The notes under the pieces were generated by a model, which searched no databases, was not told the DNA's origin, and saw only the letters and a list, made by a program, of their open reading frames with translations. The position numbers and the translations under genes were made by a program. Shown here piece after piece: positions 1 through 64,000 of a stretch of 64,000 bases of DNA. Positions within the stretch are counted from its first letter, which is position 1. Every line of letters starts with the position of its first letter. This DNA comes from Candidatus Micrarchaeota archaeon (GTDB lineage: Archaea; Micrarchaeota; Micrarchaeia; Micrarchaeales; CABMGC01). Where the stretch lies: positions 119,548 to 183,547 of the forward strand of contig JAJZOD010000010.1 in the NCBI GenBank assembly GCA_021852055.1, in the 5' to 3' direction.

Positions 1-62
1 TTGGGATTGTATATTATAGATCAAAATATTCACATACTCTCAAACATCCATTCATAGATTTA

Positions 63-806
63 TTGGGAGAAAAAATATTACAAACACTGAATTATACACA
101 CCCCCCAAGAGATGAATATTCCCTTGCATTTGCAATGATCATTGCTCCAATACGTACGAAAGTTATCGATGATATAACATCTGATTTTATTAAAGCTAAT
201 TATAGAGATGCAGTCATTATAAATCTGGGTTGTGGTCTTTGTACTCGGCTTGAAAGACTTCTTGCCGAAGATAAGCTTGACCCAAAGAATATAGTTTGGA
301 TAAACGTGGATCTTCAAAATATGATAAGTTTTAGGACTGCTTTGTGGAATACACTATCCCCACACACAGAAGGATTTTATTTGCCTGTTTCCTCTTCAGT
401 TTTTGATTTTGAATGGATTAAAATTGCCAAATCATATAAAAATAGGCCAATTTTACTTATAAGTGAGGGCTGCCTGTCTTATTATGAAGAAAAACAAATT
501 AAAATCTTTTTTGAGATTCTTAGAAAGAACTTTTCAAGTCTAAATATTCTTCTTACAGCGGTTCATCCAGAACTTAGAATAAGGGAATTAAGTAACAAAT
601 TAAAAACGACACCGAATCATAAATGGTTTGTTAAAAGTTCAGAAGAGGTAGTAGCGCTTAATTCTGATTTAAGGCTGATAAGTACTTCATCATTTTTGAA
701 TATGGAACTACTAAAGATAGAAAATATACCAAGTAATATTCTAGACTTAGCAGCATCATTGCCTCGAAATTATAGCACGGCAATAATGATGGCTCTAAGA
801 CATTGA
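63..806 (+). CDS. Class I SAM-dependent methyltransferase, leucine-carboxyl-methyltransferase (LCM/YktD)-like
   Basis: Motifs IINLGCGLCTR, WINVDL and LLISEGCLSY match the LCM family pattern (LGCGLDTR...D...EG.L.Y). AT-rich. TTG start uncertain. Confidence 0.7.
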   Translation: MGEKILQTLNYTHPPRDEYSLAFAMIIAPIRTKVIDDITSDFIKANYRDAVIINLGCGLCTRLERLLAEDKLDPKNIVWINVDLQNMISFRTALWNTLSPHTEGFYLPVSSSVFDFEWIKIAKSYKNRPILLISEGCLSYYEEKQIKIFFEILRKNFSSLNILLTAVHPELRIRELSNKLKTTPNHKWFVKSSEEVVALNSDLRLISTSSFLNMELLKIENIPSNILDLAASLPRNYSTAIMMALRH

Positions 807-821
807 TTTTATGTATATGAG

Positions 822-1010
822 ATAAGGGGGCTTCGCCCCTTTATAAACCCCACCACGTGCGTCCCCTCCCCCTACTTCGTAGGGAAATCCGGGTGCCTCA
901 AATCCATGCCACTCGCCGTCAAAGAGTCTTCTTCTTAGGAATAGATATATTTGCGTATCAAGGTGGAGTCAATTCCGTACTACGAACTAAAGCTCGTAGT
1001 ATACCTTGAC
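822..1010. mobile_element. Cluster of three strong hairpins resembling IS200/IS605-family ends (non-autonomous remnant or omega-RNA-like)
   Basis: Hairpins at 822-844 (ATAAGGGGGC-TTC-GCCCCTTTAT), 870-884 (CCCTAC-TTC-GTAGGG) and 978-1001 (TACTACGA-ACTAAAGC-TCGTAGTA), the last framed by GTCAA (968) and TTGAC (1010). A CTAAAG loop and GTCAA..CTTG frame are typical of IS200/IS605 ends. Confidence 0.45.
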
Positions 1011-1053
1011 CCCACACTCCCTGCAAATCAACTTAAATGCACAAACATACCAC

Positions 1054-1506
1054 TCATTCCTTTCTTGTCCAACCAAACTCTGAAAACTTAGACCTCTTAT
1101 GAATTTCACGTATTGCATGTTTCACATAATCCACTGTGTCAACTGGTAAATTACTAACCGTATACCACTTCAAGGCGGCGTTCTTGTCTGGCTCCATTCT
1201 TGTTATTTTACCTTTCCATCTATTACAACTGAAAAATAAATCCACTCGCTCTTCTCCATCAACAGGATCTTTTTTATGTAAGATATGCTCGAAGGTATAG
1301 TTTAACGGCAAAACACCAAGCTCTTCTTTCATTTCTCTTATCAGTGCTGTTGTAATAGATTCGTTTTTATCTACATGACCCGCAGGTACACTCCATTTAC
1401 CATCTTCATATCCCGTATTCACTCTACGTAACATAAGTAATTTATCGTGTCTCTCAAATAACATATGTACTGCCACCGGAACCTTAAATCTTTTTTTAGT
1501 TCTCAT
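1054..1506 (-). CDS. NUDIX hydrolase
   Basis: Nudix box PAGHVDKNESITTALIREMKEELG. ATG at 1506 follows a GAGGTG SD. Confidence 0.85.
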   Translation of the reverse strand: MRTKKRFKVPVAVHMLFERHDKLLMLRRVNTGYEDGKWSVPAGHVDKNESITTALIREMKEELGVLPLNYTFEHILHKKDPVDGEERVDLFFSCNRWKGKITRMEPDKNAALKWYTVSNLPVDTVDYVKHAIREIHKRSKFSEFGWTRKE

Positions 1507-1889
1507 ATTCACACCTCACATCCTTTCTGATAAACACCTATCTCTAAATATTGTTAACCCCTTAAGACCCATTTTTCTCGCAGCCCTAAAAGTTCTTTTT
1601 ATGTTTTGTTGATTTTTACATTATTTTGTTACAGTATACACAATAAGCTTTACAAGTTAAATAACTTCTTTTTTATGCTGTGTCCAATAATTCCACTATT
1701 TCCTAGGAGTATTTAACCCCTAGGACACAGTATGTTTTTGGCGACATAATGTATGCAGACAATAGAGATTGAAGTTTGTATAACCAGAAGTTGGTGAACA
1801 GGGGTAGGATAGTAACTATATTCCTAAAGGAAAAAACGTAGGCAGAGCCAGGTATAAGGCCACTTCGACATTGCCTTACGTGTGCGTAT

Positions 1890-2693
1890 TCAAGGTACGT
1901 TCTTCTGCGGTGTGAAATCAGAAGTGCTGCCTTTTCTCGCAACTATAAAATAATTATGTGCCCTGAAGTCAATATAGCCCTTCTTGGTAATTAGTTTATG
2001 AAGTTCAAAGAGTTTGTTGCGATACCGTTTCACTGAAAAACCAGGTAGTTGCCAGGGTATTGCATTTAGGTAGTATACTACGGCGCCGATGTCGAAGAAT
2101 CGATTGGTAGGATATGCTTCCTTTTTGGCCAATATCCCCAGACCAGCGCCTTCAAGCGCATTAACGGCGTTCTTCAAGTATCTATTGCTGTGTTTCACTC
2201 TAGCTCCAAGTAGCTCGTTTATCTTTGTTACGTAATATGCACCGACCTGCTGCGTTATGAACATGCCGCCGGGCTTTAAGATCCTGAAGATCTCGCTTGC
2301 AATATAACCCTCATGCCTGTTGATCACCAAGTCGAATTCTTCACCTCTGAAAGGCAACTTAGCGTCTCCAGTTATCCCATAAACCTTAACGCCAAGTGGC
2401 GCGAGCCTCTTCTTGGCAAGAGCAAGATTTGGCTTATAGCCCTCTGTGGCGCAGGCCTTTGGCGGCAGTGGCGCCATCAGCGAAAGTAGTTCGCCGCCGC
2501 CTGTCCCCATGTCAAGCATCGACTTCGACTGGCCCATCAGCTTTAAGACTTCTGTGTTATAACTCCACGGTAATGCACCATCCACTTCACGCACTGTTCT
2601 TGTAATGTACTCAAAGTTCCAGCCAGAGAACCTTGCTCTCTCCGCTCTCGCAACTAGCAACTCAAATGCTTCCTTCTCATTTAACTGCCTCAT
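1890..2693 (-). CDS. Class I SAM-dependent methyltransferase
   Basis: LDMGTGGGE motif I, LPFRGEEFDLVINRH and RILKPGG. Start moved to ATG 2693 because the ORF-track extension runs into the IS remnant. Confidence 0.85.
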   Translation of the reverse strand: MRQLNEKEAFELLVARAERARFSGWNFEYITRTVREVDGALPWSYNTEVLKLMGQSKSMLDMGTGGGELLSLMAPLPPKACATEGYKPNLALAKKRLAPLGVKVYGITGDAKLPFRGEEFDLVINRHEGYIASEIFRILKPGGMFITQQVGAYYVTKINELLGARVKHSNRYLKNAVNALEGAGLGILAKKEAYPTNRFFDIGAVVYYLNAIPWQLPGFSVKRYRNKLFELHKLITKKGYIDFRAHNYFIVARKGSTSDFTPQKNVP

Positions 2694-2725
2694 CTCTATT
2701 ACCGTTCTGTAGTATCCCGATTTAA

Positions 2726-2913
2726 TGTCCTCTCGATAAGATACTTTAATTATTTCACCTTTTATTTGTTTCGTATTCAACCGTCTTCCGTGTCATCTTC
2801 TCGAAATATGCAATATTCGGAGTGGTGCCAAGACTCGGATGTGGCATGTTGTTATAACACTCAACAACTTTATCCAAATCGGATAGCTGGCTTTTGATGT
2901 TTCGGGCTCTGCG
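2726..2913 (-). pseudogene. Remnant of an IS481/rve-type DDE transposase C-terminus with probable terminal repeat
   Basis: Minus frame 2913-2755 reads RRARNIKSQLSDLDKVVECYNNMPHPSLGTTPNIAYFEKMTRKTVEYETNKR*, matching the YN..RPH.SL...TP integrase-core tail. A TGT-starting end (TGTCCTCTCGATAAG) lies at 2726. Confidence 0.65.
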
Positions 2914-2923
2914 TCAGTTGGAA

Positions 2924-4081
2924 TTAACCGTTAAGGATCTGCGCATGTTTTACTGACTTGCCTGCAATGCGTTTCAATTTGTAGTCGCTGGACATAGATT
3001 TTATTACTTCAGGAAGGGCAGCTGTGCTCGGATTCTTTGAATTTATGCTGCATACATCCATGTAAGGCAGCAGAGAAAGCTCGTATGTGCCTATCTGCCT
3101 TGCAACTTTTATTATTTCTTCCTTATCAAATCCGGAAAGCGGCCGTATTATGGGATATTTTATCAAATAACCTTCTGAAAAAAGGTTCATAGGCGTCTGT
3201 GACGCTACCTGGCCTATGCTGTCTCCGGTGTATATAAGCTGTGCCCCTTCTTTGGCGGCTATTTTCTGTGCCACCAACAGCATGAAATGCTTCATCAGCA
3301 CAGTCTCGTATCTTCCGCTCCTTATGGCTGCAAGCTGGAAGTAATGTGAGGGCACAAGGTACATCTTATAATGCAGTGAGTACTCGTTGAGCTTCGAGGC
3401 TATATCAGTTATCTTTGAAAGCTCCTTTGCGCTTGCATCAGGATATCCGTACATGTGCACGTAAATAGGCATAAGGCCTCTCTTCATTGCATACCAGGCT
3501 GCAACAGGCGAGTCTATTCCTCCGGAAAGGAGCAGCACTGCTTTACCGCTGCTTCCTATCGGAAGACCGCCGGCACCCTTGGTGCTTCCTGTGCTGATAA
3601 ACGCGTTTTCTTTGGTGATGTTTATGTTTATCTCTGCATTAAAGTTCCTGTTTGACACTGCAATGCCGCGCTTTTTTGCATGCTCTGCTACTTCAGAGAT
3701 AACGTCCATAGAATTAAAATTCAGGCCCTTATATGACCTGTGGGACTGTATCCGCACCACAGAGTTGGAATCATATTTAGATAGGAATTTTGCTGCAAGT
3801 TTTTTGATAGATTTGAGCTCGGGTTTTGTTGCTTGCGATAATTCGAACCTGCTTATCCCGAATATGGTAGACAGCTTAATCTGTATTGCATTTATGTCAG
3901 AATTGGATCCAAGCCTTAAAAGCACCCTGTCGTATTCGCGAATTATCTTGACGTCTTCGCTGCTAAGCCGCGCCGAAATGTTGCTTATAAGCCTTTTTAT
4001 GTACTGGCCCCTGTTATTTCCCCTTAGCCACAATTCGCCGAACCGCACCGACACTACTGTCTCGTTCTCATCTAGCAGCAT
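2924..4081 (-). CDS. thiI: tRNA 4-thiouridine synthase ThiI (THUMP + PP-loop)
   Basis: VRFGELWLRG, LLSGGIDSPVAA, TGDSIGQVASQT and RPLSGFDKEEI. Start set at ATG 4081. Confidence 0.93.
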   Translation of the reverse strand: MLLDENETVVSVRFGELWLRGNNRGQYIKRLISNISARLSSEDVKIIREYDRVLLRLGSNSDINAIQIKLSTIFGISRFELSQATKPELKSIKKLAAKFLSKYDSNSVVRIQSHRSYKGLNFNSMDVISEVAEHAKKRGIAVSNRNFNAEININITKENAFISTGSTKGAGGLPIGSSGKAVLLLSGGIDSPVAAWYAMKRGLMPIYVHMYGYPDASAKELSKITDIASKLNEYSLHYKMYLVPSHYFQLAAIRSGRYETVLMKHFMLLVAQKIAAKEGAQLIYTGDSIGQVASQTPMNLFSEGYLIKYPIIRPLSGFDKEEIIKVARQIGTYELSLLPYMDVCSINSKNPSTAALPEVIKSMSSDYKLKRIAGKSVKHAQILNG

Positions 4082-4173
4082 GTTAAAGCCCTGGAATCTG
4101 CGCGGCGCAGGATATGGCTGAAAATAGCAGACAGACATAATGATTAAAAGAAAGCAGTTCATGTGGCTTATGC

Positions 4174-4320
4174 TTACTCATTTTCACGGTATTTCCTGTT
4201 TTGCAGAACATTCAAGCGATAGCATCTCTTGCTGCAGTAATACCTAATGACACCTGTCTTCTTGACGAAGATAAATCCTGTGCCTTGTTCTATCTCTGCT
4301 GTGCAGTATGTGCATTTCAT
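4174..4320 (-). CDS. rpl24e: 50S ribosomal protein L24e (48 aa, below ORF-track cutoff)
   Basis: Manual translation MKCTYCTAEIEQGTGFIFVKKTGVIRYYCSKRCYRLNVLQNRKYRENE*. Has CxxC..G.G....K..G....CSxKC and lies directly after S28e. Confidence 0.92.
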   Translation of the reverse strand: MKCTYCTAEIEQGTGFIFVKKTGVIRYYCSKRCYRLNVLQNRKYRENE

Positions 4321-4644
4321 TTATCTCGCCATTATCTTTTTGTCCTCTCTGCTTGTATCGGGAAGCCGTATTATGTCGCCTTTCTTTATCTTTCCGGCTA
4401 TGTTTCTTCGTATGACACGGCCTTTGTCCTTGCCTTCCATAATCTTGCACATCGCCTGCTTAATCTCTCCATAAATTCCTGTACGGCCGTGGACTACATC
4501 GACTACCTGCGCCAGCCATCCTTCAAATAGCTTATCATCGCCTGTGCCTGCTGGCCTCTGTTCCTCATGCTTGACCGCTTTTTCAGGCACGTTTGCTGTT
4601 GTGTTTTCGATTGCAGCTTTTTCGTTTTCTTCAGCTTTAGGCAT
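4321..4644 (-). CDS. rps28e: 30S ribosomal protein S28e with N-terminal extension
   Basis: AQVVDVVHGRTGIYGE...GRVIRRNIAGKIKKGDII core, in canonical L7Ae-S28e-L24e order. Confidence 0.9.
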   Translation of the reverse strand: MPKAEENEKAAIENTTANVPEKAVKHEEQRPAGTGDDKLFEGWLAQVVDVVHGRTGIYGEIKQAMCKIMEGKDKGRVIRRNIAGKIKKGDIIRLPDTSREDKKIMAR

Positions 4645-4673
4645 ATACCTCACAGGCTTAATTTATTTTGATA

Positions 4674-5159
4674 TCACTCTTTCTTCTCTGTCTTCTCGGC
4701 TCCGGCCTCGTGGCCTTTTGCCTTCTCGGCCTTCGGCTTCTCATGTTTTACTTCTGCATGTTTCGCTTCTGCGCCTGCCTTTTCTTGGGCTGGCTGCGAC
4801 TTGCCCGTTATGCGCGATACCACATCGGATATGGCAGCCTGAGCCTCGCCCTGTTTCTCTATGGCTACAGAAGAGCATGGAACATTCATGCCCAAGGCTT
4901 TTCCTAGATCCAGCTTTGCTGGGACATAAACATAGTTTATCTTTTTCTGCTCGCATAACTGCGGTATGTGCATGACTACTTCCTCAGGTTCAACATCTCC
5001 TGCTATGACTACAAGGGATGAAAGGCCACGCTCTACGCTTTTTGTTACCTCGTTGACGCCCTTTCTTACTGTGCCGCTCTGCCTGGCAAGCCTCACGGCT
5101 TCAAGTGCCTTGTCTGATACTTCTTTGCTTACTTCGAATTTCACATAAGATTTTGCCAT
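4674..5159 (-). CDS. rpl7ae: Ribosomal protein L7Ae with C-terminal extension
   Basis: VRKGVNEVTKSVERG, LVVIAGDVEPEEVVMHIP and LGKALG. Confidence 0.95.
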   Translation of the reverse strand: MAKSYVKFEVSKEVSDKALEAVRLARQSGTVRKGVNEVTKSVERGLSSLVVIAGDVEPEEVVMHIPQLCEQKKINYVYVPAKLDLGKALGMNVPCSSVAIEKQGEAQAAISDVVSRITGKSQPAQEKAGAEAKHAEVKHEKPKAEKAKGHEAGAEKTEKKE

Positions 5160-5223
5160 TTTATTACCTCATCTCATTGGTTTGTCTTAGCATATACTTG
5201 TACATAATATTAAACCTTTCCTG

Positions 5224-7416
5224 TCAGTCCATAAAATCGCTAGCTTTCGGAGGTTCAGGAGGCTGGCCTTTGCGCTTGCGTATCTCGCGCACTACCTTGT
5301 CCTGCAGCTCTTTAGGCAGCTTTTCATAGCCTGCATACTCCGGGTACCATATTGCTTTTCCACTGGTTATTCCGCGTATCTCATTCGAGAAGCCTTTTAT
5401 CACTTCGGCAACAGGCATCTTTGCTATTATTGTTGCCTGCTCATTCTCCTGCTGTATTTCGAGCACCTGTCCGCGTTTTCCCTGCACAAACGTTATTATC
5501 TCCGATAAATAGTCCTGTGGTATGTTTATCGTGAACCTCTGCTTAGGCTCCATCAGGCTTACACCTGAAGTGAGCATGCCTGCATATATCGGATGCTTTA
5601 TTGCGGGTATGACCTGTGCAGGGCCCCTGTGAACAGGATCCTCGTGAATCTTTGCATCTGTTATGAGCACCTTGAGCCCAGATACACGCTCTCTGGCAAG
5701 AGGGCCGTCCCTTACCGATTCTTCGAATCCCTTTATTAGAAGCTCCATTACCTCGTTAAGGTACTGCACTCCGTGTGTCGCATCTATAAGCATGCTGTTG
5801 TTTGAAACATCTACAAGGCCCTTTGCCTCCTCCCTTGACATGCCTGCCTTCACAAGCACCTCTACATGCGCTTTGCCTTTCGGCTTGCCTTCACGTATCT
5901 CGCCTGATTCTATAAGCTCGACAACGCTTGGTTCAAGAGGCTTTATGTCTACATAAAACCGCGAGTGCCTGTTCTGCGTCTTGCCCTCTACGTTCTTTGT
6001 CTCATTCTCTATCGTTTCCCTGTAGAGCACTATCGGTTCGCTTGTTGTTATTGGTATTTTGTAATCGTCGCGTATCTTTGTCTCTATTATCTCTAGGTGC
6101 AGCTCTCCCATGCCGCTGACAAGATGCTCACCTGTTTCCTGGTTGAGCTCTACACGTATTGTCTGGTCCTCTTTCGAAAGTTCGCGCAGCGCCTCTATAA
6201 GCTTCATTAGGTCGCGAGTGTCCTTTGCATCTATCGCCTTTGTCACCACAGGCTGCGAGTAGTGCTTTATCTGCTCAAAAGGCTCTATGTTGTTTTCGCT
6301 TACTGTGTCGCCTATTGAAACATTCTTGAGGCCTACTACTGCAGCTATGTTTCCTGCAGAGATGCTTTCGACAGGAACCCTCTCCGGACCCATATATATG
6401 CCTACCTGCGACACCCTCTGCTGGTCAGGAATTCCTGTAGCATATATCAGTGTGCCTTTCTTTATAGTGCCTGAGAACACCCTGCCTATTGCTATCTCGC
6501 CGCTGTGCTGGTCATTAGCAACTCCGAATATAATCATATTGACTTTCGCATCTGGATTTACAGTTGTCATTGCCTTGCCGTCTTCTGTTGCAAGGTCGCC
6601 ATGCCATAGCCTCGGGAGGCGGTACGGCTGCGCTTCGCTCGGGCTGGGCAGGTGCTCTATCATCATGGATAAGGTAGCTTCGTCTATGGGCGCAACCTGC
6701 TGCAGCTTCGCTTCGTCCTGCTCCTTGGTAAGCTTGAATATGTCTTTGAATGTCACCTTGTATTTCTGCATTATTTTAGTTGAGATTGCCCATTTCTTAT
6801 ACGCAGATCCGAAGCAGACACTGCCGTTCTCAACGCTTACTGCCCACTTCTCCTTGTACTCTTCTGGCGCAAAGCGCGTAATCATCTTGTTTATGTCATT
6901 GATAAGCTTAAGGAGGCGCTCGAACGTCTGCTCCTCTGTAAGCCTTAACTCGTTAAGAAGCCGATCTGTTTTGTTGACAAAAAGGACTGGCTTTGCGCGC
7001 TCCTGGAGTGCCTGGCGCAGCACAGTCTCTGTCTGTGGCATTATGCCCTCTACAGGATCCACGACAAGCACTACACCGTCAACTGCGCGCATGGATCTCG
7101 TAACGTGCCCTCCGAAGTCGACGTGCCCCGGAGTATCTATAAGGTTTATTATGTAGTCCTTGTCATTGTAGTTAAACGACAGAGAGATGTCTGCAGACTT
7201 TATCGTCATTCTCCTGTCTTTTTCTATAGCTTCGTAGTTTGTGTACAGCACATCCCCGGCAACGCTTTTTGATATTATGCCTGCACGCGCTAGAAGCGAG
7301 TCGGTAAGCGTTGTCTTTCCGTGGTGAACATGGGCTATTATAGCAACGTTGCGTATCCTTTCTGTATCGCGCATTATCTTTACTACTTCTTCAGCCACGA
7401 ACTCTTTTCTTACCAT
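5224..7416 (-). CDS. fusA: Archaeal elongation factor EF-2
   Basis: IDTPGHVDFGG, NKTD, GMGELHLE and the diphthamide loop IHEDPVHRGPAQ. G1 reads AHVHHGKTT. Confidence 0.96.
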   Translation of the reverse strand: MVRKEFVAEEVVKIMRDTERIRNVAIIAHVHHGKTTLTDSLLARAGIISKSVAGDVLYTNYEAIEKDRRMTIKSADISLSFNYNDKDYIINLIDTPGHVDFGGHVTRSMRAVDGVVLVVDPVEGIMPQTETVLRQALQERAKPVLFVNKTDRLLNELRLTEEQTFERLLKLINDINKMITRFAPEEYKEKWAVSVENGSVCFGSAYKKWAISTKIMQKYKVTFKDIFKLTKEQDEAKLQQVAPIDEATLSMMIEHLPSPSEAQPYRLPRLWHGDLATEDGKAMTTVNPDAKVNMIIFGVANDQHSGEIAIGRVFSGTIKKGTLIYATGIPDQQRVSQVGIYMGPERVPVESISAGNIAAVVGLKNVSIGDTVSENNIEPFEQIKHYSQPVVTKAIDAKDTRDLMKLIEALRELSKEDQTIRVELNQETGEHLVSGMGELHLEIIETKIRDDYKIPITTSEPIVLYRETIENETKNVEGKTQNRHSRFYVDIKPLEPSVVELIESGEIREGKPKGKAHVEVLVKAGMSREEAKGLVDVSNNSMLIDATHGVQYLNEVMELLIKGFEESVRDGPLARERVSGLKVLITDAKIHEDPVHRGPAQVIPAIKHPIYAGMLTSGVSLMEPKQRFTINIPQDYLSEIITFVQGKRGQVLEIQQENEQATIIAKMPVAEVIKGFSNEIRGITSGKAIWYPEYAGYEKLPKELQDKVVREIRKRKGQPPEPPKASDFMD

Positions 7417-7471
7417 ACCATTAACCTTTTTATGTTCCAGTTTTCATGCAGCTTCCTGGATCTGCGTTGAA

Positions 7472-8248
7472 CTACCTTGCGCGCTTTGCTATGCGCTCGC
7501 CTTCTATGCGCTTCTTTATAGCATAGCTCTCTGGAGCCTTGTCTGCAGCCATGAGCAACTCATCTGCAAGCGCATCTGCAAGCTTCCTCCTTTTATTGAA
7601 TGCATTTATAAGTGCCGCGAGCGCTATGTTGCGGAGAGCAACGTCAACGCGCCTGTTGGAGCTTATCCCGACAGCTACGTTGTAGGATATGCCTCCGTAT
7701 CTGACCCTTGTGGTGTCTTCTATCGGCGCTGCATTCTGCAGAGCATCGACAAACACTTGCACCGGATTTCTTGAGCTTTTTTTGTTTATAATGTCAAATG
7801 CATCCTCTACTATGTGCATTACCTTCAGCTTCTTGCCCTGAAGCCTTCCTTCTGTCCTTATGAATTTTCCTCCTACCTTCTTGCCAGTGCCGCCGCGCAT
7901 GAGCTTGTTTATGAAGCGCTCTATTATGTTGCTGTGCGCATTGTAATACGCCTGATTCTTCCTGCGCCCGAACAGATTCGGATACGGCTGTTTATTGAAT
8001 TTTATATAATCGGCAATGCTTAGGTCGTTTACCTTAACAGATGCAACATCATACTTTCCAAAAAGCATTACGCCGCCTTCCTTGGATGGCGCCGCTGCCT
8101 GCGCCTCTTCTCCAGATGCAGTGTCGTTGGCTGCTGCAGGCCTTGTTCTTTTTCTTGGTGCTGAAGGCTTTGGCTGAGGCGCTGCTGCCTGCTCTGCCGT
8201 CTGTGCAACTGTCGGAGTGTTTATTATTTTGTTAAGTTCATCAGCCAT
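7472..8248 (-). CDS. rps7: 30S ribosomal protein S7 with N-terminal extension
   Basis: IIERFINKLMR, NPVQVFVDALQNAAP.E.TTRVRYGG and EGERIAKRAR. Confidence 0.95.
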   Translation of the reverse strand: MADELNKIINTPTVAQTAEQAAAPQPKPSAPRKRTRPAAANDTASGEEAQAAAPSKEGGVMLFGKYDVASVKVNDLSIADYIKFNKQPYPNLFGRRKNQAYYNAHSNIIERFINKLMRGGTGKKVGGKFIRTEGRLQGKKLKVMHIVEDAFDIINKKSSRNPVQVFVDALQNAAPIEDTTRVRYGGISYNVAVGISSNRRVDVALRNIALAALINAFNKRRKLADALADELLMAADKAPESYAIKKRIEGERIAKRAR

Positions 8249-8258
8249 TTAATGCCAC

Positions 8259-8696
8259 CTATCTCTTGGGCTTCTCCTTCTTGCCCTTGACTACCTGGAA
8301 TATATCAGCGCCGTTTACAGCTATGACTTTGTACTTCAAGCCTGGTATGCAACCCATCTGGCCGCGCTGCGATCCGCCAAGGCCCTGTATAGTTACCTCA
8401 TCGTGCTCTTCAATTGTATTTATTGAGCCGTCATATGGAACGAATGCGCCCACTACCTTGCCATTTTTTATAAGCTGCACACGCACGCATTTTATAAGGC
8501 CCGAATGGGGCTGCTTTTGCTGCAATACAAACTTCTGAAGAACCAGCGCCTTCGCCATAGGCACGCAGCCTACAGGATCATATTTTTGCTTAAGCTTGAA
8601 ATACCTCCTCTTCCACCATTTCTTAAGCAGCCTCTGCCGTTTCCTCTTCCTCATGAGCTCTTTTGCTGCAAATTCTCCTTTTGGCAATATACGCAC
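8259..8696 (-). CDS. rps12: 30S ribosomal protein S12 (uS12)
   Basis: KQPHSGLIKCVRVQLIKNGK and IEEHDEVTIQG. The real start may be TTG 8687 after a GGTG SD. Confidence 0.95.
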   Translation of the reverse strand: MRILPKGEFAAKELMRKRKRQRLLKKWWKRRYFKLKQKYDPVGCVPMAKALVLQKFVLQQKQPHSGLIKCVRVQLIKNGKVVGAFVPYDGSINTIEEHDEVTIQGLGGSQRGQMGCIPGLKYKVIAVNGADIFQVVKGKKEKPKR

Positions 8697-8999
8697 CTAT
8701 GTGTACTCCTTTTCCAGTATGTTGGAATTTCCTGGTTCAAGTATGGCAAAAACATTAACAGAAAAGGGCTTTCCGCAGAGCGCTCCGAGCTCTATTGAAT
8801 TGCCGTTGAACTTTATGATTTTTATTGATGATATCTCTGATATGTGCAGCATGTCGCCGACTATGTCATGCTTTCCGTTCATTGCTACAACTACCGCTTT
8901 TGCATCTGCACTGCTTACTGTGCGCATGACCTCTCTATTGCCGAACACCACTTTGCCGGTGTCTATTGCAAGTCTGAGGTCGGTGTTCAAATCACTCAT
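8697..8999 (-). CDS. rpl30e: 50S ribosomal protein L30e
   Basis: LAIDTGKVVFG and NSIELGALCGKPFSV...GNSNIL. Confidence 0.95.
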   Translation of the reverse strand: MSDLNTDLRLAIDTGKVVFGNREVMRTVSSADAKAVVVAMNGKHDIVGDMLHISEISSIKIIKFNGNSIELGALCGKPFSVNVFAILEPGNSNILEKEYT

Positions 9000-9229
9000 G
9001 CTATCAGTTTTTGGTTTGGCTAATAAGCCTCATTACCAAGAGCGGCAACACGAACGGTGCGCCCAAAGATAAAGTAGTTTATATTCTCTACAAAAAGGTA
9101 TTTAAATCTTCATGCTTTGATCCTGAATGCGTGAACCACGCATATGCATACAGATACATTCAAAATCTCAAAATAAACCTTCAGTAATTGGGCGTAGTTC
9201 TTCAGATCGGTAAGCCTCTTACTTCCTGC

Positions 9230-10198
9230 TTATCTGTTTCTTCGAAATAGATGAAGAGCGCTTCTGCTCAGACGCTCCCATAGGCTAAGCATCTCCGCCT
9301 CCTTTTTATTCTGCTCGATTTTTTCAGCTTCGTACTTCCGCATGACTCCGCACGCTATATCGTAGATGCTTCTGCCGCTTCCGTCGTTTATGTCTTTCAT
9401 GCCCGCCATGTTGCCATCACGCACCCATCGTGCGCAGCTCATATGATTGAGCACTGCCTCATGCCCGTAAGTCCATCCCAACGGCCTTTTGTGCGATATT
9501 ATGACTATAGAATATAATTTTTCATCCTTGAGAACCCTCTTCGCGATGTCGCGCCATCTTATTATTGCAACCTGCCCTACACTTATGTCATCATTGTTTT
9601 TTATGCCTAAAAATTGCCTTCTTTCTCCAGGCGCAAACAATAGTTTTGCTGCAGCATTGTGATGGTCAACAGCTATCTGTGCAACAGAAATTCCCTCCTC
9701 GTCTTTTATTTTTAGGATTTCATCTTTAGATATGGCTAAAACTGCAGCTTCTTCGTGCTGCAGTGCAGCTTCATGCGCAAAAGACCATCCGTCAGAATCA
9801 TGCCTTGCCGCTATCGAATAGTCTTCTATTGCTTGCAGCGCAGCTGCTTTGTTTGCCCCTACGGCAAGACGCCCCAGCGTATGCTTTGGGCTCAGCTGAA
9901 TGTTTGAAAGATGGCTTTCAGCCAGTATAGTTTTTGCTGCCTGGTCCTCTGTTGACAGCCACTGCGATAAGCCGCTGATATCTCCAGAGTGCACATGCCG
10001 CTGCGCTTTTTCGTAAATCTCCCTGCTGCTTAGCTGGGCTGGCGGCGTTTGGGCAGATTCCGATTCTCTGGAACCTTGCTGTCTTGATTTAAATGTCGGC
10101 AACAAACCACAGTATTTAATAATTTTTTCAGATTTAAATACCTGCCAGATAGATATTCCGCGCTGCGTGAAATTTTGCATTGTTTTGATTCTAGACAA
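9230..10198 (-). CDS. Hypothetical protein with degenerate ankyrin-like repeats
   Basis: Recurrent units GWSFAHEAA, GISVAQIAV, ISVGQVAI, GWTYGHEAV and GRSIYDIA at roughly 35-40 aa spacing. Start uncertain. Confidence 0.55.
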   Translation of the reverse strand: MSRIKTMQNFTQRGISIWQVFKSEKIIKYCGLLPTFKSRQQGSRESESAQTPPAQLSSREIYEKAQRHVHSGDISGLSQWLSTEDQAAKTILAESHLSNIQLSPKHTLGRLAVGANKAAALQAIEDYSIAARHDSDGWSFAHEAALQHEEAAVLAISKDEILKIKDEEGISVAQIAVDHHNAAAKLLFAPGERRQFLGIKNNDDISVGQVAIIRWRDIAKRVLKDEKLYSIVIISHKRPLGWTYGHEAVLNHMSCARWVRDGNMAGMKDINDGSGRSIYDIACGVMRKYEAEKIEQNKKEAEMLSLWERLSRSALHLFRRNR

Positions 10199-10224
10199 AC
10201 AACTAACTTAGACAAACAACTAAC
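10192..10224. repeat. Tandem direct repeat TAGACAAACAACTAAC x2 (period 17)
   Basis: Exact 16-mers at 10192-10207 and 10209-10224. Confidence 0.9.
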
Positions 10225-10226
10225 CG

Positions 10227-10252
10227 CATAGCATACTTATTAATATGCTATG
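10227..10252. promoter_or_regulatory. Perfect inverted repeat, candidate operator upstream of HMG-CoA synthase
   Basis: CATAGCATA-cttattaa-TATGCTATG in the divergent intergenic region, with an AT-rich TATA-like spacer. Confidence 0.45.
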
Positions 10253-10273
10253 TAGCAAATGCTATTGAATTTA

Positions 10274-11320
10274 ATGGCAGGCATTATAGGTTATGGGGTC
10301 CATGTTCCGCACTATCGTATAAAGGTAGAGGAGATAGCGAGAATATGGAACGAGGATCCTGAAAGCATCAAGAAGGGCCTTCACATAAAGGAAAAAAGCG
10401 TTCCGTCGCATGATGAGGATGCAGCAACAATAGCAGTTGAAGCTGCAAGGCGTGCAGTGAAGCATGCCGGAGTAAAAGCTACAGATATTGGCGCAATTTA
10501 TGTAGGGTCAGAATCACATCCTTATGCAGTTAAGCCTACTGCGACAATAGTCTCGCAGGCCATTAGCGCAGGTCATAATCTCACTGCAGCTGATCTTGAA
10601 TTTGCGTGCAAGGCAGGAACAGCAGGCATGCAGATGCTTATGGGCATGTCAGACAGCGGCATGATAAAATACGGAATGACTATAGGCAGCGATACCTCTC
10701 AGGGCAGGCCTGGAGATGCACTTGAGTATACTGCAAGCGCAGGAGGCGCTGCATTCATAATAGGAAAGGAAAAGAGTGAGTCTGTAGCTACGATACTAGA
10801 CACGGTGAGCTTTACTTCCGACACCCCGGATTTCTGGAGAAGGGAGGGAGCAGACTTCCCATCACATGGCGGCAGATTCACAGGAGAGCCGGCATACTTC
10901 AGGCATGTGACTACTGCAACAAAAATGCTTCTGGAGAAAACAGGATTCAAGCCTTCAGACTTCAAGTACGCAGTGTTCCATCAGCCAAATGGAAAATTCC
11001 CGATAGCTGCAGCCAAACTCCTTGGGTTTTCACAGGAGCAAATAGATGACGGCCTGCTTACGCCTATAATAGGCAATACATACTCTGGCGCTTCGCTTTT
11101 GGGCCTTGCGGCGGTCCTGGACAAAGCATCTCCAGGAGACAAAGTCTTAGTAACAAGCTTCGGCTCTGGAGCAGGCAGCGACTCGTTTGCCATAGAGGTA
11201 AACGACATTATAAATGAAAAAAGGACAAGAAGCGAAAAGGTGCTTGACATAATAAATAACGGCAAACTGTACATAGATTATGCAATGTACCTGAAGAACA
11301 GGAAAGGCATCAGAAAATGA
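10274..11320 (+). CDS. hmgS: Hydroxymethylglutaryl-CoA synthase (archaeal type)
   Basis: [39 protein letters not shown] and [10 protein letters not shown]. Confidence 0.95.
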
Positions 11321-11324
11321 CGCC

Positions 11325-11370
11325 ATAAATAGATAAATAGAATGGTATTGATAAGAATTGTATTGATAAG
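11325..11370. repeat. Two adjacent micro-duplications: ATAAATAG x2 and AAT(G/T)GTATTGATAAG x2
   Basis: 8-mers at 11325-11332 and 11333-11340. 15-mers at 11341-11355 and 11356-11370 (14/15 identical). Confidence 0.9.
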
Positions 11371-11378
11371 TGGTTGCA

Positions 11379-11870
11379 ATGGAACAAGGTACTATGACCG
11401 GTGTCAAGAAAGGAGGCGTCAGTTCGGCGTACCTCGCGTTGGCTGTCACTGCAGTGATAGTGGTAGCTTCTGCATTGTACATAGCCTTGAACACCGGAGT
11501 GAAAAGCTTTACGACACTGACGAATCCTGGAGGAATGACGGCAGCGCAAATCTCCAGATATCCTATATGCAGCAAGCAACAGTATACTTATAACACGACA
11601 TTCAACTGTAGCGTCGGATACGTGATTCAGGGCAACGGCACGCTTATACTCGGGTCGGTAAACGCAAACAATACTGTAACCATGTATGCGTATGACGTCG
11701 GTCCCGCCGTTGACCCTGCCGAGAATATCCCTTCAACAGTGGAGACGTACAAGATAGGAGACGTAGTCGGAAACATGTGCAGGTACAAGCTTACTGTTCT
11801 AGGAGTCAGTTATCTTCAGCAGCACGTCACAATAGGAGTTTCTCCAGGAAACGGGCTCTGCCCTATATGA
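11379..11870 (+). CDS. Hypothetical membrane-anchored/secreted protein (possible class III signal peptide)
   Basis: KKG followed by a hydrophobic helix, then a T/N/Y-rich beta-type domain with 4 Cys and several N-x-S/T sequons. Confidence 0.7.
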   Translation: MEQGTMTGVKKGGVSSAYLALAVTAVIVVASALYIALNTGVKSFTTLTNPGGMTAAQISRYPICSKQQYTYNTTFNCSVGYVIQGNGTLILGSVNANNTVTMYAYDVGPAVDPAENIPSTVETYKIGDVVGNMCRYKLTVLGVSYLQQHVTIGVSPGNGLCPI

Positions 11871-11887
11871 AAATATGTGTGGATTAC

Positions 11888-13051
11888 ATGCGTGAAGTTG
11901 CAATTATAGGAGTAGGTCTGACGCGCTTCGGCGAACGCTGGGAGCACGGCATGCGCGAGCTCATGGCAGAAGCCGGCATACGCGCACTGGAAGATGCAGG
12001 CATAACTAGCAAGGATGTTGAAGTTGTGTATGGAAGCACGATGGCTTCGGGCCGCTTTATAGGCCAGGAGCATATAGCTGCCCTGTTATCTGACCAGCTG
12101 GGCTTTAGGAATATACCGGCAGTAAGGATAGAAAACGCTTGCGCAAGCGGCGGCAGCGCACTGCGGCAGGGCTACCTTGCCGTGGGCAGCGGAGTGCACG
12201 ACATAGTAGTTGTCGGAGGAGTAGAAAAGATGACCGACGTAACAACCGGCGAGGCCACTACTGCACTTGGCGGCGCAGGCGACCAGGAGTGGGAGCTTGC
12301 GCAGGGCATAACATTTCCGGGGTTGTATGCGCTTATGGCAAAAAGGCACATGCATGATTACGGCACAACAGAAGAGCAGCTTGCTGCTGTGGCTGTCAAA
12401 AATCATCTTAACGCAGTGAACAACGAATACGCCCAGTTCAGGAAAAAGATAACCATAGAGGATGTTCTTAACTCGAAGATGGTTGCAGAGCCTCTGAAGG
12501 TGTTCGATTGCTCCCCTATATCTGACGGTGCTGCTGTTGCAGTCCTTGCGCCGCTTGAGATTGCAAGGAAGTACAACGATACCCCTATACAGATACTTGC
12601 AAGCTCACAGGCCAGTGATACATTGGGGCTCGCTGAGCGTTCAAGCCTTACAGAGATAAAGGCTACACAGATTGCCGCGGCAGACGCATACAAGCATTCA
12701 AAGCTTGCACCAAAAGACATAGACATTGTAGAGGTGCACGACTGCTTCACCATAGCTGAGGTAATGGCAATGGAAGACTTAGGCTTTTATGAAAAGGGAA
12801 AGGCCGCAAAAGCAATTGCAGACGGCGAAACAGCCATCGGATCCAAACTTTCTGTCAACACAAGCGGCGGACTGAAAGGGTGCGGTCATCCCGTAGGCGC
12901 TACGGGCATAAAGCAGGCGTGGGAGATAGTAACCCAGCTGCGCGGCGAGGCAGGACAGCGCCAGGTAAACGGCATTGAGATAGGAATGACGCATAATGTC
13001 GGCGGAAGCGGAGCCACGTCAGTAGTGCACATAATGAAGAGGGCAGACTAG
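11888..13051 (+). CDS. Acetyl-CoA acetyltransferase (archaeal thiolase of the thiolase/HMGCS/DUF35 complex)
   Basis: IENACASGGSA, CSPISDGAA, VEVHDCFTIAE, GHPVGATG and HNVGGSG. Confidence 0.95.
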   Translation: MREVAIIGVGLTRFGERWEHGMRELMAEAGIRALEDAGITSKDVEVVYGSTMASGRFIGQEHIAALLSDQLGFRNIPAVRIENACASGGSALRQGYLAVGSGVHDIVVVGGVEKMTDVTTGEATTALGGAGDQEWELAQGITFPGLYALMAKRHMHDYGTTEEQLAAVAVKNHLNAVNNEYAQFRKKITIEDVLNSKMVAEPLKVFDCSPISDGAAVAVLAPLEIARKYNDTPIQILASSQASDTLGLAERSSLTEIKATQIAAADAYKHSKLAPKDIDIVEVHDCFTIAEVMAMEDLGFYEKGKAAKAIADGETAIGSKLSVNTSGGLKGCGHPVGATGIKQAWEIVTQLRGEAGQRQVNGIEIGMTHNVGGSGATSVVHIMKRAD

Positions 13052-13058
13052 TGGTGTT

Positions 13059-13454
13059 ATGGAAAGATCATCGGCAAGCATGTGGAGGAAGCTCAACTCA
13101 CGGTACAATCTTGTAGGCACTGAATGCGAAAACTGCAAGTCTCTTTATTTTCCATCAAGAATAGTCTGCAAGAACTGCGGAAGACAGACAAAGATGCGGA
13201 ACAAGACATTCGCAGGCACAGGCGAGATATACTCATTTACAAAGATACACGTTCCTGCCGAGGCGTTCCGTGAGGATGCACCGTATACTGTTGCTGTGAT
13301 AAAGCTTGACGAGGGCCCCATGGTTGAAGGTCACATCGTTGAATCCGGCAAAGAAGTAAAAATAGGCACAAGGGTAAGGCAGGTATTCAGGAAGATGCTC
13401 GTTGAAGAGGATGAAGGCCTTATCCATTACCACTTTAAATTTGAGCCTGTCTGA
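13059..13454 (+). CDS. DUF35 Zn-ribbon/OB-fold scaffold protein
   Basis: CENCKSLYFPSRIVCKNC and GEIYSFT...PYTVAVIKLDEGP, directly after the thiolase. Confidence 0.92.
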   Translation: MERSSASMWRKLNSRYNLVGTECENCKSLYFPSRIVCKNCGRQTKMRNKTFAGTGEIYSFTKIHVPAEAFREDAPYTVAVIKLDEGPMVEGHIVESGKEVKIGTRVRQVFRKMLVEEDEGLIHYHFKFEPV

Positions 13455-13598
13455 AAGCAACACGCTTCTGCAGCAAAACAGCAGCATGTTTTGAGAGATG
13501 CCAGCCCAGTACAATCACTGTCGAACCGGCAAAGTAGGATAAATATAATAACCTGAGCATTGAAAAGAATTCAGAAGCGACGTTAAACAGATGATCGG

Positions 13599-15050
13599 AT
13601 GGCAGAAGACCAGGCAGACGAACTCACTAAAATAAGGAAGGCAGGGATAGACCCGTATGCACATAGATTTGACAGAAACGCAACAGCAGCGGAGATTATA
13701 AAAAATTACTCCGACATAAAGGCTGATGAGAAGGTAGAAAAAACGAAGGTTCTTACAGCCGGAAGGATACGCTCGAAGAGGAAACACGGCGGCCTTGTGT
13801 TTGTTCACATTGAAGACTTCTCAGGCAGGATACAAATATTTATTAGCGCCAGCGACGTAAGCAAGGCCGATTTCGAGCTCATGGAAAGGCTAAATGTGGG
13901 AGATTTTATAGGTGTGGAAGGATGCGTTATGAAGACTTCGAGAGGCGAACTGAGCATACTTGCAAAAAAGATAACACTGCTTACCAAAGCCCTGCTGCCA
14001 TTGCCCTCTGAATGGTACGGGCTGAAGGATGAAGAGCTGCGGTACAGGAAAAGGTACCTTGACATGCTTCTGAATCCTGAAGTAAAGGATATGCTTGTCA
14101 AGAAATCGGTATTCTGGAGATCTATGAGGGACTTCATGATATCAAAGGGATTTATAGAGGTATACACTCCAGTTCTGGAGAATACAACGGGCGGTGCAGA
14201 TGCAAAGCCGTTTATCACACACCACAACACACTTGACATAGACGTATACCTTAGAATATCTACTGGTGAACTGTGGCAGAAGATGCTTCTTGTCGGCGGT
14301 TTTGAGAAAACGTTTGAGATAGGCAGGATATTCAGGAACGAGGGAATGGATGCCGATCATGCACAGGACTACAATCAATTGGAGTTTTACTGGGCATACG
14401 CAGATTACAAAGACAACATGAAGCTTGTAGAGGAGATGTACAAGTACGTGATACAGCAAACCTTTGGCACCATGAAGTTTCATATACGCGGCACAGACGT
14501 AGATTTTGGAAAGAGATGGAAGGAGTATGACTATACAGGCGAGATCAAGAAAGGCACAGGGATAGACATAAACCACACAACTGCAAAAGAGTGTATTGCG
14601 CGTTTAGATGAGCTCGGTGTCGAATACGAAAAGAAGGGCATGAACCTGGAGAGGGCCGTGGATAGTTTATGGAAGCACTGCAGGAAAAAGATAAACGAAC
14701 CGGGATTTCTTGTGAACCACCCTTTGATAGTATCGCCTCTTGCAAAAAAAATGGAGGGCAATCCAAAGCTTGTAGAAAGGTTTCAGGTAATTTTTGCAGG
14801 TACTGAAGCAGGTAACGGTTATTCTGAGCTGAACGACCCTATAGACCAGGAACAGAGATTCATGGAGCAGGCGAAGCTCAGGACTGCAGGCGACGAGGAG
14901 GCACAGATGTTTGCGAAGGATTTCGTCGAGGCATTGAAGTACGGCATGCCTCCTGCAACAGGGTTCGGGGTGTCTGATAGGTTGTTCTCGCTGCTCATGG
15001 ACAAATCAATAAGGGAGTGCACTACATTTCCACTGCTGCGGCCAGAGTAG
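13599..15050 (+). CDS. lysS: Lysyl-tRNA synthetase, class II
   Basis: RYRKRYLD, GGADAKPFITHHN, YEIG-like FEIGRIFRNEG, ERFQ, NGYSELNDP and YGMPPATGFGVSDRL. Confidence 0.96.
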   Translation: MAEDQADELTKIRKAGIDPYAHRFDRNATAAEIIKNYSDIKADEKVEKTKVLTAGRIRSKRKHGGLVFVHIEDFSGRIQIFISASDVSKADFELMERLNVGDFIGVEGCVMKTSRGELSILAKKITLLTKALLPLPSEWYGLKDEELRYRKRYLDMLLNPEVKDMLVKKSVFWRSMRDFMISKGFIEVYTPVLENTTGGADAKPFITHHNTLDIDVYLRISTGELWQKMLLVGGFEKTFEIGRIFRNEGMDADHAQDYNQLEFYWAYADYKDNMKLVEEMYKYVIQQTFGTMKFHIRGTDVDFGKRWKEYDYTGEIKKGTGIDINHTTAKECIARLDELGVEYEKKGMNLERAVDSLWKHCRKKINEPGFLVNHPLIVSPLAKKMEGNPKLVERFQVIFAGTEAGNGYSELNDPIDQEQRFMEQAKLRTAGDEEAQMFAKDFVEALKYGMPPATGFGVSDRLFSLLMDKSIRECTTFPLLRPE

Positions 15051-15135
15051 AGTTCCGGACTTACAGCTTATGTAGGGATAAAATTGCAAACCAGCTTAGG
15101 ATAAAGTTGTTATGTCAAAAAAGCCTGGCTTTTTG

Positions 15136-16191
15136 CTACAGGGTTTCCCCGGAAAGTAATGCATACATTATCCCTACAAGAACCGAGGATCTCTCATTTC
15201 CATGAAGCAATGCAACCTTATTGCAGTACTCTTCTGCTTTATCAGGACCCAAAACAAGCGTCTTAAGCATGGCAAGAGGGGCTACGGCTTCAGCAAGAGT
15301 GCCATAATCAGGAGATATTGATATAGAGGGCGTATGTATGCCGTTTTTACATTTTGGCATTTTATTTTCTATTGCTGAAAGAAGCTCTCTTGCTGCTTCT
15401 TTTTCTCCTTTTTGAAAGTATGCCAAGCCTATCAATGCATTCATGTGCGTCTGCGGTGAGTTGCCGCTATCGCTAATATACAAGCCAGACGCATCTCTTT
15501 TGTTTTTTGCCGCAGAAAAACCCTGCTGCTTGGCAGTTTCTAAATCACCGATGGCAGCAGCAAGCAGACTTACCCAGATGTGTGATATGGAGTTTTTGGA
15601 AGTATCTCCAGGAACAAGTGTAAACTGTCCGCTTTCATCCTTAGAGGCATTTGCTTTTATGAGCCTAAGATGCTCCGCGGCTTTCTTCTTGTCGCCAGTA
15701 ATGCAGTGTAGGATACCGACAGCAGCAGTTACCCAAATGTACTCTTTATCGCCCTGCGTTTTTGATATATACATGCCATGCATACCTTTCTCCAATTCGT
15801 GTGTTGCCTTGGAAAGCAGGTCTGCTGCAAGAGCCCTATATTCCATTTTTTGCTTGGTCTCTAGCCCGCTGGTTTTTTGCACTGCATGAAAAGCCGTGCC
15901 TACCTGTAGTCCTCTGCACTCTTTATATAGCGCAGGGACCATGCCCTGAAAAACCATGCTTATATTCTCATGGCGCTTTATCTCTACAATTCCAACATTT
16001 TTTGCATTCCACCTTTTATGTGCTGTCGACATTTTCCCACCAAACAACATCGCATACGATGCCACCTGGCGTTCGTACGCATGTTCCCCATAATATCCCT
16101 GCAAGAAAGTATTTATGGCTTTGCTGAATTGACAGTTTTCTTTCAGAGGATTAGGCTTATAGGCAACATGCCTGGGTGCCTGATGCCACAC
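15136..16191 (-). CDS. Hypothetical alpha-helical repeat protein
   Basis: About 50-aa units ending G(M/Q/L/I)(Y/F/H), each followed by helix-G-D/E-xxx-A. Start uncertain. Confidence 0.55.
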   Translation of the reverse strand: MWHQAPRHVAYKPNPLKENCQFSKAINTFLQGYYGEHAYERQVASYAMLFGGKMSTAHKRWNAKNVGIVEIKRHENISMVFQGMVPALYKECRGLQVGTAFHAVQKTSGLETKQKMEYRALAADLLSKATHELEKGMHGMYISKTQGDKEYIWVTAAVGILHCITGDKKKAAEHLRLIKANASKDESGQFTLVPGDTSKNSISHIWVSLLAAAIGDLETAKQQGFSAAKNKRDASGLYISDSGNSPQTHMNALIGLAYFQKGEKEAARELLSAIENKMPKCKNGIHTPSISISPDYGTLAEAVAPLAMLKTLVLGPDKAEEYCNKVALLHGNERSSVLVGIMYALLSGETL

Positions 16192-16243
16192 GTAAGATAA
16201 TAGGCAATAATGCAGATGTGTCCCGGCACAGATGATCTAAATA

Positions 16244-16316
16244 TAGCCCCATCCAGATTCGAACTGGAGTTTCCAGGTCCAGAGCCTGGCGTGCTTGACC
16301 ACTACACAATGGGGCT
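16244..16316 (-). tRNA. tRNA-Gln(CTG), no intron, CCA not encoded
   Basis: AGCCCCA/TGGGGCT acceptor stem, CCAGG-CTCTGGA-CCTGG anticodon arm and GTTCGAATC T-loop. Confidence 0.96.
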
Positions 16317-16440
16317 TTATGCTACTCTTTTGCCAAGAAAGTTATTAATATTGTTGCATATAGTATAAGATTTTGGGAATAGGCTAAATTCTTTTCCAAT
16401 TATATAATAAGTTATACTGTGGCAGGTACGATAGGTTATT

Positions 16441-17136
16441 ATGGCAGATTATCGAGCTTACATCCCGACTAAAAATGAGATAATAGATTTATGCATAGCT
16501 GTGGCTGCGCTTACCATAGGCTTCTCCATGGCAATTGTGGGCGGATTCTCAGGCGTGAAGAACTTTATTGTGGTACTTCCGGTTGCATTTGTCGCCATAC
16601 TTATATCATTTCCGCTCCACGAATATATGCATAAGATAGTGGCACAGAGGTTTGGAGCCATAGCTGCATTCAAGCGTTCTGACACGGGCATCCTGCTCAC
16701 CATAGCTACTGGATTTCTGGGCATACTTTTTGGAATGCCTGGCGCAACTATGATATATACGAATAATTTTACAGTAAAAGAAGAGGGCTATGTATCTATA
16801 GCAGGCCCTCTTACAAACTTAGCCATATTTGCCGTACTTTTTGCGATCAGCTTCATTCCTGCAATTAACTCAAACGCATATTTTATGACGTCTTTATCAT
16901 TTATACTTTTTATAAACCTGTGGCTTGCGTTCTTCAATATGCTGCCACTGTACCCTTTGGATGGAAGCAAGGTGCTCCGCTGGAACAAGCCGGTTTATGC
17001 AACAACTATGGCAGTATTGATAGCATTGTTGTTCTATATCGAAGGTATTGGAATAGTATACAGCATCCTGATAGTGCTGGTTATAGCGTTTATAATGTCA
17101 TCGCTTTACAGGGGGATGATATTCAGAGGGCCCTGA
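16441..17136 (+). CDS. Site-2 protease (M50 family membrane metalloprotease)
   Basis: HEYMH zinc motif, SIAGPLTN and NMLPLYPLDG. Confidence 0.92.
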   Translation: MADYRAYIPTKNEIIDLCIAVAALTIGFSMAIVGGFSGVKNFIVVLPVAFVAILISFPLHEYMHKIVAQRFGAIAAFKRSDTGILLTIATGFLGILFGMPGATMIYTNNFTVKEEGYVSIAGPLTNLAIFAVLFAISFIPAINSNAYFMTSLSFILFINLWLAFFNMLPLYPLDGSKVLRWNKPVYATTMAVLIALLFYIEGIGIVYSILIVLVIAFIMSSLYRGMIFRGP

Positions 17137-17185
17137 ATAAATTTAAATATCTGAAAAAACAGCATTAAACACAGGAAGTGATAAC

Positions 17186-17392
17186 ATGAAGCATAAAAGC
17201 GCTAGAATGAATATAATAGGGGGATTTGCAACAGTGCATGAATCCAATAAGAGCAGTTCTGAAGTTAAGAAGGGCTTGGATGATGTTGTCAGAATTCCTA
17301 TCGGAGGTTTTGCTACAGTAATATGTAAAAAAGGCGACAGAATATCCGGTGCAGGCGGCGCAGATAACCCTTTGAAAATAAATCGTACGTAA
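17186..17392 (+). CDS. Small hypothetical protein with duplicated IGGFATV motif
   Basis: GTGAT SD-like before ATG. The repeat is conserved in protein but synonymously diverged in DNA (GGGGGATTTGCAACAGTG vs GGAGGTTTTGCTACAGTA). Confidence 0.6.
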   Translation: MKHKSARMNIIGGFATVHESNKSSSEVKKGLDDVVRIPIGGFATVICKKGDRISGAGGADNPLKINRT

Positions 17393-17652
17393 GTTAGCTG
17401 TATGCTTTTGATCCTATGCCATTGAATCATGACATTTGCGTGCCTTTGAATATTTTAGTGTGAAGAATATTAGGATTGGCCGGGCTGTGCACTCATCTCT
17501 CCCGCATTGGGCCCGTTTGCCATAAACCCTTCTGGAATCGCATCAACATGAAGAGCCTGGCGATTACTTAGGTTTTGTCTTGTAACTGCTCTTACAGTAA
17601 ATATAAGATAAATATATATAGGTGGATAAAGAGATGGTGTTGTGGGATAATC

Positions 17653-18198
17653 ATGAAAACAAGAGCGAAAAACGTAAAAGTAATCTCGAATGTTGTTGCT
17701 GCAGGCCTTGTGGGAGCTTCACTCTCAATATCGGGATGCGCAGGCACAGAACAGGGCAGTTTCCAATCAAATACACCGGATTTTGCCGTACTTGTAAAGC
17801 AGACAGATCAGCAGGCGCGTTCTGTTGTTCCTGGCCCCGAAGCCTTGAATCTTAGCGTTGATGAAAAATTTCGTAGAAGTGCAATCGGATCTGCATTGCC
17901 GCGCATTGTAATGGTTCCTGCAGTCCAGAATCTTAACTCAGAAAACCCTAAGGGCAAGATTGAGATGTCATATGGAGACCCTATTTCTCTTGCATACAGG
18001 CATGGCACACAGATAGTTTGCAATAGTCAGGAATTTGAGGGCGTTGTCAGAGGAAATATAAATGATGTAAAGAAGGCTATTGGAAACTGCTCTGGCATAA
18101 AGGTATATACGCTCCCTAAGCTTAATGAGACAGTACTTCTGGGAAGAAAGCAGGACGTTTTGTCTGCATTAAAAAGAATAAAAGATAGCGATTTGTGA
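17653..18198 (+). CDS. Hypothetical lipoprotein-like protein
   Basis: Basic N-terminus, hydrophobic stretch and lipobox-like SISGC. The stop codon TGA lies inside the left end of the MITE. Confidence 0.6.
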   Translation: MKTRAKNVKVISNVVAAGLVGASLSISGCAGTEQGSFQSNTPDFAVLVKQTDQQARSVVPGPEALNLSVDEKFRRSAIGSALPRIVMVPAVQNLNSENPKGKIEMSYGDPISLAYRHGTQIVCNSQEFEGVVRGNINDVKKAIGNCSGIKVYTLPKLNETVLLGRKQDVLSALKRIKDSDL

Positions 18199-18354
18199 GT
18201 CCCTACGGGTAAAGCCCATAGGGGCTTCCCGATAAAACACATCCTTTGCAGGATGCAGTGACTGCATGAACTATCTGGAAGAAAAGGCATGTATATTGCT
18301 CCTTTGCGGTTCGCTTTCATCCCGCCCATAAGTGGTGTGGGATCTCATGCTCAC
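18195..18354. mobile_element. 160-bp non-autonomous IS200/IS605-type element (MITE/PATE-like)
   Basis: Left end GTGAGTCCCTACGGG-TAAAG-CCCATAGGGGCTTCCC. Right end CGCTTTCATCCCGCCCATAAGTGGTGTGGGATCTCATGCTCAC. Termini GTGAG/CTCAC, plus internal hairpins CATCCT-TTGC-AGGATG and TGCAG-TGA-CTGCA. Confidence 0.65.
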
Positions 18355-18386
18355 TTTGTTAAATTTTTAACGCAGCTTTAAAGCAG

Positions 18387-19253
18387 CTACAGCAGCGCAT
18401 ATGTCAGAGGCGCAGCGAGTATTGCGATGAGCGCAAGAAGCATTGCAGCCAGTGAGGCGTTGCGCGCAAGCCTGTAGAATTTTTGGGTTTTTTTGTTCAG
18501 ATATGTTAATGAGACATAGACTAGCAGCATATCTGCAATGCCTATTAGCACAAGATAAACGGCATCACCTTTGAAAGGCACCATGTAAACGAAAAGGTAG
18601 ATGCTTATCCCTATTGCAGCAAAATAAAGGAGCAGCGCAATCACAGAGGCACCAGTTCTGCCTATGGCCCTTGGAAGTGAGGTAACGCCCCTTAGCCTGT
18701 CGCCGCGCATATCACGTACTGTGCCATGGATCTCGCGCCCTAGGCCGCTTAGGAATATCATGGCGCTTATAAGGATAATGGCCGGGCTAAGACTATTGCT
18801 TACAACATAATTGCCATAGATAAAAGGTATGGCCATTGAGAATGCTATGTAAATGTTGCCCAGCAGAATTATCTGCTTAAGCCTGTAACTGTACAGCATC
18901 GCAAGGGCGCCGAATATCACTGCGATATAGTAAGCGTAGCTGTTTATAAGCATGCTTGCGAATATGCCTATTGCAAGGCAGATATAAGTTACATAAAGCG
19001 CATCGCACTTGCTGAGCTCGCCTGATACGAGCGGCCGCTTCATATTGCGGTTTGCCTTGTCTACAGTTATATCGTAGTAATCATTTATGGCAAAGGAGGC
19101 CATACTTATGAAAATAGGCGTTATGAAGCTTGCAATGAGTGCTATAGGGTCTGGGATGCCCTTTGCTATCAGTTCTGCAGAGAACACAGCTATGACAAGC
19201 ATGAAGCTGTGCTCTATTCTTGTCAGCTTCAGTATTGCGCTTAGCTTTCCCAT
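18387..19253 (-). CDS. UbiA-family prenyltransferase (DGGGP synthase-like)
   Basis: NDYYDITVDKAN.RPLVSG and RDMRGD Asp-rich motifs, multiple TM helices. Start set at ATG 19253. Confidence 0.88.
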   Translation of the reverse strand: MGKLSAILKLTRIEHSFMLVIAVFSAELIAKGIPDPIALIASFITPIFISMASFAINDYYDITVDKANRNMKRPLVSGELSKCDALYVTYICLAIGIFASMLINSYAYYIAVIFGALAMLYSYRLKQIILLGNIYIAFSMAIPFIYGNYVVSNSLSPAIILISAMIFLSGLGREIHGTVRDMRGDRLRGVTSLPRAIGRTGASVIALLLYFAAIGISIYLFVYMVPFKGDAVYLVLIGIADMLLVYVSLTYLNKKTQKFYRLARNASLAAMLLALIAILAAPLTYALL

Positions 19254-19507
19254 GTACGTCATATAGCTTTGAAAAGTAGCACATAAAAGCTTTACTACAG
19301 CAATATCAATAGGGTGCATATAATGAAAAATAAAGCCAAAATTAGCCACCTTGTGGCGATTATAGACTTAAGCGCCAAGCCAGATGCCGAAACAGGGAAG
19401 GGCACAGAGAACGCATTGCAGAAGCGTAGGCGCAGCACAAAAGCAAGCAAAGAATAGAAGCGTAAATGTCGCATTGCTTATAAAACAAAAAACAAGCAGT
19501 GGTGTAG

Positions 19508-21490
19508 TTGGATAACGACTTTTCATCAATAAACAAGCTAGAAGGCGAGCGCTTCTCAAAAAGCCACATCCGTATTATGCTTATAGCTGGCATGGGGTTT
19601 TTTACCGATGCATATGACTTATTTATAATCGGCATAGTGCTGCTGATGATAAAGCCGATATTTAACCTGTCTGCAACACAGATAGGGCTTGTTGCAAGCG
19701 CAGCCCTTTTTGGCGCAGTCATAGGCCCGGTAATATTCGGTAGCATAGGCGACAGGTTTGGAAGAAAGCCAGTGTACTGGATAACTATAGTCATCTTGAT
19801 AATAGGAGCACTTGGATCTGCAACATCAATGAACTACATACAGCTCATAATATGGAGGTTTATTTTAGGGGTTGGCATAGGCGGCGATTATCCGCTCAGC
19901 GCCACAATAGTAGCGGAGTATGCTAACAGGAAAGACAGGGGGAAGATGGTCGCTTCTACCTTTGCCATGCAGGGATTCGGCCTTGTGGCGGGAGTCGGTA
20001 TAGGATTTTTGCTCCTTAATACAAGCCTGCCCATTACTATAATATGGAGGCTTCTTCTTGCATTTGGGGCCATACCTACATTGCTTATACTTAAGCAAAG
20101 GACAAAACTTTATGAGACGCCGTGGTATAAATTTGCGAAGAACTCCGGCACCAAGGCGCGAGCTGCCGGAGCTCAGACCGGAACAGGCGCAGTACTACCG
20201 AAGATAGGCTTTAGCAGGTTTCTGAGAAACAGGTGGCAGATAGTGCTTGGCACTTCAGTAACATGGTTTCTGATGGACATCTCTTACTACGGAACCACAA
20301 TATTTACGCCTTATCTCGCATCTTTGTTCGGATTTACTGGACTATACGCAGCAGTGCAAGCCTCTGCACTTATACTGATAATTGCCGCAGTTCCTGGCTA
20401 CTGGGTTGCAGTCGCATTGATAGACAAGCAGGGCAGAAAATCGATGCAGACTATAGGATTCCTTGTTATGGGAATATGCTTTACAATACTGTTTTTCTCA
20501 GGCAGCGCGATTCTCGCAGGATCTGCAGTGATGTTTTTTGCAATATATGGCCTGTCGTTCTTCTTTACTAATTACGGCCCGAACACCACCACATATGTTT
20601 ATCCTACAGAACTTTATCCGACCTCGGTGCGTGCAAGGGGGCACGGGATAGCGTCGATGAGCGGCAAGCTTGGTGCAGCCCTCTCGGCACTCTTCTTTCC
20701 GTTGTTGCTTTTGAATATTGGCAAGTTCAACCTTATAGGGCTTCTCGGCGCAGTTGCATTTACAGGTGCCATATTTACTCTTCTTCTGCTGCCTGAAACA
20801 AAAAGGAGGTCGCTTACTGAAACGTCAATGGAGAGCGAGCTTCTCATAATAACCGCAGAGCTGAACAAGGAGTTCAGCTCTTTATTGGATGCCATATACA
20901 AAACTTCGTCGATGTTGAGCAATGAATTTTCCAGCAGTCGCATTGACAATGCAAAATGCTTCAGGATAGCGGAGCATAATGAACATGCAGCAGATTCAAA
21001 GGTCCACAGCATTATAAACTACGTATCGAATACGAGGATAAATACACGTATATACACTGAGATATCACACCTTGCAAGGAAACTTGACGATATAATAGAT
21101 GGGGAAAAAACCCTCGCATCAAGGCTCTATGTATACAACATAGGCTCCGCAGACGCGTTTATGAAGAAGTTTGCAGACATAAACTTGAAATGCGTATCGC
21201 TTGTCACTGAAGGGGTAAGGCTGATGGCATATCTTCCTGAGGGCAAGAGTTATGAAGAGAGTGTCTTTAGGGTGTATAACAATGCAGCCAAATTGGAGAG
21301 CTCTGCCGATGACCTGCTCCGGGAAGCGTTAAGGAATGTTATGAACATGAAAGACCCTGTGCGCATAATGAAATACAAGGAGGTTTATGAGGACCTGGAG
21401 TCTATAACAGACAGATGCATGAACTCGCTCGAAGTAGTAAACGACATAGCCCTCAGGCACATGTACGGCCCTTACAGAAGAAATGACTGA
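19508..21490 (+). CDS. MFS phosphate:H+ symporter (Pho84/PHS-like) fused to C-terminal DUF47/PhoU-like domain
   Basis: GFFTDAYDLF, GIGGDYPLSATI and NYGPNTTTYVYPTELYPT..RARGHG. C-terminal EHAAD...LDDIID...ESSADDL...KEVYEDLESITDRC. Confidence 0.85.
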   Translation: MDNDFSSINKLEGERFSKSHIRIMLIAGMGFFTDAYDLFIIGIVLLMIKPIFNLSATQIGLVASAALFGAVIGPVIFGSIGDRFGRKPVYWITIVILIIGALGSATSMNYIQLIIWRFILGVGIGGDYPLSATIVAEYANRKDRGKMVASTFAMQGFGLVAGVGIGFLLLNTSLPITIIWRLLLAFGAIPTLLILKQRTKLYETPWYKFAKNSGTKARAAGAQTGTGAVLPKIGFSRFLRNRWQIVLGTSVTWFLMDISYYGTTIFTPYLASLFGFTGLYAAVQASALILIIAAVPGYWVAVALIDKQGRKSMQTIGFLVMGICFTILFFSGSAILAGSAVMFFAIYGLSFFFTNYGPNTTTYVYPTELYPTSVRARGHGIASMSGKLGAALSALFFPLLLLNIGKFNLIGLLGAVAFTGAIFTLLLLPETKRRSLTETSMESELLIITAELNKEFSSLLDAIYKTSSMLSNEFSSSRIDNAKCFRIAEHNEHAADSKVHSIINYVSNTRINTRIYTEISHLARKLDDIIDGEKTLASRLYVYNIGSADAFMKKFADINLKCVSLVTEGVRLMAYLPEGKSYEESVFRVYNNAAKLESSADDLLREALRNVMNMKDPVRIMKYKEVYEDLESITDRCMNSLEVVNDIALRHMYGPYRRND

Positions 21491-21590
21491 CATGGAGTTT
21501 CAGCTTTCTGTGCGCAGCACTGTGGGTTCGCAAAAGTATAAGTAATTATTGTGTCAATATCATTCTTATCATTGTTTTGCGGTGATTTTT

Positions 21591-22556
21591 ATAGAAGGCA
21601 TAGAGTTATCTTGGACAGAGAAGTACAGGCCTTCTAAGCTTGACGATATAATAGGCCATGAAGGCATAGTAAGCAAGCTCCGCATTTTTGTAAAGCAGAA
21701 GAACTTCCCGAGCATGATATTCGCAGGGCCGGCGGGCGTGGGGAAGACAACATCTGCAATAGCCATGGCAAATGAGCTGTACGGGGAGAGTTTGAACCAG
21801 GCATTTCTTGAGCTTAACGCAAGCGACTCGCGGGGTATAGAGGTTGTAAGGGGCAAGGTAAAAGAGTTTGCGCGCACAGTGCCGCTCTCAAGCGGCCTTG
21901 TCAAGATAGTATTCCTTGATGAGGCGGATGCGCTTACACCCGAAGCACAGCATGCGCTTAGAAGAACAATGGAAAAGTACTCATCTACTACAAGATTCAT
22001 CCTTAGCGCAAACTACTCCAGCAAGATAATAGACCCAATACAGAGCAGGTGCGTTGTATTCCGCTTTAAGCCACTTCGGGAAGATGAGATGAGAAGGTGC
22101 ATAATGAGGATTGCAGAGTCCGAGGGCGTAAATATAGACGAAAAAGCCGTTGAAGCATTGATGTATGTCGGCGACGGAGACCTCAGGAAGCTGACAAATA
22201 TAATGCAGAGTTCTGCAGTTGCAGACGGAAAGATAAGCGAACACTCCATATACGACATTGCGGCAAGGGCGCGGCCCAAGGAGGTCATCTCAATGCTGAA
22301 ATATGCCATCTCTGGAGAGTTTGAGAAAGCAAGGAACGATCTAAATGTGCTGGTCCTAGTTCACGGAATGTCTGGAGAAGACGTTCTCATGCAGTGCTAC
22401 AGGGAGGCATTGAACCTTGACATAGAAGAGAGGAAAAAGCTGCGCATTATAGAGAGCATAGGCGAATGTAATTTCAGGATAGTCGAAGGTGCAAACGATC
22501 GCATACAGCTTGAATCGATGATTGCGAAACTAGCCTTAATTGATTCTAAGGGATGA
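21591..22556 (+). CDS. rfcS: Replication factor C small subunit (start ATA 21591 or GTG 21582)
   Basis: WTEKYRP, GPAGVGKT, ELNASDSRGI, LDEADAL and SRC motifs. Confidence 0.95.
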   Translation: MEGIELSWTEKYRPSKLDDIIGHEGIVSKLRIFVKQKNFPSMIFAGPAGVGKTTSAIAMANELYGESLNQAFLELNASDSRGIEVVRGKVKEFARTVPLSSGLVKIVFLDEADALTPEAQHALRRTMEKYSSTTRFILSANYSSKIIDPIQSRCVVFRFKPLREDEMRRCIMRIAESEGVNIDEKAVEALMYVGDGDLRKLTNIMQSSAVADGKISEHSIYDIAARARPKEVISMLKYAISGEFEKARNDLNVLVLVHGMSGEDVLMQCYREALNLDIEERKKLRIIESIGECNFRIVEGANDRIQLESMIAKLALIDSKG

Positions 22557-22609
22557 ACATACCCATCCCAAAAACATAAAACACAAAAGGACAGCTTTAG
22601 CCCGTCTGT

Positions 22610-24487
22610 TCACATCCTTCTTCTGGCTCTGCCATTCTCCCTTCCGCTGCTTCTCGGTTGATTGCTGAACTTGCTGATTTTTATAAGTTTGTTTATTCTT
22701 GCAAGCATTATAAGGATTATAATCAGAAATATCAACAACAGCACTGCGAATACTTCCAACTCTCCATGTATCCCAACTACGCTCACACCTAATGCCATTA
22801 TCTGTCGTGACTCGTTGTTGAACGCATCAGTAAGCAGAATACTCGATTCAGGCGTCGAACTCGACGTAACTGTTGAAGTACTGTTTCCAGGTATAAGGTT
22901 TTTAGAGATATAACCGTTTATTCCCGAAAGGTACGATGCCAGATTTGCAAGGGAGTATGCCGAACTTATGTAACCCATCTTAAGCGTTGAGTTCTTTGTG
23001 TAGTTTGCCTGCTGCAGGTAAAACATTGCAGAATCTGCAAACATGGCTGGCCATACACCATTGGTTGCATTGTACGCAACTCCAGCTATATGTGTCTGCA
23101 TAGCCGTGGAGTAGTTTGATGGACCTGCAGAAGCCAAAGCCTTTGCGTATGTTGCACCGTATAATGCTGCCGAATATTCGCCCTGGCTGTAGTCCTGCTT
23201 CGCTGCAGTAAGATATATGCCGGGATACTGCTCGGAGATGTTAATAATTTTCATAGCAGCATTCTTCATTGAAGAGGATTCATACACAGGTGAGCCGCCG
23301 ATCTCTGAGGCTATGTTGTACATCTCGTTTGCAGCGCTGCACCATGCCTGTGCCTCTGCCACGCTTCCCATAGCTTCAATTATGGTGTCGGTAGACGCAG
23401 AACTGTTTATTTCAGGAATAGATTCATTAAGTGTGGCTATTCCGAGGGACTGACGGAGTTCACCGCCAACTACATACTCGTAGTTTGCAGCAGTCAGCTG
23501 CGGAGGCGACAGCAGTGCACAGTAATCAGAAACATTTGTTGCGAGAGCAATTGCACTCTGCTTCGTGTATGAATTGGAGTGCGCAAGCGTATAAGAAGTT
23601 GCATATTCTACAAATGCAAGGTCAGCACCAGTATATAAATAACCTTTATCCGAAATAGTCGAGTATTGTTTGAGGTTGCTGAGCAGCTGGTCCTTTGCTG
23701 ATGTGAAGTTTGACGGTATCATCTCTGTTTCGTTAGTTACATATCCAAGTGTATAATTTGTAAGCTGGACGAAATAACTTTCATTGCAGTTTTTGCATTG
23801 GATTGATGAGTTGTGTATTGAAGTGTTGTAATACTGTGTTAGGTTTATTCTTAACATGCCTGGCGTCAGATGGCCTGAGGCTCTTGTGTAAGGGAGTGCC
23901 TGCGACAGATTGGACACCTCAAACAGCGGAATCCCGAACATCTGCTGTGATATGTAGTACAACAGGTCTTCTGTGCTTCCGTTCTGGACTGTTGGCACAA
24001 GTATGTAATTCATGCCGTTTTGCTTGGCTGCCTGGGCTTTGTCATATATGCCGCCTATCGGACCAACAGAGCCGTTGTTTGTTATAGTGCCGGTTACAGT
24101 AAAATTAGAATATAATTGGGCATTTTTAAGCGCGTAAACTGCAAGTAGGGTAAGTGCGAGACCGCCGCTTGGACCGGATACATTTACCGAGTTTTCTATG
24201 TAATATGTGAACTTGTATTTCGATTCGTTTAATCCTAGATATGATGCTGCTGCAATTGCAGCACTCTGTGCCGAAGCTATGGTGCTGCTTCCAACAACGC
24301 TGGGCCCTTTTATATCAACTGTGCCGTTGCCGCTTGTAATGTTGAGCTGTATGGTCGTGAGAACCCCTAGATCCTCGTTCTGCAAAACAGCAGGAGCGTG
24401 AATCTGCGTCGTGTATGCAAACGCAACTGAAGGAAGCGCTGCAAATAAAATTACAAATATGGCCAAGATGGTTTTTCTAGTCTCCAT
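22610..24487 (-). CDS. Secreted, C-terminally anchored S16 (Lon-like) serine protease
   Basis: Signal peptide, VSGPSGG catalytic Ser, GPIGGIYDKA Lys, and a C-terminal TM followed by a basic tail. Confidence 0.85.
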   Translation of the reverse strand: METRKTILAIFVILFAALPSVAFAYTTQIHAPAVLQNEDLGVLTTIQLNITSGNGTVDIKGPSVVGSSTIASAQSAAIAAASYLGLNESKYKFTYYIENSVNVSGPSGGLALTLLAVYALKNAQLYSNFTVTGTITNNGSVGPIGGIYDKAQAAKQNGMNYILVPTVQNGSTEDLLYYISQQMFGIPLFEVSNLSQALPYTRASGHLTPGMLRINLTQYYNTSIHNSSIQCKNCNESYFVQLTNYTLGYVTNETEMIPSNFTSAKDQLLSNLKQYSTISDKGYLYTGADLAFVEYATSYTLAHSNSYTKQSAIALATNVSDYCALLSPPQLTAANYEYVVGGELRQSLGIATLNESIPEINSSASTDTIIEAMGSVAEAQAWCSAANEMYNIASEIGGSPVYESSSMKNAAMKIINISEQYPGIYLTAAKQDYSQGEYSAALYGATYAKALASAGPSNYSTAMQTHIAGVAYNATNGVWPAMFADSAMFYLQQANYTKNSTLKMGYISSAYSLANLASYLSGINGYISKNLIPGNSTSTVTSSSTPESSILLTDAFNNESRQIMALGVSVVGIHGELEVFAVLLLIFLIIILIMLARINKLIKISKFSNQPRSSGRENGRARRRM

Positions 24488-24679
24488 ATTTTAAATATAA
24501 GATGCAAAGATTTAAATGATTTTAGTATAAATTCGCATTAGGTGCATTTTGCATTAATATTTGCATTGATTTTACAATATTTACAATAAATTTGATTAAT
24601 GGCCAAAAACAGATTTTGATTTTTTCTATTATCGCAAGTTTCTTAAGCTTTTACGGGTTTAATAATAGCAAGGACATAT

Positions 24680-25177
24680 ATGAACTTCAAAAATGGCAGA
24701 TTACAGGCTGCAGTCGAATATCTGTCAATGTATGGTTGGGCCATAATCATTGTGGCAATAGCAATACTTGCGCTTGCTGCACTTGGAGTCTTTAACCCAC
24801 AGGCATACGTAGGCCAGCAGTGCGCCATGGGTGGAGGATTCTCGTGTGTATCGTATTCAATGGCAGAGAACGGCATGCTGTTTATAACAATTGCGCAGTC
24901 GACCATATCGCCGATATTAGTCACCGGCGTAGGGTGTTATGCTAATTCAAACGACATGGAGCTGCAGGCGCCGTACAATCCGCCTTCTAATGAGATACCA
25001 ATGCAAATAGGAAGCAGCAGCAACTTTTCATCACAGTGCTATAACTACAACGGCACAAAATTTGGCGGAGGGATAGGTGCAGTTTACGAAGGGTCGATAG
25101 CCGTATCGTATATAAACACAGTCAAAGAATATAAAGAGCTTGGCGTAGGAACGCTGGTGGTAAGGGTTTCGCATTGA
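24680..25177 (+). CDS. Type IV pilin-like protein with class III signal peptide
   Basis: RL|QAAVEYLSMYGWAIIIVAIAILALAALGVFNP matches the Q..EY..YGWA archaeal pilin-like N-terminus. Cys pairs in the C-terminal domain. Confidence 0.75.
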   Translation: MNFKNGRLQAAVEYLSMYGWAIIIVAIAILALAALGVFNPQAYVGQQCAMGGGFSCVSYSMAENGMLFITIAQSTISPILVTGVGCYANSNDMELQAPYNPPSNEIPMQIGSSSNFSSQCYNYNGTKFGGGIGAVYEGSIAVSYINTVKEYKELGVGTLVVRVSH

Positions 25178-25216
25178 ATGATGTCTTGCAAGCATGAAAA
25201 ATAAAATGGCAGTTTT

Positions 25217-25816
25217 ATGTTTATATACCCAAAAATGTACAGAAAGCTGAAGCGCGGCCCTCAGGTTATACTTCCAAAGGATATAGGAATTATAGTAGCA
25301 TATTCTGGTATATGTAAGGAAAGTGTGTGCATCGATGCAGGCACCGGAAGCGGCTGGCTTGCTGTAAGCTTGGCGCGCATTTGCAAAGACGTTTACAGTT
25401 ATGATACAAGAGAGGAGTTCACGCGGATAGCACAGAAGAACAAAGAGATCGCTGGAGTCGATAACCTGAGCCTTAAAACAGGCGATGTTACAAAGCATAT
25501 AAAAGAGAAGAATGCAGACTTGTTTACTCTTGATCTGCCGGATGCAGAAAAGGCCCTTGCAACAGTTAAGAAATCTCTTAAGCAGGACGGCGTTGTAGCA
25601 GCATATCTCCCGCACACTGAACAGCTGAGCAGATTTGTTTCCAAATTAGAGAAACTCGGATTTTACGACGTATATACCGTAGAAGTTATAGTCAGGGATA
25701 TTCTTGTCAGGAAGGAGGGGGTACGCCCTTCTACAAAAGGAATATGGCATACTGCATATTTGGCATTCGGCAGGAAAGGCGGCAATTACGGAGATACGGC
25801 CCTTAAAACAGAATGA
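25217..25816 (+). CDS. trmI: tRNA (adenine-N1)-methyltransferase TrmI
   Basis: PQVILPKDIGII, IDAGTGSG, TLDLPDA and VRPST..WHTAYL. Confidence 0.88.
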   Translation: MFIYPKMYRKLKRGPQVILPKDIGIIVAYSGICKESVCIDAGTGSGWLAVSLARICKDVYSYDTREEFTRIAQKNKEIAGVDNLSLKTGDVTKHIKEKNADLFTLDLPDAEKALATVKKSLKQDGVVAAYLPHTEQLSRFVSKLEKLGFYDVYTVEVIVRDILVRKEGVRPSTKGIWHTAYLAFGRKGGNYGDTALKTE

Positions 25817-25939
25817 CGCCAACAAAGATTTATATTCATTTATGTATTTTATGTATAAGAGTTAATCAGTAAATGTTATAAAAATCTTCAAGACACAAAA
25901 CTATCACACTGAAAAATACAAAAAACACATGGTGTAAAT

Positions 25940-26257
25940 ATGGCAGAAAATATAGCAGACAATATCACAAGCAAAGGCGAAAGGGCGATAGGGGAGAATG
26001 TAGTTTTGATAGGTAAAAAGCCTGCTATGAACTATGTTCTTGCAGTTGTGACGCAGTTCAATGGCGGGGCTAAAAACGTCAAGGTAAGGGCAAGAGGCAA
26101 CGCAATCTCTAGAGCTGTTGATGTAGCAGAGATAGCAAGGCATAGGTTCGTCACTGATGCGCGGGTAGGAACCATAGAGATAGGATCCGAAGAACTGTCA
26201 AACGAGGATGGAACAACGTCGAAGGTTAGCTCTATCGAGATAACGCTAAGTAAATAG
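25940..26257 (+). CDS. albA: DNA/RNA-binding protein Alba
   Basis: [28 protein letters not shown] and SSIEITL. Confidence 0.96.
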
Positions 26258-26499
26258 TTCATTTTCTCTTTATTTTTCCTTTTTTATTATTTTAATCTTT
26301 TGGCTTTTCCTTTTTTCTTTGATTAGTTTGATTTTGCATTCTTCTATTCTGTAGCTAAAAATTTATTATTTGTTCTCTTGCATCTCCAGGCATAGGTGTC
26401 ATAGGTTGTTTTCATGACTATAAATGGTGGGAGTTGGCAAGCCTTCGGTACACGATAGCTATAAATAAGCCTTTTCATCCAATTAATACTGGTGCTTTA

Positions 26500-27798
26500 T
26501 TGTCAAATGAGTACAGGAGCCATTATATTTCAGAGCTCAGTGCCCAGCTTGCAGGAAAAGAGGTACGCCTTGCAGGCTGGATACACGAAGTAAGGGACAT
26601 AGGCAACATTGTGTTTCTGCTACTTAGAGACCATTCCGGTATAATACAAGTGACTGCGAAGAAAGACAGCACAGATGACGCAGTGATGAAGAGCATGCTT
26701 CTTCCCAAAGAAAGCGTAGTTTCAGTTCTGGGAACTGTTGTTGAGAGCAAGCAGTCAAAAAAAGGCATAGAGATAAAACCAAATTCCATACGAAACCTGA
26801 ATCCGCTTAATGCAACTATTCCTTTTGAGGTAACTGGCAAAGTGCCTGCAGACCTTGACGTAAGATTAAACTACAGGTATGTTGATCTGCGAAGGCTGCA
26901 CACAACAGCAATATTCAATATAGAATCAACAATACTAGGAAGTTTCAGAAGCATTCTTTCAAAGGACGGCTTTACAGAGATAAGGACGCCGTCGCTAGTC
27001 AAGGAGGCGACAGAGGGAGGTGCTGATGTATTTAAGGTTGATTATTTCGGAGATGCCGCATATCTTGCGCAGTCTCCGCAGCTTTACAAGCAGCTTGCGG
27101 TTATAGGCGGATTTGACAGAGTATTTATGGTAGTTCCCATATTCAGGGCAGAAAAACACAATACGACGTTCCACCTGAATGAGATAACGCAGATGGATAT
27201 AGAGATGGGATTTGCTGACCATAAAGATGCCATAAAAGTGCTAAAGAAGGTCGTATTAGGTATTAAAAAAAGTGTATTTAAGAACAACAGCGCAGATGCC
27301 GAAACGCTCGGAATAAAGGATTCAGAGGGCAGGATAGTTGAGGTCACATACAAAAAAGCAATCGAGAAACTTAACTCTAACGGCAGGCGCATAGAGTTTG
27401 GCGAGGACTTCACCAGAGAAGATGAAGCAGCGCTTAGCAGGATTTTCGGAGACCTTATTGTTTTAAAGGAATATCCTACAATGTTGAGGGCATTTTATAC
27501 AATGCCCAGCTCGGAGGATCCTGAAGTGTCCAACAGCTTCGATTTTATATACAAAGGCACTGAGATATGCAGCGGAGCGCAGCGCATACACGAACCGCAT
27601 GTTTTAGTAGATGCAATTAAAAAACGCGGCAGCGACCCGAAATCATTTGAATTCTACATAAATGCATTTAAAGACGGAGCACCGCCACATGCCGGCTGGT
27701 CCATCGGCCTTGAACGCTTTGCAATGAAGATGACAGGTATGGAGAATATACGTGAGGTATCGATGTTTCCACGTGACAGGACAAGGCTTACCCCGTGA
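26500..27798 (+). CDS. aspS: Aspartyl-tRNA synthetase (archaeal type)
   Basis: GWIHEVRDIG, RLNYRYVDLR, YLAQSPQLYKQ, EICSGAQRIH and PPHAGWSIGLER. TTG start after a GGTG SD. Confidence 0.93.
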   Translation: MSNEYRSHYISELSAQLAGKEVRLAGWIHEVRDIGNIVFLLLRDHSGIIQVTAKKDSTDDAVMKSMLLPKESVVSVLGTVVESKQSKKGIEIKPNSIRNLNPLNATIPFEVTGKVPADLDVRLNYRYVDLRRLHTTAIFNIESTILGSFRSILSKDGFTEIRTPSLVKEATEGGADVFKVDYFGDAAYLAQSPQLYKQLAVIGGFDRVFMVVPIFRAEKHNTTFHLNEITQMDIEMGFADHKDAIKVLKKVVLGIKKSVFKNNSADAETLGIKDSEGRIVEVTYKKAIEKLNSNGRRIEFGEDFTREDEAALSRIFGDLIVLKEYPTMLRAFYTMPSSEDPEVSNSFDFIYKGTEICSGAQRIHEPHVLVDAIKKRGSDPKSFEFYINAFKDGAPPHAGWSIGLERFAMKMTGMENIREVSMFPRDRTRLTP

Positions 27799-27802
27799 TT
27801 TT

Positions 27803-28285
27803 GTGAATACAGAAGTTATAAGGATAGAGAAAAAAGAGGAGGAACAAGTAGTCATAGGGCATGCAGGATTTATAAAATCTGCAGAAGACCTTTATGAAGC
27901 CATGGTTAACTCGGTGCCTGGAGTCAGGTTCGGACTTGCATTTGCAGAGGCAAGCGGACCCCGCCTTATCAGAAGCGAGGGCAACGATGATGCAATGATT
28001 AAATCTGCAGAGAGCAACATGCAACGCATAGGCGCAGGCCACACGTTTATAATAATCTTCAGCGCCGCATACCCGATCAATGTCATAAATTCGCTTAAGC
28101 AGGTAAACGAGGTTGCTAGGATATTCTGCGCCACTGCAAACGCTGTTGAAGTGATAGTTGCAGAAACAAACAGCAGCAGGGCTATCATAGGAGTCGCTGA
28201 CGGGATGCCACCCACAGGCATAGAAGACGATGAAGGCAGAAGCAAGAGAAGGAAGTTCCTGCGTGACATCGGATATAAGAAATAG
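27803..28285 (+). CDS. Adenosine-specific kinase family (DUF355)
   Basis: IGHAGFIKSAEDLYE, FGLAFAEASGPRLIR.EGND, GAGHTF, YPINV and RRKFLRDIGYK. Confidence 0.9.
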   Translation: MNTEVIRIEKKEEEQVVIGHAGFIKSAEDLYEAMVNSVPGVRFGLAFAEASGPRLIRSEGNDDAMIKSAESNMQRIGAGHTFIIIFSAAYPINVINSLKQVNEVARIFCATANAVEVIVAETNSSRAIIGVADGMPPTGIEDDEGRSKRRKFLRDIGYKK

Positions 28286-28294
28286 GGCGGTGCA

Positions 28295-28951
28295 TTGCAG
28301 TTCGTACTTTTGGACAGGAGCACTGCACGAAGCGCATTTTCAAGATTGTATGCTAATTATAGTGATGCGGAGTACTATCTTAAATTCAAAACACCGATAC
28401 AGCTGCTTGTTGCTGCGATACTGTCGGCGCAGACAAGGGATGATGTTGTTAATGCCGTAACTCCAGAGCTTTTCAGAAAATATGACACTGCTGAAGACTA
28501 CGCCAAAGCCAGCACAGACGACCTTATTAAATACGTAGGGCGTGTCAGCTTCGCTTTAGCCAAATCCAAGAATATAATAAGTGCATGCCGAATAATTGTA
28601 GAAAAGTACGACGGAAAGGTACCTAAAACATTGGATGAACTTCTAGAGCTGCCGGGAATAGGCAGGAAAACTGCAAATACAATACTCATAAACGCATATG
28701 GCATTGTTGAAGGCATACCAGTAGATACATGGGTAATAAAGCTTGCTCACAGGATAGGATTGAGCGACAAGGAGGATCCTGATGGCATAGAAAAGGATCT
28801 TGAACAGCTGATAGACAGAAGGTATTGGCATAATGCAGCTTATGCTCTGAAAGCCCATGGTAAGAAGGTATGCAAATCCACATTGCCGGAGTGCAGCAAG
28901 TGCGTGCTTAACAGCATGTGCCCGAAAAACGACGTTGAGAAAAGGTTGTGA
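28295..28951 (+). CDS. nth: Endonuclease III (HhH-GPD, 4Fe-4S)
   Basis: LLVAAILSAQTRD, LPGIGRKTAN, PVDTWV and C-x6-C-x2-C-x5-C. Confidence 0.94.
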   Translation: MQFVLLDRSTARSAFSRLYANYSDAEYYLKFKTPIQLLVAAILSAQTRDDVVNAVTPELFRKYDTAEDYAKASTDDLIKYVGRVSFALAKSKNIISACRIIVEKYDGKVPKTLDELLELPGIGRKTANTILINAYGIVEGIPVDTWVIKLAHRIGLSDKEDPDGIEKDLEQLIDRRYWHNAAYALKAHGKKVCKSTLPECSKCVLNSMCPKNDVEKRL

Positions 28952-30237
28952 ATTTGAGATACATTGCAGATCTGCACATACATTCAAGACATGCTGGCGG
29001 ATGCAGCGACAAGCTCACAATAAAAAACATCTCAGAAGCAGCTGAAAAAAAGGGCATAGGAATAATCAGCACAGGAGACTTCACGCACCCGTTATGGTTA
29101 AACGAGATAAAAAGCAGCCTGCACGAAGCGGAGAGCGGCCTGTTCACATTGAACAAAGATTCAAGCGTGAGATTCATGCTAGGCACAGAAGTATCAACTG
29201 TGTTTAACGAGAAGGGTGGAGAAAACAGAGGCATGTTCAGCGCAGACAAAAGCGTCAGAAAAGTGCACACGTGCATCCTAGCACCCGGAATTGAGGTTAT
29301 TGACCAGATAAACGCTGACCTGGGAAAGTACGGGAACCTTTCGCTTGATGGAAGGCCTATGCTTAATATGAGCACACCAGAGCTGATAGAGTGCCTGCAC
29401 AGCATAGACCCCAGGATCTTTGCATTTCCTGCGCATATTTGGACTCCGTGGTTTGGGGTGCTTGGATCTATGAGCGGTTTTGATTCGATAAAGGAGGCAT
29501 ATCAGGATCAGGCCATGCATATACATGCTGTTGAGACGGGGCTTTCTTCAGACCCTGCTATGAACTGGAGAATATCTGGATTGGATGATTATGCAATAAT
29601 ATCAACGAGCGATGCACACTCGCTTCCTAAATTAGCGCGTGAAGCCATAACCTTGGATATCGATGAAAAGGGCGTATCGTATGAAGCGATTATCAAAAGA
29701 ATAAAATCGAAGAGGCTGGAACGCACAATAGAGTTCTATCCTGAAGAGGGCAAGTACCATTACGACGGCCACCGTAAATGCAATATATCCCTCAGCCCTG
29801 AAGAGGCGAAGAAGTTCAATGGCATATGCCCCGTATGCAGGAAAAAACTTACAATAGGTGTAATGCACCGCATAGGCGAGCTTGCTGACCGTGAACCGGG
29901 GTTCAGGCCCGAAGATGCGGTGCCGTTCATACACGCAATACCGCTGCAGGAGGTAATAGCGTATGTGACTGGAAAAGGAGTTTCGACTAAGACAGTGCAA
30001 GAGGCATACACTTCGCTCCTGTCAGTGTTCGGCACGGAGCTTAACGTACTTATAGACGCAGACATAGAAGCCATAGAGTCAATAGACAAAAATCTTGCAA
30101 ACGCTATAAAAAACATACGCAGCGAAAAAGTTAGCATAACGCCAGGCTATGACGGAATTTTCGGAGTCATAGACATACTTGGCAGGGCGAGATCCGATAG
30201 AAAACAGCAGGCGCAGAAAAGCATGCACGACTACTAG
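28948..30237 (+). CDS. endoQ: Endonuclease Q family (PHP domain + Zn ribbon)
   Basis: DLHIHSR, TGDFTHP, PAHIWTPWFG, ETGLSSD, TSDAHS, GKYHYDGHRKC, CPVC and PGYDGIFG. Confidence 0.88.
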   Translation: MNLRYIADLHIHSRHAGGCSDKLTIKNISEAAEKKGIGIISTGDFTHPLWLNEIKSSLHEAESGLFTLNKDSSVRFMLGTEVSTVFNEKGGENRGMFSADKSVRKVHTCILAPGIEVIDQINADLGKYGNLSLDGRPMLNMSTPELIECLHSIDPRIFAFPAHIWTPWFGVLGSMSGFDSIKEAYQDQAMHIHAVETGLSSDPAMNWRISGLDDYAIISTSDAHSLPKLAREAITLDIDEKGVSYEAIIKRIKSKRLERTIEFYPEEGKYHYDGHRKCNISLSPEEAKKFNGICPVCRKKLTIGVMHRIGELADREPGFRPEDAVPFIHAIPLQEVIAYVTGKGVSTKTVQEAYTSLLSVFGTELNVLIDADIEAIESIDKNLANAIKNIRSEKVSITPGYDGIFGVIDILGRARSDRKQQAQKSMHDY

Positions 30238-30295
30238 TCCTGCAGCATTGTTGCATGTGAGTAATATTATTCAGCACTGTTGAATTTTACTTTGG

Positions 30296-30922
30296 CTAAT
30301 GCTGCTCTTTTGATGATATCTTCTTTTTAACGTGCTTGAGCGCAGAGAATGTGTCGCGGTCAAGCTCTTCCAGATGAAGCGCAATGTACTTTGCCTGCGC
30401 CTTGAGGCCAGGTATTACTATATAATCAAGGGCATTGACCCTTCTTTTTGTTTTCTCGACCTCTATTACAAGACGTTTGAGGCCCTGCTCCCTCTGTGCA
30501 ACATCAAGGACAGTTCCTACAACTTCACGGAATGAGTTGCTTATGTCATCTACAGCTATACTGGTGGAGAGTATGCCGAGGTCCATGGTGCCGCCCTTGC
30601 TGGGCTTTGACGCTGAAGGTATCTTGACGCCCATTATATTCTTGATCGACATCTGTATAGGCTCGAGCTCGCGAATGTAGTTTGATGCGGATTCGAGCTC
30701 AAAATTTCCCACATACGCAGATGAAATTGCTACATTCTTGTACGCCTGCTGCAGTATCTTGTACAGATAGTCGCGATCCTTCCCAGACTCCTTCAGCAGT
30801 TTGAGGAACTCGAGGACGAGAGCCTCTCGTTTTCTTTTCAGTATTGTGTAGCCTCTCGTAGCCGTCCGTGTCCTGCCCTTGACCTGTATAAGGTTCATCC
30901 TTGTAGGGTTTATACGCTCCAT
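30296..30922 (-). CDS. atpD: A/V-type ATP synthase subunit D
   Basis: PTRMNL, ILKRKREAL, TKRRVNALDY.VIP and operon position. Confidence 0.95.
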   Translation of the reverse strand: MERINPTRMNLIQVKGRTRTATRGYTILKRKREALVLEFLKLLKESGKDRDYLYKILQQAYKNVAISSAYVGNFELESASNYIRELEPIQMSIKNIMGVKIPSASKPSKGGTMDLGILSTSIAVDDISNSFREVVGTVLDVAQREQGLKRLVIEVEKTKRRVNALDYIVIPGLKAQAKYIALHLEELDRDTFSALKHVKKKISSKEQH

Positions 30923-30927
30923 CCCGA

Positions 30928-32310
30928 TTACTTCTTTTGCTTATAGTATTTGAGAACGTACTGCTCTTTTATTCTAGTGAGCTCGGTTTCAGGCAACATC
31001 GAAAGCAGATCCCAGCTTATCTCCAGCGTCTTCTCTATGCTCCGGTCCTCATCAAAGCCCTGGCGTATATATTTGTCTTCAAAGCTGTCGCCGAAATTGA
31101 GATACTGCCTGTCGCTTTCTCCTAGCGCTTCTGCGCCGACTATTGAGCTTAGGCTTTTTGCATCCTGTGCGCGCGCATACGCTCCGAACAGCTGGTCTGC
31201 AACGCCGCGGTGGTCCTCGCGTGTCTTGCCCGAACCTATGCCGCTATTCATCAGCCGCGATAACGAACCAAGAGGATTTACCGATGGGTATATGCCCTTG
31301 TTGTTCAGCACTCTGCTCATAAATATCTGCCCTTCTGTTATGTATCCGGTAAGGTCTGGTATTGGGTGCGTTACGTCATCACTTGGCATTGTTACCACAG
31401 GAAGCTGTGTTATGCTGCCTTTTTTGCCCTTGAGGACTCCTGCACGTTCGTATATGCTTGCTAGATCCGTATACATATAACCGGGATAGCCTCGCCTGCC
31501 AGGCACCTCCTCCCTTGCGCTTGAAAGCTCTCTTAAGGCCTCTGCATAGTTTGTCATGTCGTTTAATATGACAAGCACGTGCATACCGCGCTCATATGCC
31601 AGGTACTCTGCAGTAGTGAGCGCTATTCTGGGGGTTATTATGCGCTCTATGCTCGGATCATCGGCGAGATTAATGAACGCCACTGTCCTTTTCAGGGCGC
31701 CAGTTCTCCTGAACTCGTTTGTAAAATACTGTGCGTCGTCGTTGGTTATGCCGATGCCTGCAAAGACAACTGCAAACCCCTCGCTCTTGCCTTTTACCTT
31801 TGCCTGCCTTGTTATCTGTGCTGTCAGCTGGTTGTGCGCAAGCCCAGAACTCGAGAATATCGGTAGCTTCTGACCCCTTACTAGTGTGTTAAGCCCGTCT
31901 ATTGTTGAGATGCCAGTTTCTATGAAGTCGCTTGGCATTGCCCTTGAAACCGGATTTATCGGATAGCCGTTTATGTCCCTTTTTTCTCCGCTGGTAATCT
32001 TTGACCCTGAATCACGCGGACGCCCTTGGCCGTCGAACACTCTGCCAAGCATCGACTCGCTCACACTCACATTGAACGTTTCGCCAAGGAAGCTCACTGA
32101 TGTCTTGTTTATATTTATGCCGCTCGTAGAGCCGAATACCTGCACAACTGCCCTGCCATCGCTCGTATCAAGCACCTGGCCGAGCCTGCTCTCGCCATCC
32201 TGCATTTTTATCCTTACTATCTCGTTGTAAGATGCATTTCTCACCTTGCCGACAACGACAAGAGGTCCCGCAACGCTTTCTATTGTGCTATACTCTATTC
32301 CAAACTTCAT
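30928..32310 (-). CDS. atpB: A/V-type ATP synthase subunit B
   Basis: [25 protein letters not shown] and [15 protein letters not shown]. Confidence 0.97.
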
Positions 32311-32315
32311 TTTAA

Positions 32316-34124
32316 TCACCCATTCTTTACCTTCTCCGCGGCACCTTCGCCTGCAGAACTTTCCTGCTTCATTATCTGCCTGAATTCTAATGACATGTTT
32401 GCAGCTATCTTTTTCGATGCCTGCTCGAACTCTGACTCTTTTATGCCCTTCATTCGCGATATCTCCGACCTTATCTTCATTGATGATATACGTTCCACGC
32501 TTATCTCATTTCTTACTGCATCAGAGGCAAGCCTGGAGAACATAAGCATTATATTCAGCATGCCTGCCTGTTTCTTCATGCTTGTGAATGCATCTACATC
32601 GTCGAATGCGCTCTGCCTCAGGTAGTCCTCTCTTATCATTCTGCCGACTATTAGGAGCACCCTCTCGGATTCCGGCAGCGCATCTTCACCTACAAGCTGG
32701 ACTATGTCCTTTAGTTCTGCCTCTCTCTGCAACAGCTTCATTGTCTCTGCTTTGCCTTTTACAAACTCTTCGCCGACATTCTTCTGGTACCACGGCTCCA
32801 AAGTATCAAGATAAAGGGAGTAGCTATTTAGCCAGTTTATTGAAGGAAAGTGCCTTGCACTTGCAAGCGACGCATCCAAAGACCAGAAAGTCTTGACAAC
32901 GCGAAGGGTTCCTTGGGTTACAGGCTCTGAGAGGTCTCCGCCTGGCGGTGACACTGCACCTACAAGCGTTATAGAGCCTTTTGCACCATTGAGAGATTCG
33001 ACCTTTCCGCTTCTCTCATAGTACTCTGCAAGCCTTTTTGACAGGTATGCAGGGTAGCCCTCCTCGCCTGGCATCTCTTCAAGCCTAGCTGAAATCTCAC
33101 GCATGGCTTCTGCCCATCTTGATGTGGAGTCGGCCATTATCGAAATGTTGTATCCCATATCACGGAAGTACTCCGCTATTGTTATACCTGTATATATGCT
33201 TGCTTCCCTTGCTGCCACAGGCATGTTGCTCGTGTTTGCAACAAGCACCGTCCTTTCCATAAGAGGCTTCCCAGTCTTAGGGTCTGTAAGATGCGGAAAT
33301 TCTGCAAGTATGTCGGTCATCTCGTTGCCACGCTCGCCGCAGCCTATGTAGACTACTATGTCGCTGTCTGAGTACTTGGCAAGCTGGTGGGATATTATTG
33401 TCTTTCCTGCGCCGAACGGCCCCGGCACAGCGGCAGTACCGCCTTTTGCTACAGGAAACAGGGTATCTATAACGCGCTGTCCTGTTATAAGCGGGTCTTC
33501 TGATTTAAACTTGCGCTTTACTGCAGAAGGGTACCTTACTGACCTTTTCTGAAGCATAGTTATGGCAACCTTTTTGCCGTTCTGTTCAACCTCTGCTATC
33601 TTGTCCTCTATTGTAAACTGGCCGTGCTTTAGGATTGTTATACTGCCCTCTACACCATAAGGCACCATTATGTAATGCTTCATCAGCTCTGTTTCCTGCA
33701 CATAGCCCAGTACGGTGCCAGGAGCCACAGCTGCACCTTTTTTCAGGCTTTTTTCAGGAACAAAGCTCCATTTCTTTTTCCTGTCAAGCGATGGAACGTC
33801 TATGCCCTTGCCTATGAAACTGCCGCTCTTTTTTTCTATAAGCTCCAGCGGCCGCTGAATGCCATCATAAATCATGCCAAGCAGTCCTGGCCCAAGCTCT
33901 ACAGACAGGGGTTGGCCTGTAGATTCGACAGGCTCCCCAGGCCGTATTCCGGTTGTGTCTTCATACACCTGTATAACCGCATCGCTGCCACGAAGCTGGA
34001 TTATCTCTCCTACAAGCTTTGCCGTGCCGACTTTCACTACGTCATACATGCTGCTTCCGAGCATCTCCTTTGCTATCACAAGTGGTCCAGATATCCTTTT
34101 TATTTCGCCCATATTAACTACCAA
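32316..34124 (-). CDS. atpA: A/V-type ATP synthase subunit A
   Basis: GPFGAGKT Walker [20 protein letters not shown] and [11 protein letters not shown]. No intein. Confidence 0.97.
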
Positions 34125-34470
34125 TTTTTTTGCTTATATCTATGCCTATAGCTCTAAGTATCAGCCTGCGAAGCGTGTCTGGGGAGTGGCTGTCGCCATA
34201 CTCCGGCACTTCTATGAATATCGGAAGAAGGCTCGTATCAATGGCATTGAGGAGTCTCCTGTCCTTTATTCCGTTTGCAAGCCTTGATGAGATAACTATT
34301 ATCCCTATATCATCTTTCTGAAGCAGCTGCCGGATCTTGTCCTCTGCCTCTGCGGCGGTTTCCGCTATTATGGATTCGTGGACTCCTGCAAGCTTGAAGC
34401 CCAGCGCAAGCTCCTCGCCGCCAACCATGGCTATCCTGTATCCTTTGCCTTTGCTTAATTTGCCTTCCAA
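34114..34470 (-). CDS. atpF: A/V-type ATP synthase subunit F
   Basis: [17 protein letters not shown] and [13 protein letters not shown]. Confidence 0.92.
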
Positions 34471-35513
34471 ACCATCAACTCAGAAAGCTCGTCTTTGCCG
34501 AGACCATACGCCTTGCCCTTTACCAATATCCTCAGAGTAGACACCTCTATCTCTTTCAGATAGATGTAGGCTATTACAGAGCTAAGCGACAGCACGCTGT
34601 GCGAAAGCACCTTAAGTGCAGCACTGTGTATGCTGTTACGCATTGCTATCTCAAAAGTAACCAGCCTTTTGTTCTGGTTGTACCGCGCTATTGCATCCTT
34701 CAGCTCGAATGCATTTATGTTCTGGACCAGAGGCTCTACCCCTTCAGAGCTTGTATACGCTTTTTTCATATCTGCAATGGCTACTGCACCGCCATTTATA
34801 AGGCCGCCGGCTACTGCATCAAAATCTGCGCCTCTCCATTTTGCGCGTATGAGCGTAAGCATGTTTTTCATGTCTATCTCCATTTTTATTATCCTGCCTG
34901 CAGGCTCGCCTTTATTGTAGAACTGATGCAGCATGTCCTCCATTGATTTGTAGTATTCGGAGTCTATGGCAGCTATGGATTCTGAAACGTTTTTGTGCTC
35001 GTTGTAAACTGCAAGCGCCTTTGTCAAAACTTCAGAGCTTGGTGAGTTGTTTATAAAACGCTGCAGCATCCTCTCTGCCGAGTCTTCCTTCATTATGTCC
35101 TTTATTATTATGCGAGGATACCTTCCGTAATCTATAAGATAGCGCTCTATGTCTGCAAACCCTTTGCCCTCTGTCTTTGCCTCAAGCGCTAGCTTGACGT
35201 TGTGGAATGTCCACCTTTCCGCTATGCCTCTTATGGTGTGCTTGTCCTGATGTGGAGTGAGGCGGATTACTGCATCCATATCTTTTGCAAGATTGCCGCT
35301 CAGCGCAAAATCTATAAGCGACTGCTTGATCTCCACTCCGCCGAAATCAGACAGTGATTTTGAGTACTCCGTCTGCATGAGTAGAGAGAGAAGAGAGGCT
35401 ATGTCCTTAGATGAAGCTATTGACTGCACAGATGCATCGCTGAGAAGCCTTGCCTTTCTGGCCTTTACGCGGGTGTTAGAATAACCGTACTTTACTGCTG
35501 ATTTGTAGCCTAT
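34455..35513 (-). CDS. atpC: A/V-type ATP synthase subunit C (d); inferred ATA start
   Basis: The frame extends upstream of GTG 35429 through YGYSNTRVKARKARLL to a TGA. The only plausible starts are ATA 35513 (AGGTG SD 5 nt upstream) or ATA 35525. Confidence 0.88.
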   Translation of the reverse strand: MGYKSAVKYGYSNTRVKARKARLLSDASVQSIASSKDIASLLSLLMQTEYSKSLSDFGGVEIKQSLIDFALSGNLAKDMDAVIRLTPHQDKHTIRGIAERWTFHNVKLALEAKTEGKGFADIERYLIDYGRYPRIIIKDIMKEDSAERMLQRFINNSPSSEVLTKALAVYNEHKNVSESIAAIDSEYYKSMEDMLHQFYNKGEPAGRIIKMEIDMKNMLTLIRAKWRGADFDAVAGGLINGGAVAIADMKKAYTSSEGVEPLVQNINAFELKDAIARYNQNKRLVTFEIAMRNSIHSAALKVLSHSVLSLSSVIAYIYLKEIEVSTLRILVKGKAYGLGKDELSELMVWKAN

Positions 35514-35521
35514 TGAAACAC

Positions 35522-36085
35522 CTATTCACCGAAAAGACACTCTGATATCGCGCCTTTTATCTGATTTGCAGCATCTTCGGTTATGTCGTTGACATCAGCA
35601 TCGAGCCTTGCCTTTTTATCAGATGTATATATAATTACACCGCTTATGCTGTTGTTTACTACCTTCTTCCCATAGCCCTTCTTTAGCTTTTCTAGCACCT
35701 TGCCGCTGCCTTCTACAATTATATCGTCTTTTTGGGTCACTGTTGAGAAAAAGCGAAGGGCCTTTTCAGATATCTCACCGGTGTATGACTTTTCGAGCTC
35801 CTTCGCGACTGCCTTCTTGATTGCAGGGAGCTGCTTTGATACTACTTCTTCACGTGCTGACGCAAGCATGTTTCCAACCTCTACAGAGAGCTCCGCCTCT
35901 GCCTCTTTAAGCAGGGTTTCGCGCAGTGCTTTTGCACGCTCTGAGGCATTTTTGCGTATCTCTTCCGCACGCAGCCTTGCCTGTCCGATTATCTCCGCCT
36001 CCTGTCTTTTGGCACCATCTATGTTCTTCTGGGCTGCGACTGCAGCATCTGCATCTATAGCCTTCTTTATGTCAGAAAGACCCAC
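35522..36085 (-). CDS. atpE: A/V-type ATP synthase subunit E
   Basis: MGLSDI N-terminus, A/E/K-rich coiled coil, SGVIIYTSD and operon position. Confidence 0.85.
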   Translation of the reverse strand: MGLSDIKKAIDADAAVAAQKNIDGAKRQEAEIIGQARLRAEEIRKNASERAKALRETLLKEAEAELSVEVGNMLASAREEVVSKQLPAIKKAVAKELEKSYTGEISEKALRFFSTVTQKDDIIVEGSGKVLEKLKKGYGKKVVNNSISGVIIYTSDKKARLDADVNDITEDAANQIKGAISECLFGE

Positions 36086-36095
36086 ACAGTGCACC

Positions 36096-36332
36096 TTATA
36101 TTATTCCTGCAGAGAGCGAGATAAGTATTGCTATTACAAGACCGAATATTACGAGCGTTTCCGGAATTACAAGAAAAAGTATGACTTTTCCTATCTCCTC
36201 CGGCTTTTCAGCAAGAAGGCCCATGCCTGCACTGCCGATTCCCGATTGTGCAATTCCTGTTCCTACAGCTCCGCCGAATATCGCCAGGCCGGCGCCTATA
36301 GATGCTATCGCAGCTTCCATTGTTATTGACAT
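36096..36332 (-). CDS. atpK: A/V-type ATP synthase proteolipid subunit K (c), single hairpin
   Basis: GIAQSGIGSAG, EKPE and IPETLVIFG with the ion-binding Glu. Confidence 0.95.
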   Translation of the reverse strand: MSITMEAAIASIGAGLAIFGGAVGTGIAQSGIGSAGMGLLAEKPEEIGKVILFLVIPETLVIFGLVIAILISLSAGII

Positions 36333-36352
36333 TATTTCACCAATTTTATCGT

Positions 36353-38212
36353 TTATTCTTCAGTATGAACCCTTTTGTATGTGAATGGCTTGAATTTTAT
36401 TCCGCCGCCCTCATAGAACTTTGTGAAGAACTCGACAAAATTAAGTCTGAGCCCTTGCACCAGTCCCTCGAATATGGATACTATCATGTTTAGTACATGA
36501 AGCAATAAGAATATTACAGAATAAATTATAAAGAGTAGTATCCCATCGCTCAGCTTTGGCGTGAACGCAAAATCTATAAGAAAAGCTATTATTACGCTTG
36601 CCAGGCCGAAACCCATTATTCTCATGTAGCTGAGTGTATGCGATATTAGGTCTATGACCTCTAAGGCCTTCTCACCACTTAATGCAAGAGTGGCCAGCAA
36701 AGACAGTATGGCTATGGCAGCAGAAGGCAGGTATATTCCAGAGTTGAATGCCCCGAACAGGCCGCCGGCTATCGCTATTGTTGCTGATATTACAAGTATA
36801 ATTGAGCTTATCTTGGCGTAGGCCAGTTTTTTCTTATGGTGGTTGTAATCATTAATGAATCCAAATGCAAGTCCAAGAAGCACCTGTGCAAGGCCGAACA
36901 CAATAGATATTACAGCTATGAAGCTTATATCTGTGAACCAGTTGAGCCCTGTATAATTAGCAACTATGTACTGATTTAGAGGTATGCCTAGATACTGATT
37001 TGAAAGCACCCCGAAAAACATTGCAGACACTGAATTTATCTGCCAGAGTGTAGAAACATTGTACATGAGACCGTCGGGATCCACCTTCCTTTTTATCAAA
37101 GTGGCAAGTATAAGCGACATTATCCCATAGCCTACATCCGATATCATCAGCCCGTAGAAAATCGGGAACGACAATATGAATATCCATGTTGGATCTATCT
37201 CATCGCTCCTGGGCACTGAAAAAAACTCGACCATATAATCGAATGACCTGAGGAATTTGGGCCTGTTTGTGAGCGTCGGTGCAAGCTCGTCGTTTTCTTC
37301 TATGACATCGAAAGTTACACGGCCGGATAGGCCGTTCGTGAGCGTGTTTCTTAATAAGGATGCGCTCTTTTCAGGAACCCAGCCCTCTACAATAAATGTG
37401 CTGTCGGTTTTCTTGAAGTATGAGCTAGCGTTGGCTCTCACAAGCTCTATGTTCAGCATCTCGGAGTATCCTGCAAGAGTTGAGTACTGCTCATCACTTA
37501 TGTGCCCAAGCCTAGCGTTTATCTTTGACATTTCTGCCGCATTCATAGCCCTCTGTCTGCGCACATTTTCAAGTATGCTAGCAGGAGTTTCGCGGACATA
37601 TTTGGATTCTAAATCGAACTCATTGAGCGTATACGATTTAAGTATGTCATCAATATTTGCTTTTTTATCGTAAGCGACTATTACGACGGCTGAAGAACCG
37701 TGCCTTGAAAATACCAGCTCCGAGTTTCGTGTCTTTGAACTGAATTCACGCATAAAATCGCTAAGCTGTTTGGCTGGCATGCTGAATCCGCGCACTATAA
37801 GCGCATCTGTCTTTAACTGGGAGAAATTTACCTTTAGCCCCGAGAAGGCAGTAGCTACATATTCAGCGTAGTCAAGAAGCTTACCTTCATCAGTAAGGGA
37901 TCTGCGCGCATCGCCGAGCTGGTAGATCTCATTTATGGCCTTGCTGTCTTTTACTCGCTCGACGAGTTCGTTCAAAGGCACGCTTTTGGATTTTCTAACT
38001 TCTCTTTTACCGAGCAGTGCAATTGCACCGTCAACACGTATCAGAAGCTCATTTATCTCATTAAGATCTTCAGGCTGCTGCACATCCTGCAGTGTGAGCT
38101 TGCTCCTTCTGAGGTCTATGACTCCGAGTTTATGCAATATCCGGACTGCCGCGCGCCTGTCTTTTTCTAGGCATACGACCCTTACCTTGTCCATTCGCTC
38201 TGTTCTGAACAT
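36353..38212 (-). CDS. atpI: A/V-type ATP synthase subunit I (a)
   Basis: EGWVP, EIDPT, SDVGYG, SYMRIMGFGL and LRLNFVEFFTKFY.GGG..FKPF. Confidence 0.95.
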   Translation of the reverse strand: MFRTERMDKVRVVCLEKDRRAAVRILHKLGVIDLRRSKLTLQDVQQPEDLNEINELLIRVDGAIALLGKREVRKSKSVPLNELVERVKDSKAINEIYQLGDARRSLTDEGKLLDYAEYVATAFSGLKVNFSQLKTDALIVRGFSMPAKQLSDFMREFSSKTRNSELVFSRHGSSAVVIVAYDKKANIDDILKSYTLNEFDLESKYVRETPASILENVRRQRAMNAAEMSKINARLGHISDEQYSTLAGYSEMLNIELVRANASSYFKKTDSTFIVEGWVPEKSASLLRNTLTNGLSGRVTFDVIEENDELAPTLTNRPKFLRSFDYMVEFFSVPRSDEIDPTWIFILSFPIFYGLMISDVGYGIMSLILATLIKRKVDPDGLMYNVSTLWQINSVSAMFFGVLSNQYLGIPLNQYIVANYTGLNWFTDISFIAVISIVFGLAQVLLGLAFGFINDYNHHKKKLAYAKISSIILVISATIAIAGGLFGAFNSGIYLPSAAIAILSLLATLALSGEKALEVIDLISHTLSYMRIMGFGLASVIIAFLIDFAFTPKLSDGILLFIIYSVIFLLLHVLNMIVSIFEGLVQGLRLNFVEFFTKFYEGGGIKFKPFTYKRVHTEE

Positions 38213-38241
38213 ATAAATCTACATCTATATCTGATATCTGC

Positions 38242-38565
38242 TTACTTTTCCAGAATCTCTTTAATTGAAGACTTGAGTATCTTTGCCTTCTGGGCTTCGC
38301 TTATTTTTGTATTCTTAATTATGCGCAGCTTTTTTTCCGTGTCTGCAAGAGATTTTTTCCTCATTTTTTCTATTTCAGACTCTGCTGCCTTAAATGCGGC
38401 CTCATGCACAGATTCTGCATCCGACTCTGCACTCGCTATTATCTGTTCCGCCTTTATTTTTGCGTCGCGAGTTATTTTTTCAGCCTGTATTTGCGAATCG
38501 CTGACTTTCTTTTTGGCCTTTGCTTCTGCGTCGCGTACATTTGCAATAGAATCTATACCTTCCAT
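38242..38565 (-). CDS. atpH: A/V-type ATP synthase subunit H (G-like)
   Basis: E/A/K-rich helical protein, first gene of the operon. ATG at 38565. Confidence 0.75.
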   Translation of the reverse strand: MEGIDSIANVRDAEAKAKKKVSDSQIQAEKITRDAKIKAEQIIASAESDAESVHEAAFKAAESEIEKMRKKSLADTEKKLRIIKNTKISEAQKAKILKSSIKEILEK

Positions 38566-38612
38566 AAAACTCACACAGTTGTTAGCAAATCTTGATAAAA
38601 AGACGCCGATGT

Positions 38613-38636
38613 AATATGTGCACATATGTTTATATT
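38613..38636 (-). promoter_or_regulatory. Candidate promoter TATA plus perfect palindrome upstream of the ATP synthase operon
   Basis: Minus-strand AAATATAAA (38636-38628) immediately followed by the 14-bp palindrome ATATGTGCACATAT (38613-38626). Confidence 0.45.
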
Positions 38637-39082
38637 TCTTATTGTTATGATCCTGTTAAGGACTGCCGTTTGGTTTGCCATGCCTTACAGCAGGATTGTG
38701 GTGTAAGAAGGCATTATGAGAAGCGATTTCGCCTGGCTTATTCAAACAAAGCTTTGGCGGCCTGTCTTTATTTACAGGCAAAACGAGCGTGCTAAAAGCG
38801 CAGCTGGAGAACAATTTATAAAAATGGCGTTTAGAGGGTGGGGAAGATAAATAGATTACTCTAAACGCTTGAAACACATTTTAGACATGTAAGTTTATAA
38901 AGATATTTGTATATATCATTTACCTTGATATACGTTTGACAGCACGCTCGATATAAGCTATGTGTGGTTAAGCAGTATATGGTTATTTATACATGTTTAC
39001 TTATTCAATTTACCTATTAGTTTATTAGTATTATAGTTATTCGTAATTAATTAGTACTTCATACAATTAAACAAGGGATATT

Positions 39083-39997
39083 TTGGACATTGCACGGTTA
39101 TTTACGCAGAGCTTTAGTGACATATTAGCTAATCCGAAAGCCTTGCTGCCAAGCATTGTAATGCTTTTGGCTGTTTTTGCAGTTGCAATATTTATATTAT
39201 TGGCAGTGTTTGTTCCGATAATAAAAGGGCTAAGCGGCAACTTTCACAACATAACAGAGATAAAGTCGCTTACGGTCACACCAACAGGCGCAGGTATTGC
39301 TGCATTTAAAACAAAGGTGCTTAATGTTCTTTTTAGCGCCGGTGGGCAGGTATTAATATATGTTTTTGTGTTTGCAGCTGTTATTGCTTTGGCATCTGTA
39401 CTTATAAGCGGGGTAGTGATTGCAATAGGAGGCCAGATTTATAGGAAAAGGAAGCTCAGTCTGTCTGAGGCCGTAAGAGTCGCAGCTTCAAGATATCTCA
39501 GCCTTCTGGGTGCAGGAGCTGCAGAATTTGCAATAATCGCAGCAGTTTTTCTAATTGCATTTGCAGCAGTTATGCTGACTTTCTCGTTGTCGCACATATC
39601 AGAGAGCATTGTTGTAGCTGTAATAACCGGTATCTTATTAATATTGATATCCGTGTTTATTGAAATACTGTTTTTTATGGTAAACACCATTATAATATTA
39701 GATAATAAAGGCGCTATTGAAAGCATGCGGGAGGGGTTCATGCTCGCATGGCGCAATAAGGTTGAAGTTATTATAATACTACTGCTCATGTTTGTAATAA
39801 GCATGATTGCCTCGTTCGCAGAGGCGATTATAAACATAATACCGATTGCCGGGGTTATAGTGCTGTTCCTCGTGGATGTCTTTATATCGGTGTGGTTTGG
39901 CTTCCTGCCGGTATACTTTTACATGAATCTCAATGTCGGGAACAGGGCCGCCGGAGGCAAGGGAGTTGCAAGAAGAAAAAAGGCAGCGCAGATATGA
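39083..39997 (+). CDS. Multi-pass membrane protein of unknown function
   Basis: About six TM helices, KLSLSEAVRVAASRYLSLLGA and GAIESMREGFML pattern. Confidence 0.75.
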   Translation: MDIARLFTQSFSDILANPKALLPSIVMLLAVFAVAIFILLAVFVPIIKGLSGNFHNITEIKSLTVTPTGAGIAAFKTKVLNVLFSAGGQVLIYVFVFAAVIALASVLISGVVIAIGGQIYRKRKLSLSEAVRVAASRYLSLLGAGAAEFAIIAAVFLIAFAAVMLTFSLSHISESIVVAVITGILLILISVFIEILFFMVNTIIILDNKGAIESMREGFMLAWRNKVEVIIILLLMFVISMIASFAEAIINIIPIAGVIVLFLVDVFISVWFGFLPVYFYMNLNVGNRAAGGKGVARRKKAAQI

Positions 39998-40010
39998 GTT
40001 GTGTGATGTG

Positions 40011-40409
40011 ATGTCGATAATAAAAGAGTTTGAGGATTTTTTCATAAAAGGCAACGTTCTTGATCTTGCAGTGGCATTTATAATGGGCGCAGCATTCAAC
40101 GCAGTTGTCACTGCACTGGTTACAGATATATTTACGCCGCTCATAGGAATTCCGGGTCACATAAATCTTAATCAGGTGACGTACACGCTTAACGGAAGCA
40201 CATTTCTCCTTGGCGCGTTTGTTAACTCAGTTATAGCATTTCTAAGCATAAGCATTGTTGTGTTCTTCTTTGTCATTAAACCAGTGTCAAAGATAAAAAA
40301 GAAGCATGCTGACGCTGCACCTGCGCAGCAGACAAAAACATGCACTTACTGCTTATCGAATATACCGCTAATGGCAACCAGGTGCCCTTTCTGCACTTCG
40401 CAGCTATAA
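40011..40409 (+). CDS. mscL: Large-conductance mechanosensitive channel MscL with C-terminal Zn-ribbon
   Basis: EFEDFFIKGNVLDLAVAFIMGAAF..VV.ALVTDI, GAFVNSVIAFL and CTYC...CPFC. Confidence 0.92.
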   Translation: MSIIKEFEDFFIKGNVLDLAVAFIMGAAFNAVVTALVTDIFTPLIGIPGHINLNQVTYTLNGSTFLLGAFVNSVIAFLSISIVVFFFVIKPVSKIKKKHADAAPAQQTKTCTYCLSNIPLMATRCPFCTSQL

Positions 40410-40476
40410 CTGCAGAATATTCTTGATGAGACTAGGACCCAGCAATAATTAAAATGCGCGAGCTTCCGTATTGTGA

Positions 40477-41304
40477 CTACTTTTTGATATTTCTGCCTAC
40501 TGATTTTGCAACGCTGCGCAGATCATCCATCAACTCGGCAAATTCTTCTATGCTGAGTTGCTGCTCTTTGTCGCTAAGCGCTTTTTCAGGATTGTTGTGG
40601 ACTTCTATCTCGAGCATATCTGCCCCTGCGGCTACTGCTGCGAGGGCCATCGGCTTTACAAATTCACGCCTGCCGGCAGAATGGCTCGGGTCTACAGCCA
40701 CAGGCAGGTGCGACATCAGCTGCGACAGCGCTATAGAACCTATGTCCATTGAGAACCTTGTTGCACCCTCTATGCTGCGCGCACCGCGATAACAGAGCAC
40801 TACATCTTTATTGCCTGCGCTTAGTATGTATTCTGAGGACATAAGCCACTCGTTCACTGTTGTGCCTAGACCGTTTTTCAGGAGCACGGGTACGTGTTGC
40901 TCTCCCAGCCGTTTAAGCATGTCAAAGTTCTGTGAATTCCTTGCACCGACCTGTATCATGTCTACCTTCCCTGCATAGAGTTTAGTAAGCGTAATGTCAG
41001 TAAGCTCCGTAACGACAGGCATGCCAGTCATATTGCGTGCTTTTTCTAGCAGGCGTATTCCTTCAATGCCAAGACCTTGAAAAGAGTATGGAGAGCTTCT
41101 GGGTTTGAATGCACCTCCGCGCAGCATTGAAGCGCCATTTTTTGCAACACCATTGGCAGTCTCGAGAAGCTGCTCCTCGCTTTCTACAGAACATGGCCCT
41201 GCAGCTATTATTATATCTCTGCCGCCTATCTTTACTCCGGAAACATCAACTACTGTATCGGATTTTTTGTACTTCCTTGAAAAATGGTATGTCTTTTGGT
41301 CTAT
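40477..41304 (-). CDS. aroF: DAHP synthase class I-beta (catalytic barrel only); inferred ATA start
   Basis: GGAFKPRSSPYSFQG, QVGARNSQN and VDPSHSAG. The frame extends 59 codons above ATG 41127 through IAAGPCSVES to ATA 41304, which overlaps the GNAT stop as ATAG. Confidence 0.88.
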   Translation of the reverse strand: MDQKTYHFSRKYKKSDTVVDVSGVKIGGRDIIIAAGPCSVESEEQLLETANGVAKNGASMLRGGAFKPRSSPYSFQGLGIEGIRLLEKARNMTGMPVVTELTDITLTKLYAGKVDMIQVGARNSQNFDMLKRLGEQHVPVLLKNGLGTTVNEWLMSSEYILSAGNKDVVLCYRGARSIEGATRFSMDIGSIALSQLMSHLPVAVDPSHSAGRREFVKPMALAAVAAGADMLEIEVHNNPEKALSDKEQQLSIEEFAELMDDLRSVAKSVGRNIKK

Positions 41305-41618
41305 GCAATCATCTCGTTGAATTCACTGTGCTTTTCCAAAAAATGCGTTATGTAAGGGCAGTCAGGCCTTATCTTTAAGCCCTTCTTCTTTGCAAGATCG
41401 AATGCAGCATATGCCATCTTCTCGGCTATGCCCTTGCCGCGCTCTGCATCAGGCACGAATGTGTGGAATATTGACATGACGTTGCCGTTTACCTTATATA
41501 GCAGCTCGGCATCTCCATTCGGGGTCGATATGGATATCCGCTCAACCGCACCTCTTGCGCCTGCACCGGTTTTTATCTCGCATGCAGGCTTATCTTCTTT
41601 TGCAGTTTCGCTTTCCAT
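41301..41618 (-). CDS. GNAT-family N-acetyltransferase (YjdJ-like)
   Basis: SIFHTFVPDAERGKGIAEKM and IRPDCPYI. Confidence 0.88.
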   Translation of the reverse strand: MESETAKEDKPACEIKTGAGARGAVERISISTPNGDAELLYKVNGNVMSIFHTFVPDAERGKGIAEKMAYAAFDLAKKKGLKIRPDCPYITHFLEKHSEFNEMIA

Positions 41619-41627
41619 TATACCATC

Positions 41628-41963
41628 TTAGCTCCTGGAAACTATGGCAGCGCCTATGGCTATTGCCGCAATGCCGGCCCAGCGCAGCATAGTTATAGAT
41701 TCATTAAGCACGAACAATGCAAGTATGTTAGTGAATATGTAGGTCAAGCCTGTGAAGCTGTATGCCCAGCTCAGATGAGATCTTCCGAGGACGAACAGGT
41801 ACAGGAGCGTAGAAAGACCGTAGAGAACAAACCCCAAAATTATGTATGGCACTGATATTACAGAGTAATCGACTCCGAACTTGAACGAGAGCTGGCCTAC
41901 AGATGCAAGTAGTGTGCCTATTATGAGTATTGCTGCAAAAAAAACTTTTCCTTCTGTGTTCAA
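41628..41963 (-). CDS. Small DMT/EamA-family membrane protein
   Basis: Four TM helices, GQLSFKFG, LSWAYSFT and LNESIT..RWAG. Confidence 0.8.
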   Translation of the reverse strand: MNTEGKVFFAAILIIGTLLASVGQLSFKFGVDYSVISVPYIILGFVLYGLSTLLYLFVLGRSHLSWAYSFTGLTYIFTNILALFVLNESITMLRWAGIAAIAIGAAIVSRS

Positions 41964-41967
41964 TATA

Positions 41968-42330
41968 TTACCCGTATGTTAATGCTATTATTATTATGCC
42001 GATTATTATCAGGGCCGTTCCGGCAAGCCTGCCTGCACTGAGCTTTTCCTTGAGCAAAAAGTAAGACAGAAGCAACACGAATATGAATGTGCTTGAAAAT
42101 ATAGAGTATACAAATGAGAGAGCACCCGAGTCGAGCGCGCTAAGGTAGAAAACTGCACTTCCTATGTAAAGCGCCACTCCGACAACAACACCCCTGTTCC
42201 TCAGAAGGCTTAAGACTCCGCTTATGCTGAGCTTGAATTTGTGTATAGAGTTCTTCAGTAAATACTGCGATACTGCAGCCACTGCTGCGGCCAGAGTCGT
42301 AAAAAGTATTATGTATGTCTCTCCAAGCAT
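41968..42330 (-). CDS. Small DMT/EamA-family membrane protein (probable partner of adjacent gene)
   Basis: Four TM helices, SQYLLK, LSFVYSIFS and LLKEKLS..RLAG. Confidence 0.8.
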   Translation of the reverse strand: MLGETYIILFTTLAAAVAAVSQYLLKNSIHKFKLSISGVLSLLRNRGVVVGVALYIGSAVFYLSALDSGALSFVYSIFSSTFIFVLLLSYFLLKEKLSAGRLAGTALIIIGIIIIALTYG

Positions 42331-42344
42331 AGCAAACCACTATC

Positions 42345-42425
42345 CATGTTTCCGGCAACATGTAATTGAGTGACATCCTCTCTCAATTACTGTAAACTGT
42401 ATCGCTGCCGTTGCAGGCATTACAG
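42345..42425 (-). promoter_or_regulatory. Structured 5' leader candidate (three tandem hairpins)
   Basis: Stems CTGTA/TACAG + CTGC/GCAG (42397-42425), GTAATTGAG/CTCAATTAC (42362-42390) and CATGTT/AACATG (42345-42362). TTTATATA on the minus strand at 42449-42442. Confidence 0.4.
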
Positions 42426-42579
42426 ATTTTATTCCAGGCAATATATAAATCTACGGATTTGCAGGCACGCACATTAAATGCACAGGTTTTGCGCACGCTC
42501 TAGTTATGATGCCATTTTGATGATAAACGGCTTTGCAGCAAAACGAAGCTTTTTAAGGATGCATTTTCATAAACAACAT

Positions 42580-42804
42580 ATGGAAGAGGATGAACGCAAC
42601 TCTGTGATGTCTGCACTGCTAGTGATTATATTGACGATGGCCGCTTTTGTGGCTTACTTCACATCAGGCAACAGCATAGTGTTCTGGGTAGTGGCCATAC
42701 TGGCGCTGATCGCAGGCATATACATGGCTTACAGGCTTTCTGAAGAGGGCAAGGCCCTGGATAAGAAGCTTGTATCCAGGAAAGGCTCCAAGGGAGCAAA
42801 ATGA
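42580..42804 (+). CDS. Small two-TM membrane protein
   Basis: Two hydrophobic helices and a basic tail. ATGA overlap with topA. Confidence 0.65.
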   Translation: MEEDERNSVMSALLVIILTMAAFVAYFTSGNSIVFWVVAILALIAGIYMAYRLSEEGKALDKKLVSRKGSKGAK

Positions 42805-45032
42805 ATGTACTTATTGTAGCTGAGAAGCCCAGCGTAGCGTTGCGCATAGCGCTGTCCTTGGGAGATGGGCAGCCGAAAAGGTATAATATCCAGGGTGTTG
42901 GGTATTTTGAAGTACAGAAAGGCGCAGACACGCTGTATATTGTTGCTGCAGCAGGCCACCTGTTCTCCCTGCACCAGAAGGAGAAGATACACGAGCTCCC
43001 AATATTTGACATAGAGTGGGTGCCTTCGTATAAGATAAACACAGGCTCGTATTTTACAAAAAAATATTTAGATGTAATAATGCAGATAGGCAAAAAATGC
43101 ACGTATTTCATAAACGCATGCGACTATGACCTTGAAGGCAGCGTTATAGGCACCAATATAATAAAAACAGTAGTCAACGGCGAAGTGAACTCTGGGCTTG
43201 ACGGCAGTAGAGTGGGGCGCATGAAATACTCTACAACAACAACACCAGACCTGATACGCTCTTATGAGGAACGTGAATCTTTCGACTCGAACAATTACGA
43301 TGCAGGAGAGGCCCGCCATGAACTTGACTGGATGTGGGGCATAAACATGAGCAGGGCGCTCATGAATGCGCTATATGCAAGCGGCACGAAGAAAATACTG
43401 AGCATAGGCAGGGTGCAGGGGCCTGCGCTCGGAATACTAGCTGCCCGTGAGAACGAGATAGCTCATTTTGTCCCTAGACCATTTTGGAATCTTTTTATAA
43501 AAGTTAAAGGCGCAGAGCTCCAGAATAAGAGGGGCAACATAGAGGATAAAGAAACAGCCGAAAAGGCCATGCTAGATACAGGCGTAGGCGGTGCAGTAGT
43601 GTCTGCTTTTGAACAGAAGAACGAACTGCACGCACCTTTTCCGCCTTTTGATCTTACATCTCTGCAGCTTGAAGCGAGCAGGGTCTATAGGATAGACCCA
43701 TCGAGAACACTGAAGGTTGCGCAGGCGCTGTACGAGCGCTCACACATATCTTATCCAAGGACATCTTCGCAGAAACTTCCTGCAACGCTGAACCTTAAAA
43801 AGGTAATAACTGACATTGGGAAAAACGAGGCATATGCAAAACACGCGAACGCGCTCATAAACAGCAACAGGACAAGGCCGCATGAGGGTGCAAAGGATGA
43901 CGAAGCACACCCGGCAGTTTACCCGACGGGTGTAATGCCTAAAAAACTATCCGAGGAGGAAGAAAAGATTTATGACCTCATAGTGCGCAGGTTCCTTGCA
44001 TGCTTCGCAGAATATTACAAGGGCGAAAAAAGGAGCATAACGGTATCTGCAGGAGGCGAAGAGTATTACGCATCAGGAGAGGTCGTGAAGGAGCAGGGAT
44101 GGCTCCCGTTTTATATTCACTACAAGCCAAAAGAGCTAGAGATCCCTGAATTTGCAGTAAACAGTACAGTTGAGATAGAGGACAAGTATATGCGCGAAGG
44201 CAAGACAGAGCCCCCGAGGAGGTTTGGAAAGGCAAGCCTGATAGGCCTTCTGGAAAAGAAGAATCTTGGTACAAAGGCAACGCGCGCATCAATAATAGAC
44301 ACTTTATTTGACAGAGGGTACATACGCAACTCTAAGATAGAAGTCACTGATTTCGGCATGAGCGTATACAGTGCACTGCATAATTACTGCCCTGAGATAC
44401 TTGACGAGGAGATGACAAAGAAACTTGACGGCGATCTCGATGGCATATCAAAAAACAGGATTAAAAAGACTGATGTCGTGCATGAAGGCAAGCAGATAAT
44501 TACCGATATAATAAAAGAGTTCGAGTCGAGGAAAAAAGAGATAGGCGAAGAACTGAAGAAAGGGCTTATGGAAAGCGAGAAGCTAGATATACTGGGCAAG
44601 TGCGCAAAATGCGGCGGGAATATCATAATAAAAAGGTCAAAGATAGGAAAACAGTTCGCCGGATGCAGCAACTGGCCTGCATGCGATAACTCATTCCCTC
44701 TGCCGCAGTACGCGAAGGTTGTGCCTTTGAACAAAATGTGTGATGTGTGCGGCACTCCGAGAATAAAGGTCTTTTCAAAAGGCAAGGTTTACGAGATGTG
44801 CATCGACCCCAACTGCGAGACGAAGAAGGATTGGGGTAAAAAAAAGGAAGAGAAAGGCAGCGCTAAGGTAGTGGCGGGTGCGCGTGGAGGTGTTGCAGTA
44901 GAAAAAACCGCAAAGGCGCCTATGGCGCCTACGAAGAAAGGGCGAAGAAGGGCGAAAACCGCAAAAGCAGCCGGAGAAAAGCCAAAGGCTAAAGGCAAAA
45001 AAGCTGATGCTGCAGATGCAAATAATTCGTAA
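42801..45032 (+). CDS. topA: DNA topoisomerase I (type IA) with Zn ribbons and Lys/Ala-rich tail
   Basis: VAEKPSVA, ACDYDLEG, SIGRVQGP, HISYPRTSS (catalytic Tyr), EAHPAVYPT and LGTKATR. Confidence 0.96.
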   Translation: MNVLIVAEKPSVALRIALSLGDGQPKRYNIQGVGYFEVQKGADTLYIVAAAGHLFSLHQKEKIHELPIFDIEWVPSYKINTGSYFTKKYLDVIMQIGKKCTYFINACDYDLEGSVIGTNIIKTVVNGEVNSGLDGSRVGRMKYSTTTTPDLIRSYEERESFDSNNYDAGEARHELDWMWGINMSRALMNALYASGTKKILSIGRVQGPALGILAARENEIAHFVPRPFWNLFIKVKGAELQNKRGNIEDKETAEKAMLDTGVGGAVVSAFEQKNELHAPFPPFDLTSLQLEASRVYRIDPSRTLKVAQALYERSHISYPRTSSQKLPATLNLKKVITDIGKNEAYAKHANALINSNRTRPHEGAKDDEAHPAVYPTGVMPKKLSEEEEKIYDLIVRRFLACFAEYYKGEKRSITVSAGGEEYYASGEVVKEQGWLPFYIHYKPKELEIPEFAVNSTVEIEDKYMREGKTEPPRRFGKASLIGLLEKKNLGTKATRASIIDTLFDRGYIRNSKIEVTDFGMSVYSALHNYCPEILDEEMTKKLDGDLDGISKNRIKKTDVVHEGKQIITDIIKEFESRKKEIGEELKKGLMESEKLDILGKCAKCGGNIIIKRSKIGKQFAGCSNWPACDNSFPLPQYAKVVPLNKMCDVCGTPRIKVFSKGKVYEMCIDPNCETKKDWGKKKEEKGSAKVVAGARGGVAVEKTAKAPMAPTKKGRRRAKTAKAAGEKPKAKGKKADAADANNS

Positions 45033-45125
45033 TCAGGCACCGGCCGATCAAAAGCTGGATTTAAATACTTTACACGCAATATGATATTACATCAAGGCGC
45101 AGACTGCACTGCCGGGGCTGTTATA

Positions 45126-47111
45126 ATGAAGAAATTTAAGACAACAGATGATATAAAAATCTCCGATAGGATAATAGACCAGGTAGTCGGACAGGAGAAT
45201 GCAGTTGCAATAATCAGGAAGGCGGCAAGGCAGCATAGGAACGTGTTGCTTATAGGCGAGCCCGGAGTCGGAAAAACAATGCTGGCCCAAGGAATGGCTG
45301 AACTGCTGCCTACTGCAGACCTTGAAGACATACTTGTATACAAAAATCCAAATGACGAAAACAGGCCCATAATAAAAGCTGTAAAGACGTACCCGCAGCC
45401 GCCAGTGCAGGGGAAACCGCTTGGCGATGGACAGGGGCGTCAGATAGTCCAGAAGGAAAAGATGAAAGGCAAGGTAGACCCAGTGGCAGGACGCAGCAAC
45501 ATAGCACCGATAGTGCTCATACTAGTAGTGATCCTGCTTGCCGTAAGCTTGTCAGGATTTCTTAACGGAAATGAACTGCTGGTGCTGGGAGCTGTAATAC
45601 TCGGTATATTCATATTCGGTTCAATGGCCCTTTTTGTGAGCAGCATCAGACGCGCAGGAGGCATGTTCTCGGGCAGCGGCATGTTTGAGACAAACACGCC
45701 CAAGCTCATAGTGGACAACACGGGCATGACGCATGCGCCTTTTGTAGATGCTACAGGCTCAAGATCAGGAGCGATATTCGGCGACGTCAGGCACGATCCG
45801 CTTCAATCCGGTGGCCTGGGAACACCGCCACACCTGAGGGTAGAGAGCGGGGCAATACACAGGGCAAACAACGGAATATTGTTTATAGATGAAGTTGCGG
45901 ATCTGGAGCCCAAGTCCCAGCAGGAACTGCTCACAGCACTGCAGGAGAGGAAGTATCCTATAACAGGGCAGAGCGAGATGAGTTCAGGGGCGCTGATAAG
46001 GACGGAGCCTGTTCCGTGCAACTTTTTGCTTGTCGCTGCAGGGAACATGCAGGACATACAGAAGATGCACCCTGCACTGCGCTCAAGGATACGCGGTTAC
46101 GGATATGAGGTTTACATGGAATCGTCCATGCCCGACACGGATGCAAACCGTGAAGCGCTTATAAAGTTTATAACACAGGAGATAAAGAAAGACAACAAGA
46201 TACCGGCTTTTGACTATGATGCGTGCATGGCAATAATAGATGAGGCGAGAAGACGCAGCGGCAGAAAAGGCAGGCTTACGCTTATTCTGAGAGACCTTGG
46301 CGGCCTTATACGTGCTGCAGGAGACATAGCAGTGGAGCATAACAAAAAAATCGTAACTAAAGATGACATAAAAGCTGCAATGACTCTGGCAAGGCCAATA
46401 GAAGCGCAGTACGTTGCACAGAGCATTGAGTACAGGAAGGATTATAAGATATTCAAAACATCAGGTTTCGCCATAGGTCGCGTAAACGGCCTTGCAATAA
46501 TCGGATCATCGTACCTGTCCGCAGGGATAGTCCTGCCCATAGTTGCAGAGGTGACTCCGGCGAGCTCCCGTACAGAAGGCAGGCTCATACCTACGGGCAA
46601 GCTCGGTAAGATAGCGCAGGAGGCAGTGAAGAACATAAGCGCTATAATTAAAAGGCACATAGGCAGGGATATGACAAGATACGACATACACGTCCAGTTT
46701 CTACAGACCTATGAAGGCGTAGAAGGTGACAGCGCAAGCATCTCTGTTGCAGTTGCAGTCATATCTGCATTGGAAGGCATACCAGTAGATGAAAGCACTG
46801 CAATGACTGGTTCGCTCTCCGTAAGGGGCGAGGTGCTTCCGATAGGCGGAGTAAGCAATAAGATAATTGCGGCTATAGAAGCAGGAATGAAGCAGGTCAT
46901 TATACCGAAAAGCAACGAGAGGGACATATACTTAGACAAGAAGGAGATGGATAAGATACGCATAGTGCCTGTGGGCAACATAGCAGAGGTGCTTGAGCAT
47001 GCACTTAAGAAAAGCCCCAGGCGTGACGCAATGATAAACGAGCTGAGAAAGTATATAACCAATGACTCAAAGGAGAGGGAGCCGCTCACAGCAAAAGGCC
47101 TTGATGGGTAA
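45126..47111 (+). CDS. lonB: Archaeal membrane-anchored Lon protease LonB
   Basis: [15 protein letters not shown], two TM helices within the AAA+ domain, EGDSAS (Ser) and IGGVSNK (Lys). Confidence 0.96.
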
Positions 47112-47137
47112 ATTACTAAAAATGACTGAATGATTGC

Positions 47138-48256
47138 ATGAAAAATAAAGCAGAAGATACTGAAACTGAAAGGCCGTTAAAAAAGATAGAAGAGCTTGGG
47201 AATGAGATAGTCCGCGACATAAAGCTCGGGAACAACCCCAAGTTTGTTACAACTGTCAGAAGCAGGTCTAATATAATATTTGACCCTAAAAAAGGATATC
47301 TGGCTCTCGGCAGTTCAAAAGAGGAGAGGAACTTTATAAATGTGGCGCAGTCGAAAAGGTTTATGCAGACTGTCGCTGTTGCAGCAAAATGCCACAAGTT
47401 CGTGCAGGAGGGCTTACACACAACAATAAGGGGCTTGTTTTACCAGCTTAAGTTCTCTCTAGGCGAGGATGTTGATGAGAACATATTCAGCGAACAGTCA
47501 GAATCAAATCCATTAATTGAAGACATAGAAGTGGCACTTGATGTTAAAAGGGAGGGGCTGAATTTGAATGCCAATAGGAAGGGCGTGCTTGCAGGCAACA
47601 TGCGCATAATAGACACCTTCGGCAACGAAAAGATAGAGATAGACTGCAGCAAACAGGGGCGCAGCGGGTGGGCTATACCGAGCGACGTAGACAACGACAT
47701 AGAGTTTGTTGACATAAAGGCTAAATACGTCCTTGTAGTTGAAAAGGACGCACTTTGGCAGAGGCTGAACGAGGACCTGTTTTGGAAAAAAGAAAATGCC
47801 ATACTTATGACACCGCAGGGACAGGCTGCGCGTGGCACAAGGCGGCTTATAAGGAAGCTTGCCGACAGAGGCCTTCCGATATACATATTTACCGATTCGG
47901 ATGCGTGGGGCTGGTACATATACTGGACTATAAAAACAGGGAGCATAAATCTCGCATACATGGGCAGCGATGTTGCTACTCCAGAGGCGAGATTTCTGGG
48001 AGTTACAATGTCTGACCTTGACAATTACGAATTCTTAAATAAGATGACCATAAAGGCGTCTGAAGTTGATCTGAAAAGGGCGCAAGAGATGCTTAACTAT
48101 GAGTGGATTAAAAGGCATGCAGATTGGGAAGCTGAGCTGCAGCGCATGATAAAATCAAAGATAAAGCTTGAACAGGACGCCCTGCAGGGCCCGAGACTCA
48201 CATTCGTTGGCGATTACGTGCGCGAAAAGATAAAGAACAAGAAGTATCTGTCATGA
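47138..48256 (+). CDS. top6A: DNA topoisomerase VI subunit A (Spo11 family)
   Basis: TIRGLFY, QSESNPLIEDIE, LVVEKDALWQRL, TDSDAWG and KLEQDAL. Confidence 0.93.
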   Translation: MKNKAEDTETERPLKKIEELGNEIVRDIKLGNNPKFVTTVRSRSNIIFDPKKGYLALGSSKEERNFINVAQSKRFMQTVAVAAKCHKFVQEGLHTTIRGLFYQLKFSLGEDVDENIFSEQSESNPLIEDIEVALDVKREGLNLNANRKGVLAGNMRIIDTFGNEKIEIDCSKQGRSGWAIPSDVDNDIEFVDIKAKYVLVVEKDALWQRLNEDLFWKKENAILMTPQGQAARGTRRLIRKLADRGLPIYIFTDSDAWGWYIYWTIKTGSINLAYMGSDVATPEARFLGVTMSDLDNYEFLNKMTIKASEVDLKRAQEMLNYEWIKRHADWEAELQRMIKSKIKLEQDALQGPRLTFVGDYVREKIKNKKYLS

Positions 48257-48396
48257 TATGCACTGATCGTTAACAATGCAGTTGGAAAATCCCACAGCGT
48301 TTGCGGGTAGTGAATTTCAGCAGTTGATTTGAATTTCTGGGGTCAGTTCGAATCCTTTGCTTCTGCTTGTCTTACTTGCATGGCAGTGCCTGCCTT

Positions 48397-49440
48397 CTAC
48401 TTTTTGACTGCAAGCAGCATTGCCTCCTGCCTGTTGCTCGGCAACACTTTTGCGCAGTATACTGCAAACTCGCCGCTTAGGAGATCCTGTGCACGCTTTA
48501 TGTGTGCTTTTATGTTCCTCGTTGTGCATTTTATCGTTATTATGGCATGGCCGTCCCTGCGCAGGTATTTTGAAAACTTCAGCACTGCAGCCGCAGTTTC
48601 TTTTGGCGATATGTTCATGTCATCGGTAAGCATGTCTGCAGAGACGTTTCCGAGATCTGCATGCTCAAAGCCGCGACTTATATGTACAATATCGAACAGG
48701 TTTATATCGGCCTTGGATGGCTTTGCGCCTTCGACAATAAGTACGCTTTCGCCAAGTTTATTTATTCTTTCGTAATTCAGCTTTCCTCTGTCTATCGCGA
48801 TCACTTTCATACCCCTCTTTGCGAGCAGATATGACCAGCCCCCAGGGGCAGCACCAAGATCTATTGCAAGGCCTCTGACGGCCTTTATGCCGAATGTATC
48901 AAGGGTTTGAAGAAGCTTCATCTCAGCGCGGCTTATGCCTGAAGACAGTGCCTTGTAGTGTCTGTACGGATCTATGAACTGCACCTCATTGTAGTCCACA
49001 TAACCAGAGTACCACTTCATGTTTATTATTATTGTGTATGCCAGTATCTCGGGAGTTTTTAGGTCAGGGGTATAGCCACTGCTCTCGAGCCGCAGGCCTG
49101 TGCTGACTTCTATGTCTTTTGCGGAGTAGCCGCGCCTTGAATTGATATTGAAACACTCTATGCGCAGCTTTTTCTTAGGAAGCTTAAGTGCAGTTATAGA
49201 CTCTGCTGCAGAGTCAAGATACGCATTTTCATCTATAGTCCCATGGCATTGCAGTTTGAGGAGCCTGTATAGGAATATCATGCCGCTCCCGCTTACTATC
49301 CTGCTTATGTCCCTGTCATCAGCTTCGAACACCAGCACGTTGACTGCGCTGGCTATGGGCTTTATGTTTTTGAACTCACGACTTAGCTCCTCCATGCTGC
49401 TTTTTGGAAAGAAGCTTGAGAAATAGGCGATGTAGTGCAT
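48397..49440 (-). CDS. FtsJ/RlmM-like RNA 2'-O-methyltransferase with THUMP-like N-terminus
   Basis: ISRAEMKL, AIDLGAAPGGWS, VIAIDRG, TDDMN and IITIK. Confidence 0.8.
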   Translation of the reverse strand: MHYIAYFSSFFPKSSMEELSREFKNIKPIASAVNVLVFEADDRDISRIVSGSGMIFLYRLLKLQCHGTIDENAYLDSAAESITALKLPKKKLRIECFNINSRRGYSAKDIEVSTGLRLESSGYTPDLKTPEILAYTIIINMKWYSGYVDYNEVQFIDPYRHYKALSSGISRAEMKLLQTLDTFGIKAVRGLAIDLGAAPGGWSYLLAKRGMKVIAIDRGKLNYERINKLGESVLIVEGAKPSKADINLFDIVHISRGFEHADLGNVSADMLTDDMNISPKETAAAVLKFSKYLRRDGHAIITIKCTTRNIKAHIKRAQDLLSGEFAVYCAKVLPSNRQEAMLLAVKK

Positions 49441-49467
49441 GTTTATACTTCTTGTATCTGGCTTGAT

Positions 49468-50289
49468 TCATGTCTTGTAGATTTTTTGAAGCGCTTCTGC
49501 TGCCATAGATCCCTCATCTGTCAGAAGTATCTTGGAGCGCTTGATTAGCAGCTTGTTCTGCTGCTCTTGTACAAGATTCATGCCCTTAAGATAACTTATG
49601 CATTCGTCTATATAGTTGTAATTTATTGTCTTTGTAGTCTTTGCAACAAGCTCCAAAAGTTCACGCCTTGACACTGTGCCTGCTTTTGCTATGTATGTTA
49701 TTATCTCAGGGATTTCGCCTTTTTCAGATTTGAGTATAAGCTGCTTTCCGTTTTTGAGCTTTATGACTATCGGTTTCTCCTTTTTGCCATCCCACCTTTG
49801 GAGTTTTGCCGCAAGTGTTGTGTAGTCTCCTTCGCGTTTCTTTTCCTGCTCTACCTCCTGTGCGTGGTCTTTGCATAGATACACGCTGCCTCCGCTGCTT
49901 AGATTTATGAAAACGTCGCTTACAGTGTATTTGTAATATTCATGGTAGCACAGATCACAGCATGTAAGCGCAAGTTCATGCTCTTCGCCAGACGTATTAT
50001 CCTGCAGGTCTTTAACACGCATCCTTGGCACACCCATCACCCGGTAAGTGCATCCGCATAGTGAACATCTTGCAAGAACGCACCATTCGAAGCTGTGCCC
50101 TATGCTGCTGCCTGGAGAGACTTTCACTGTCACTTGTGGAGTTGTATCCATAGTTACAGTTACACTCAGGTCCGGATTCTTCGCATAGTACGCTTTTTGT
50201 TCCGTATCCTTCAGACACACAGGGCACCTTTTTATTATTTGCTCGAAGTACACCACTTCGATGACTTTCCTTTGTTTTATTACAACCAT
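49468..50289 (-). CDS. Hypothetical protein with two predicted Zn sites and C-terminal winged helix
   Basis: CPVC...CSLC and CDLC...CKDH. C-terminal IITYIAKAGTVSRRELLE...ISYLKGMNLV...ILLTDEG wHTH pattern. Confidence 0.7.
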   Translation of the reverse strand: MVVIKQRKVIEVVYFEQIIKRCPVCLKDTEQKAYYAKNPDLSVTVTMDTTPQVTVKVSPGSSIGHSFEWCVLARCSLCGCTYRVMGVPRMRVKDLQDNTSGEEHELALTCCDLCYHEYYKYTVSDVFINLSSGGSVYLCKDHAQEVEQEKKREGDYTTLAAKLQRWDGKKEKPIVIKLKNGKQLILKSEKGEIPEIITYIAKAGTVSRRELLELVAKTTKTINYNYIDECISYLKGMNLVQEQQNKLLIKRSKILLTDEGSMAAEALQKIYKT

Positions 50290-50383
50290 TGCAGCAACTT
50301 CAGCAATTTACCTGTTGGCGTAGATTATACAGCTAATGTGAATCTTGATAGATGGCGCAGACTACACTGGTTATTATCTGTTG

Positions 50384-50417
50384 CTGTAGTGTGCGGTGCC
50401 TCACCGCAACACTACAG
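50384..50417. terminator. 15-bp stem hairpin downstream of the ftsZ pair
   Basis: CTGTAGTG-TGCGGTG-CCT-CACCGCA-A-CACTACAG (one bulged A). Confidence 0.45.
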
Positions 50418-50448
50418 TGCATCGTATTTTGCATTGTTGCCGTTGATA

Positions 50449-51468
50449 TCAGATCGCGCTGTCAAATGCCGACATTCGCAAAGGCTCCACTTCATCCTTT
50501 TGCTTCCTGGCCTCGCCGAACTTGGCTTTGACACCGGTTATGACTGACATTACCCTGACTTCATCGTTGAGCTCAGGCAACATTCTTGCGCCGAATATTA
50601 CATTGGCATCTGATGCAAGCTCTGTTGTGACGCCTTCGCCTATCTTTGTCGCATCTCTTATTGTGAGATTTGTGCCGCCTACAACATGGATAAGCGCTCC
50701 TTTTGCACCATCGTAATCAACTGTAAGCAGAGGATGCGTTCGCGTAGATTGCACTGCCTGCTCTATACGGTTGGAGCCATGGCCTGCACCGAGGCTTATT
50801 ACTGCAGTACCAGTGTTCTTTACAACGTTCCTGAGGTCTGCAAAATCAAGATTTATCAGGCTTGGTAGCGTTATTGTGTCGGCTATTCCCCTTACTGCAT
50901 TGCCGGTTATGTTGTCCACCAGTTCAAACGCACGCTCTATTGGCAGATTAGGCACGTATGATAGGAGTTTGTCATTCTCTATCACTATGACGGAGTCTGC
51001 CTGCTTGCTTAACTGCTCTATGCCCCATTCAGCTTTCAGCTTCCTGCTTCTTTCAAGAGCAAATGGGTATGTGACAGTAGCTATTACAGTGGCGCCCATC
51101 TCGCGCGCTACTTGCGCAACAAACGGTGCTGAACCTGTTCCTGTGCCGCCACCCATTCCTGCAGCTATGAACACTAGATTATAGTCCTTCAGCGCGGCTT
51201 CTATGTCGGCCCTGCTCATCTCTGCTGCTTTTGCAGCAACTTCAGGGAAACCCCCTGCACCAAGACCCTGCGTTATCTCCTTGCCAAGGAGTATCTTCTT
51301 GTGCGCTTTTATCATGTTCAGGTGGCCTATGTCAGTATTCATGGCTATGGTGTCTGCGCTCTTTATGCCGTTTGAGGTAAGCCTGTTTACCAGATTGCTT
51401 CCCTGTCCGCCAAGACCAACTACTGCAACTCTTGGTTTGAATGAGTCGTAATCAAAATCGTCTGCCAT
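50449..51468 (-). CDS. ftsZ: Cell division protein FtsZ (second paralog)
   Basis: GLGAGGFPE, GMGGGTGTG and NLDFAD. Confidence 0.95.
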   Translation of the reverse strand: MADDFDYDSFKPRVAVVGLGGQGSNLVNRLTSNGIKSADTIAMNTDIGHLNMIKAHKKILLGKEITQGLGAGGFPEVAAKAAEMSRADIEAALKDYNLVFIAAGMGGGTGTGSAPFVAQVAREMGATVIATVTYPFALERSRKLKAEWGIEQLSKQADSVIVIENDKLLSYVPNLPIERAFELVDNITGNAVRGIADTITLPSLINLDFADLRNVVKNTGTAVISLGAGHGSNRIEQAVQSTRTHPLLTVDYDGAKGALIHVVGGTNLTIRDATKIGEGVTTELASDANVIFGARMLPELNDEVRVMSVITGVKAKFGEARKQKDEVEPLRMSAFDSAI

Positions 51469-52517
51469 TATATCATCTCTAGATCTCCAAATGACAGTGA
51501 CTTTTTCTTCTCTTCAAACTTGCCCAGTATGCTTGAACCTGAAACGCCGGTCACAATTGCCACTATCTCCAGTTGGCCTTCATACCCTGGTATTATCCTT
51601 GCGCCCCACTTTACGTTTGCCTTTGGATCCATGCGCTCGGTTATTATCTCTCCTGCTTTTATTGCATCGCCCAGTGTAAGGTCTGATGCGCCGGAGATGT
51701 GTATGAGTGCACCTTTTGCATTTTCAAAGTCAACGTCGAGAAGCTTGTTCTTTATAACAGACTCTGCAGCTGAAGTGACCTTATCATTGCCCTTTCCAGT
51801 GCCAACAGATATAAAGCCAACATCACCATTGCCCATTATTGAGCGGACGTCTGCGAAGTCTATGTTTATGAGGCTTGGCTGTGTTATTGTCCATACAAGG
51901 CCCCCTATGGCCTTTGACAGTATATCATCAGCGACTGCGAACGCCTCATTCATCGGCAGGTTAGGCACAAGCTTTACAAGCTTGTTGTTGTCAAGTATTA
52001 TGACACTGTCGCATGACTTCCTAAGAGTCTGTATGCCTTCCTCAGCTTTTACCTTTCTGACGCGCTCAAGGTCAAACGGGTAAGTAACCATTGCTACAAC
52101 TATGGCACCCTGCTCCTTGGCTATCTGCGCTACTACAGGTATAGCTCCTGTTCCTGTGCCGCCACCCATTCCTGCACACAGGAATACGAGCTGCGCACCG
52201 TATAGTATCTCTTCTATCTGCTGCCTGTCAACCTCTGCAGCCTTGGCTCCAACTGCAGGATCTCCACCTGCACCCAAACCCCTTGATATGCTTTTTCCTA
52301 TAAGGACCTTCTTAATCCTGTCGTCTAGCATCTTGAAGTGCTGAACATCGGTGTTAATTGCCACAAGTTCCGTGCCTTTTACTCCAAACTTGACCAGCCT
52401 GTTAACAGTGTTGTTTCCACCACCGCCCACTCCGATAGTCACTATCTTTATCTGTGTTGTTATTCCACTATTGTTGTCTTCACTTTTGCCCAAAAGGTCT
52501 CCGGTAAAATCTACCAT
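51468..52517 (-). CDS. ftsZ: Cell division protein FtsZ (first paralog)
   Basis: GVGGGGNNTV, GLGAGGDP, GMGGGTGTG and NIDFAD. ATG at 52517. Confidence 0.96.
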   Translation of the reverse strand: MVDFTGDLLGKSEDNNSGITTQIKIVTIGVGGGGNNTVNRLVKFGVKGTELVAINTDVQHFKMLDDRIKKVLIGKSISRGLGAGGDPAVGAKAAEVDRQQIEEILYGAQLVFLCAGMGGGTGTGAIPVVAQIAKEQGAIVVAMVTYPFDLERVRKVKAEEGIQTLRKSCDSVIILDNNKLVKLVPNLPMNEAFAVADDILSKAIGGLVWTITQPSLINIDFADVRSIMGNGDVGFISVGTGKGNDKVTSAAESVIKNKLLDVDFENAKGALIHISGASDLTLGDAIKAGEIITERMDPKANVKWGARIIPGYEGQLEIVAIVTGVSGSSILGKFEEKKKSLSFGDLEMI

Positions 52518-52772
52518 CTGATCGCCCACTATCTAAACTATGGACATATTTATATATCTTACGTTAGTGCCTATTATAGTGGAATTCTTATTACTGAAGT
52601 AAATCAATTTTACTTAAGTATCAGGTATAGACCTTTTATACAACAATCCCGCAGTATTATTTCATGAAAAATTTGCGTAATTATCGCGCACCTATTGCAC
52701 TGAATGCAGGATTTGAAGGCGGCAGATGCCCTTTGTAGCTGTAGAGCAGGAATAATCTGATTATTTGCAACT

Positions 52773-54569
52773 TCAGTCTTCTATCTTCTGCTTTTTCTGA
52801 AGCCTGAACATCTCTGTTATCTCGCTGGTGGTTGTGGCGCTTTCAGGGCCCTTATCGCGGAAGCCCTTGCCGACTATGCGTGGAAACCGCAGCGCGTAAC
52901 CCGGCTCGTCCTGGCTCTCGTAGTCTGATTTTCCGCACATATGCATTGGCGACCTTGTAATCTCATCTGCGCGTACTTCTATTACATGCAATGGCTCAAC
53001 CCACACATCAGGCACCAGCATGGATTCGACTCGCACCGGCTTTGTCTTGCATTTTGATTTCTCGAGATTTTTCCTGAAGAATACCATCTGCTCCTCTGTG
53101 AATCCAGTACCTATTCTGGTTATTGATTCGAATGTGTCTTTGTCATCATTATATACAGCTGCGAGAACTCCGCCGAACCCGAACTCTGTCCTCTGCCCCT
53201 TGCCTGCATAGTAGCCTATGACAACAAGATCGACAGTGTCGGACAGCTCGGCCTTGTAGCTGCGCTTCATCTTTATCCATGAGAACTTCCTTGCGCCTGC
53301 TATGTATTCGGAATCCGGGTCTTTTGCAACTATGCCTTCAAGCCCGCTGCTTATTGCATTATCGAAATACTTCTCAAGCTCTTTTGCAGAAACCGCCATT
53401 ATCCTGTCTGTGCTCCTTATTGTATCGCGCTTGATAAGCACAGACTCGAGCGCAGACCTTCTTTTCGAATAGCTTTTCTCCATGTAGCTGGCGCCATTTA
53501 GATACATGAGGTCAAATGAGAAGAGCCTTATCGGAAACTGTTCTGCAGCGGCCTGCACGTCGTGCTTGCGCTTCCTTTGTATTGTTTCCTGAAAAGAGTG
53601 AAACTCGCCAGATTCGTCATTATATGAGATTGCTTCGCCCTCCAGGATTGCACTATCGGCATCTATCTCATTCAATGCTGCTGCGGTTATATCAGGGAAC
53701 ATGTCTGTCAGGCGCTCCAGGTTTCTTGAGAATATCTCCACCCTGCCTGCTTTTTTGTCCAGATGCACTTGCATCCTCAGGCCGTCATACTTGCTCTCGG
53801 CATAGCACCTGCCGTTCATTTTTTCAAGTATCTCCTCGAACGTGTTTACCCGCTCTGCAAGTTCAGGTCGAATGGGACTGAACGGCTCTGCCTTGAAGTT
53901 GTCTATGCCATGCATGCCTTTAGAGTACAGCACATCGGCTACTTTCCCTAGATCGCTGCATAGGTTATAGGCCCTTTCAAGCATGGGTTTGGTATCCCGG
54001 TTCCCTGTTTTTGCCTTTGCAAGCGCTTCAAGTATTGTTGCATCCCCAAGCCCGAGACGCAGCTTTCCAAGGGCAAATCGGGTTATGTACCGGGCTTCAA
54101 GAGGGGATGTGCCAGCTAGCATCCCAGCAAACATCTTAAGTTTTGCATCCTTGCTGCCCTGGCCTGCAGTACCTGCTATCTTGTGCATTATTTCAAACAC
54201 GTCTGTGATGCTGAGTTTCCTTTGGCTTATTCCCTTAAGTCGTGTCCTCCCTGATAAATCCTCTGCAGCCTTGCCAAGATCACCGCTTTTTCTGAACTCT
54301 GCCTCTACGGATTTTGATTCGAAACCCGTTGCAAGCGCTATTGCAGCAACAGCAGTTTTCTCGGCCATTCCGGTCTCTATCCCGTCAAATGAAGGAGCAA
54401 GCACACCCTGCGTAAAGTAAACAAGGCTCTTTATCTCAGAATCAGATGTTTTCGAGAACATTTCTGACAGTATGTCTATCATTGCAAGCCGTGATGCCAC
54501 ATTCTCCAGGCGCTCGTAATATTCTGAAACAAAACGAAACAGCATGCCATACACATTATCAGATTCCAC
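52773..54569 (-). CDS. lig: ATP-dependent DNA ligase
   Basis: ESKYDGLRMQVH, EGEAI, FDLMY, EGIVAK, WIKMK and ALRFPR. Confidence 0.96.
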   Translation of the reverse strand: MESDNVYGMLFRFVSEYYERLENVASRLAMIDILSEMFSKTSDSEIKSLVYFTQGVLAPSFDGIETGMAEKTAVAAIALATGFESKSVEAEFRKSGDLGKAAEDLSGRTRLKGISQRKLSITDVFEIMHKIAGTAGQGSKDAKLKMFAGMLAGTSPLEARYITRFALGKLRLGLGDATILEALAKAKTGNRDTKPMLERAYNLCSDLGKVADVLYSKGMHGIDNFKAEPFSPIRPELAERVNTFEEILEKMNGRCYAESKYDGLRMQVHLDKKAGRVEIFSRNLERLTDMFPDITAAALNEIDADSAILEGEAISYNDESGEFHSFQETIQRKRKHDVQAAAEQFPIRLFSFDLMYLNGASYMEKSYSKRRSALESVLIKRDTIRSTDRIMAVSAKELEKYFDNAISSGLEGIVAKDPDSEYIAGARKFSWIKMKRSYKAELSDTVDLVVIGYYAGKGQRTEFGFGGVLAAVYNDDKDTFESITRIGTGFTEEQMVFFRKNLEKSKCKTKPVRVESMLVPDVWVEPLHVIEVRADEITRSPMHMCGKSDYESQDEPGYALRFPRIVGKGFRDKGPESATTTSEITEMFRLQKKQKIED

Positions 54570-54619
54570 ACAAACGTATTTAAGTATGCATCTGGTAATA
54601 GATTTGAGTAGGTAAGAAA

Positions 54620-55885
54620 ATGGCGATGGAGGACGTTGTCACCGGCATTGATGGGCTCCTAAATTATATAAATGACAATGGTGAAGCTGATATCACTGCG
54701 CTTGCATCGTCGCTTAAAGTGACCGAAAGCACTATACAAGAGTGGGCGCTTGTCCTTGAGAAAGCAAAGCTTGTGCGTATTGTATACAAAATGGGCAAGA
54801 TGTATGTCACCCCAGTAAATGTTTCTGTAGACGTATCTGAACTTACAGAAAAACAAGAAGGCAACGCAACCCATTTCGAGAAGATGACCCCGGAAGAGAC
54901 GAAGAAACTCATAGAAGTGAAAAGCACCATACTGAAGAACCAGATCAAGGGCAATGAAAAAACCATAGATACGCTTACGCCTAGAATAAAGGAGCTTAAG
55001 GCTTACATACAGGACGTGCAGAAGAGCTTTTCTAACAAATCCGTTGAACTGAACAAATACCTGAATGAGCTGCAGGCCATCAAAAACCAGGCCATGAAAA
55101 ACTACCAGGACATTGAAGGCTACAAACAGGGCATAGGGGGAACTGTGAATAATTTAAGCGCAGGCACCGGAAACGGCGAAAACGAGAAGCTGGTTTTGCA
55201 GAGGGTAGACGAGAGTGTAAAAAATGCAGATGCTATGATAAAGGACATAAGCAACAAGGCAGCAATGCTCCACAGCTCGACAGAGAGCCTACTGCAACAG
55301 TTTGAAAAGAAAACAAATGAGGAGAGGAGTAAGCTGCGCGCTTTCGCTGGAGACGTTGAGCACGAGGCAAAGAGGCTTGATGAACTTGCACAATCTACAG
55401 AGCTGCAGCTTGAAGAGTATAAAAGAAAAACTGAGAGTTACAGAAGGAGCATGGAGCTGCAGGACAACAAATTGTCAAAAAGCAGGACTGCAATTCTTGA
55501 CAGAGCCATAAAAGCAAAGAAGAACATAGATGGAATGTATGAGCTGGCAGACAAGAAAATTGCCGACCTTGATTCCAGAATATCAAAAGAGATATCAGAC
55601 CTGAAAAACCTTGCGGATCTTGACAAAGGAATAAAGGACCTGAGGGCTTCAGTCGACTCTCTGGCTGCGGACAAAGAAGCCATAGAAAAGGAGATGGACG
55701 AACTTACAAAAGCGCTTGACGGCCTTACCAAGAATGCAGGCATTAACGTCACAAAAAAGCATAAAGAGCTTACAGAGATTGAAAACAGGGTCAAAAATCT
55801 GCAAAGCAGCACAGTCAAAATCAATGACAAGAACAAGGAGATAAATGCAAGCATAGACAACCTGACTAAAAAAGGCAGTGATTAG
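54620..55885 (+). CDS. N-terminal winged-helix + long coiled-coil protein
   Basis: GEADITALASSLKVTESTIQEWALVLEKAKLVRIVY, followed by about 330 aa of heptad-rich K/E/L sequence. Confidence 0.75.
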   Translation: MAMEDVVTGIDGLLNYINDNGEADITALASSLKVTESTIQEWALVLEKAKLVRIVYKMGKMYVTPVNVSVDVSELTEKQEGNATHFEKMTPEETKKLIEVKSTILKNQIKGNEKTIDTLTPRIKELKAYIQDVQKSFSNKSVELNKYLNELQAIKNQAMKNYQDIEGYKQGIGGTVNNLSAGTGNGENEKLVLQRVDESVKNADAMIKDISNKAAMLHSSTESLLQQFEKKTNEERSKLRAFAGDVEHEAKRLDELAQSTELQLEEYKRKTESYRRSMELQDNKLSKSRTAILDRAIKAKKNIDGMYELADKKIADLDSRISKEISDLKNLADLDKGIKDLRASVDSLAADKEAIEKEMDELTKALDGLTKNAGINVTKKHKELTEIENRVKNLQSSTVKINDKNKEINASIDNLTKKGSD

Positions 55886-57382
55886 ATGGATCTTAAAAAC
55901 GATGTAATCGGAAGTTACGAGTTCAATGTCAAGGGCTTGAAGATTAACGTTCAGATAGCTAATTCCGGTGACTTTGTTCCATCCTACAAAATCACCTTCC
56001 CAGGTATAGGAGAGGCGACGCGGGTTTTGCTGCTTTCGCTGAGGTCTGAGCTTCTGTCGCTTGTGCCGATAGACCAGATACGTATATCCGACCAGCGATA
56101 TGCAGAGGAACTCGAGAGGAACTATGAAAACGCAGCCGTACCCATACTTGAAAAGTACCTGCCGGGAACATCGCCTGAAACTATGAAAACGCTTATAGCG
56201 TATATGGTAAACATGCTGCTGGGCCTTGGTGATATAGAGGTTCTTGTAAATGACGAGAACCTTGAAGAGATAGCAGTGAACAATGCTTCAGATCCTGTCT
56301 GGGTCTTCCATAAGATACACGGTTGGTGCAAGACAAACATAAAGATGAGCGACGAAGAGACGATATACCAGACGAGCGAGCAGATAGGCAGGAGGGTAGG
56401 CAGGGAGATAAGCAATCTTGTTCCAATGATGGATGCCGAGCTGCCTGACGGCTCTAGGGTAAACGCAACCCTATTCCCTATATCGCAGAGAGGAAACACC
56501 ATAACAATAAGAAAGTTCGCCAAAAACCCGTGGAGCATGCCTGCACTGATATCCAATAAGACCATAACAAGCGAGATAGCAAGCATCATATGGCTGGCCA
56601 TACAGAACGAGATCAGCATGCTTATCTCCGGAGGAACTGCAAGCGGAAAAACCAGCTTCCTTAATGCCATGAGTATTTTTATGCCTGCAAACAGGCGCAT
56701 AATATCAGTAGAGGAAACAAGAGAGCTGACGCTGCCTGCATTCCTGCAGTGGCTGCCTATGCAGACAAGGCAGGCTAACCCTGAAGGGAAAGGTGAGGTC
56801 ACGCTTTACGACTTAATGATAAACGCCCTGAGGCAGAGGCCTGACATAATGCTCATAGGAGAGATAAGGGTGAAAAGCGATGCAGAAACACTATTCGAGG
56901 CAATACACACCGGACACGCAGTCTACGGCACTGTGCATGCAGACAGCGCTCATGATACCATAATAAGGATGACAAACCCTCCGATAAGCATACCAAAGAT
57001 ACTTATGAATTCAATAGGTGCAGTTACCTCGCTTTTTAGGCACAGGAGGTTAGGCATCAGGAGGCTGTTCGAATTTAGCGAGGTTACCAATGATGGCGAC
57101 GTCTCAGTAGTAAAAAGGTGGAATATGAGGAGCGACACTTTCGTTGACGGCGCAGAAATATCCAGGCTAGCGCAGACAATATCGCTGTATGGAGGCTACA
57201 GCCAGATCGAGATAAAACAGGAGATTGAAGAAAAGAGCATTATACTGGATTGGATGGTAAGGAACAAGGTGTTTGATGTTGACATGTGTGGCAATATAGT
57301 CGCAAATTACTATAGAAACAAGGACAGGATAGTCGAGCTGGCAAAAAGCAACACCCCTTACTCGAAGGACATTTTATCTTAG
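55886..57382 (+). CDS. Type IV pilus/type II-IV secretion ATPase (CpaF/VirB11/ArlI-like)
   Basis: DAELPDGSRVNAT, TIRKF, SGGTASGKTS, SVEETREL, ALRQRPD...GEIR and TGHAVYGTVHA. Confidence 0.92.
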   Translation: MDLKNDVIGSYEFNVKGLKINVQIANSGDFVPSYKITFPGIGEATRVLLLSLRSELLSLVPIDQIRISDQRYAEELERNYENAAVPILEKYLPGTSPETMKTLIAYMVNMLLGLGDIEVLVNDENLEEIAVNNASDPVWVFHKIHGWCKTNIKMSDEETIYQTSEQIGRRVGREISNLVPMMDAELPDGSRVNATLFPISQRGNTITIRKFAKNPWSMPALISNKTITSEIASIIWLAIQNEISMLISGGTASGKTSFLNAMSIFMPANRRIISVEETRELTLPAFLQWLPMQTRQANPEGKGEVTLYDLMINALRQRPDIMLIGEIRVKSDAETLFEAIHTGHAVYGTVHADSAHDTIIRMTNPPISIPKILMNSIGAVTSLFRHRRLGIRRLFEFSEVTNDGDVSVVKRWNMRSDTFVDGAEISRLAQTISLYGGYSQIEIKQEIEEKSIILDWMVRNKVFDVDMCGNIVANYYRNKDRIVELAKSNTPYSKDILS

Positions 57383-57405
57383 ATTTCATTTCTGGGTTAC
57401 TTTAT

Positions 57406-57990
57406 ATGGAGATGGATGCTGATTACAAAAAGGCTGTCGAAGTGCTTAATTCTCTCTCTGACAACAGCACAGAAGATGCAGAGTTAGATGTGGATAAGAT
57501 AATGTCAGAGCAGCAGATCGAATTAGAATATGATTACGATAAAGCAGTTGGGTATTTTGTAGATATGTCATCTCCTGCACGGGGCCCTGCACAGCAGTCG
57601 CAGCTTCAAGCACTGAGTAGGATGCAGAGCGCAAAGGAGTTTTCTGAGGATATAGGAAAGGCAGAACACGAGCTAAGTACAATGCTCGAGAAATTAAGCA
57701 AGTCAACAGGAAGGATTTCCTCGGCTGTAGAGGATATCGTGCTGAAGAATGCGCCAGGCTCAGTTCTTGTGTCGCTTTCAGTGCAGGATCAGATAGCAGA
57801 ACTTGAAAGGATAAGCCTTGGGCTTGAAGAGGGGGTATTTGACAAGCAGCGGACTGGTATAATAATCAATGAAGTGCGGCACCTTAGCAGAAGCGTAAAA
57901 AAAACCAAACCAGGAGACACAAATGACGACCTTGTTGGCCTAAGAAACAGGCGCCTTGACGAAGTAATGCGCAAACTTCACATGGCATGA
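57406..57990 (+). CDS. Hypothetical helical protein downstream of the secretion ATPase
   Basis: Long ORF with typical composition, co-oriented, 23 bp after the ATPase. Confidence 0.7.
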   Translation: MEMDADYKKAVEVLNSLSDNSTEDAELDVDKIMSEQQIELEYDYDKAVGYFVDMSSPARGPAQQSQLQALSRMQSAKEFSEDIGKAEHELSTMLEKLSKSTGRISSAVEDIVLKNAPGSVLVSLSVQDQIAELERISLGLEEGVFDKQRTGIIINEVRHLSRSVKKTKPGDTNDDLVGLRNRRLDEVMRKLHMA

Positions 57991-58047
57991 TTTAGTTGCC
58001 ACACAGGCATGCACAGGTATTTATCTTTTGCAAGTCTTATTATTGCC

Positions 58048-58989
58048 ATGGAGTACGTAAGGCTTGGAAAAACCGATGACACCATTCCTGTGATAGGAAT
58101 GGGCACATGGAAGCTTGGCGCAGATAAGGAGGGCACTATAGAAGCTATACGCTACGGCATAGGATTAGGAATGTCTTTTGTAGATACCGCAGAGATGTAC
58201 GCCAATGAAGAAATTGTCGGGAAAGCAATACAAAATGAGGATGTATTCATAGGCACAAAGGTCTCGCCCAGCCATTTCCGCGAAAATGAAGTTCTCAGGG
58301 CATGCGATGCCAGCCTTGGAAGACTTGGCGTAAAGGCTGTTGACTTGTACCAGCTTCACTGGCCAAATTCCCGAGTGACGATAAAGGAAACTATGCGGGC
58401 CATGGAAAAACTGGTTGACCAGGGCAAGATACGACACATCGGCGTAAGCAACTTCAATCTGAAGGAGCTTCGCGCAGCGCAGGATGCCATGAAAAAACAT
58501 GAGATAGTATCAAACCAGATAGAATACAGCGTCCTTGTAAGGGATTTCGGAGATGCACTGTCAGATTACTGCAAGAAAAACGGAATTACAATAATAGCTT
58601 ACAGCCCATTTGGCAGCGGGGCGTTTTTTGATGAGAGGTATGGCAACGTACATGTGATTCTTGATGACATATCCAAGAAGCATGGCAAAACTGCAGGTCA
58701 GGTTGCGCTCAACTGGCTTATATCGAAAGGCAACATATCGGCAATACCGAAAGCCGGCAGGCTTGACCATGTAGAGGAGAATGCAGGAGCAACCGGATGG
58801 AAGCTCAGCCCGGATGAGATAAAAACTATAGATAGCTTAGGCCAGTCAAAAACACCAATAGCTGGAAGACTTAATGCATTTACTAAAAGAACAGCACCAT
58901 TCTGGTCCGGAATCATGACAAGAATAGAACATAAGCGCATTAAATCAGGAGAGGAAGAAAAGGATGAAAATATCATGAAGCGGCAATAA
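58048..58989 (+). CDS. Aldo/keto reductase
   Basis: IGMGTW, VDTAEMY, IGTKV, DLYQLHWP, IGVSNF and AYSPFG. Confidence 0.93.
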   Translation: MEYVRLGKTDDTIPVIGMGTWKLGADKEGTIEAIRYGIGLGMSFVDTAEMYANEEIVGKAIQNEDVFIGTKVSPSHFRENEVLRACDASLGRLGVKAVDLYQLHWPNSRVTIKETMRAMEKLVDQGKIRHIGVSNFNLKELRAAQDAMKKHEIVSNQIEYSVLVRDFGDALSDYCKKNGITIIAYSPFGSGAFFDERYGNVHVILDDISKKHGKTAGQVALNWLISKGNISAIPKAGRLDHVEENAGATGWKLSPDEIKTIDSLGQSKTPIAGRLNAFTKRTAPFWSGIMTRIEHKRIKSGEEEKDENIMKRQ

Positions 58990-59030
58990 TAATTAAAAGC
59001 TTTCCAGTAATATGTAAAACCGGCGATCAG

Positions 59031-59780
59031 TTGAAATTATCTGTAAAAGTCATTGTTTATCTTGTTGCTATAATAGTAATATTCACATTTGGCGTAGGAG
59101 GGACATACATTTTAGGGCACTATGAAAGCAATTTTAACGTAAAAATAAATTCCCTGCTCGATGCAGCGTACTTCACAATAATAACACTTACAACAGTAGG
59201 ATACGGAGATATTTACCCAGTAACAGCAGTTGGAAAGATATTTGTAATGATACTTGTAGTGGCTGGCCTTGGCACTGTGCTTAGCGCCATCACTGTATTC
59301 TCAAGTGATATCGTGAACAATAGATTGGATAAGCTTTCGGGCAAGATAACGAATTTGGAGAGAAGGTTCCTTAGGAACCATATAGTGCTTGTAGGCACAG
59401 ATGTTGTAAATATGCATATAGCAAAGAGGTTGAAAGAGAACAGGGCAAGATTTATCATAGTAACTTATGACAAGGATATGGCAGAGCAGCTGCGCGACCA
59501 GGGATACAGTGCATATGTAGCGGACGAAACAAACGAGAGGGAGATGCAGAAGTTTGAACTGAATAAGGCAAAATCAATAATTGTGGACATGCACGAAAAG
59601 TCGAAGATAGTATACGCTATACTCATAATAAGGAACCTTGCGAGAGATGCCAAGGTTACAGCAATAGTCCATAGTGAAGAGGAGGAAAGAAACGTAATGA
59701 GCCTGCATGCAAGGATAAGCGTTATGAACCCGTCAGAGATAGCATCGCAGATGCTGTCTAAAAGGATAACCAAAGATTAG
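59031..59780 (+). CDS. Two-TM potassium channel with RCK/TrkA-N domain
   Basis: TLTTVGYGD selectivity filter and a NHIVLVG Rossmann-like domain. Confidence 0.92.
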   Translation: MKLSVKVIVYLVAIIVIFTFGVGGTYILGHYESNFNVKINSLLDAAYFTIITLTTVGYGDIYPVTAVGKIFVMILVVAGLGTVLSAITVFSSDIVNNRLDKLSGKITNLERRFLRNHIVLVGTDVVNMHIAKRLKENRARFIIVTYDKDMAEQLRDQGYSAYVADETNEREMQKFELNKAKSIIVDMHEKSKIVYAILIIRNLARDAKVTAIVHSEEEERNVMSLHARISVMNPSEIASQMLSKRITKD

Positions 59781-59795
59781 ATATGGCGCATAAGC

Positions 59796-60428
59796 TTGAA
59801 AACTAGAATACTCCGGCTGCACAAAGGCATGGCAGCGTATAGAATTATAAAAACAGCAGCTGACACAATATGCAAAGGCGGCGTGCTCGTCTTTCCAACA
59901 GAAACGGTGTATGGCATAGGCACCAATGCCCTTGACAGAAAAGCATGCGAGAAGGTGTACAGGATAAAAGGAAGAGAGAGAAGCAAGGCACTTATAGTAC
60001 TTGTCTCTGATATGAATATGCTTGACAGGATAGCTTTTGTACCTGAAAAGTACAGAAAGATTCTGGAAGATGTTTGGCCTGCGCCGCTTACTGTAATCTT
60101 AAAGGCAAGAGCCGCAGTGCCTAAAAGAGTTACGGCAGGGAAGGGGACAGTGGCAGTCAGAATGCCTGACAACGCAACTTTACTATCCATAATAAGAGCT
60201 GCACACGTGCCGATAGTTGCCCCAAGTGCAAATCCCTCAGGCCTGACTCCTGCGAGGACGGGCTTCGAAGCGAAGAGATATTTTGACGGGAAGGTTGACG
60301 CCATAATAGATTCCGGCAGGAAGGGCTGCGGCGTGCCGTCTACCATTATGAGAATTCCAAGCATGCGCGTTATAAGGCAGGGAGCATTTACAGAAAAGCA
60401 GATAAAAAAAGCATTCGGGAGCCGTTGA
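59796..60428 (+). CDS. tsaC: L-threonylcarbamoyladenylate synthase (YrdC/TsaC-length)
   Basis: FPTETVYGIG, IKGR, WPAPLTVIL, VAVRMP, APSAN.SG and STIM. No Sua5 C-terminal domain. Confidence 0.92.
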   Translation: MKTRILRLHKGMAAYRIIKTAADTICKGGVLVFPTETVYGIGTNALDRKACEKVYRIKGRERSKALIVLVSDMNMLDRIAFVPEKYRKILEDVWPAPLTVILKARAAVPKRVTAGKGTVAVRMPDNATLLSIIRAAHVPIVAPSANPSGLTPARTGFEAKRYFDGKVDAIIDSGRKGCGVPSTIMRIPSMRVIRQGAFTEKQIKKAFGSR

Positions 60429-60507
60429 GCACACCTGAATCAGCCTTTTCTTAACTTCCGGAATTATGTTTGGATTTGAACCGCTGTTTTGCAATTGTTT
60501 TTTGTAA
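60411..60507 (+). repeat. Degenerate direct repeat, copy 1 (includes tsaC 3' end)
   Basis: GCATTCGGGAGCCGTTGA...GCCTTTTCTTAACTTCC...GATTTGAACCGCTGTTTTGCAATTGTTTTTTGTAA. Confidence 0.75.
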
Positions 60508-60749
60508 GTTCCGCTTTTCTGTTTCCTCCCGTTGGTTTCAAGCTTCATTCAGTAAAAGTACATATTTCATAAAATCAGATAACTAATTGGAGTTTTATGG
60601 TGGACGACCTAAAATCGTGTCGAAAAGGGTCATTTTACTCCCAACGTCACCTTTTCATGTAGAGTTGCGTTCCATATTTATAAGAGTACCCAGGACAACG
60701 AAGCAAAACATTTTATACCTGTGGCTGCCATATATCTAAAGGAATAGAC

Positions 60750-60974
60750 ATGAAGATGGAAATATATGGATTCAAGGCAGATGTTCACAAAGATGGAAAG
60801 TGGTTCATAGGGGTAATTGATGAATTGCACGTTCAAGATCAGGCTAAAAGCCTCCGTGAACTTGAGAGCGAACTGAAGGACGCGGTAGATACGGTTGTCG
60901 AATTTCTACTGGAAAAGAACAACCGCAAGGAAATGAAGTCGCCTATACTAAGAAGTTTAATCACTAGGAGCTAG
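60750..60974 (+). CDS. hicB: HicB-like antitoxin (N-terminal domain only)
   Basis: VHKDGKWFIG.IDELHVQDQAKSLRELESELKDAV. Confidence 0.78.
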   Translation: MKMEIYGFKADVHKDGKWFIGVIDELHVQDQAKSLRELESELKDAVDTVVEFLLEKNNRKEMKSPILRSLITRS

Positions 60975-60982
60975 GTGATTTT

Positions 60983-61207
60983 ATAGGTGCGCTCAGACCC
61001 GCGAAACCACTCAAATTGCTTAAGATACTGCAAGAGCACTATGGATTCTCTGCAAGGCAAGGGAAAGGTGATCATATTGTCCTGTGGGATGAAAAGGAGC
61101 ACCATACAGTGATTCAGATATCCCAGAAAGAACTAAGACAACAAATAGTGAATAGAATACTGAGGCAAACTGGCCTGAAATGGGAAGACATTGAAAAGTA
61201 TCTATAA
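60983..61207 (+). CDS. hicA: HicA-like mRNase toxin; inferred ATA start
   Basis: (M)GALRPAKPLKLLKILQEHYGF..RQGKGDHIVL...IL.QTGL, in the context GGTGATTTT-ATA. Confidence 0.82.
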   Translation: MGALRPAKPLKLLKILQEHYGFSARQGKGDHIVLWDEKEHHTVIQISQKELRQQIVNRILRQTGLKWEDIEKYL

Positions 61208-61241
61208 ATGGGCAGATGACGGCAGTAATGAGGCTGCTTAA

Positions 61242-61505
61242 ATTAAACATAAAATATCGTGTGCAATCTGCGAGTTAAAGGGCTATGTAGAAGTTGATGA
61301 TAAAACACGCAAGATAATCGGAAAGGATTGGTACTATTATGGGAAAACGAATATGAATTACAAGAAAACTGATAGATATTTTCATAAGTTTATTAGTTGG
61401 AAACCTGAGTTCATAACTGAAAAGATAGCAAATAAGGAATACGATAAAGATGCAAAGCCAAGACTTGTAGAGCATTGGGAATGTAGCACGTGTTTTAAAG
61501 CGTAG
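61242..61505 (+). CDS. Unannotated 87-aa protein with terminal CxxC pairs; ATT/ATA start or frameshifted
   Basis: IKHKISCAICELKGYVEVDD...VEHWECSTCFKA*. The first in-frame ATG lies after the N-terminal CxxC. Confidence 0.55.
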   Translation: MKHKISCAICELKGYVEVDDKTRKIIGKDWYYYGKTNMNYKKTDRYFHKFISWKPEFITEKIANKEYDKDAKPRLVEHWECSTCFKA

Positions 61506-61767
61506 AGCTTGCGATGCTAAATATTGAAGAATTCTGTGATATGTAACTGCTTATTTTGGCATTATACTACGCTTGAGCCTTCTCTACTATTGAAGAGAAA
61601 GAAAACGCGGATGGTACAAAATCAAAATACTCAATAATAAAATTTCAACTTTACATAACACAGAAATAGAGTAGACTGGCGAAATACAACAGAACCAAAT
61701 TGTGTTGCCCAGATTGGTAGTCTGTTTTAAAAAGTCCTGAAAATCAAACCCCGAACCTGTTTTTCAG

Positions 61768-61874
61768 GCCTTCAGGAGCCGTTGAAAACGCACCCCGAAC
61801 CCGCCTTTTCATTGCTTCCATAATCGGGCCCAAAATTCAGATTTGAACCCCTGTTTTGTCGTAGATTTTTGTAA
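61768..61874 (+). repeat. Degenerate direct repeat, copy 2 (abuts tRNA-Ile 3' end)
   Basis: GCCTTCAGGAGCCGTTGA...GCCTTTTCATTGCTTCC...GATTTGAACCCCTGTTTTGTCGTAGATTTTTGTAA. The last block is 29/35 identical to copy 1. Confidence 0.75.
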
Positions 61875-61875
61875 A

Positions 61876-61950
61876 TGGGCCCGGAGAGATTTGAACTCTC
61901 GGCCTCTGCCTTATCAGAGCAGCGCTCTAACCAAACTGAGCTACAGGCCC
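61876..61950 (-). tRNA. tRNA-Ile(GAT), no intron, CCA not encoded
   Basis: GGGCCTG/CGGGCCC acceptor stem, CTGCT-CTGATAA-GGCAG anticodon arm and GTTCAAATC T-loop. Confidence 0.96.
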
Positions 61951-62015
61951 TTGATTTACGAATAATAAATGCGGGAAGATATAAATGTCTGCTTTTTGCT
62001 GCAGTGAATGCGGAG

Positions 62016-62999
62016 TTATGCACCATTTGTTGTACCTCTCTTGATCTCTTTCCCAAACTTTTCAAAGTCCTGCTGCATGATTTTCTTGCTCTCTTTGAAT
62101 CTCAGTGCTGCCGCAGGGTGCAGCGTTATCATATATGTAGTGCTGCCATTCTCGATTACTGTACCATGATGTGCATGGACGCTCTTCATGCCGAGCACAG
62201 CTTCAAGCGCTACATTTCCTAGAAGTATTATGAACTTTGGTTTTATTACGCTTATTTGCCCGATTAATAGGGGCTTGCAGAGTCGTATCTCTTCCGGAGT
62301 GGGAATCCGGTTCTTCGGAGGGAAGAACTGCACTACGCTTGTTATGTAGAGCTTATTTCTTTTCATTCTTGCTGATTTTATCATCTCGTCAAGAAGCCTT
62401 CCGCTTCTGCCGATAAACGGCCTTCCCGACTCGTCTTCAAACCTTCCTGGTGCCTGGCCTATAAGCATTATATCTGCATTTAGCGGACCTTCTCCTGGAA
62501 CAAGCCTACTGCTGAGATCCCAACTCTTAGAGTTTTTCGGCAGGGACGCATACTCGTCATTTATTTTTGAAATCTGCATGTAGCGCAATATGTAATCAAG
62601 AACCTCGGGGAGCATCTTCACTATGTCCTTGAACTTTATCCTCTCGCGAAAGTCATTCGGATCCAGCCACTCATGGCTTTTGTGTTCGAAAGATATCTTA
62701 ACTCTGTCATCTTCTGCCTCAACCAAAAAGAATCGCACATGTTTCAGTATTGTCTTCTTTCCTTTCCTGAAAAAGTACTTTGTGTCAGAATGAAAGTAAG
62801 GCAGCAGGGTTGCATGGATTCCGGTTTCCTCTCTTATTTCACGAACTGCTGCCTGCTCCGAGCTCTCCCCTTTTTCTATGTGGCCTTTGGGTATGTCGTA
62901 TTCACCGTTGGATTTCTTCAGAAGAAGCAGCTTGAATGCGCTGCTGCCCCTCTCTTTCAGGAATATAAAAGCGCCAGCGCTGTACTCAAACTGTACCAT
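62016..62999 (-). CDS. NUDIX hydrolase fused to a family-4-like uracil-DNA glycosylase
   Basis: PKGHIEKGESSEQAAVREIREETG, then VPGEG, IGQAPG, GRPFIGRSG and ITLHPAAALR. Confidence 0.9.
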   Translation of the reverse strand: MVQFEYSAGAFIFLKERGSSAFKLLLLKKSNGEYDIPKGHIEKGESSEQAAVREIREETGIHATLLPYFHSDTKYFFRKGKKTILKHVRFFLVEAEDDRVKISFEHKSHEWLDPNDFRERIKFKDIVKMLPEVLDYILRYMQISKINDEYASLPKNSKSWDLSSRLVPGEGPLNADIMLIGQAPGRFEDESGRPFIGRSGRLLDEMIKSARMKRNKLYITSVVQFFPPKNRIPTPEEIRLCKPLLIGQISVIKPKFIILLGNVALEAVLGMKSVHAHHGTVIENGSTTYMITLHPAAALRFKESKKIMQQDFEKFGKEIKRGTTNGA

Positions 63000-64000
63000 A
63001 AATAGAACCGCCTATTATGCATGCCGCTTTTGCCATTTCATCTGAAACTGTGGAGTTGTAAAATTTAAGCTCTATGGTGTTGAACATATACGAGTACACT
63101 GATTCTGAGCTGCAGACCGCTGTTTTCATATCTGACGCTGGTACTATGGCATAGAATGTCATTAAAGAGTATGAGGAATTTGTGCTGTACGGCACTGTTG
63201 ACCTATAAAAAATGAACGGCGTGCCGTTTGAAACAGTGTAATATACGTCCTGGCGCACGCCTGTGCTGGCAAGAAATGAGAGCTCATCGCTCATGCTGCT
63301 ATTTACAAAAATAGGGACTTTGCCTCCGGAATTGTTGTATGTGAAGTATAACAGTATTGGCGAATTTATTGTTATTGATGTATTGGTCTTGTTGTAAAGC
63401 AGCATGTATGCTCCAGAACTGGTACTGTTTATCCTGACACCGAAAAGATACTGCGTTGTGTAAAGCTTTGCTGATATGCTGTTCAGCAAAGGTGCGCTCT
63501 GAGATTGCGGCAGTGTGTTAAGCAGGTAAGGAGACACAGAAATATTTGAGTAGCCTATATTTAAAAGAAGGTATAAAAACGAAAATGCAACTGCCAGTAC
63601 TATGGCAACCTTGTTGTATGCAATATGTGAACCTCTGCCATGCCTGCTTGCATGTTTTTGCACAAACCTGTTCTTAGAAACAAGGGTTATGCCATACAGG
63701 TGCGATATGAGCAGTATGATTATTACTGCAGCATAAAACAGGAGTATGCCGGCAAACTCATGGAACAGTATAAGCGCTGAGGTAGGGCCGTATGTTACCC
63801 AGCTTGCCGCTATTATCAGCATGCGCATCAGATTGAGCAAGAACAGGAGAAGCAGGCCGCTGAAGACCCATAGCAGCTTCCTTATCGGCTTTCCATAATA
63901 CAGCCACGCAACTGGAGCTAAAAGCAGTATTATTGCTATTAGAAGCCCTATGCCCACACAGCTCTCGCCTATGCCGATTGCATAGCCATTTGCTATTATT
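62986..64000 (-). CDS. Archaeosortase/exosortase-family protein with C-terminal extracytoplasmic domain (5' end beyond window)
   Basis: The frame is open to the window edge. Cys-Arg-His triad motifs GESCVG, LNLMRM and FHEFAG. Confidence 0.78.
   Translation of the reverse strand, partial: IIANGYAIGIGESCVGIGLLIAIILLLAPVAWLYYGKPIRKLLWVFSGLLLLFLLNLMRMLIIAASWVTYGPTSALILFHEFAGILLFYAAVIIILLISHLYGITLVSKNRFVQKHASRHGRGSHIAYNKVAIVLAVAFSFLYLLLNIGYSNISVSPYLLNTLPQSQSAPLLNSISAKLYTTQYLFGVRINSTSSGAYMLLYNKTNTSITINSPILLYFTYNNSGGKVPIFVNSSMSDELSFLASTGVRQDVYYTVSNGTPFIFYRSTVPYSTNSSYSLMTFYAIVPASDMKTAVCSSESVYSYMFNTIELKFYNSTVSDEMAKAACIIGGSIYGTV

Follow-up and report, generated by a model that had tools for sequence, protein, structure and literature searches.

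A PHS-kind phosphate carrier fused to a PitR-like DUF47 domain in archaea, a proposed self-limiting importer

Described partnerships of phosphate carriers with PhoU-fold accessories

The way in which PhoU-fold accessories sense phosphate and influence transporters is a long-standing question, usually studied on separate proteins in multi-part bacterial circuits. A 2026 survey of such accessory regulators, which covers only bacteria and only single-domain PitR proteins, paired every accessory clade with a single transporter family (PMC13170248). Of the bacterial genomes that encode PitR, 97.8% also encode PitA, from a gene next to that of PitR, and of those that encode PhoU, 99.4% have PstSCAB; the accessories work with their cognate transporter (PMC13170248). 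PitR belongs to the DUF47 proteins (PF01865, TIGR00153), examples being the S. aureus member and the structures 3l39, 2olt and 2iiu; it is a free protein of about 205–210 residues, and its gene lies beside that of PiT/PitA. A carrier and a PhoU-fold domain do occur in one polypeptide in NptA, a bacterial Na+/phosphate cotransporter, and deletion of the PhoU domain of NptA alters phosphate homeostasis signalling in S. aureus (PMC13170248).

The symporters of the PHS family (TC 2.A.1.9), among them yeast Pho84, Piriformospora PiPT and plant PHT1, display a 12-helix MFS fold, and the eukaryotic and bacterial members stop soon after helix 12. In the SPX transporters (SPX-MFS vacuolar carriers, Pho87/Pho90 and XPR1), a helical cytoplasmic sensor is fused to a phosphate carrier and tunes its flux to phosphate status. 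The SPX domain has a different fold from DUF47, is N-terminal and has inositol pyrophosphates as its ligand.

Here we describe a gene from a 64,000-nucleotide stretch of a Candidatus Micrarchaeota contig (JAJZOD010000010.1), the whole of which is called the window below. Its product shares with the PHS symporters the 12-helix fold, about 30% sequence identity, the phosphate pocket and the proton relay, but, unlike the eukaryotic and bacterial members, it continues into a DUF47 domain. With PitR this domain shares its fold, its acidic motifs and the link to a phosphate transporter, but here it is covalently joined to an unrelated MFS carrier; because of this fusion, and because no PiT gene adjoins it in the window, the C-terminal part is a DUF47 domain and not a canonical PitR. 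NptA follows the same design of a secondary phosphate carrier and a PhoU-fold domain in one chain, but its carrier belongs to PF02690 and not to the MFS, its accessory is a PF01895 PhoU domain and not a PF01865 DUF47 domain, and the protein is bacterial and not archaeal. A preliminary description of this DNA, made from the sequence, had likened the protein to the SPX-fused transporters. The comparison is a fair one as an analogy of function only, with no SPX family reported in the protein by a Pfam scan, and NptA offers the closer precedent.

The association of a PhoU-fold accessory with a phosphate transporter is known; what is new is this pairing, as a fusion, in archaea. We found no description or test of an MFS–DUF47 fusion in the literature on DUF47/PhoU_div, on archaeal Pho84-like carriers and on phosphate transport in Micrarchaeum. 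The precomputed Pfam annotations of public proteins already display both domains together.

One frame encoding a carrier and a DUF47 domain

The gene is a single uninterrupted frame of 660 codons that runs from a TTG start to a TGA stop (Table 1). An in-frame TAG (19505–19507) lies immediately 5' of the TTG, and the conserved N-terminus (H20) is preceded by no other start codon, so that only the TTG retains this N-terminus. The TATA-like element TTATAAAA lies 23 nt upstream of the TTG and could be part of a putative archaeal promoter, as read from the sequence; promoter and terminator scans gave no signal above shuffled expectation.

Table 1. Sequence features of the fusion gene and its upstream region (window coordinates).
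Feature	Position	Strand	Basis
Putative promoter and start context: TATA-like TTATAAAA (19478–19485), GGTG (19501–19504), TAG before TTG	19478..19507	+	Read from sequence
Whole gene, MFS(PHS)–DUF47 fusion protein, 660 aa	19508..21490	+	Open frame; identical protein and homologues on record
12-helix MFS carrier of the PHS (Pho84/PiPT/PHT1) kind, residues 1–442, ending in the PETK..SLxE tail motif	19508..20833	+	Pfam, NCBIfam, structure matches
Pocket and proton-relay residues, with PiPT equivalents: D34 (D45), D37 (D48), R117 (R139), D127 (D149), Y128 (Y150), F152 (F174), Q155 (Q177), W253 (W320), D257 (D324), Y261 (Y328), N359 (N431), K387 (K459)	19607..20668	+	HMMER alignment to PiPT
Short tether from helix 12 to the DUF47 domain, residues 428–452, no long linker	20789..20863	+	pLDDT drop, invariant residues
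DUF47/PhoU_div (PitR-like) domain, predicted cytoplasmic, residues 445–657, six helices as two three-helix repeats	20840..21478	+	Pfam, profile, domain model
Repeat-1 acidic motifs: E492-H-x-A-D496 (20981–20995), D527-D-x-x-D531 (21086–21100)	20981..21100	+	Conservation, 3l39 alignment
Repeat-2 acidic motifs: E597-N-x-A-D601 (21296–21310), K624..Y627-E628..E631..D635..D646 (21377–21445)	21296..21445	+	Conservation, 3l39 alignment

We considered whether two adjacent genes had been merged by a sequencing or assembly error. Frame breaks in three related loci (L029, L054 and L055) might suggest as much, and in L055 the carrier and the domain lie in separate, overlapping frames, a break that is itself probably a sequencing error. 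Against this, a protein search recorded the identical 660-residue protein on nine contigs, and a word-indexed search yielded over 100 independent full-length relatives from many source studies (39–77% identity), nearly all of them with both Pfam domains; 40 fused frames among the species genomes are intact. An assembly artefact is ruled out by the nine identical records together with the two-domain relatives, and a frameshift was likewise rejected, the same frame being found in many independent assemblies; we assign such an error next to no probability. The in-frame fusion proposed in the preliminary description holds, with no stop or frameshift between the carrier and the DUF47 domain in the window's gene and a continuous frame, again free of stops between the domains, in dozens of relatives.

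The carrier part is matched in Pfam by Sugar_tr (residues 25–439, E 1.2e-49) and MFS_1 (4e-38). The phosphate:H+ symporter model TIGR00887 is by far its best NCBIfam family, with a score of 306 bits that does not reach the equivalog cut-off of 610; as that model was built on eukaryotic members, we file the protein, from its sequence, as a divergent PHS-type carrier rather than as a TIGR00887 equivalog. The nearest solved relatives by sequence are OsPHT1;11 from rice (E 1.4e-64) and fungal PiPT (E 1.5e-56), sugar and organic-ion carriers scoring far lower. A full-length AlphaFold model computed from 32 relatives (mean pLDDT 86.8) shows 12 long helices and is matched best by PiPT and OsPHT1;11 in Foldseek, with target TM scores of 0.79–0.83.

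In PiPT, the phosphate pocket is formed by Y150, F174, Q177, W320, D324, Y328, N431 and K459, and the proton path by D45, D48, E108, R139 and D149 (PMC6761603). When these positions were mapped onto the window protein through a HMMER alignment to PiPT, 12 of the 13 residues were found to be kept. All eight pocket residues are present and are invariant in 41 fused and 36 unfused relatives; over these 77 proteins, 11 of the 12 kept residues are unchanged, and the remaining one, D127, is replaced by Glu in three fused rows. Four of the five relay residues are kept. The exception is E108 of PiPT, which is Thr in the window protein, in 37 of the 41 fused proteins and also at the aligned position of rice PHT1;11. 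On sequence grounds, this conservation speaks strongly for transport of phosphate coupled to protons, and the Pho84-like symporter named in the preliminary description is PHS-like down to its phosphate pocket.

Helix 12 is followed by a short tether, of about ten residues before the DUF47 domain, in which P429, E430, L436, S440 and E442 are invariant. The PETK..SLxE tail, also present in plant PHT1, connects directly with helix 1 of the DUF47 domain. The pLDDT of the full-length model falls to 59–74 over the tether (lowered at residues ~431–450), with both flanking domains confident. The C-terminus of 12-helix MFS carriers is cytoplasmic, which would place the DUF47 domain at the inner face of the carrier.

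The single-sequence Pfam match to PF01865 (PhoU_div/DUF47) covers residues 452–637 and narrowly exceeds the cut-off of 24.4 bits, scoring 25.0 bits in the full protein and 28.4 when the domain is scanned by itself. We also built a profile from alignment A2, comprising the C-terminal regions of 35 fused loci and the window's own (36 domains). This profile matched the DUF47 crystal structure 3l39, which is Bacteroides BT4638, a "putative PhoU-like phosphate regulatory protein", almost end to end with an E value of 1.2e-34, and 2iiu/2olt with 1.4e-5, so that at the level of sequence comparison the weak single-sequence score is made decisive by the family profile. The predicted structure of the domain (pLDDT 93.4, pTM 0.90) has six long helices and finds 3l39, 2olt and 2iiu as top PDB matches in Foldseek (TM 0.66–0.79). 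PhoU, the partner of PstSCAB, has a related six-helix fold, and its structures 1t72, 2i0m, 1sum and 4q25 rank next; Pfam gave no PF01895 match for the whole protein or for the domain alone. The DUF47-like helical domain of the preliminary description is thus recovered with an HMM, with a profile and in the predicted structure.

Each three-helix repeat carries two of four acidic motifs, which are invariant or at least 90% conserved in alignments A1 and A2. Those of repeat 1 align with EREGD and MDDVID of 3l39, those of repeat 2 with ENQADD and KEI..ELE..TD. The domains aligned with that of the window share 26–41% identity with it and keep every acidic motif.

Distribution of the fusion and its genomic setting

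The sources of the full-length relatives include Micrarchaeota/ARMAN, "Marsarchaeota", Thermoplasmata and Thermoprotei (Tardisphaera). Among the organisms with the fusion that can be cultured are Micrarchaeum A_DKE, grown in co-culture (L021), and Tardisphaera saccharovorans (P0082). A survey of loci with one genome per GTDB species retained 43 fused loci, all archaeal (Micrarchaeota, Thermoplasmata and Thermoprotei-type MAGs), including the three with frame breaks. The 36 nearest unfused carriers comprise five from Thermoplasmata and 31 that are mostly bacterial, many of the bacterial ones from acidophile lineages (Mesoaciditogaceae, Acidobacteriaceae, Actinomycetes, Ktedonobacteraceae). None of these 36 contains a DUF47 domain or has a DUF47 gene within 4 kb, and a split form of the system, with an unfused carrier and an adjacent DUF47 gene, was therefore not recovered at these loci. 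The number of fused loci and the retention of the acidic motifs in such divergent domains suggest that the fusion is under selection.

A tree built on the carrier part groups the fused proteins within its archaeal half and puts the window protein in a well-supported clade of 20 that are mostly from Micrarchaeota. The fused label needs three changes on this tree, of which the well-supported branches force just one; a single origin of the fusion is accordingly possible, neither demonstrated nor excluded. Counts within the phylum and the order rest on genome samples in which many genomes are incomplete. Among 301 genomes sampled from the phylum, the fused form was confined to the window's own order, and among 141 sampled from that order it was found in 21, seven in the window's family and 14 in a sister family. 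It was not found in the genomes of four other species of the window's genus, and the distribution of the fusion is patchy.

An exhaustive profile search returned 7,237 DUF47-type representatives. The best 150 of these are mostly free proteins of about 208 residues named TIGR00153 or DUF47, with only about ten fused, and the free TIGR00153-type proteins match the fused domain at E values of 1e-46 to 1e-36. The window's own genome (1.02 Mb, 90% complete) has the classic pair on another contig, a 210-residue DUF47 gene followed by a 307-residue PiT gene, and this DUF47 protein is just 23% identical to the fused domain. Descent of the fused domain from the genome's own PiT partner was therefore rejected, the free TIGR00153-type proteins being far closer; its sequence suggests an ordinary DUF47 that was taken on by a new partner. 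The same pair, together with the bacterial co-occurrence figures given above (97.8% and 99.4%; PMC13170248), bears out the background on which the preliminary description drew, namely that DUF47 proteins partner PiT as separate genes and that PhoU goes with Pst.

In the window, the neighbours of the fused gene are unrelated to phosphate: a divergently oriented UbiA prenyltransferase gene and genes for an RFC small subunit and a Lon-type protease. Across the clades with the fusion, no conserved neighbour emerged from an analysis that is weakened by long shadow frames in the GC-rich Thermoplasmata loci. Neither PhoU (PF01895) nor Pst was found in the 90%-complete genome, with no PstB above cut-off. 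A single GAF-PAS histidine kinase and a single response regulator are encoded in the genome, both distant from all phosphate genes.

The two families differ in their other phosphate genes. PiT was found in all seven fused genomes of the window's family in the order sample, but in only one of the 14 of the sister family. Five genomes of good quality from the sister family, two being single contigs, have the fused gene as their sole DUF47 match; searches of these five found no PiT and no PstB above cut-off, and the fused carrier is the only phosphate importer that could be recognised there. Being the sole DUF47 in these genomes, with no PiT found, the domain there cannot serve PiT in trans and acts in cis.

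Possible roles of the fused domain

The identities of the carrier and of the domain are well supported by the sequence and structure comparisons above. We consider it reasonably likely that the protein is a proton–phosphate importer of the PHS kind with a built-in PitR-like brake. The carrier would import inorganic phosphate, coupled to protons, and the DUF47 domain would read the phosphate status of the cell by binding phosphate or a metal–phosphate species at its acidic motifs. At high internal phosphate, the domain, tethered to the cytoplasmic face of the carrier, would slow or lock transport. Fusion thus probably lets the carrier throttle itself, and a small acidophile with a large inward proton gradient would be shielded from phosphate overload without a separate PhoU/PhoR circuit.

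We infer this self-regulation from the coupling of PhoU-fold clades to their cognate transporters, from the NptA–PhoU precedent, from the short tether and conserved acidic motifs and from the genomes that hold no other partner; it gains support from the five genomes whose sole DUF47 and sole recognisable phosphate importer is the fused protein. The effect measured for DUF47/PitR in bacteria is on a two-component system and not on flux, which counts against a brake. Also counted against it were the histidine kinase and response regulator of the window's genome, the TIGR00887 score below cut-off and the patchiness of the fusion.

A rather unlikely alternative is that the protein imports phosphate as a transceptor, with a DUF47 domain that does not gate the carrier but reports transport to a kinase or transcription factor. 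Loss of PitR, or of the PhoU domain of NptA, alters PhoPR-dependent expression in S. aureus, an AbrB/SpoVT–PhoU gene adjoins the fused gene in six Thermoplasmata loci, and the kinase and regulator of the window's genome could receive such a signal. That kinase, however, does not have the layout of PhoR and is encoded away from phosphate genes, PF01895 proteins are absent from the window's genome, no neighbour recurs across the clades, and these minimal genomes hold very few regulators. The acidic motifs of the PhoU fold bind metal in some PhoU crystal structures, and E. coli YjbB, which is NptA-like, has a PhoU domain. These properties would suit an efflux valve that mainly exports phosphate or metal–phosphate, for instance upon polyphosphate breakdown under copper stress, with DUF47 as a metal sensor. 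In this direction also point the Pho84-like carriers of acidophilic archaea, which have been proposed as metal–phosphate exporters and are copper-induced in Metallosphaera sedula (PMC5859850), and the finding that YjbB is not sufficient for phosphate import (PMC13170248). We nevertheless regard export as improbable: importers have this same phosphate pocket and proton relay, proton symport from an acidic exterior drives uptake, several genomes have the fused protein as their only recognisable phosphate importer, and the M. sedula paper does not mention a DUF47 domain (PMC5859850).

Cargo other than inorganic phosphate, such as arsenate, sulfate or an organic phosphate, would fit the missed equivalog cut-off and a database entry that calls one relative a "putative sialic acid transporter", the phosphate label then resting on homology alone. 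It is very unlikely in view of the eight PiPT pocket residues, which are unchanged in every fused relative, the phosphate-linked family of the fused domain and the closest solved structures, all of which are phosphate transporters.

A bolder form of the self-limiting importer, which we put forward only tentatively, is that one polypeptide would provide the whole phosphate-homeostasis system, importer, sensor and brake, in genome-reduced acidophilic archaea without Pst, PhoU, PiT or a PhoR-type circuit. It would constitute a fourth accessory–transporter pairing and break the rule of one clade for one transporter family. If this whole-system reading is true, the protein would be the simplest known single-protein system in which to study the mechanism of a PhoU-fold regulator. 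A DUF47 domain in one chain with a structurally well-understood PiPT/PHT1-type carrier offers a defined 1:1 system for biochemistry and cryo-EM. The fusion means that PiT transporters are not the sole partners of the PitR clade, and it would extend such regulation to archaea; in DPANN archaea, it is probably the main route of phosphate entry and, in some genomes, the only one.

The canonical DUF47–PiT pair and two-component genes of the window's genome

Besides the fused gene, the window's genome carries a canonical gene pair, in which a PiT (PHO4) gene lies immediately downstream of a DUF47 gene (see table). This PiT-paired DUF47 protein and the fused DUF47 domain share only 23% sequence identity. 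A different combination was seen in P0150, a protein of 451 residues representing a cluster of 8 metagenome proteins, where two PhoU repeats (PF01895) are followed by a C-terminal DUF47 domain (PF01865), so that a single chain unites both accessory clades.

The sole HisKA match and the sole Response_reg match of this 1-Mb genome are both found at locus L092. The kinase and response regulator genes are separated by a 347-aa gene on the opposite strand without a family, and no family was assigned to the output region of the response regulator. In the window itself, 11 kb lie between two class II aminoacyl-tRNA synthetase genes. The window also encodes a 625-aa protein for which Pfam gave a sole match, Lon_C, at residues 43-190, close to the N-terminus; Pfam assigned no family to the other ~430 residues.

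Coordinates of the features discussed
Feature	Location	Strand	Remarks
GAF-PAS-HisKA-HATPase kinase, 766 aa	L092:2363-4660	+	window's genome, contig 2
Response regulator, 404 aa	L092:5833-7044	+	window's genome, contig 2
DUF47, 210 aa	L001:1471-2100	+	window's genome, contig 14; pair at about 18.1-19.7 kb
PiT (PHO4), 307 aa	L001:2117-3037	+	as above
Class II aminoacyl-tRNA synthetase, Asp/Asn/Lys type	window 13599-15050	+	tRNA-synt_2, OB anticodon-binding domain
Class II aminoacyl-tRNA synthetase, Asp/Asn/Lys type	window 26434-27798	+	tRNA-synt_2, OB anticodon-binding domain
Lon_C protein, 625 aa	window 22610-24487	-	Pfam
Carrier part	L055:3449-5275		archaeon UBA168
DUF47 part	L055:5229-5927		archaeon UBA168
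AbrB/SpoVT-like domain, two PhoU repeats	L050:6007-7200	-	homologues in L037, L041, L044, L046, L048

Frame breaks and taxon labels among related loci

At locus L055, the carrier and DUF47 parts lie in different frames with a 47-nt overlap; either sequencing introduced a frameshift here, or the two parts are split in nature. Frame breaks within the carrier part also occur in L029 and L054. Near-identical fused copies are present in MAGs labelled Marsarchaeota and Micrarchaeota (L012 compared with L014), and some taxon labels are therefore unreliable. The contig of L019, from a MAG labelled Methanothrix sp., is probably mis-binned, since its fused gene is almost identical to that of Candidatus Micrarchaeum sp. 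A_DKE (L021).

A PhoU-type neighbour of the fused gene

The window's genome is without an AbrB/SpoVT-PhoU gene. In six Thermoplasmata loci, such a gene directly adjoins the fused MFS-DUF47 gene in convergent orientation. Its AbrB/SpoVT-like domain with two PhoU repeats is the layout of an archaeal 'phosphate uptake regulator', and through this neighbour the fusion is tied to the control of phosphate within the Thermoplasmata clade.

Follow-up and report, generated by a model that had tools for sequence, protein, structure and literature searches.

Probable ATA and ATT translation starts behind ordinary ribosome-binding sites in genes of a Micrarchaeota archaeon

Several intact, partly essential genes of a Candidatus Micrarchaeota archaeon, a tiny organism of acid mines, very probably begin not at ATG but at an ATA or ATT that follows a normal ribosome-binding site. 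Near-cognate initiation that depends on the Shine–Dalgarno (SD) sequence, a process barely documented in archaea, is the explanation in which we have good confidence. An earlier note on this DNA had pointed to five such sites in a 64-kb window (the whole stretch of 64,000 nucleotides analysed). When the coordinates were re-read in the window the sequence was as described, and the five genes most likely do start at the ATA or ATT that had been named; each codon aligns with an ATG, GTG or TTG start of an ortholog. In the ortholog alignments of AtpC, DAHP synthase, RFC-S and HicA, ATA stands exactly at the position of the relatives' start codon. A genome-wide screen added RNase HII (rnhB) as a sixth case. 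The features of the window are the following.

21581..21586, + strand: RFC-S SD GGTGAT, 5 nt (TTTTT, counted from the A of GGTGA) ahead of ATA 21591
21591..22556, + strand: predicted coding sequence of RFC-S (replication factor C small subunit), read from ATA 21591, 321 codons plus stop
34455..35513, - strand: predicted coding sequence of atpC (A-type ATP synthase subunit C), read from ATA 35513-35511, 352 codons plus stop
35519..35523, - strand: atpC SD AGGTG, complementary to the 16S 3' end GATCACCTC, followed by TTTCA (5 nt) and then ATA 35513
35523..35525, - strand: alternative in-frame atpC ATA, overlapping the atpE stop (ATAG), directly after TGA 35528-35526
40477..41304, - strand: predicted coding sequence of DAHP synthase (type I-beta), read from ATA 41304-41302, 275 codons plus stop
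41308..41315, - strand: degenerate SD GAGATGAT of DAHP synthase, one mismatch to GAGGTGAT, inside the 3' end of the upstream GNAT gene
60973..60979, + strand: hicA SD AGGTGAT, just after the hicB stop (TAG 60972-60974), 4 nt (TTTT, counted from the A of GGTGA) ahead of ATA 60983
60983..61207, + strand: predicted coding sequence of the HicA toxin, read from ATA 60983, 74 codons plus stop
61242..61505, + strand: Zn-ribbon-like ORF, 87 aa, read from ATT 61242, with CxxC at residues 7-10 and 81-84

Start sites in the window

A canonical start is unavailable for AtpC, DAHP synthase and RNase HII; in-frame stops just upstream close all three frames, and the Pfam matches extend beyond the first ATG, GTG or TTG. 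The AtpC N-terminus had been placed above the first GTG, and this holds: the frame, closed upstream by TGA 35528-35526, has no canonical codon before GTG 35429, and the vATP-synt_AC39 (PF01992) match begins 16 residues ahead of that GTG. Seven codons separate ATA 35513 from a K/M-Y-G-Y motif, the same distance as from the ATG, TTG or GTG starts of G001, G003, G006 and G018, and the start site is identical in 4 independent assemblies. Scored by script, the SD is a 5-nt run at spacing 4. The alternative ATA aligns with 'ATG GGT GTT' of G002; we judge it the less likely start because GGTGA abuts this codon without spacing.

In DAHP synthase, ATA 41304-41302 shares bases with the TAG that ends the upstream GNAT gene (ATAG), and the AGPCSVES block lies upstream of the first canonical codon, ATG 41127, both as previously described; the DAHP_synth_1 (PF00793) match begins 41 residues ahead of that ATG. 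The SD lies 4 nt before the ATA (TTGC, counted from the A of GATGA; 7/9 positions matched and spacing 4 by script), and the GATGA variant also stands ahead of canonical atpC starts in G015, G022 and G037. The sequence 'GATTGC ATA GAC...TAC CAT TTT TCA AGG' aligns with 'GATTGC ATG GCT...TAC AGA TTT TCC AGG' of G010, and five other orthologs likewise have ATG in this column. The site is identical in independent assemblies, and the NCBI record of a sister strain (MCL5008586.1) annotates exactly this ATA as the start of a 275-aa protein. A second in-frame non-canonical codon, ATT 41322, is also present at this gene and was absent from the earlier note.

For RFC-S, 'ATA GAA GGC ATA GAG TTA TCT TGG' aligns with 'ATG GAA GGA ATA GAG CTC TCC TGG' of G004, and the ATA 21591 column is ATG in 17 of 22 relatives and TTG or GTG in the rest. 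The site is identical in 3 assemblies, and the SD was scored as 6 nt at spacing 5. The in-frame GTG that had made this a weaker case does exist: GTG 21582, used by public calls, lies three codons upstream of the ATA and within the SD.

The ATA start proposed for HicA agrees with both its SD (7 nt at spacing 4 by script) and its orthologs, G034 having ATG at the same position. G002, G026 and G035 retain the arrangement AGGTGA, 4 nt and 'ATA GGY GY', and a contig of run X9 that is ~5% divergent still carries ATA. The Pfam HicA match begins only at the in-frame TTG 61016, so that Pfam alone would be compatible with a TTG start. The Zn-ribbon-like ORF opens at ATT 61242 directly after a TAA, as had been noted, and its 'ATT AAA CAT AAA ATA TCG TGT' matches 'ATG ATA CAT AAA ATA CGT TGT' of G037, where the ORF also lies downstream of a HicA-like gene. 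A Pfam search gave no match for it. By these comparisons it is the weakest of the five cases, since there is a single informative ortholog and the SD consists only of GAGG (61230-61233).

RNase HII across the order

The Pfam match of RNase HII begins 19 residues before the first canonical codon and includes the catalytic DEAGRG. Across the order, 43 of 59 genomes have an SD followed after 4-5 nt by ATA, ATC or ATT six codons ahead of the catalytic Asp, and in 31/59 there is no in-frame ATG, GTG or TTG between the upstream stop and DEAGRG. Where an SD core stands at spacing 4-5, the codon six positions before the Asp is ATA in 19 genomes, ATC in 12, ATT in 12 and ATG in 1. Six genomes of the order without a script-detected SD core have ATG, as do 16 of 20 genomes outside the order. 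Fisher tests on these patterns gave p = 4e-5, 1e-22 and 3e-7, values that are uncorrected for shared ancestry; ATG and ATA/ATC/ATT starts alternate inside genera g21 and g11.

RNase HII has evidently kept such a start across the whole order, drifting among ATA, ATC and ATT. The non-canonical start appears tightly tied to the SD, and ATG almost never occurs when the SD is present. In our reading, this weak start is under selection and would hold RNase HII output low; we know of no autoregulatory logic for this enzyme.

Alternative explanations

The genome is a metagenome assembly of 14 contigs, about 90% complete, and one G-to-A change would yield each ATA, which could favour a sequencing or assembly error that conceals a true ATG or an indel that masks a canonical start. 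We regard this as extremely unlikely, and none of the five sites is an assembly error. A comparison of assemblies left the ATA and ATT bases unchanged: at the consensus level, all sites have the same bases and no indel in independently assembled contigs from 4 runs and 3 studies (mine drainage, sediment and tailings samples). These contigs carry SNPs elsewhere, many nearby, and so are not copies of one assembly. Moreover, the sister-strain record also has ATA in DAHP synthase, and the rnhB pattern is repeated in dozens of independently assembled genomes. Pseudogenes with a lost start, or N-terminally truncated proteins made from the next ATG, GTG or TTG, are also very unlikely. Public gene calls assume the latter and shorten AtpC (GTG start, 324 aa), DAHP synthase (216 aa) and RNase HII (212 aa); drift in reduced genomes accumulates defective genes, and this genome has clear fragments of rfbD-like, methyltransferase and tnpB genes. 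However, the shortened products would be without the DEAGRG of RNase HII, the AGPCS block of DAHP synthase and the conserved N-terminus of AtpC. The frames are intact from end to end, the segments upstream of the canonical codons score as coding and show conservation in relatives, and the rnhB arrangement persists order-wide. For AtpC and for RNase HII the genome has a single match; the second RFC-S match is distant, at 30% identity.

Under recoding, programmed frameshifting, transcriptional slippage or stop-codon read-through would add an N-terminus that is encoded by the upstream gene or begins at a canonical start in a different frame. In this genome (G000) rnhB shares its frame with the PRC-barrel gene upstream, a single TGA lying between them, and the ATA of DAHP synthase shares bases with the stop before it. 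Elsewhere in the genome, two genes without a canonical start do resemble plausible frameshift cases: a second HicA gene, which contains a (TA)n repeat, and a LeuA/CimA-like one, which has an A7 run and, in the +1 frame, a TTG led by an SD. Recoding is nonetheless highly improbable for the genes considered here. The stop ahead of rnhB varies in relatives (TGA, TAG, TAA or TAA-TAA), as do the frame and distance of the upstream gene; a slippery run was not found between out-of-frame canonical codons and the five window genes, and ortholog ATG codons stand exactly at the ATA or ATT position. A mixed situation, in which AtpC, DAHP synthase and RNase HII begin at ATA but RFC-S begins at GTG 21582, HicA at TTG 61016 and the Zn-ribbon-like ORF is no gene or has another start, is in our estimation unlikely. 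Those in-frame GTG and TTG codons are present, the Pfam HicA match starts at the TTG, and the Zn-ribbon-like ORF has no family match and few homologs. Counter to this, GTG 21582 is part of an SD and has none of its own, whereas the RFC-S ATA aligns with the start codon of all 22 relatives; G026 and G035 keep the hicA SD and ATA and are without the TTG, and G034 has its ATG at the ATA; and the N-terminal CxxC of the Zn-ribbon-like ORF precedes its first ATG, with the ATG of G037 at the ATT position. Reassignment of ATA to methionine, or a changed initiator tRNA that makes ATA a cognate start, we consider barely credible. It would accord with the unusual frequency of ATA, and ARAGORN did not find a tRNA-Ile(UAU) or a second CAU tRNA. 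Yet ATA, at 57.6 per 1000 codons (5.8%), is the main Ile codon and swaps with ATT and ATC at internal conserved Ile positions, and this frequency and interchange indicate that ATA is still Ile inside genes, with no code change. The drift of the rnhB start among ATA, ATT and ATC is not explicable by a single cognate anticodon, and the anticodon of the initiator tRNA gene is CAU.

Decoding, scale and known systems

We return to near-cognate, SD-dependent initiation. The 16S 3' end of the genome is GGATAGATCACCTCG. A canonical start with an SD of at least 5 nt is found in 195 of 957 genes, 123 of the 195 with spacing 4, and the non-canonical starts, at spacing 4-5, match these SD-led genes. Inspection of the initiator tRNA and aIF1, which the earlier note had suggested, showed no change of the anticodon and no loss of the factor: the initiator-type tRNA (A1:U72, three G-C pairs in the anticodon stem) has the ordinary anticodon CAU, and aIF1 is present. 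Pairing of the SD (consensus GAGGTGATC) with the 16S 3' end would anchor the 30S subunit, so that the P site would receive the codon 4-5 nt downstream. There the ordinary initiator tRNA would pair with A and U, the third-base mismatch being tolerated, and the first residue of the product would presumably be Met. We infer both the initiation event at AUA, AUU or AUC and its low efficiency.

Overlapping stops and starts of the ATGA type bring about termination-reinitiation coupling in archaea and bacteria. The ATAG overlap of DAHP synthase is similar, and AtpC, rnhB and HicA start 8-12 nt after the upstream stop; since a same-strand gene lies at most 35 nt upstream in 5/6 of the non-canonical-start genes, coupling to upstream translation may help these starts. 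In contrast to ATGA coupling, the start codon here is non-canonical, RFC-S lies ~100 nt from its upstream gene, and in G069 and G087 the rnhB SD and ATC/ATT follow AT-rich sequence in which the C-terminal motif of the PRC-barrel gene that usually lies upstream is missing.

Genome-wide scans found no enrichment of ATA, ATT or ATC at SD+4/5 over other spacings or other codons. Since Ile is encoded chiefly by ATA, an ATA close to an SD is no rarity, and support must come from homology. As far as sequence can tell, the case thus rests on homology in a handful of genes and not on motif statistics. About six to seven of about 957 genes lack a usable canonical start in the screen, which by rough extrapolation would put the share of such starts at 1-2%. 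The suggestion that proteomes of this lineage are systematically mis-annotated was hence overstated. The idea of start selection relaxed at the level of the lineage fares better for RNase HII, with its order-wide SD and ATA/ATC/ATT, than for AtpC, DAHP synthase and RFC-S, where ATA is confined to this species and relatives have ATG. Two patterns may be present: an ancient non-canonical start of rnhB throughout the order (most likely Micrarchaeales), and recent changes from ATG to ATA in SD-led genes of this species (atpC and the DAHP synthase and RFC-S genes). The hicA ATA would move together with its toxin–antitoxin module.

Bacterial AUU, AUA and AUC starts behind an SD, such as the AUU starts of E. 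coli infC and pcnB, offer a parallel: near-cognate starts in bacteria are conserved long-term in a specific gene and are thought to set low or regulated output. As in those genes, the codons described here are third-base variants of AUG at normal SD spacing that gene finders miss. They differ in that the machinery is archaeal (aIF1/aIF1A/aIF2 and unformylated Met-tRNAi, not IF3) and in that AUU is not fixed as the start: ATA, ATC and ATT replace one another freely. The SD-led architecture and spacing are the same as in the P. abyssi model mRNA GGAGGUGAUUUAAAUG (PMC6237735). A review (PMC7531240) gives the archaeal start codons as AUG, GUG and UUG and lists no others, whereas genes here need AUA, AUU or AUC. 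Ribosome profiling of Haloferax volcanii (Gelsinger et al. 2020, PMC7261190) placed ~30% of putative alternative sites at near-cognate codons; the authors left these sites aside because they might be false positives. Those data indicate that near-cognate initiation is possible for archaeal ribosomes; they concern alternative or novel sites whose conservation was not shown, whereas the codons here would be the sole starts of conserved housekeeping genes.

The statement that gene callers accept only ATG, GTG and TTG proved not to be general. NCBI records, under the alternative starts of table 11, already annotate the ATA of the sister strain's DAHP synthase and an ATT start for the rnhB of a relative. 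These are homology-based annotation decisions and not a described biological phenomenon, and other public calls still truncate these genes. Gene finders in common use would thus cut off essential N-termini of genes that begin in this way.

Probable start codons of RNase HII across the order

The strongest sequence evidence for near-cognate starts comes from the RNase HII gene (rnhB) of G000, the genome that holds the window. The gene was found by a screen that ranks genes by their leaders:

G000 contig C1, 13841-14554 (locus L031, 1501-2214), plus strand: rnhB, RNase HII, outside the window

Its 5' sequence reads TGA TCC GGT GAT GCA ATA ATA ATT GCC GGT GGG GAC GAG GCC GGT CGT GGT. The Shine-Dalgarno (SD) element and putative start are thus arranged as GGTGAT-GCA-ATA ATA ATT, and the frame is closed by TGA four codons ahead of ATA. 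The catalytic DEAGRG motif lies 16 codons ahead of the first GTG, and the Pfam match to RNase HII begins at residue 8, as against residue 27 for the first canonical codon (ATG, GTG or TTG). The gene starts 12 nt after a gene for a PRC-barrel protein.

We gathered rnhB 5' regions from 59 genomes of the order (most likely Micrarchaeales), representing three families, and from 20 genomes that belong to other families in the class. Within the order, 31 of the 59 genomes have no in-frame ATG, GTG or TTG between the upstream stop and DEAGRG, 18 have only GTG or TTG, mostly a GTG inside the SD itself, and nine have ATG. In genomes with an SD core, the codon found in frame at a spacing of 4-5 nt (counted after the A of GGTGA) is ATA in 19, ATC in 12, ATT in 12 and ATG in a single one, and this codon stands exactly six codons before the Asp. 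Six genomes of the order in which our script detected no SD core have ATG. Outside the order, ATG is found in 16 of 20 genomes, mostly without an SD, and SD with ATA in two (G044 and G068). The start switches between ATG and ATA, ATC or ATT even within single genera (g21 and g11). Uncorrected Fisher tests are highly significant, with shared ancestry ignored.

ATG makes up 76% of SD-led starts in G000, and the combination of SD and ATG is almost absent from rnhB in the order even though ATG is one mutation away. For this reason we infer that the weak rnhB start may be held by selection. In an autoregulated AUU start of the infC type, the gene product or an initiation factor acts back on its own start; RNase HII is not known to take part in initiation.

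Probable near-cognate starts in the window

The five sites described in the earlier note, namely ATA in AtpC, DAHP synthase, HicA and RFC-S and ATT in a Zn-ribbon ORF, are all present in the sequence, and each aligns with a canonical start in relatives. In AtpC and DAHP synthase, as in RNase HII, conserved residues lie upstream of every in-frame canonical codon.

The frame of atpC (minus strand) is closed by TGA at 35528-35526 and continues ATA GGT GTT TCA ATA GGC TAC AAA; its first canonical codon, GTG 35429, is 32 codons further on. The AC39 domain (Pfam) begins 16 residues ahead of this GTG, at residue 17 as against 33 for the canonical codon. The second ATA (35513), 8 nt past the stop of the upstream gene, is preceded by AGGTG and TTTCA. 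An in-frame ATG, TTG or GTG occurs around the start in each of 19 relatives. Seven codons separate ATA 35513 from a K/M-Y-G-Y motif, a distance equal to that from the ATG, TTG or GTG starts of G001, G003, G006 and G018, and the 'ATA GGC TAC' of G000 aligns with 'ATG GGT TAC' of G018. The earlier ATA (35525) aligns with 'ATG GGT GTT' of G002 but is without SD spacing, and 35513 is therefore preferred. In two other relatives, an ATA at SD+4 in atpC is a possible further start: G012 (locus L016; 'GGTGATCTA ATA AAG GCT AGG ACT TTG TAT GGA') and G024 (L009; 'GGTGATTGA ATA GTG CTC'), both with a canonical codon 1-5 codons downstream. Such sporadic ATA cases in the same genes of relatives look rare. 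In G015, G022 and G037, GATGA serves as the SD-like element ahead of the start of atpC.

In DAHP synthase (minus strand), the frame is closed by TGA 41325-41323 and the first ATG is at 41127. The candidate start, ATA 41304, shares bases with the TAG that ends the upstream GNAT gene (as ATAG) and follows an SD-like element of the variant form GATGA. The DAHP_synth_1 domain (Pfam) begins 41 residues ahead of the ATG (residue 25, with the canonical codon at 66). The sequence 'GATTGC ATA GAC CAA AAG ACA TAC CAT TTT TCA AGG' aligns with 'GATTGC ATG GCT GAA GAG GTT TAC AGA TTT TCC AGG' of G010, and five more orthologs start with ATG. A second gene of the DAHP-synthase family, 40% identical to the window copy, lies just upstream of the window (contig C13, 117119-117916, plus strand; L029); a KDO8P-synthase-like paralog and a second isozyme are both possible identities.

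RFC-S is the exception among the tested genes in having in-frame canonical codons upstream of its ATA: TTG 21549 and GTG 21582, the latter within the SD (GGTGAT-TTTT-ATA, with ATA at 21591). Pfam coordinates relative to the first canonical codon are not decisive for this gene or for HicA. The sequence 'ATA GAA GGC ATA GAG TTA TCT TGG' aligns with 'ATG GAA GGA ATA GAG CTC TCC TGG' of G004, and the start column holds ATG in 17 of 22 relatives and TTG or GTG in the remainder. About 45 nt before the SD, at 21533-21546, stands AAAAGTATAAGTAA, which by eye looks like an archaeal BRE/TATA element; if it is one, TTG 21549 would fall upstream of the transcript start.

HicA has AGGTGAT-TTT-ATA with ATA at 60983, 8 nt after the upstream stop, in a frame closed by TAG 60965-60967; its Pfam match starts no earlier than TTG 61016. 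The arrangement AGGTGA + 4 nt + ATA GGY is kept in G002, G026 and G035, the downstream TTG is missing from G026 and G035, and G034 has ATG where G000 has ATA. Contigs from metagenome run X9, and a low-depth contig from run X1, carry G>A at 60975, which turns the hicA SD from GGTGA into GATGA and leaves ATA 60983 in place.

The Zn-ribbon ORF is the thinnest of the ortholog cases. Its ATT 61242 comes right after TAA 61239-61241, 34 nt after the stop of the upstream gene, and would open a protein of 87 aa with a CxxC at each end. Its 'ATT AAA CAT AAA ATA TCG TGT' corresponds to 'ATG ATA CAT AAA ATA CGT TGT' in G037, where a HicA-like gene also precedes the ORF. Between the 3' end of hicA and the Zn-ribbon ORF (61175-61245), many contigs from several metagenomes break off or fork, with several alternative continuations. 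Together with the gene order shared with G037, this points to a toxin-antitoxin cassette that is mobile or variable.

Genuineness of the codons and a proposed mechanism

All sites were compared with contigs from independent assemblies of four runs, which belong to three studies. The comparison is at the level of contig consensus, with minority alleles possible. They differ from the window by many SNPs (about 5% over hicA in run X9), with no base change at any of the ATA or ATT codons and no indel. A sister-strain NCBI record shares the ATA at the start of DAHP synthase. Assembly error, which the earlier note had asked to have checked, thus does not explain these codons.

G000 is a genome of 1.02 Mb in 14 contigs, about 90% complete and 43-46% G+C, in which the window is positions 119548-183547 of contig 13; the genomes of relatives measure 0.6-1.1 Mb. 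Its DNA was found in metagenomes from mine drainage, tailings and sediment. Because its 16S rRNA ends in GGATAGATCACCTCG, the expected SD consensus is GAGGTGATC. In a set of 957 genes called with a crude, purpose-made gene finder, 195 begin with a canonical codon preceded by an SD match of at least 5 nt (ATG 148, TTG 30, GTG 17). No other spacing comes close to 4 nt in frequency (123 of 195), and spacings of 4-5 nt dominate. The near-cognate starts likewise lie at a spacing of 4-5 nt, behind an SD complementary to the genome's own 16S 3' end. This SD is weak in DAHP synthase, where it has one mismatch, and in the Zn-ribbon ORF, where it is no more than GAGG.

We propose that the SD would pair with the 16S tail (GATCACCTC), so that the codon 4-5 nt further on comes to lie in the P site, where the ordinary CAU initiator tRNA would pair with A and U, the third-base mismatch being tolerated. 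A mismatch is favored over a new cognate reading, as the start drifts freely among ATA, ATC and ATT. Initiation at these codons, the first residue incorporated and the efficiency are all predictions from sequence comparison. Five of the six genes begin less than 35 nt after a gene on the same strand, RFC-S (about 100 nt from its upstream neighbor) being the exception; coupling to upstream translation may help and is not required. ARAGORN, with introns allowed, returned a single CAU tRNA, of initiator type (contig C10, 10941-11015), with A1:U72, three G-C pairs in the anticodon stem and the anticodon CAU. The same search found neither a tRNA-Ile(UAU) nor a second CAU tRNA in G000; the tRNA-Ile that reads AUA and the tRNA-Met for elongation are absent from the assembly or masked by unusual introns. 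The initiator tRNA, one of the components that the earlier note listed for inspection, looks ordinary, and aIF1, another of them, is retained throughout the order. A changed initiator anticodon as the cause was rejected on the CAU, and loss of aIF1 on the finding of PF01253 in 39 of 41 genomes.

Two other explanations would make the apparent starts something different. A change of genetic code in which ATA encodes Met is at odds with the alternation of ATA with ATT and ATC in the rnhB and RFC-S alignments and with the continued use of ATA as an Ile codon inside genes. It is also hard to square with codon usage in G000, where ATA occurs 57.6 times per 1000 codons and ATG 23.9 times (ATT 14.9, ATC 10.2). 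Alternatively, the genes might be fused to the upstream ORF by a programmed frameshift or by read-through. This would call for a constant relation to that ORF, and none is seen: the stop upstream of rnhB is variously TGA, TAG, TAA or double TAA, the frame and distance of the PRC-barrel gene vary too, and the assemblies are free of indels. Fusion by read-through or frameshift is thus no explanation for rnhB, and initiation at the near-cognate codons themselves is the reading we prefer.

Frequency, annotation and implications

ATA is the main Ile codon, at 5.8% of all codons in G000, so that coincidental ATA codons close to SDs are frequent and counting motifs by itself proves little. For GGTGA, for looser sets of SDs, for matches of at least 5 and at least 6 nt and for 'orphan' SDs without a canonical start nearby, we tallied every codon by its spacing downstream of the element. 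Across the genome, ATG, TTG and GTG peak at spacings of 4-5 nt; ATA, ATT and ATC at these spacings are not above background, relative to other spacings or other codons, in counts whose controls are inflated by in-frame GGT-GAN-ATA within genes and by the second and third codons of real genes.

The leader screen ordered the 957 genes by how long the open stretch ahead of the first canonical codon is and how well it scores for codon usage, and it recovered three solid genes: AtpC, DAHP synthase and RNase HII. In-frame canonical codons come up once in 20 codons on average, which limits its sensitivity to about one third; it recovered two of the five cases in the window. Roughly extrapolated, near-cognate starts would serve 10-20 genes, which is some 1-2% of the gene total and perhaps 5-10% of SD-led genes. 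The window, chosen on that account, appears richer in near-cognate starts than the rest of the genome.

Other products of the search were of a different kind. KsgA, FtsY, GDP-mannose dehydratase and AtpK were false leads whose ATG starts are fine. The gene for an Mrp-like ATPase in G000, examined as a further candidate, likewise has ATG. Three partial ORFs returned by the screen have conserved sequence ahead of the first canonical codon and look like gene fragments or pseudogenes: an RfbD-like reductase (contig C2, minus strand, near 92558; 143 codons), a SAM methyltransferase (C8, minus strand, near 12574; 142 codons) and a TnpB/OrfB transposase N-terminus (C13, 90448, plus strand; 106 codons). 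In a second HicA (C14, minus strand, frame opening at 77243), the Pfam domain begins 17 residues before the first ATG. Were a (TA)n run shorter by 2 nt, an upstream out-of-frame 'ATG CCT AAG ATT CTT ATA TAG' would supply the typical N-terminus, MPKIL..., and the gene looks frameshifted or slippage-dependent rather than ATA-started. A LeuA/CimA-like gene of 530 aa (C11, 93831-95420, plus strand; L155) has no canonical start before DTTLRDG. Its candidates are ATC 93843, an ATT and a CTG; there is also an SD-led TTG in the +1 frame, from which slippage at an A7 run (A AAA AAA), identical in two independent assemblies, could restore the frame. No close ortholog was found among 30 relatives.

Most uncultured archaeal genomes have been annotated with callers limited to ATG, GTG and TTG. 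The public calls for G000 are 324 aa for AtpC, 216 aa for DAHP synthase, 324 aa for RFC-S (from GTG 21582) and 212 aa for RNase HII, the last without DEAGRG; many RNase HII entries of relatives are likewise shortened, to 215-221 aa. The statement in the earlier note that callers accept no other codons is too strict: record MCL5008586.1 (sister-strain DAHP synthase, 275 aa) is annotated from ATA, and some rnhB genes in NCBI records start at ATT or ATC, giving 'MLIAGGDEAGRG'. Near-cognate starts are thus already implicit in some records, and we found no paper that describes ATA or ATT starts specifically in Micrarchaeota or archaea. A 2020 review names only AUG, GUG and UUG as archaeal start codons (PMC7531240). 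In ribosome profiling of H. volcanii, about 30% of alternative sites were near-cognate and were set aside by the authors (PMC7261190).

The central proposal of near-cognate, SD-led starts gains from the ortholog positions, the SD spacing and the genuineness of the DNA. Its extension to systematic mis-annotation was overstated, given the small share of genes in our rough estimate and the lack of enrichment at SD+4/5. Near-cognate, SD-dependent initiation is a mechanism known from bacteria. Our comparisons point to its use in an archaeal lineage, order-wide in one gene and as a recent change in several others, essential ones included. The practical consequence concerns proteome annotation of uncultured archaea. 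Because calling is limited to ATG, GTG and TTG, public protein sets here carry RNase HII without its catalytic motif, and AtpC and DAHP synthase without conserved blocks of their N-termini. Truncated calls can be mistaken for decayed genes or lost pathways in DPANN archaea, and they also harm alignments and structure predictions. The affected share is small, roughly 1-2% of genes.

A broader reading, which we judge slightly more doubtful than probable, is that across the order AUA, AUC and AUU are regular, physiological weak starts of eukaryote-like archaeal initiation, used only behind an SD. The rnhB start would then be a translational attenuator selected since the origin of the order, and replacement of ATG by ATA would be tolerated even in the essential atpC and RFC-S. 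If this is true, a few percent of SD-led genes would be truncated in standard metagenome proteomes, and third-base discrimination by aIF1/aIF2 would be relaxed on SD-anchored mRNAs in this lineage. Together, an order-wide near-cognate start in rnhB, a conserved gene present in single copy, and recent changes from ATG to ATA in essential genes would show physiological use of third-base near-cognates by aIF1/aIF2 with an SD anchor, and these genes would be natural substrates for studies of start-codon fidelity.
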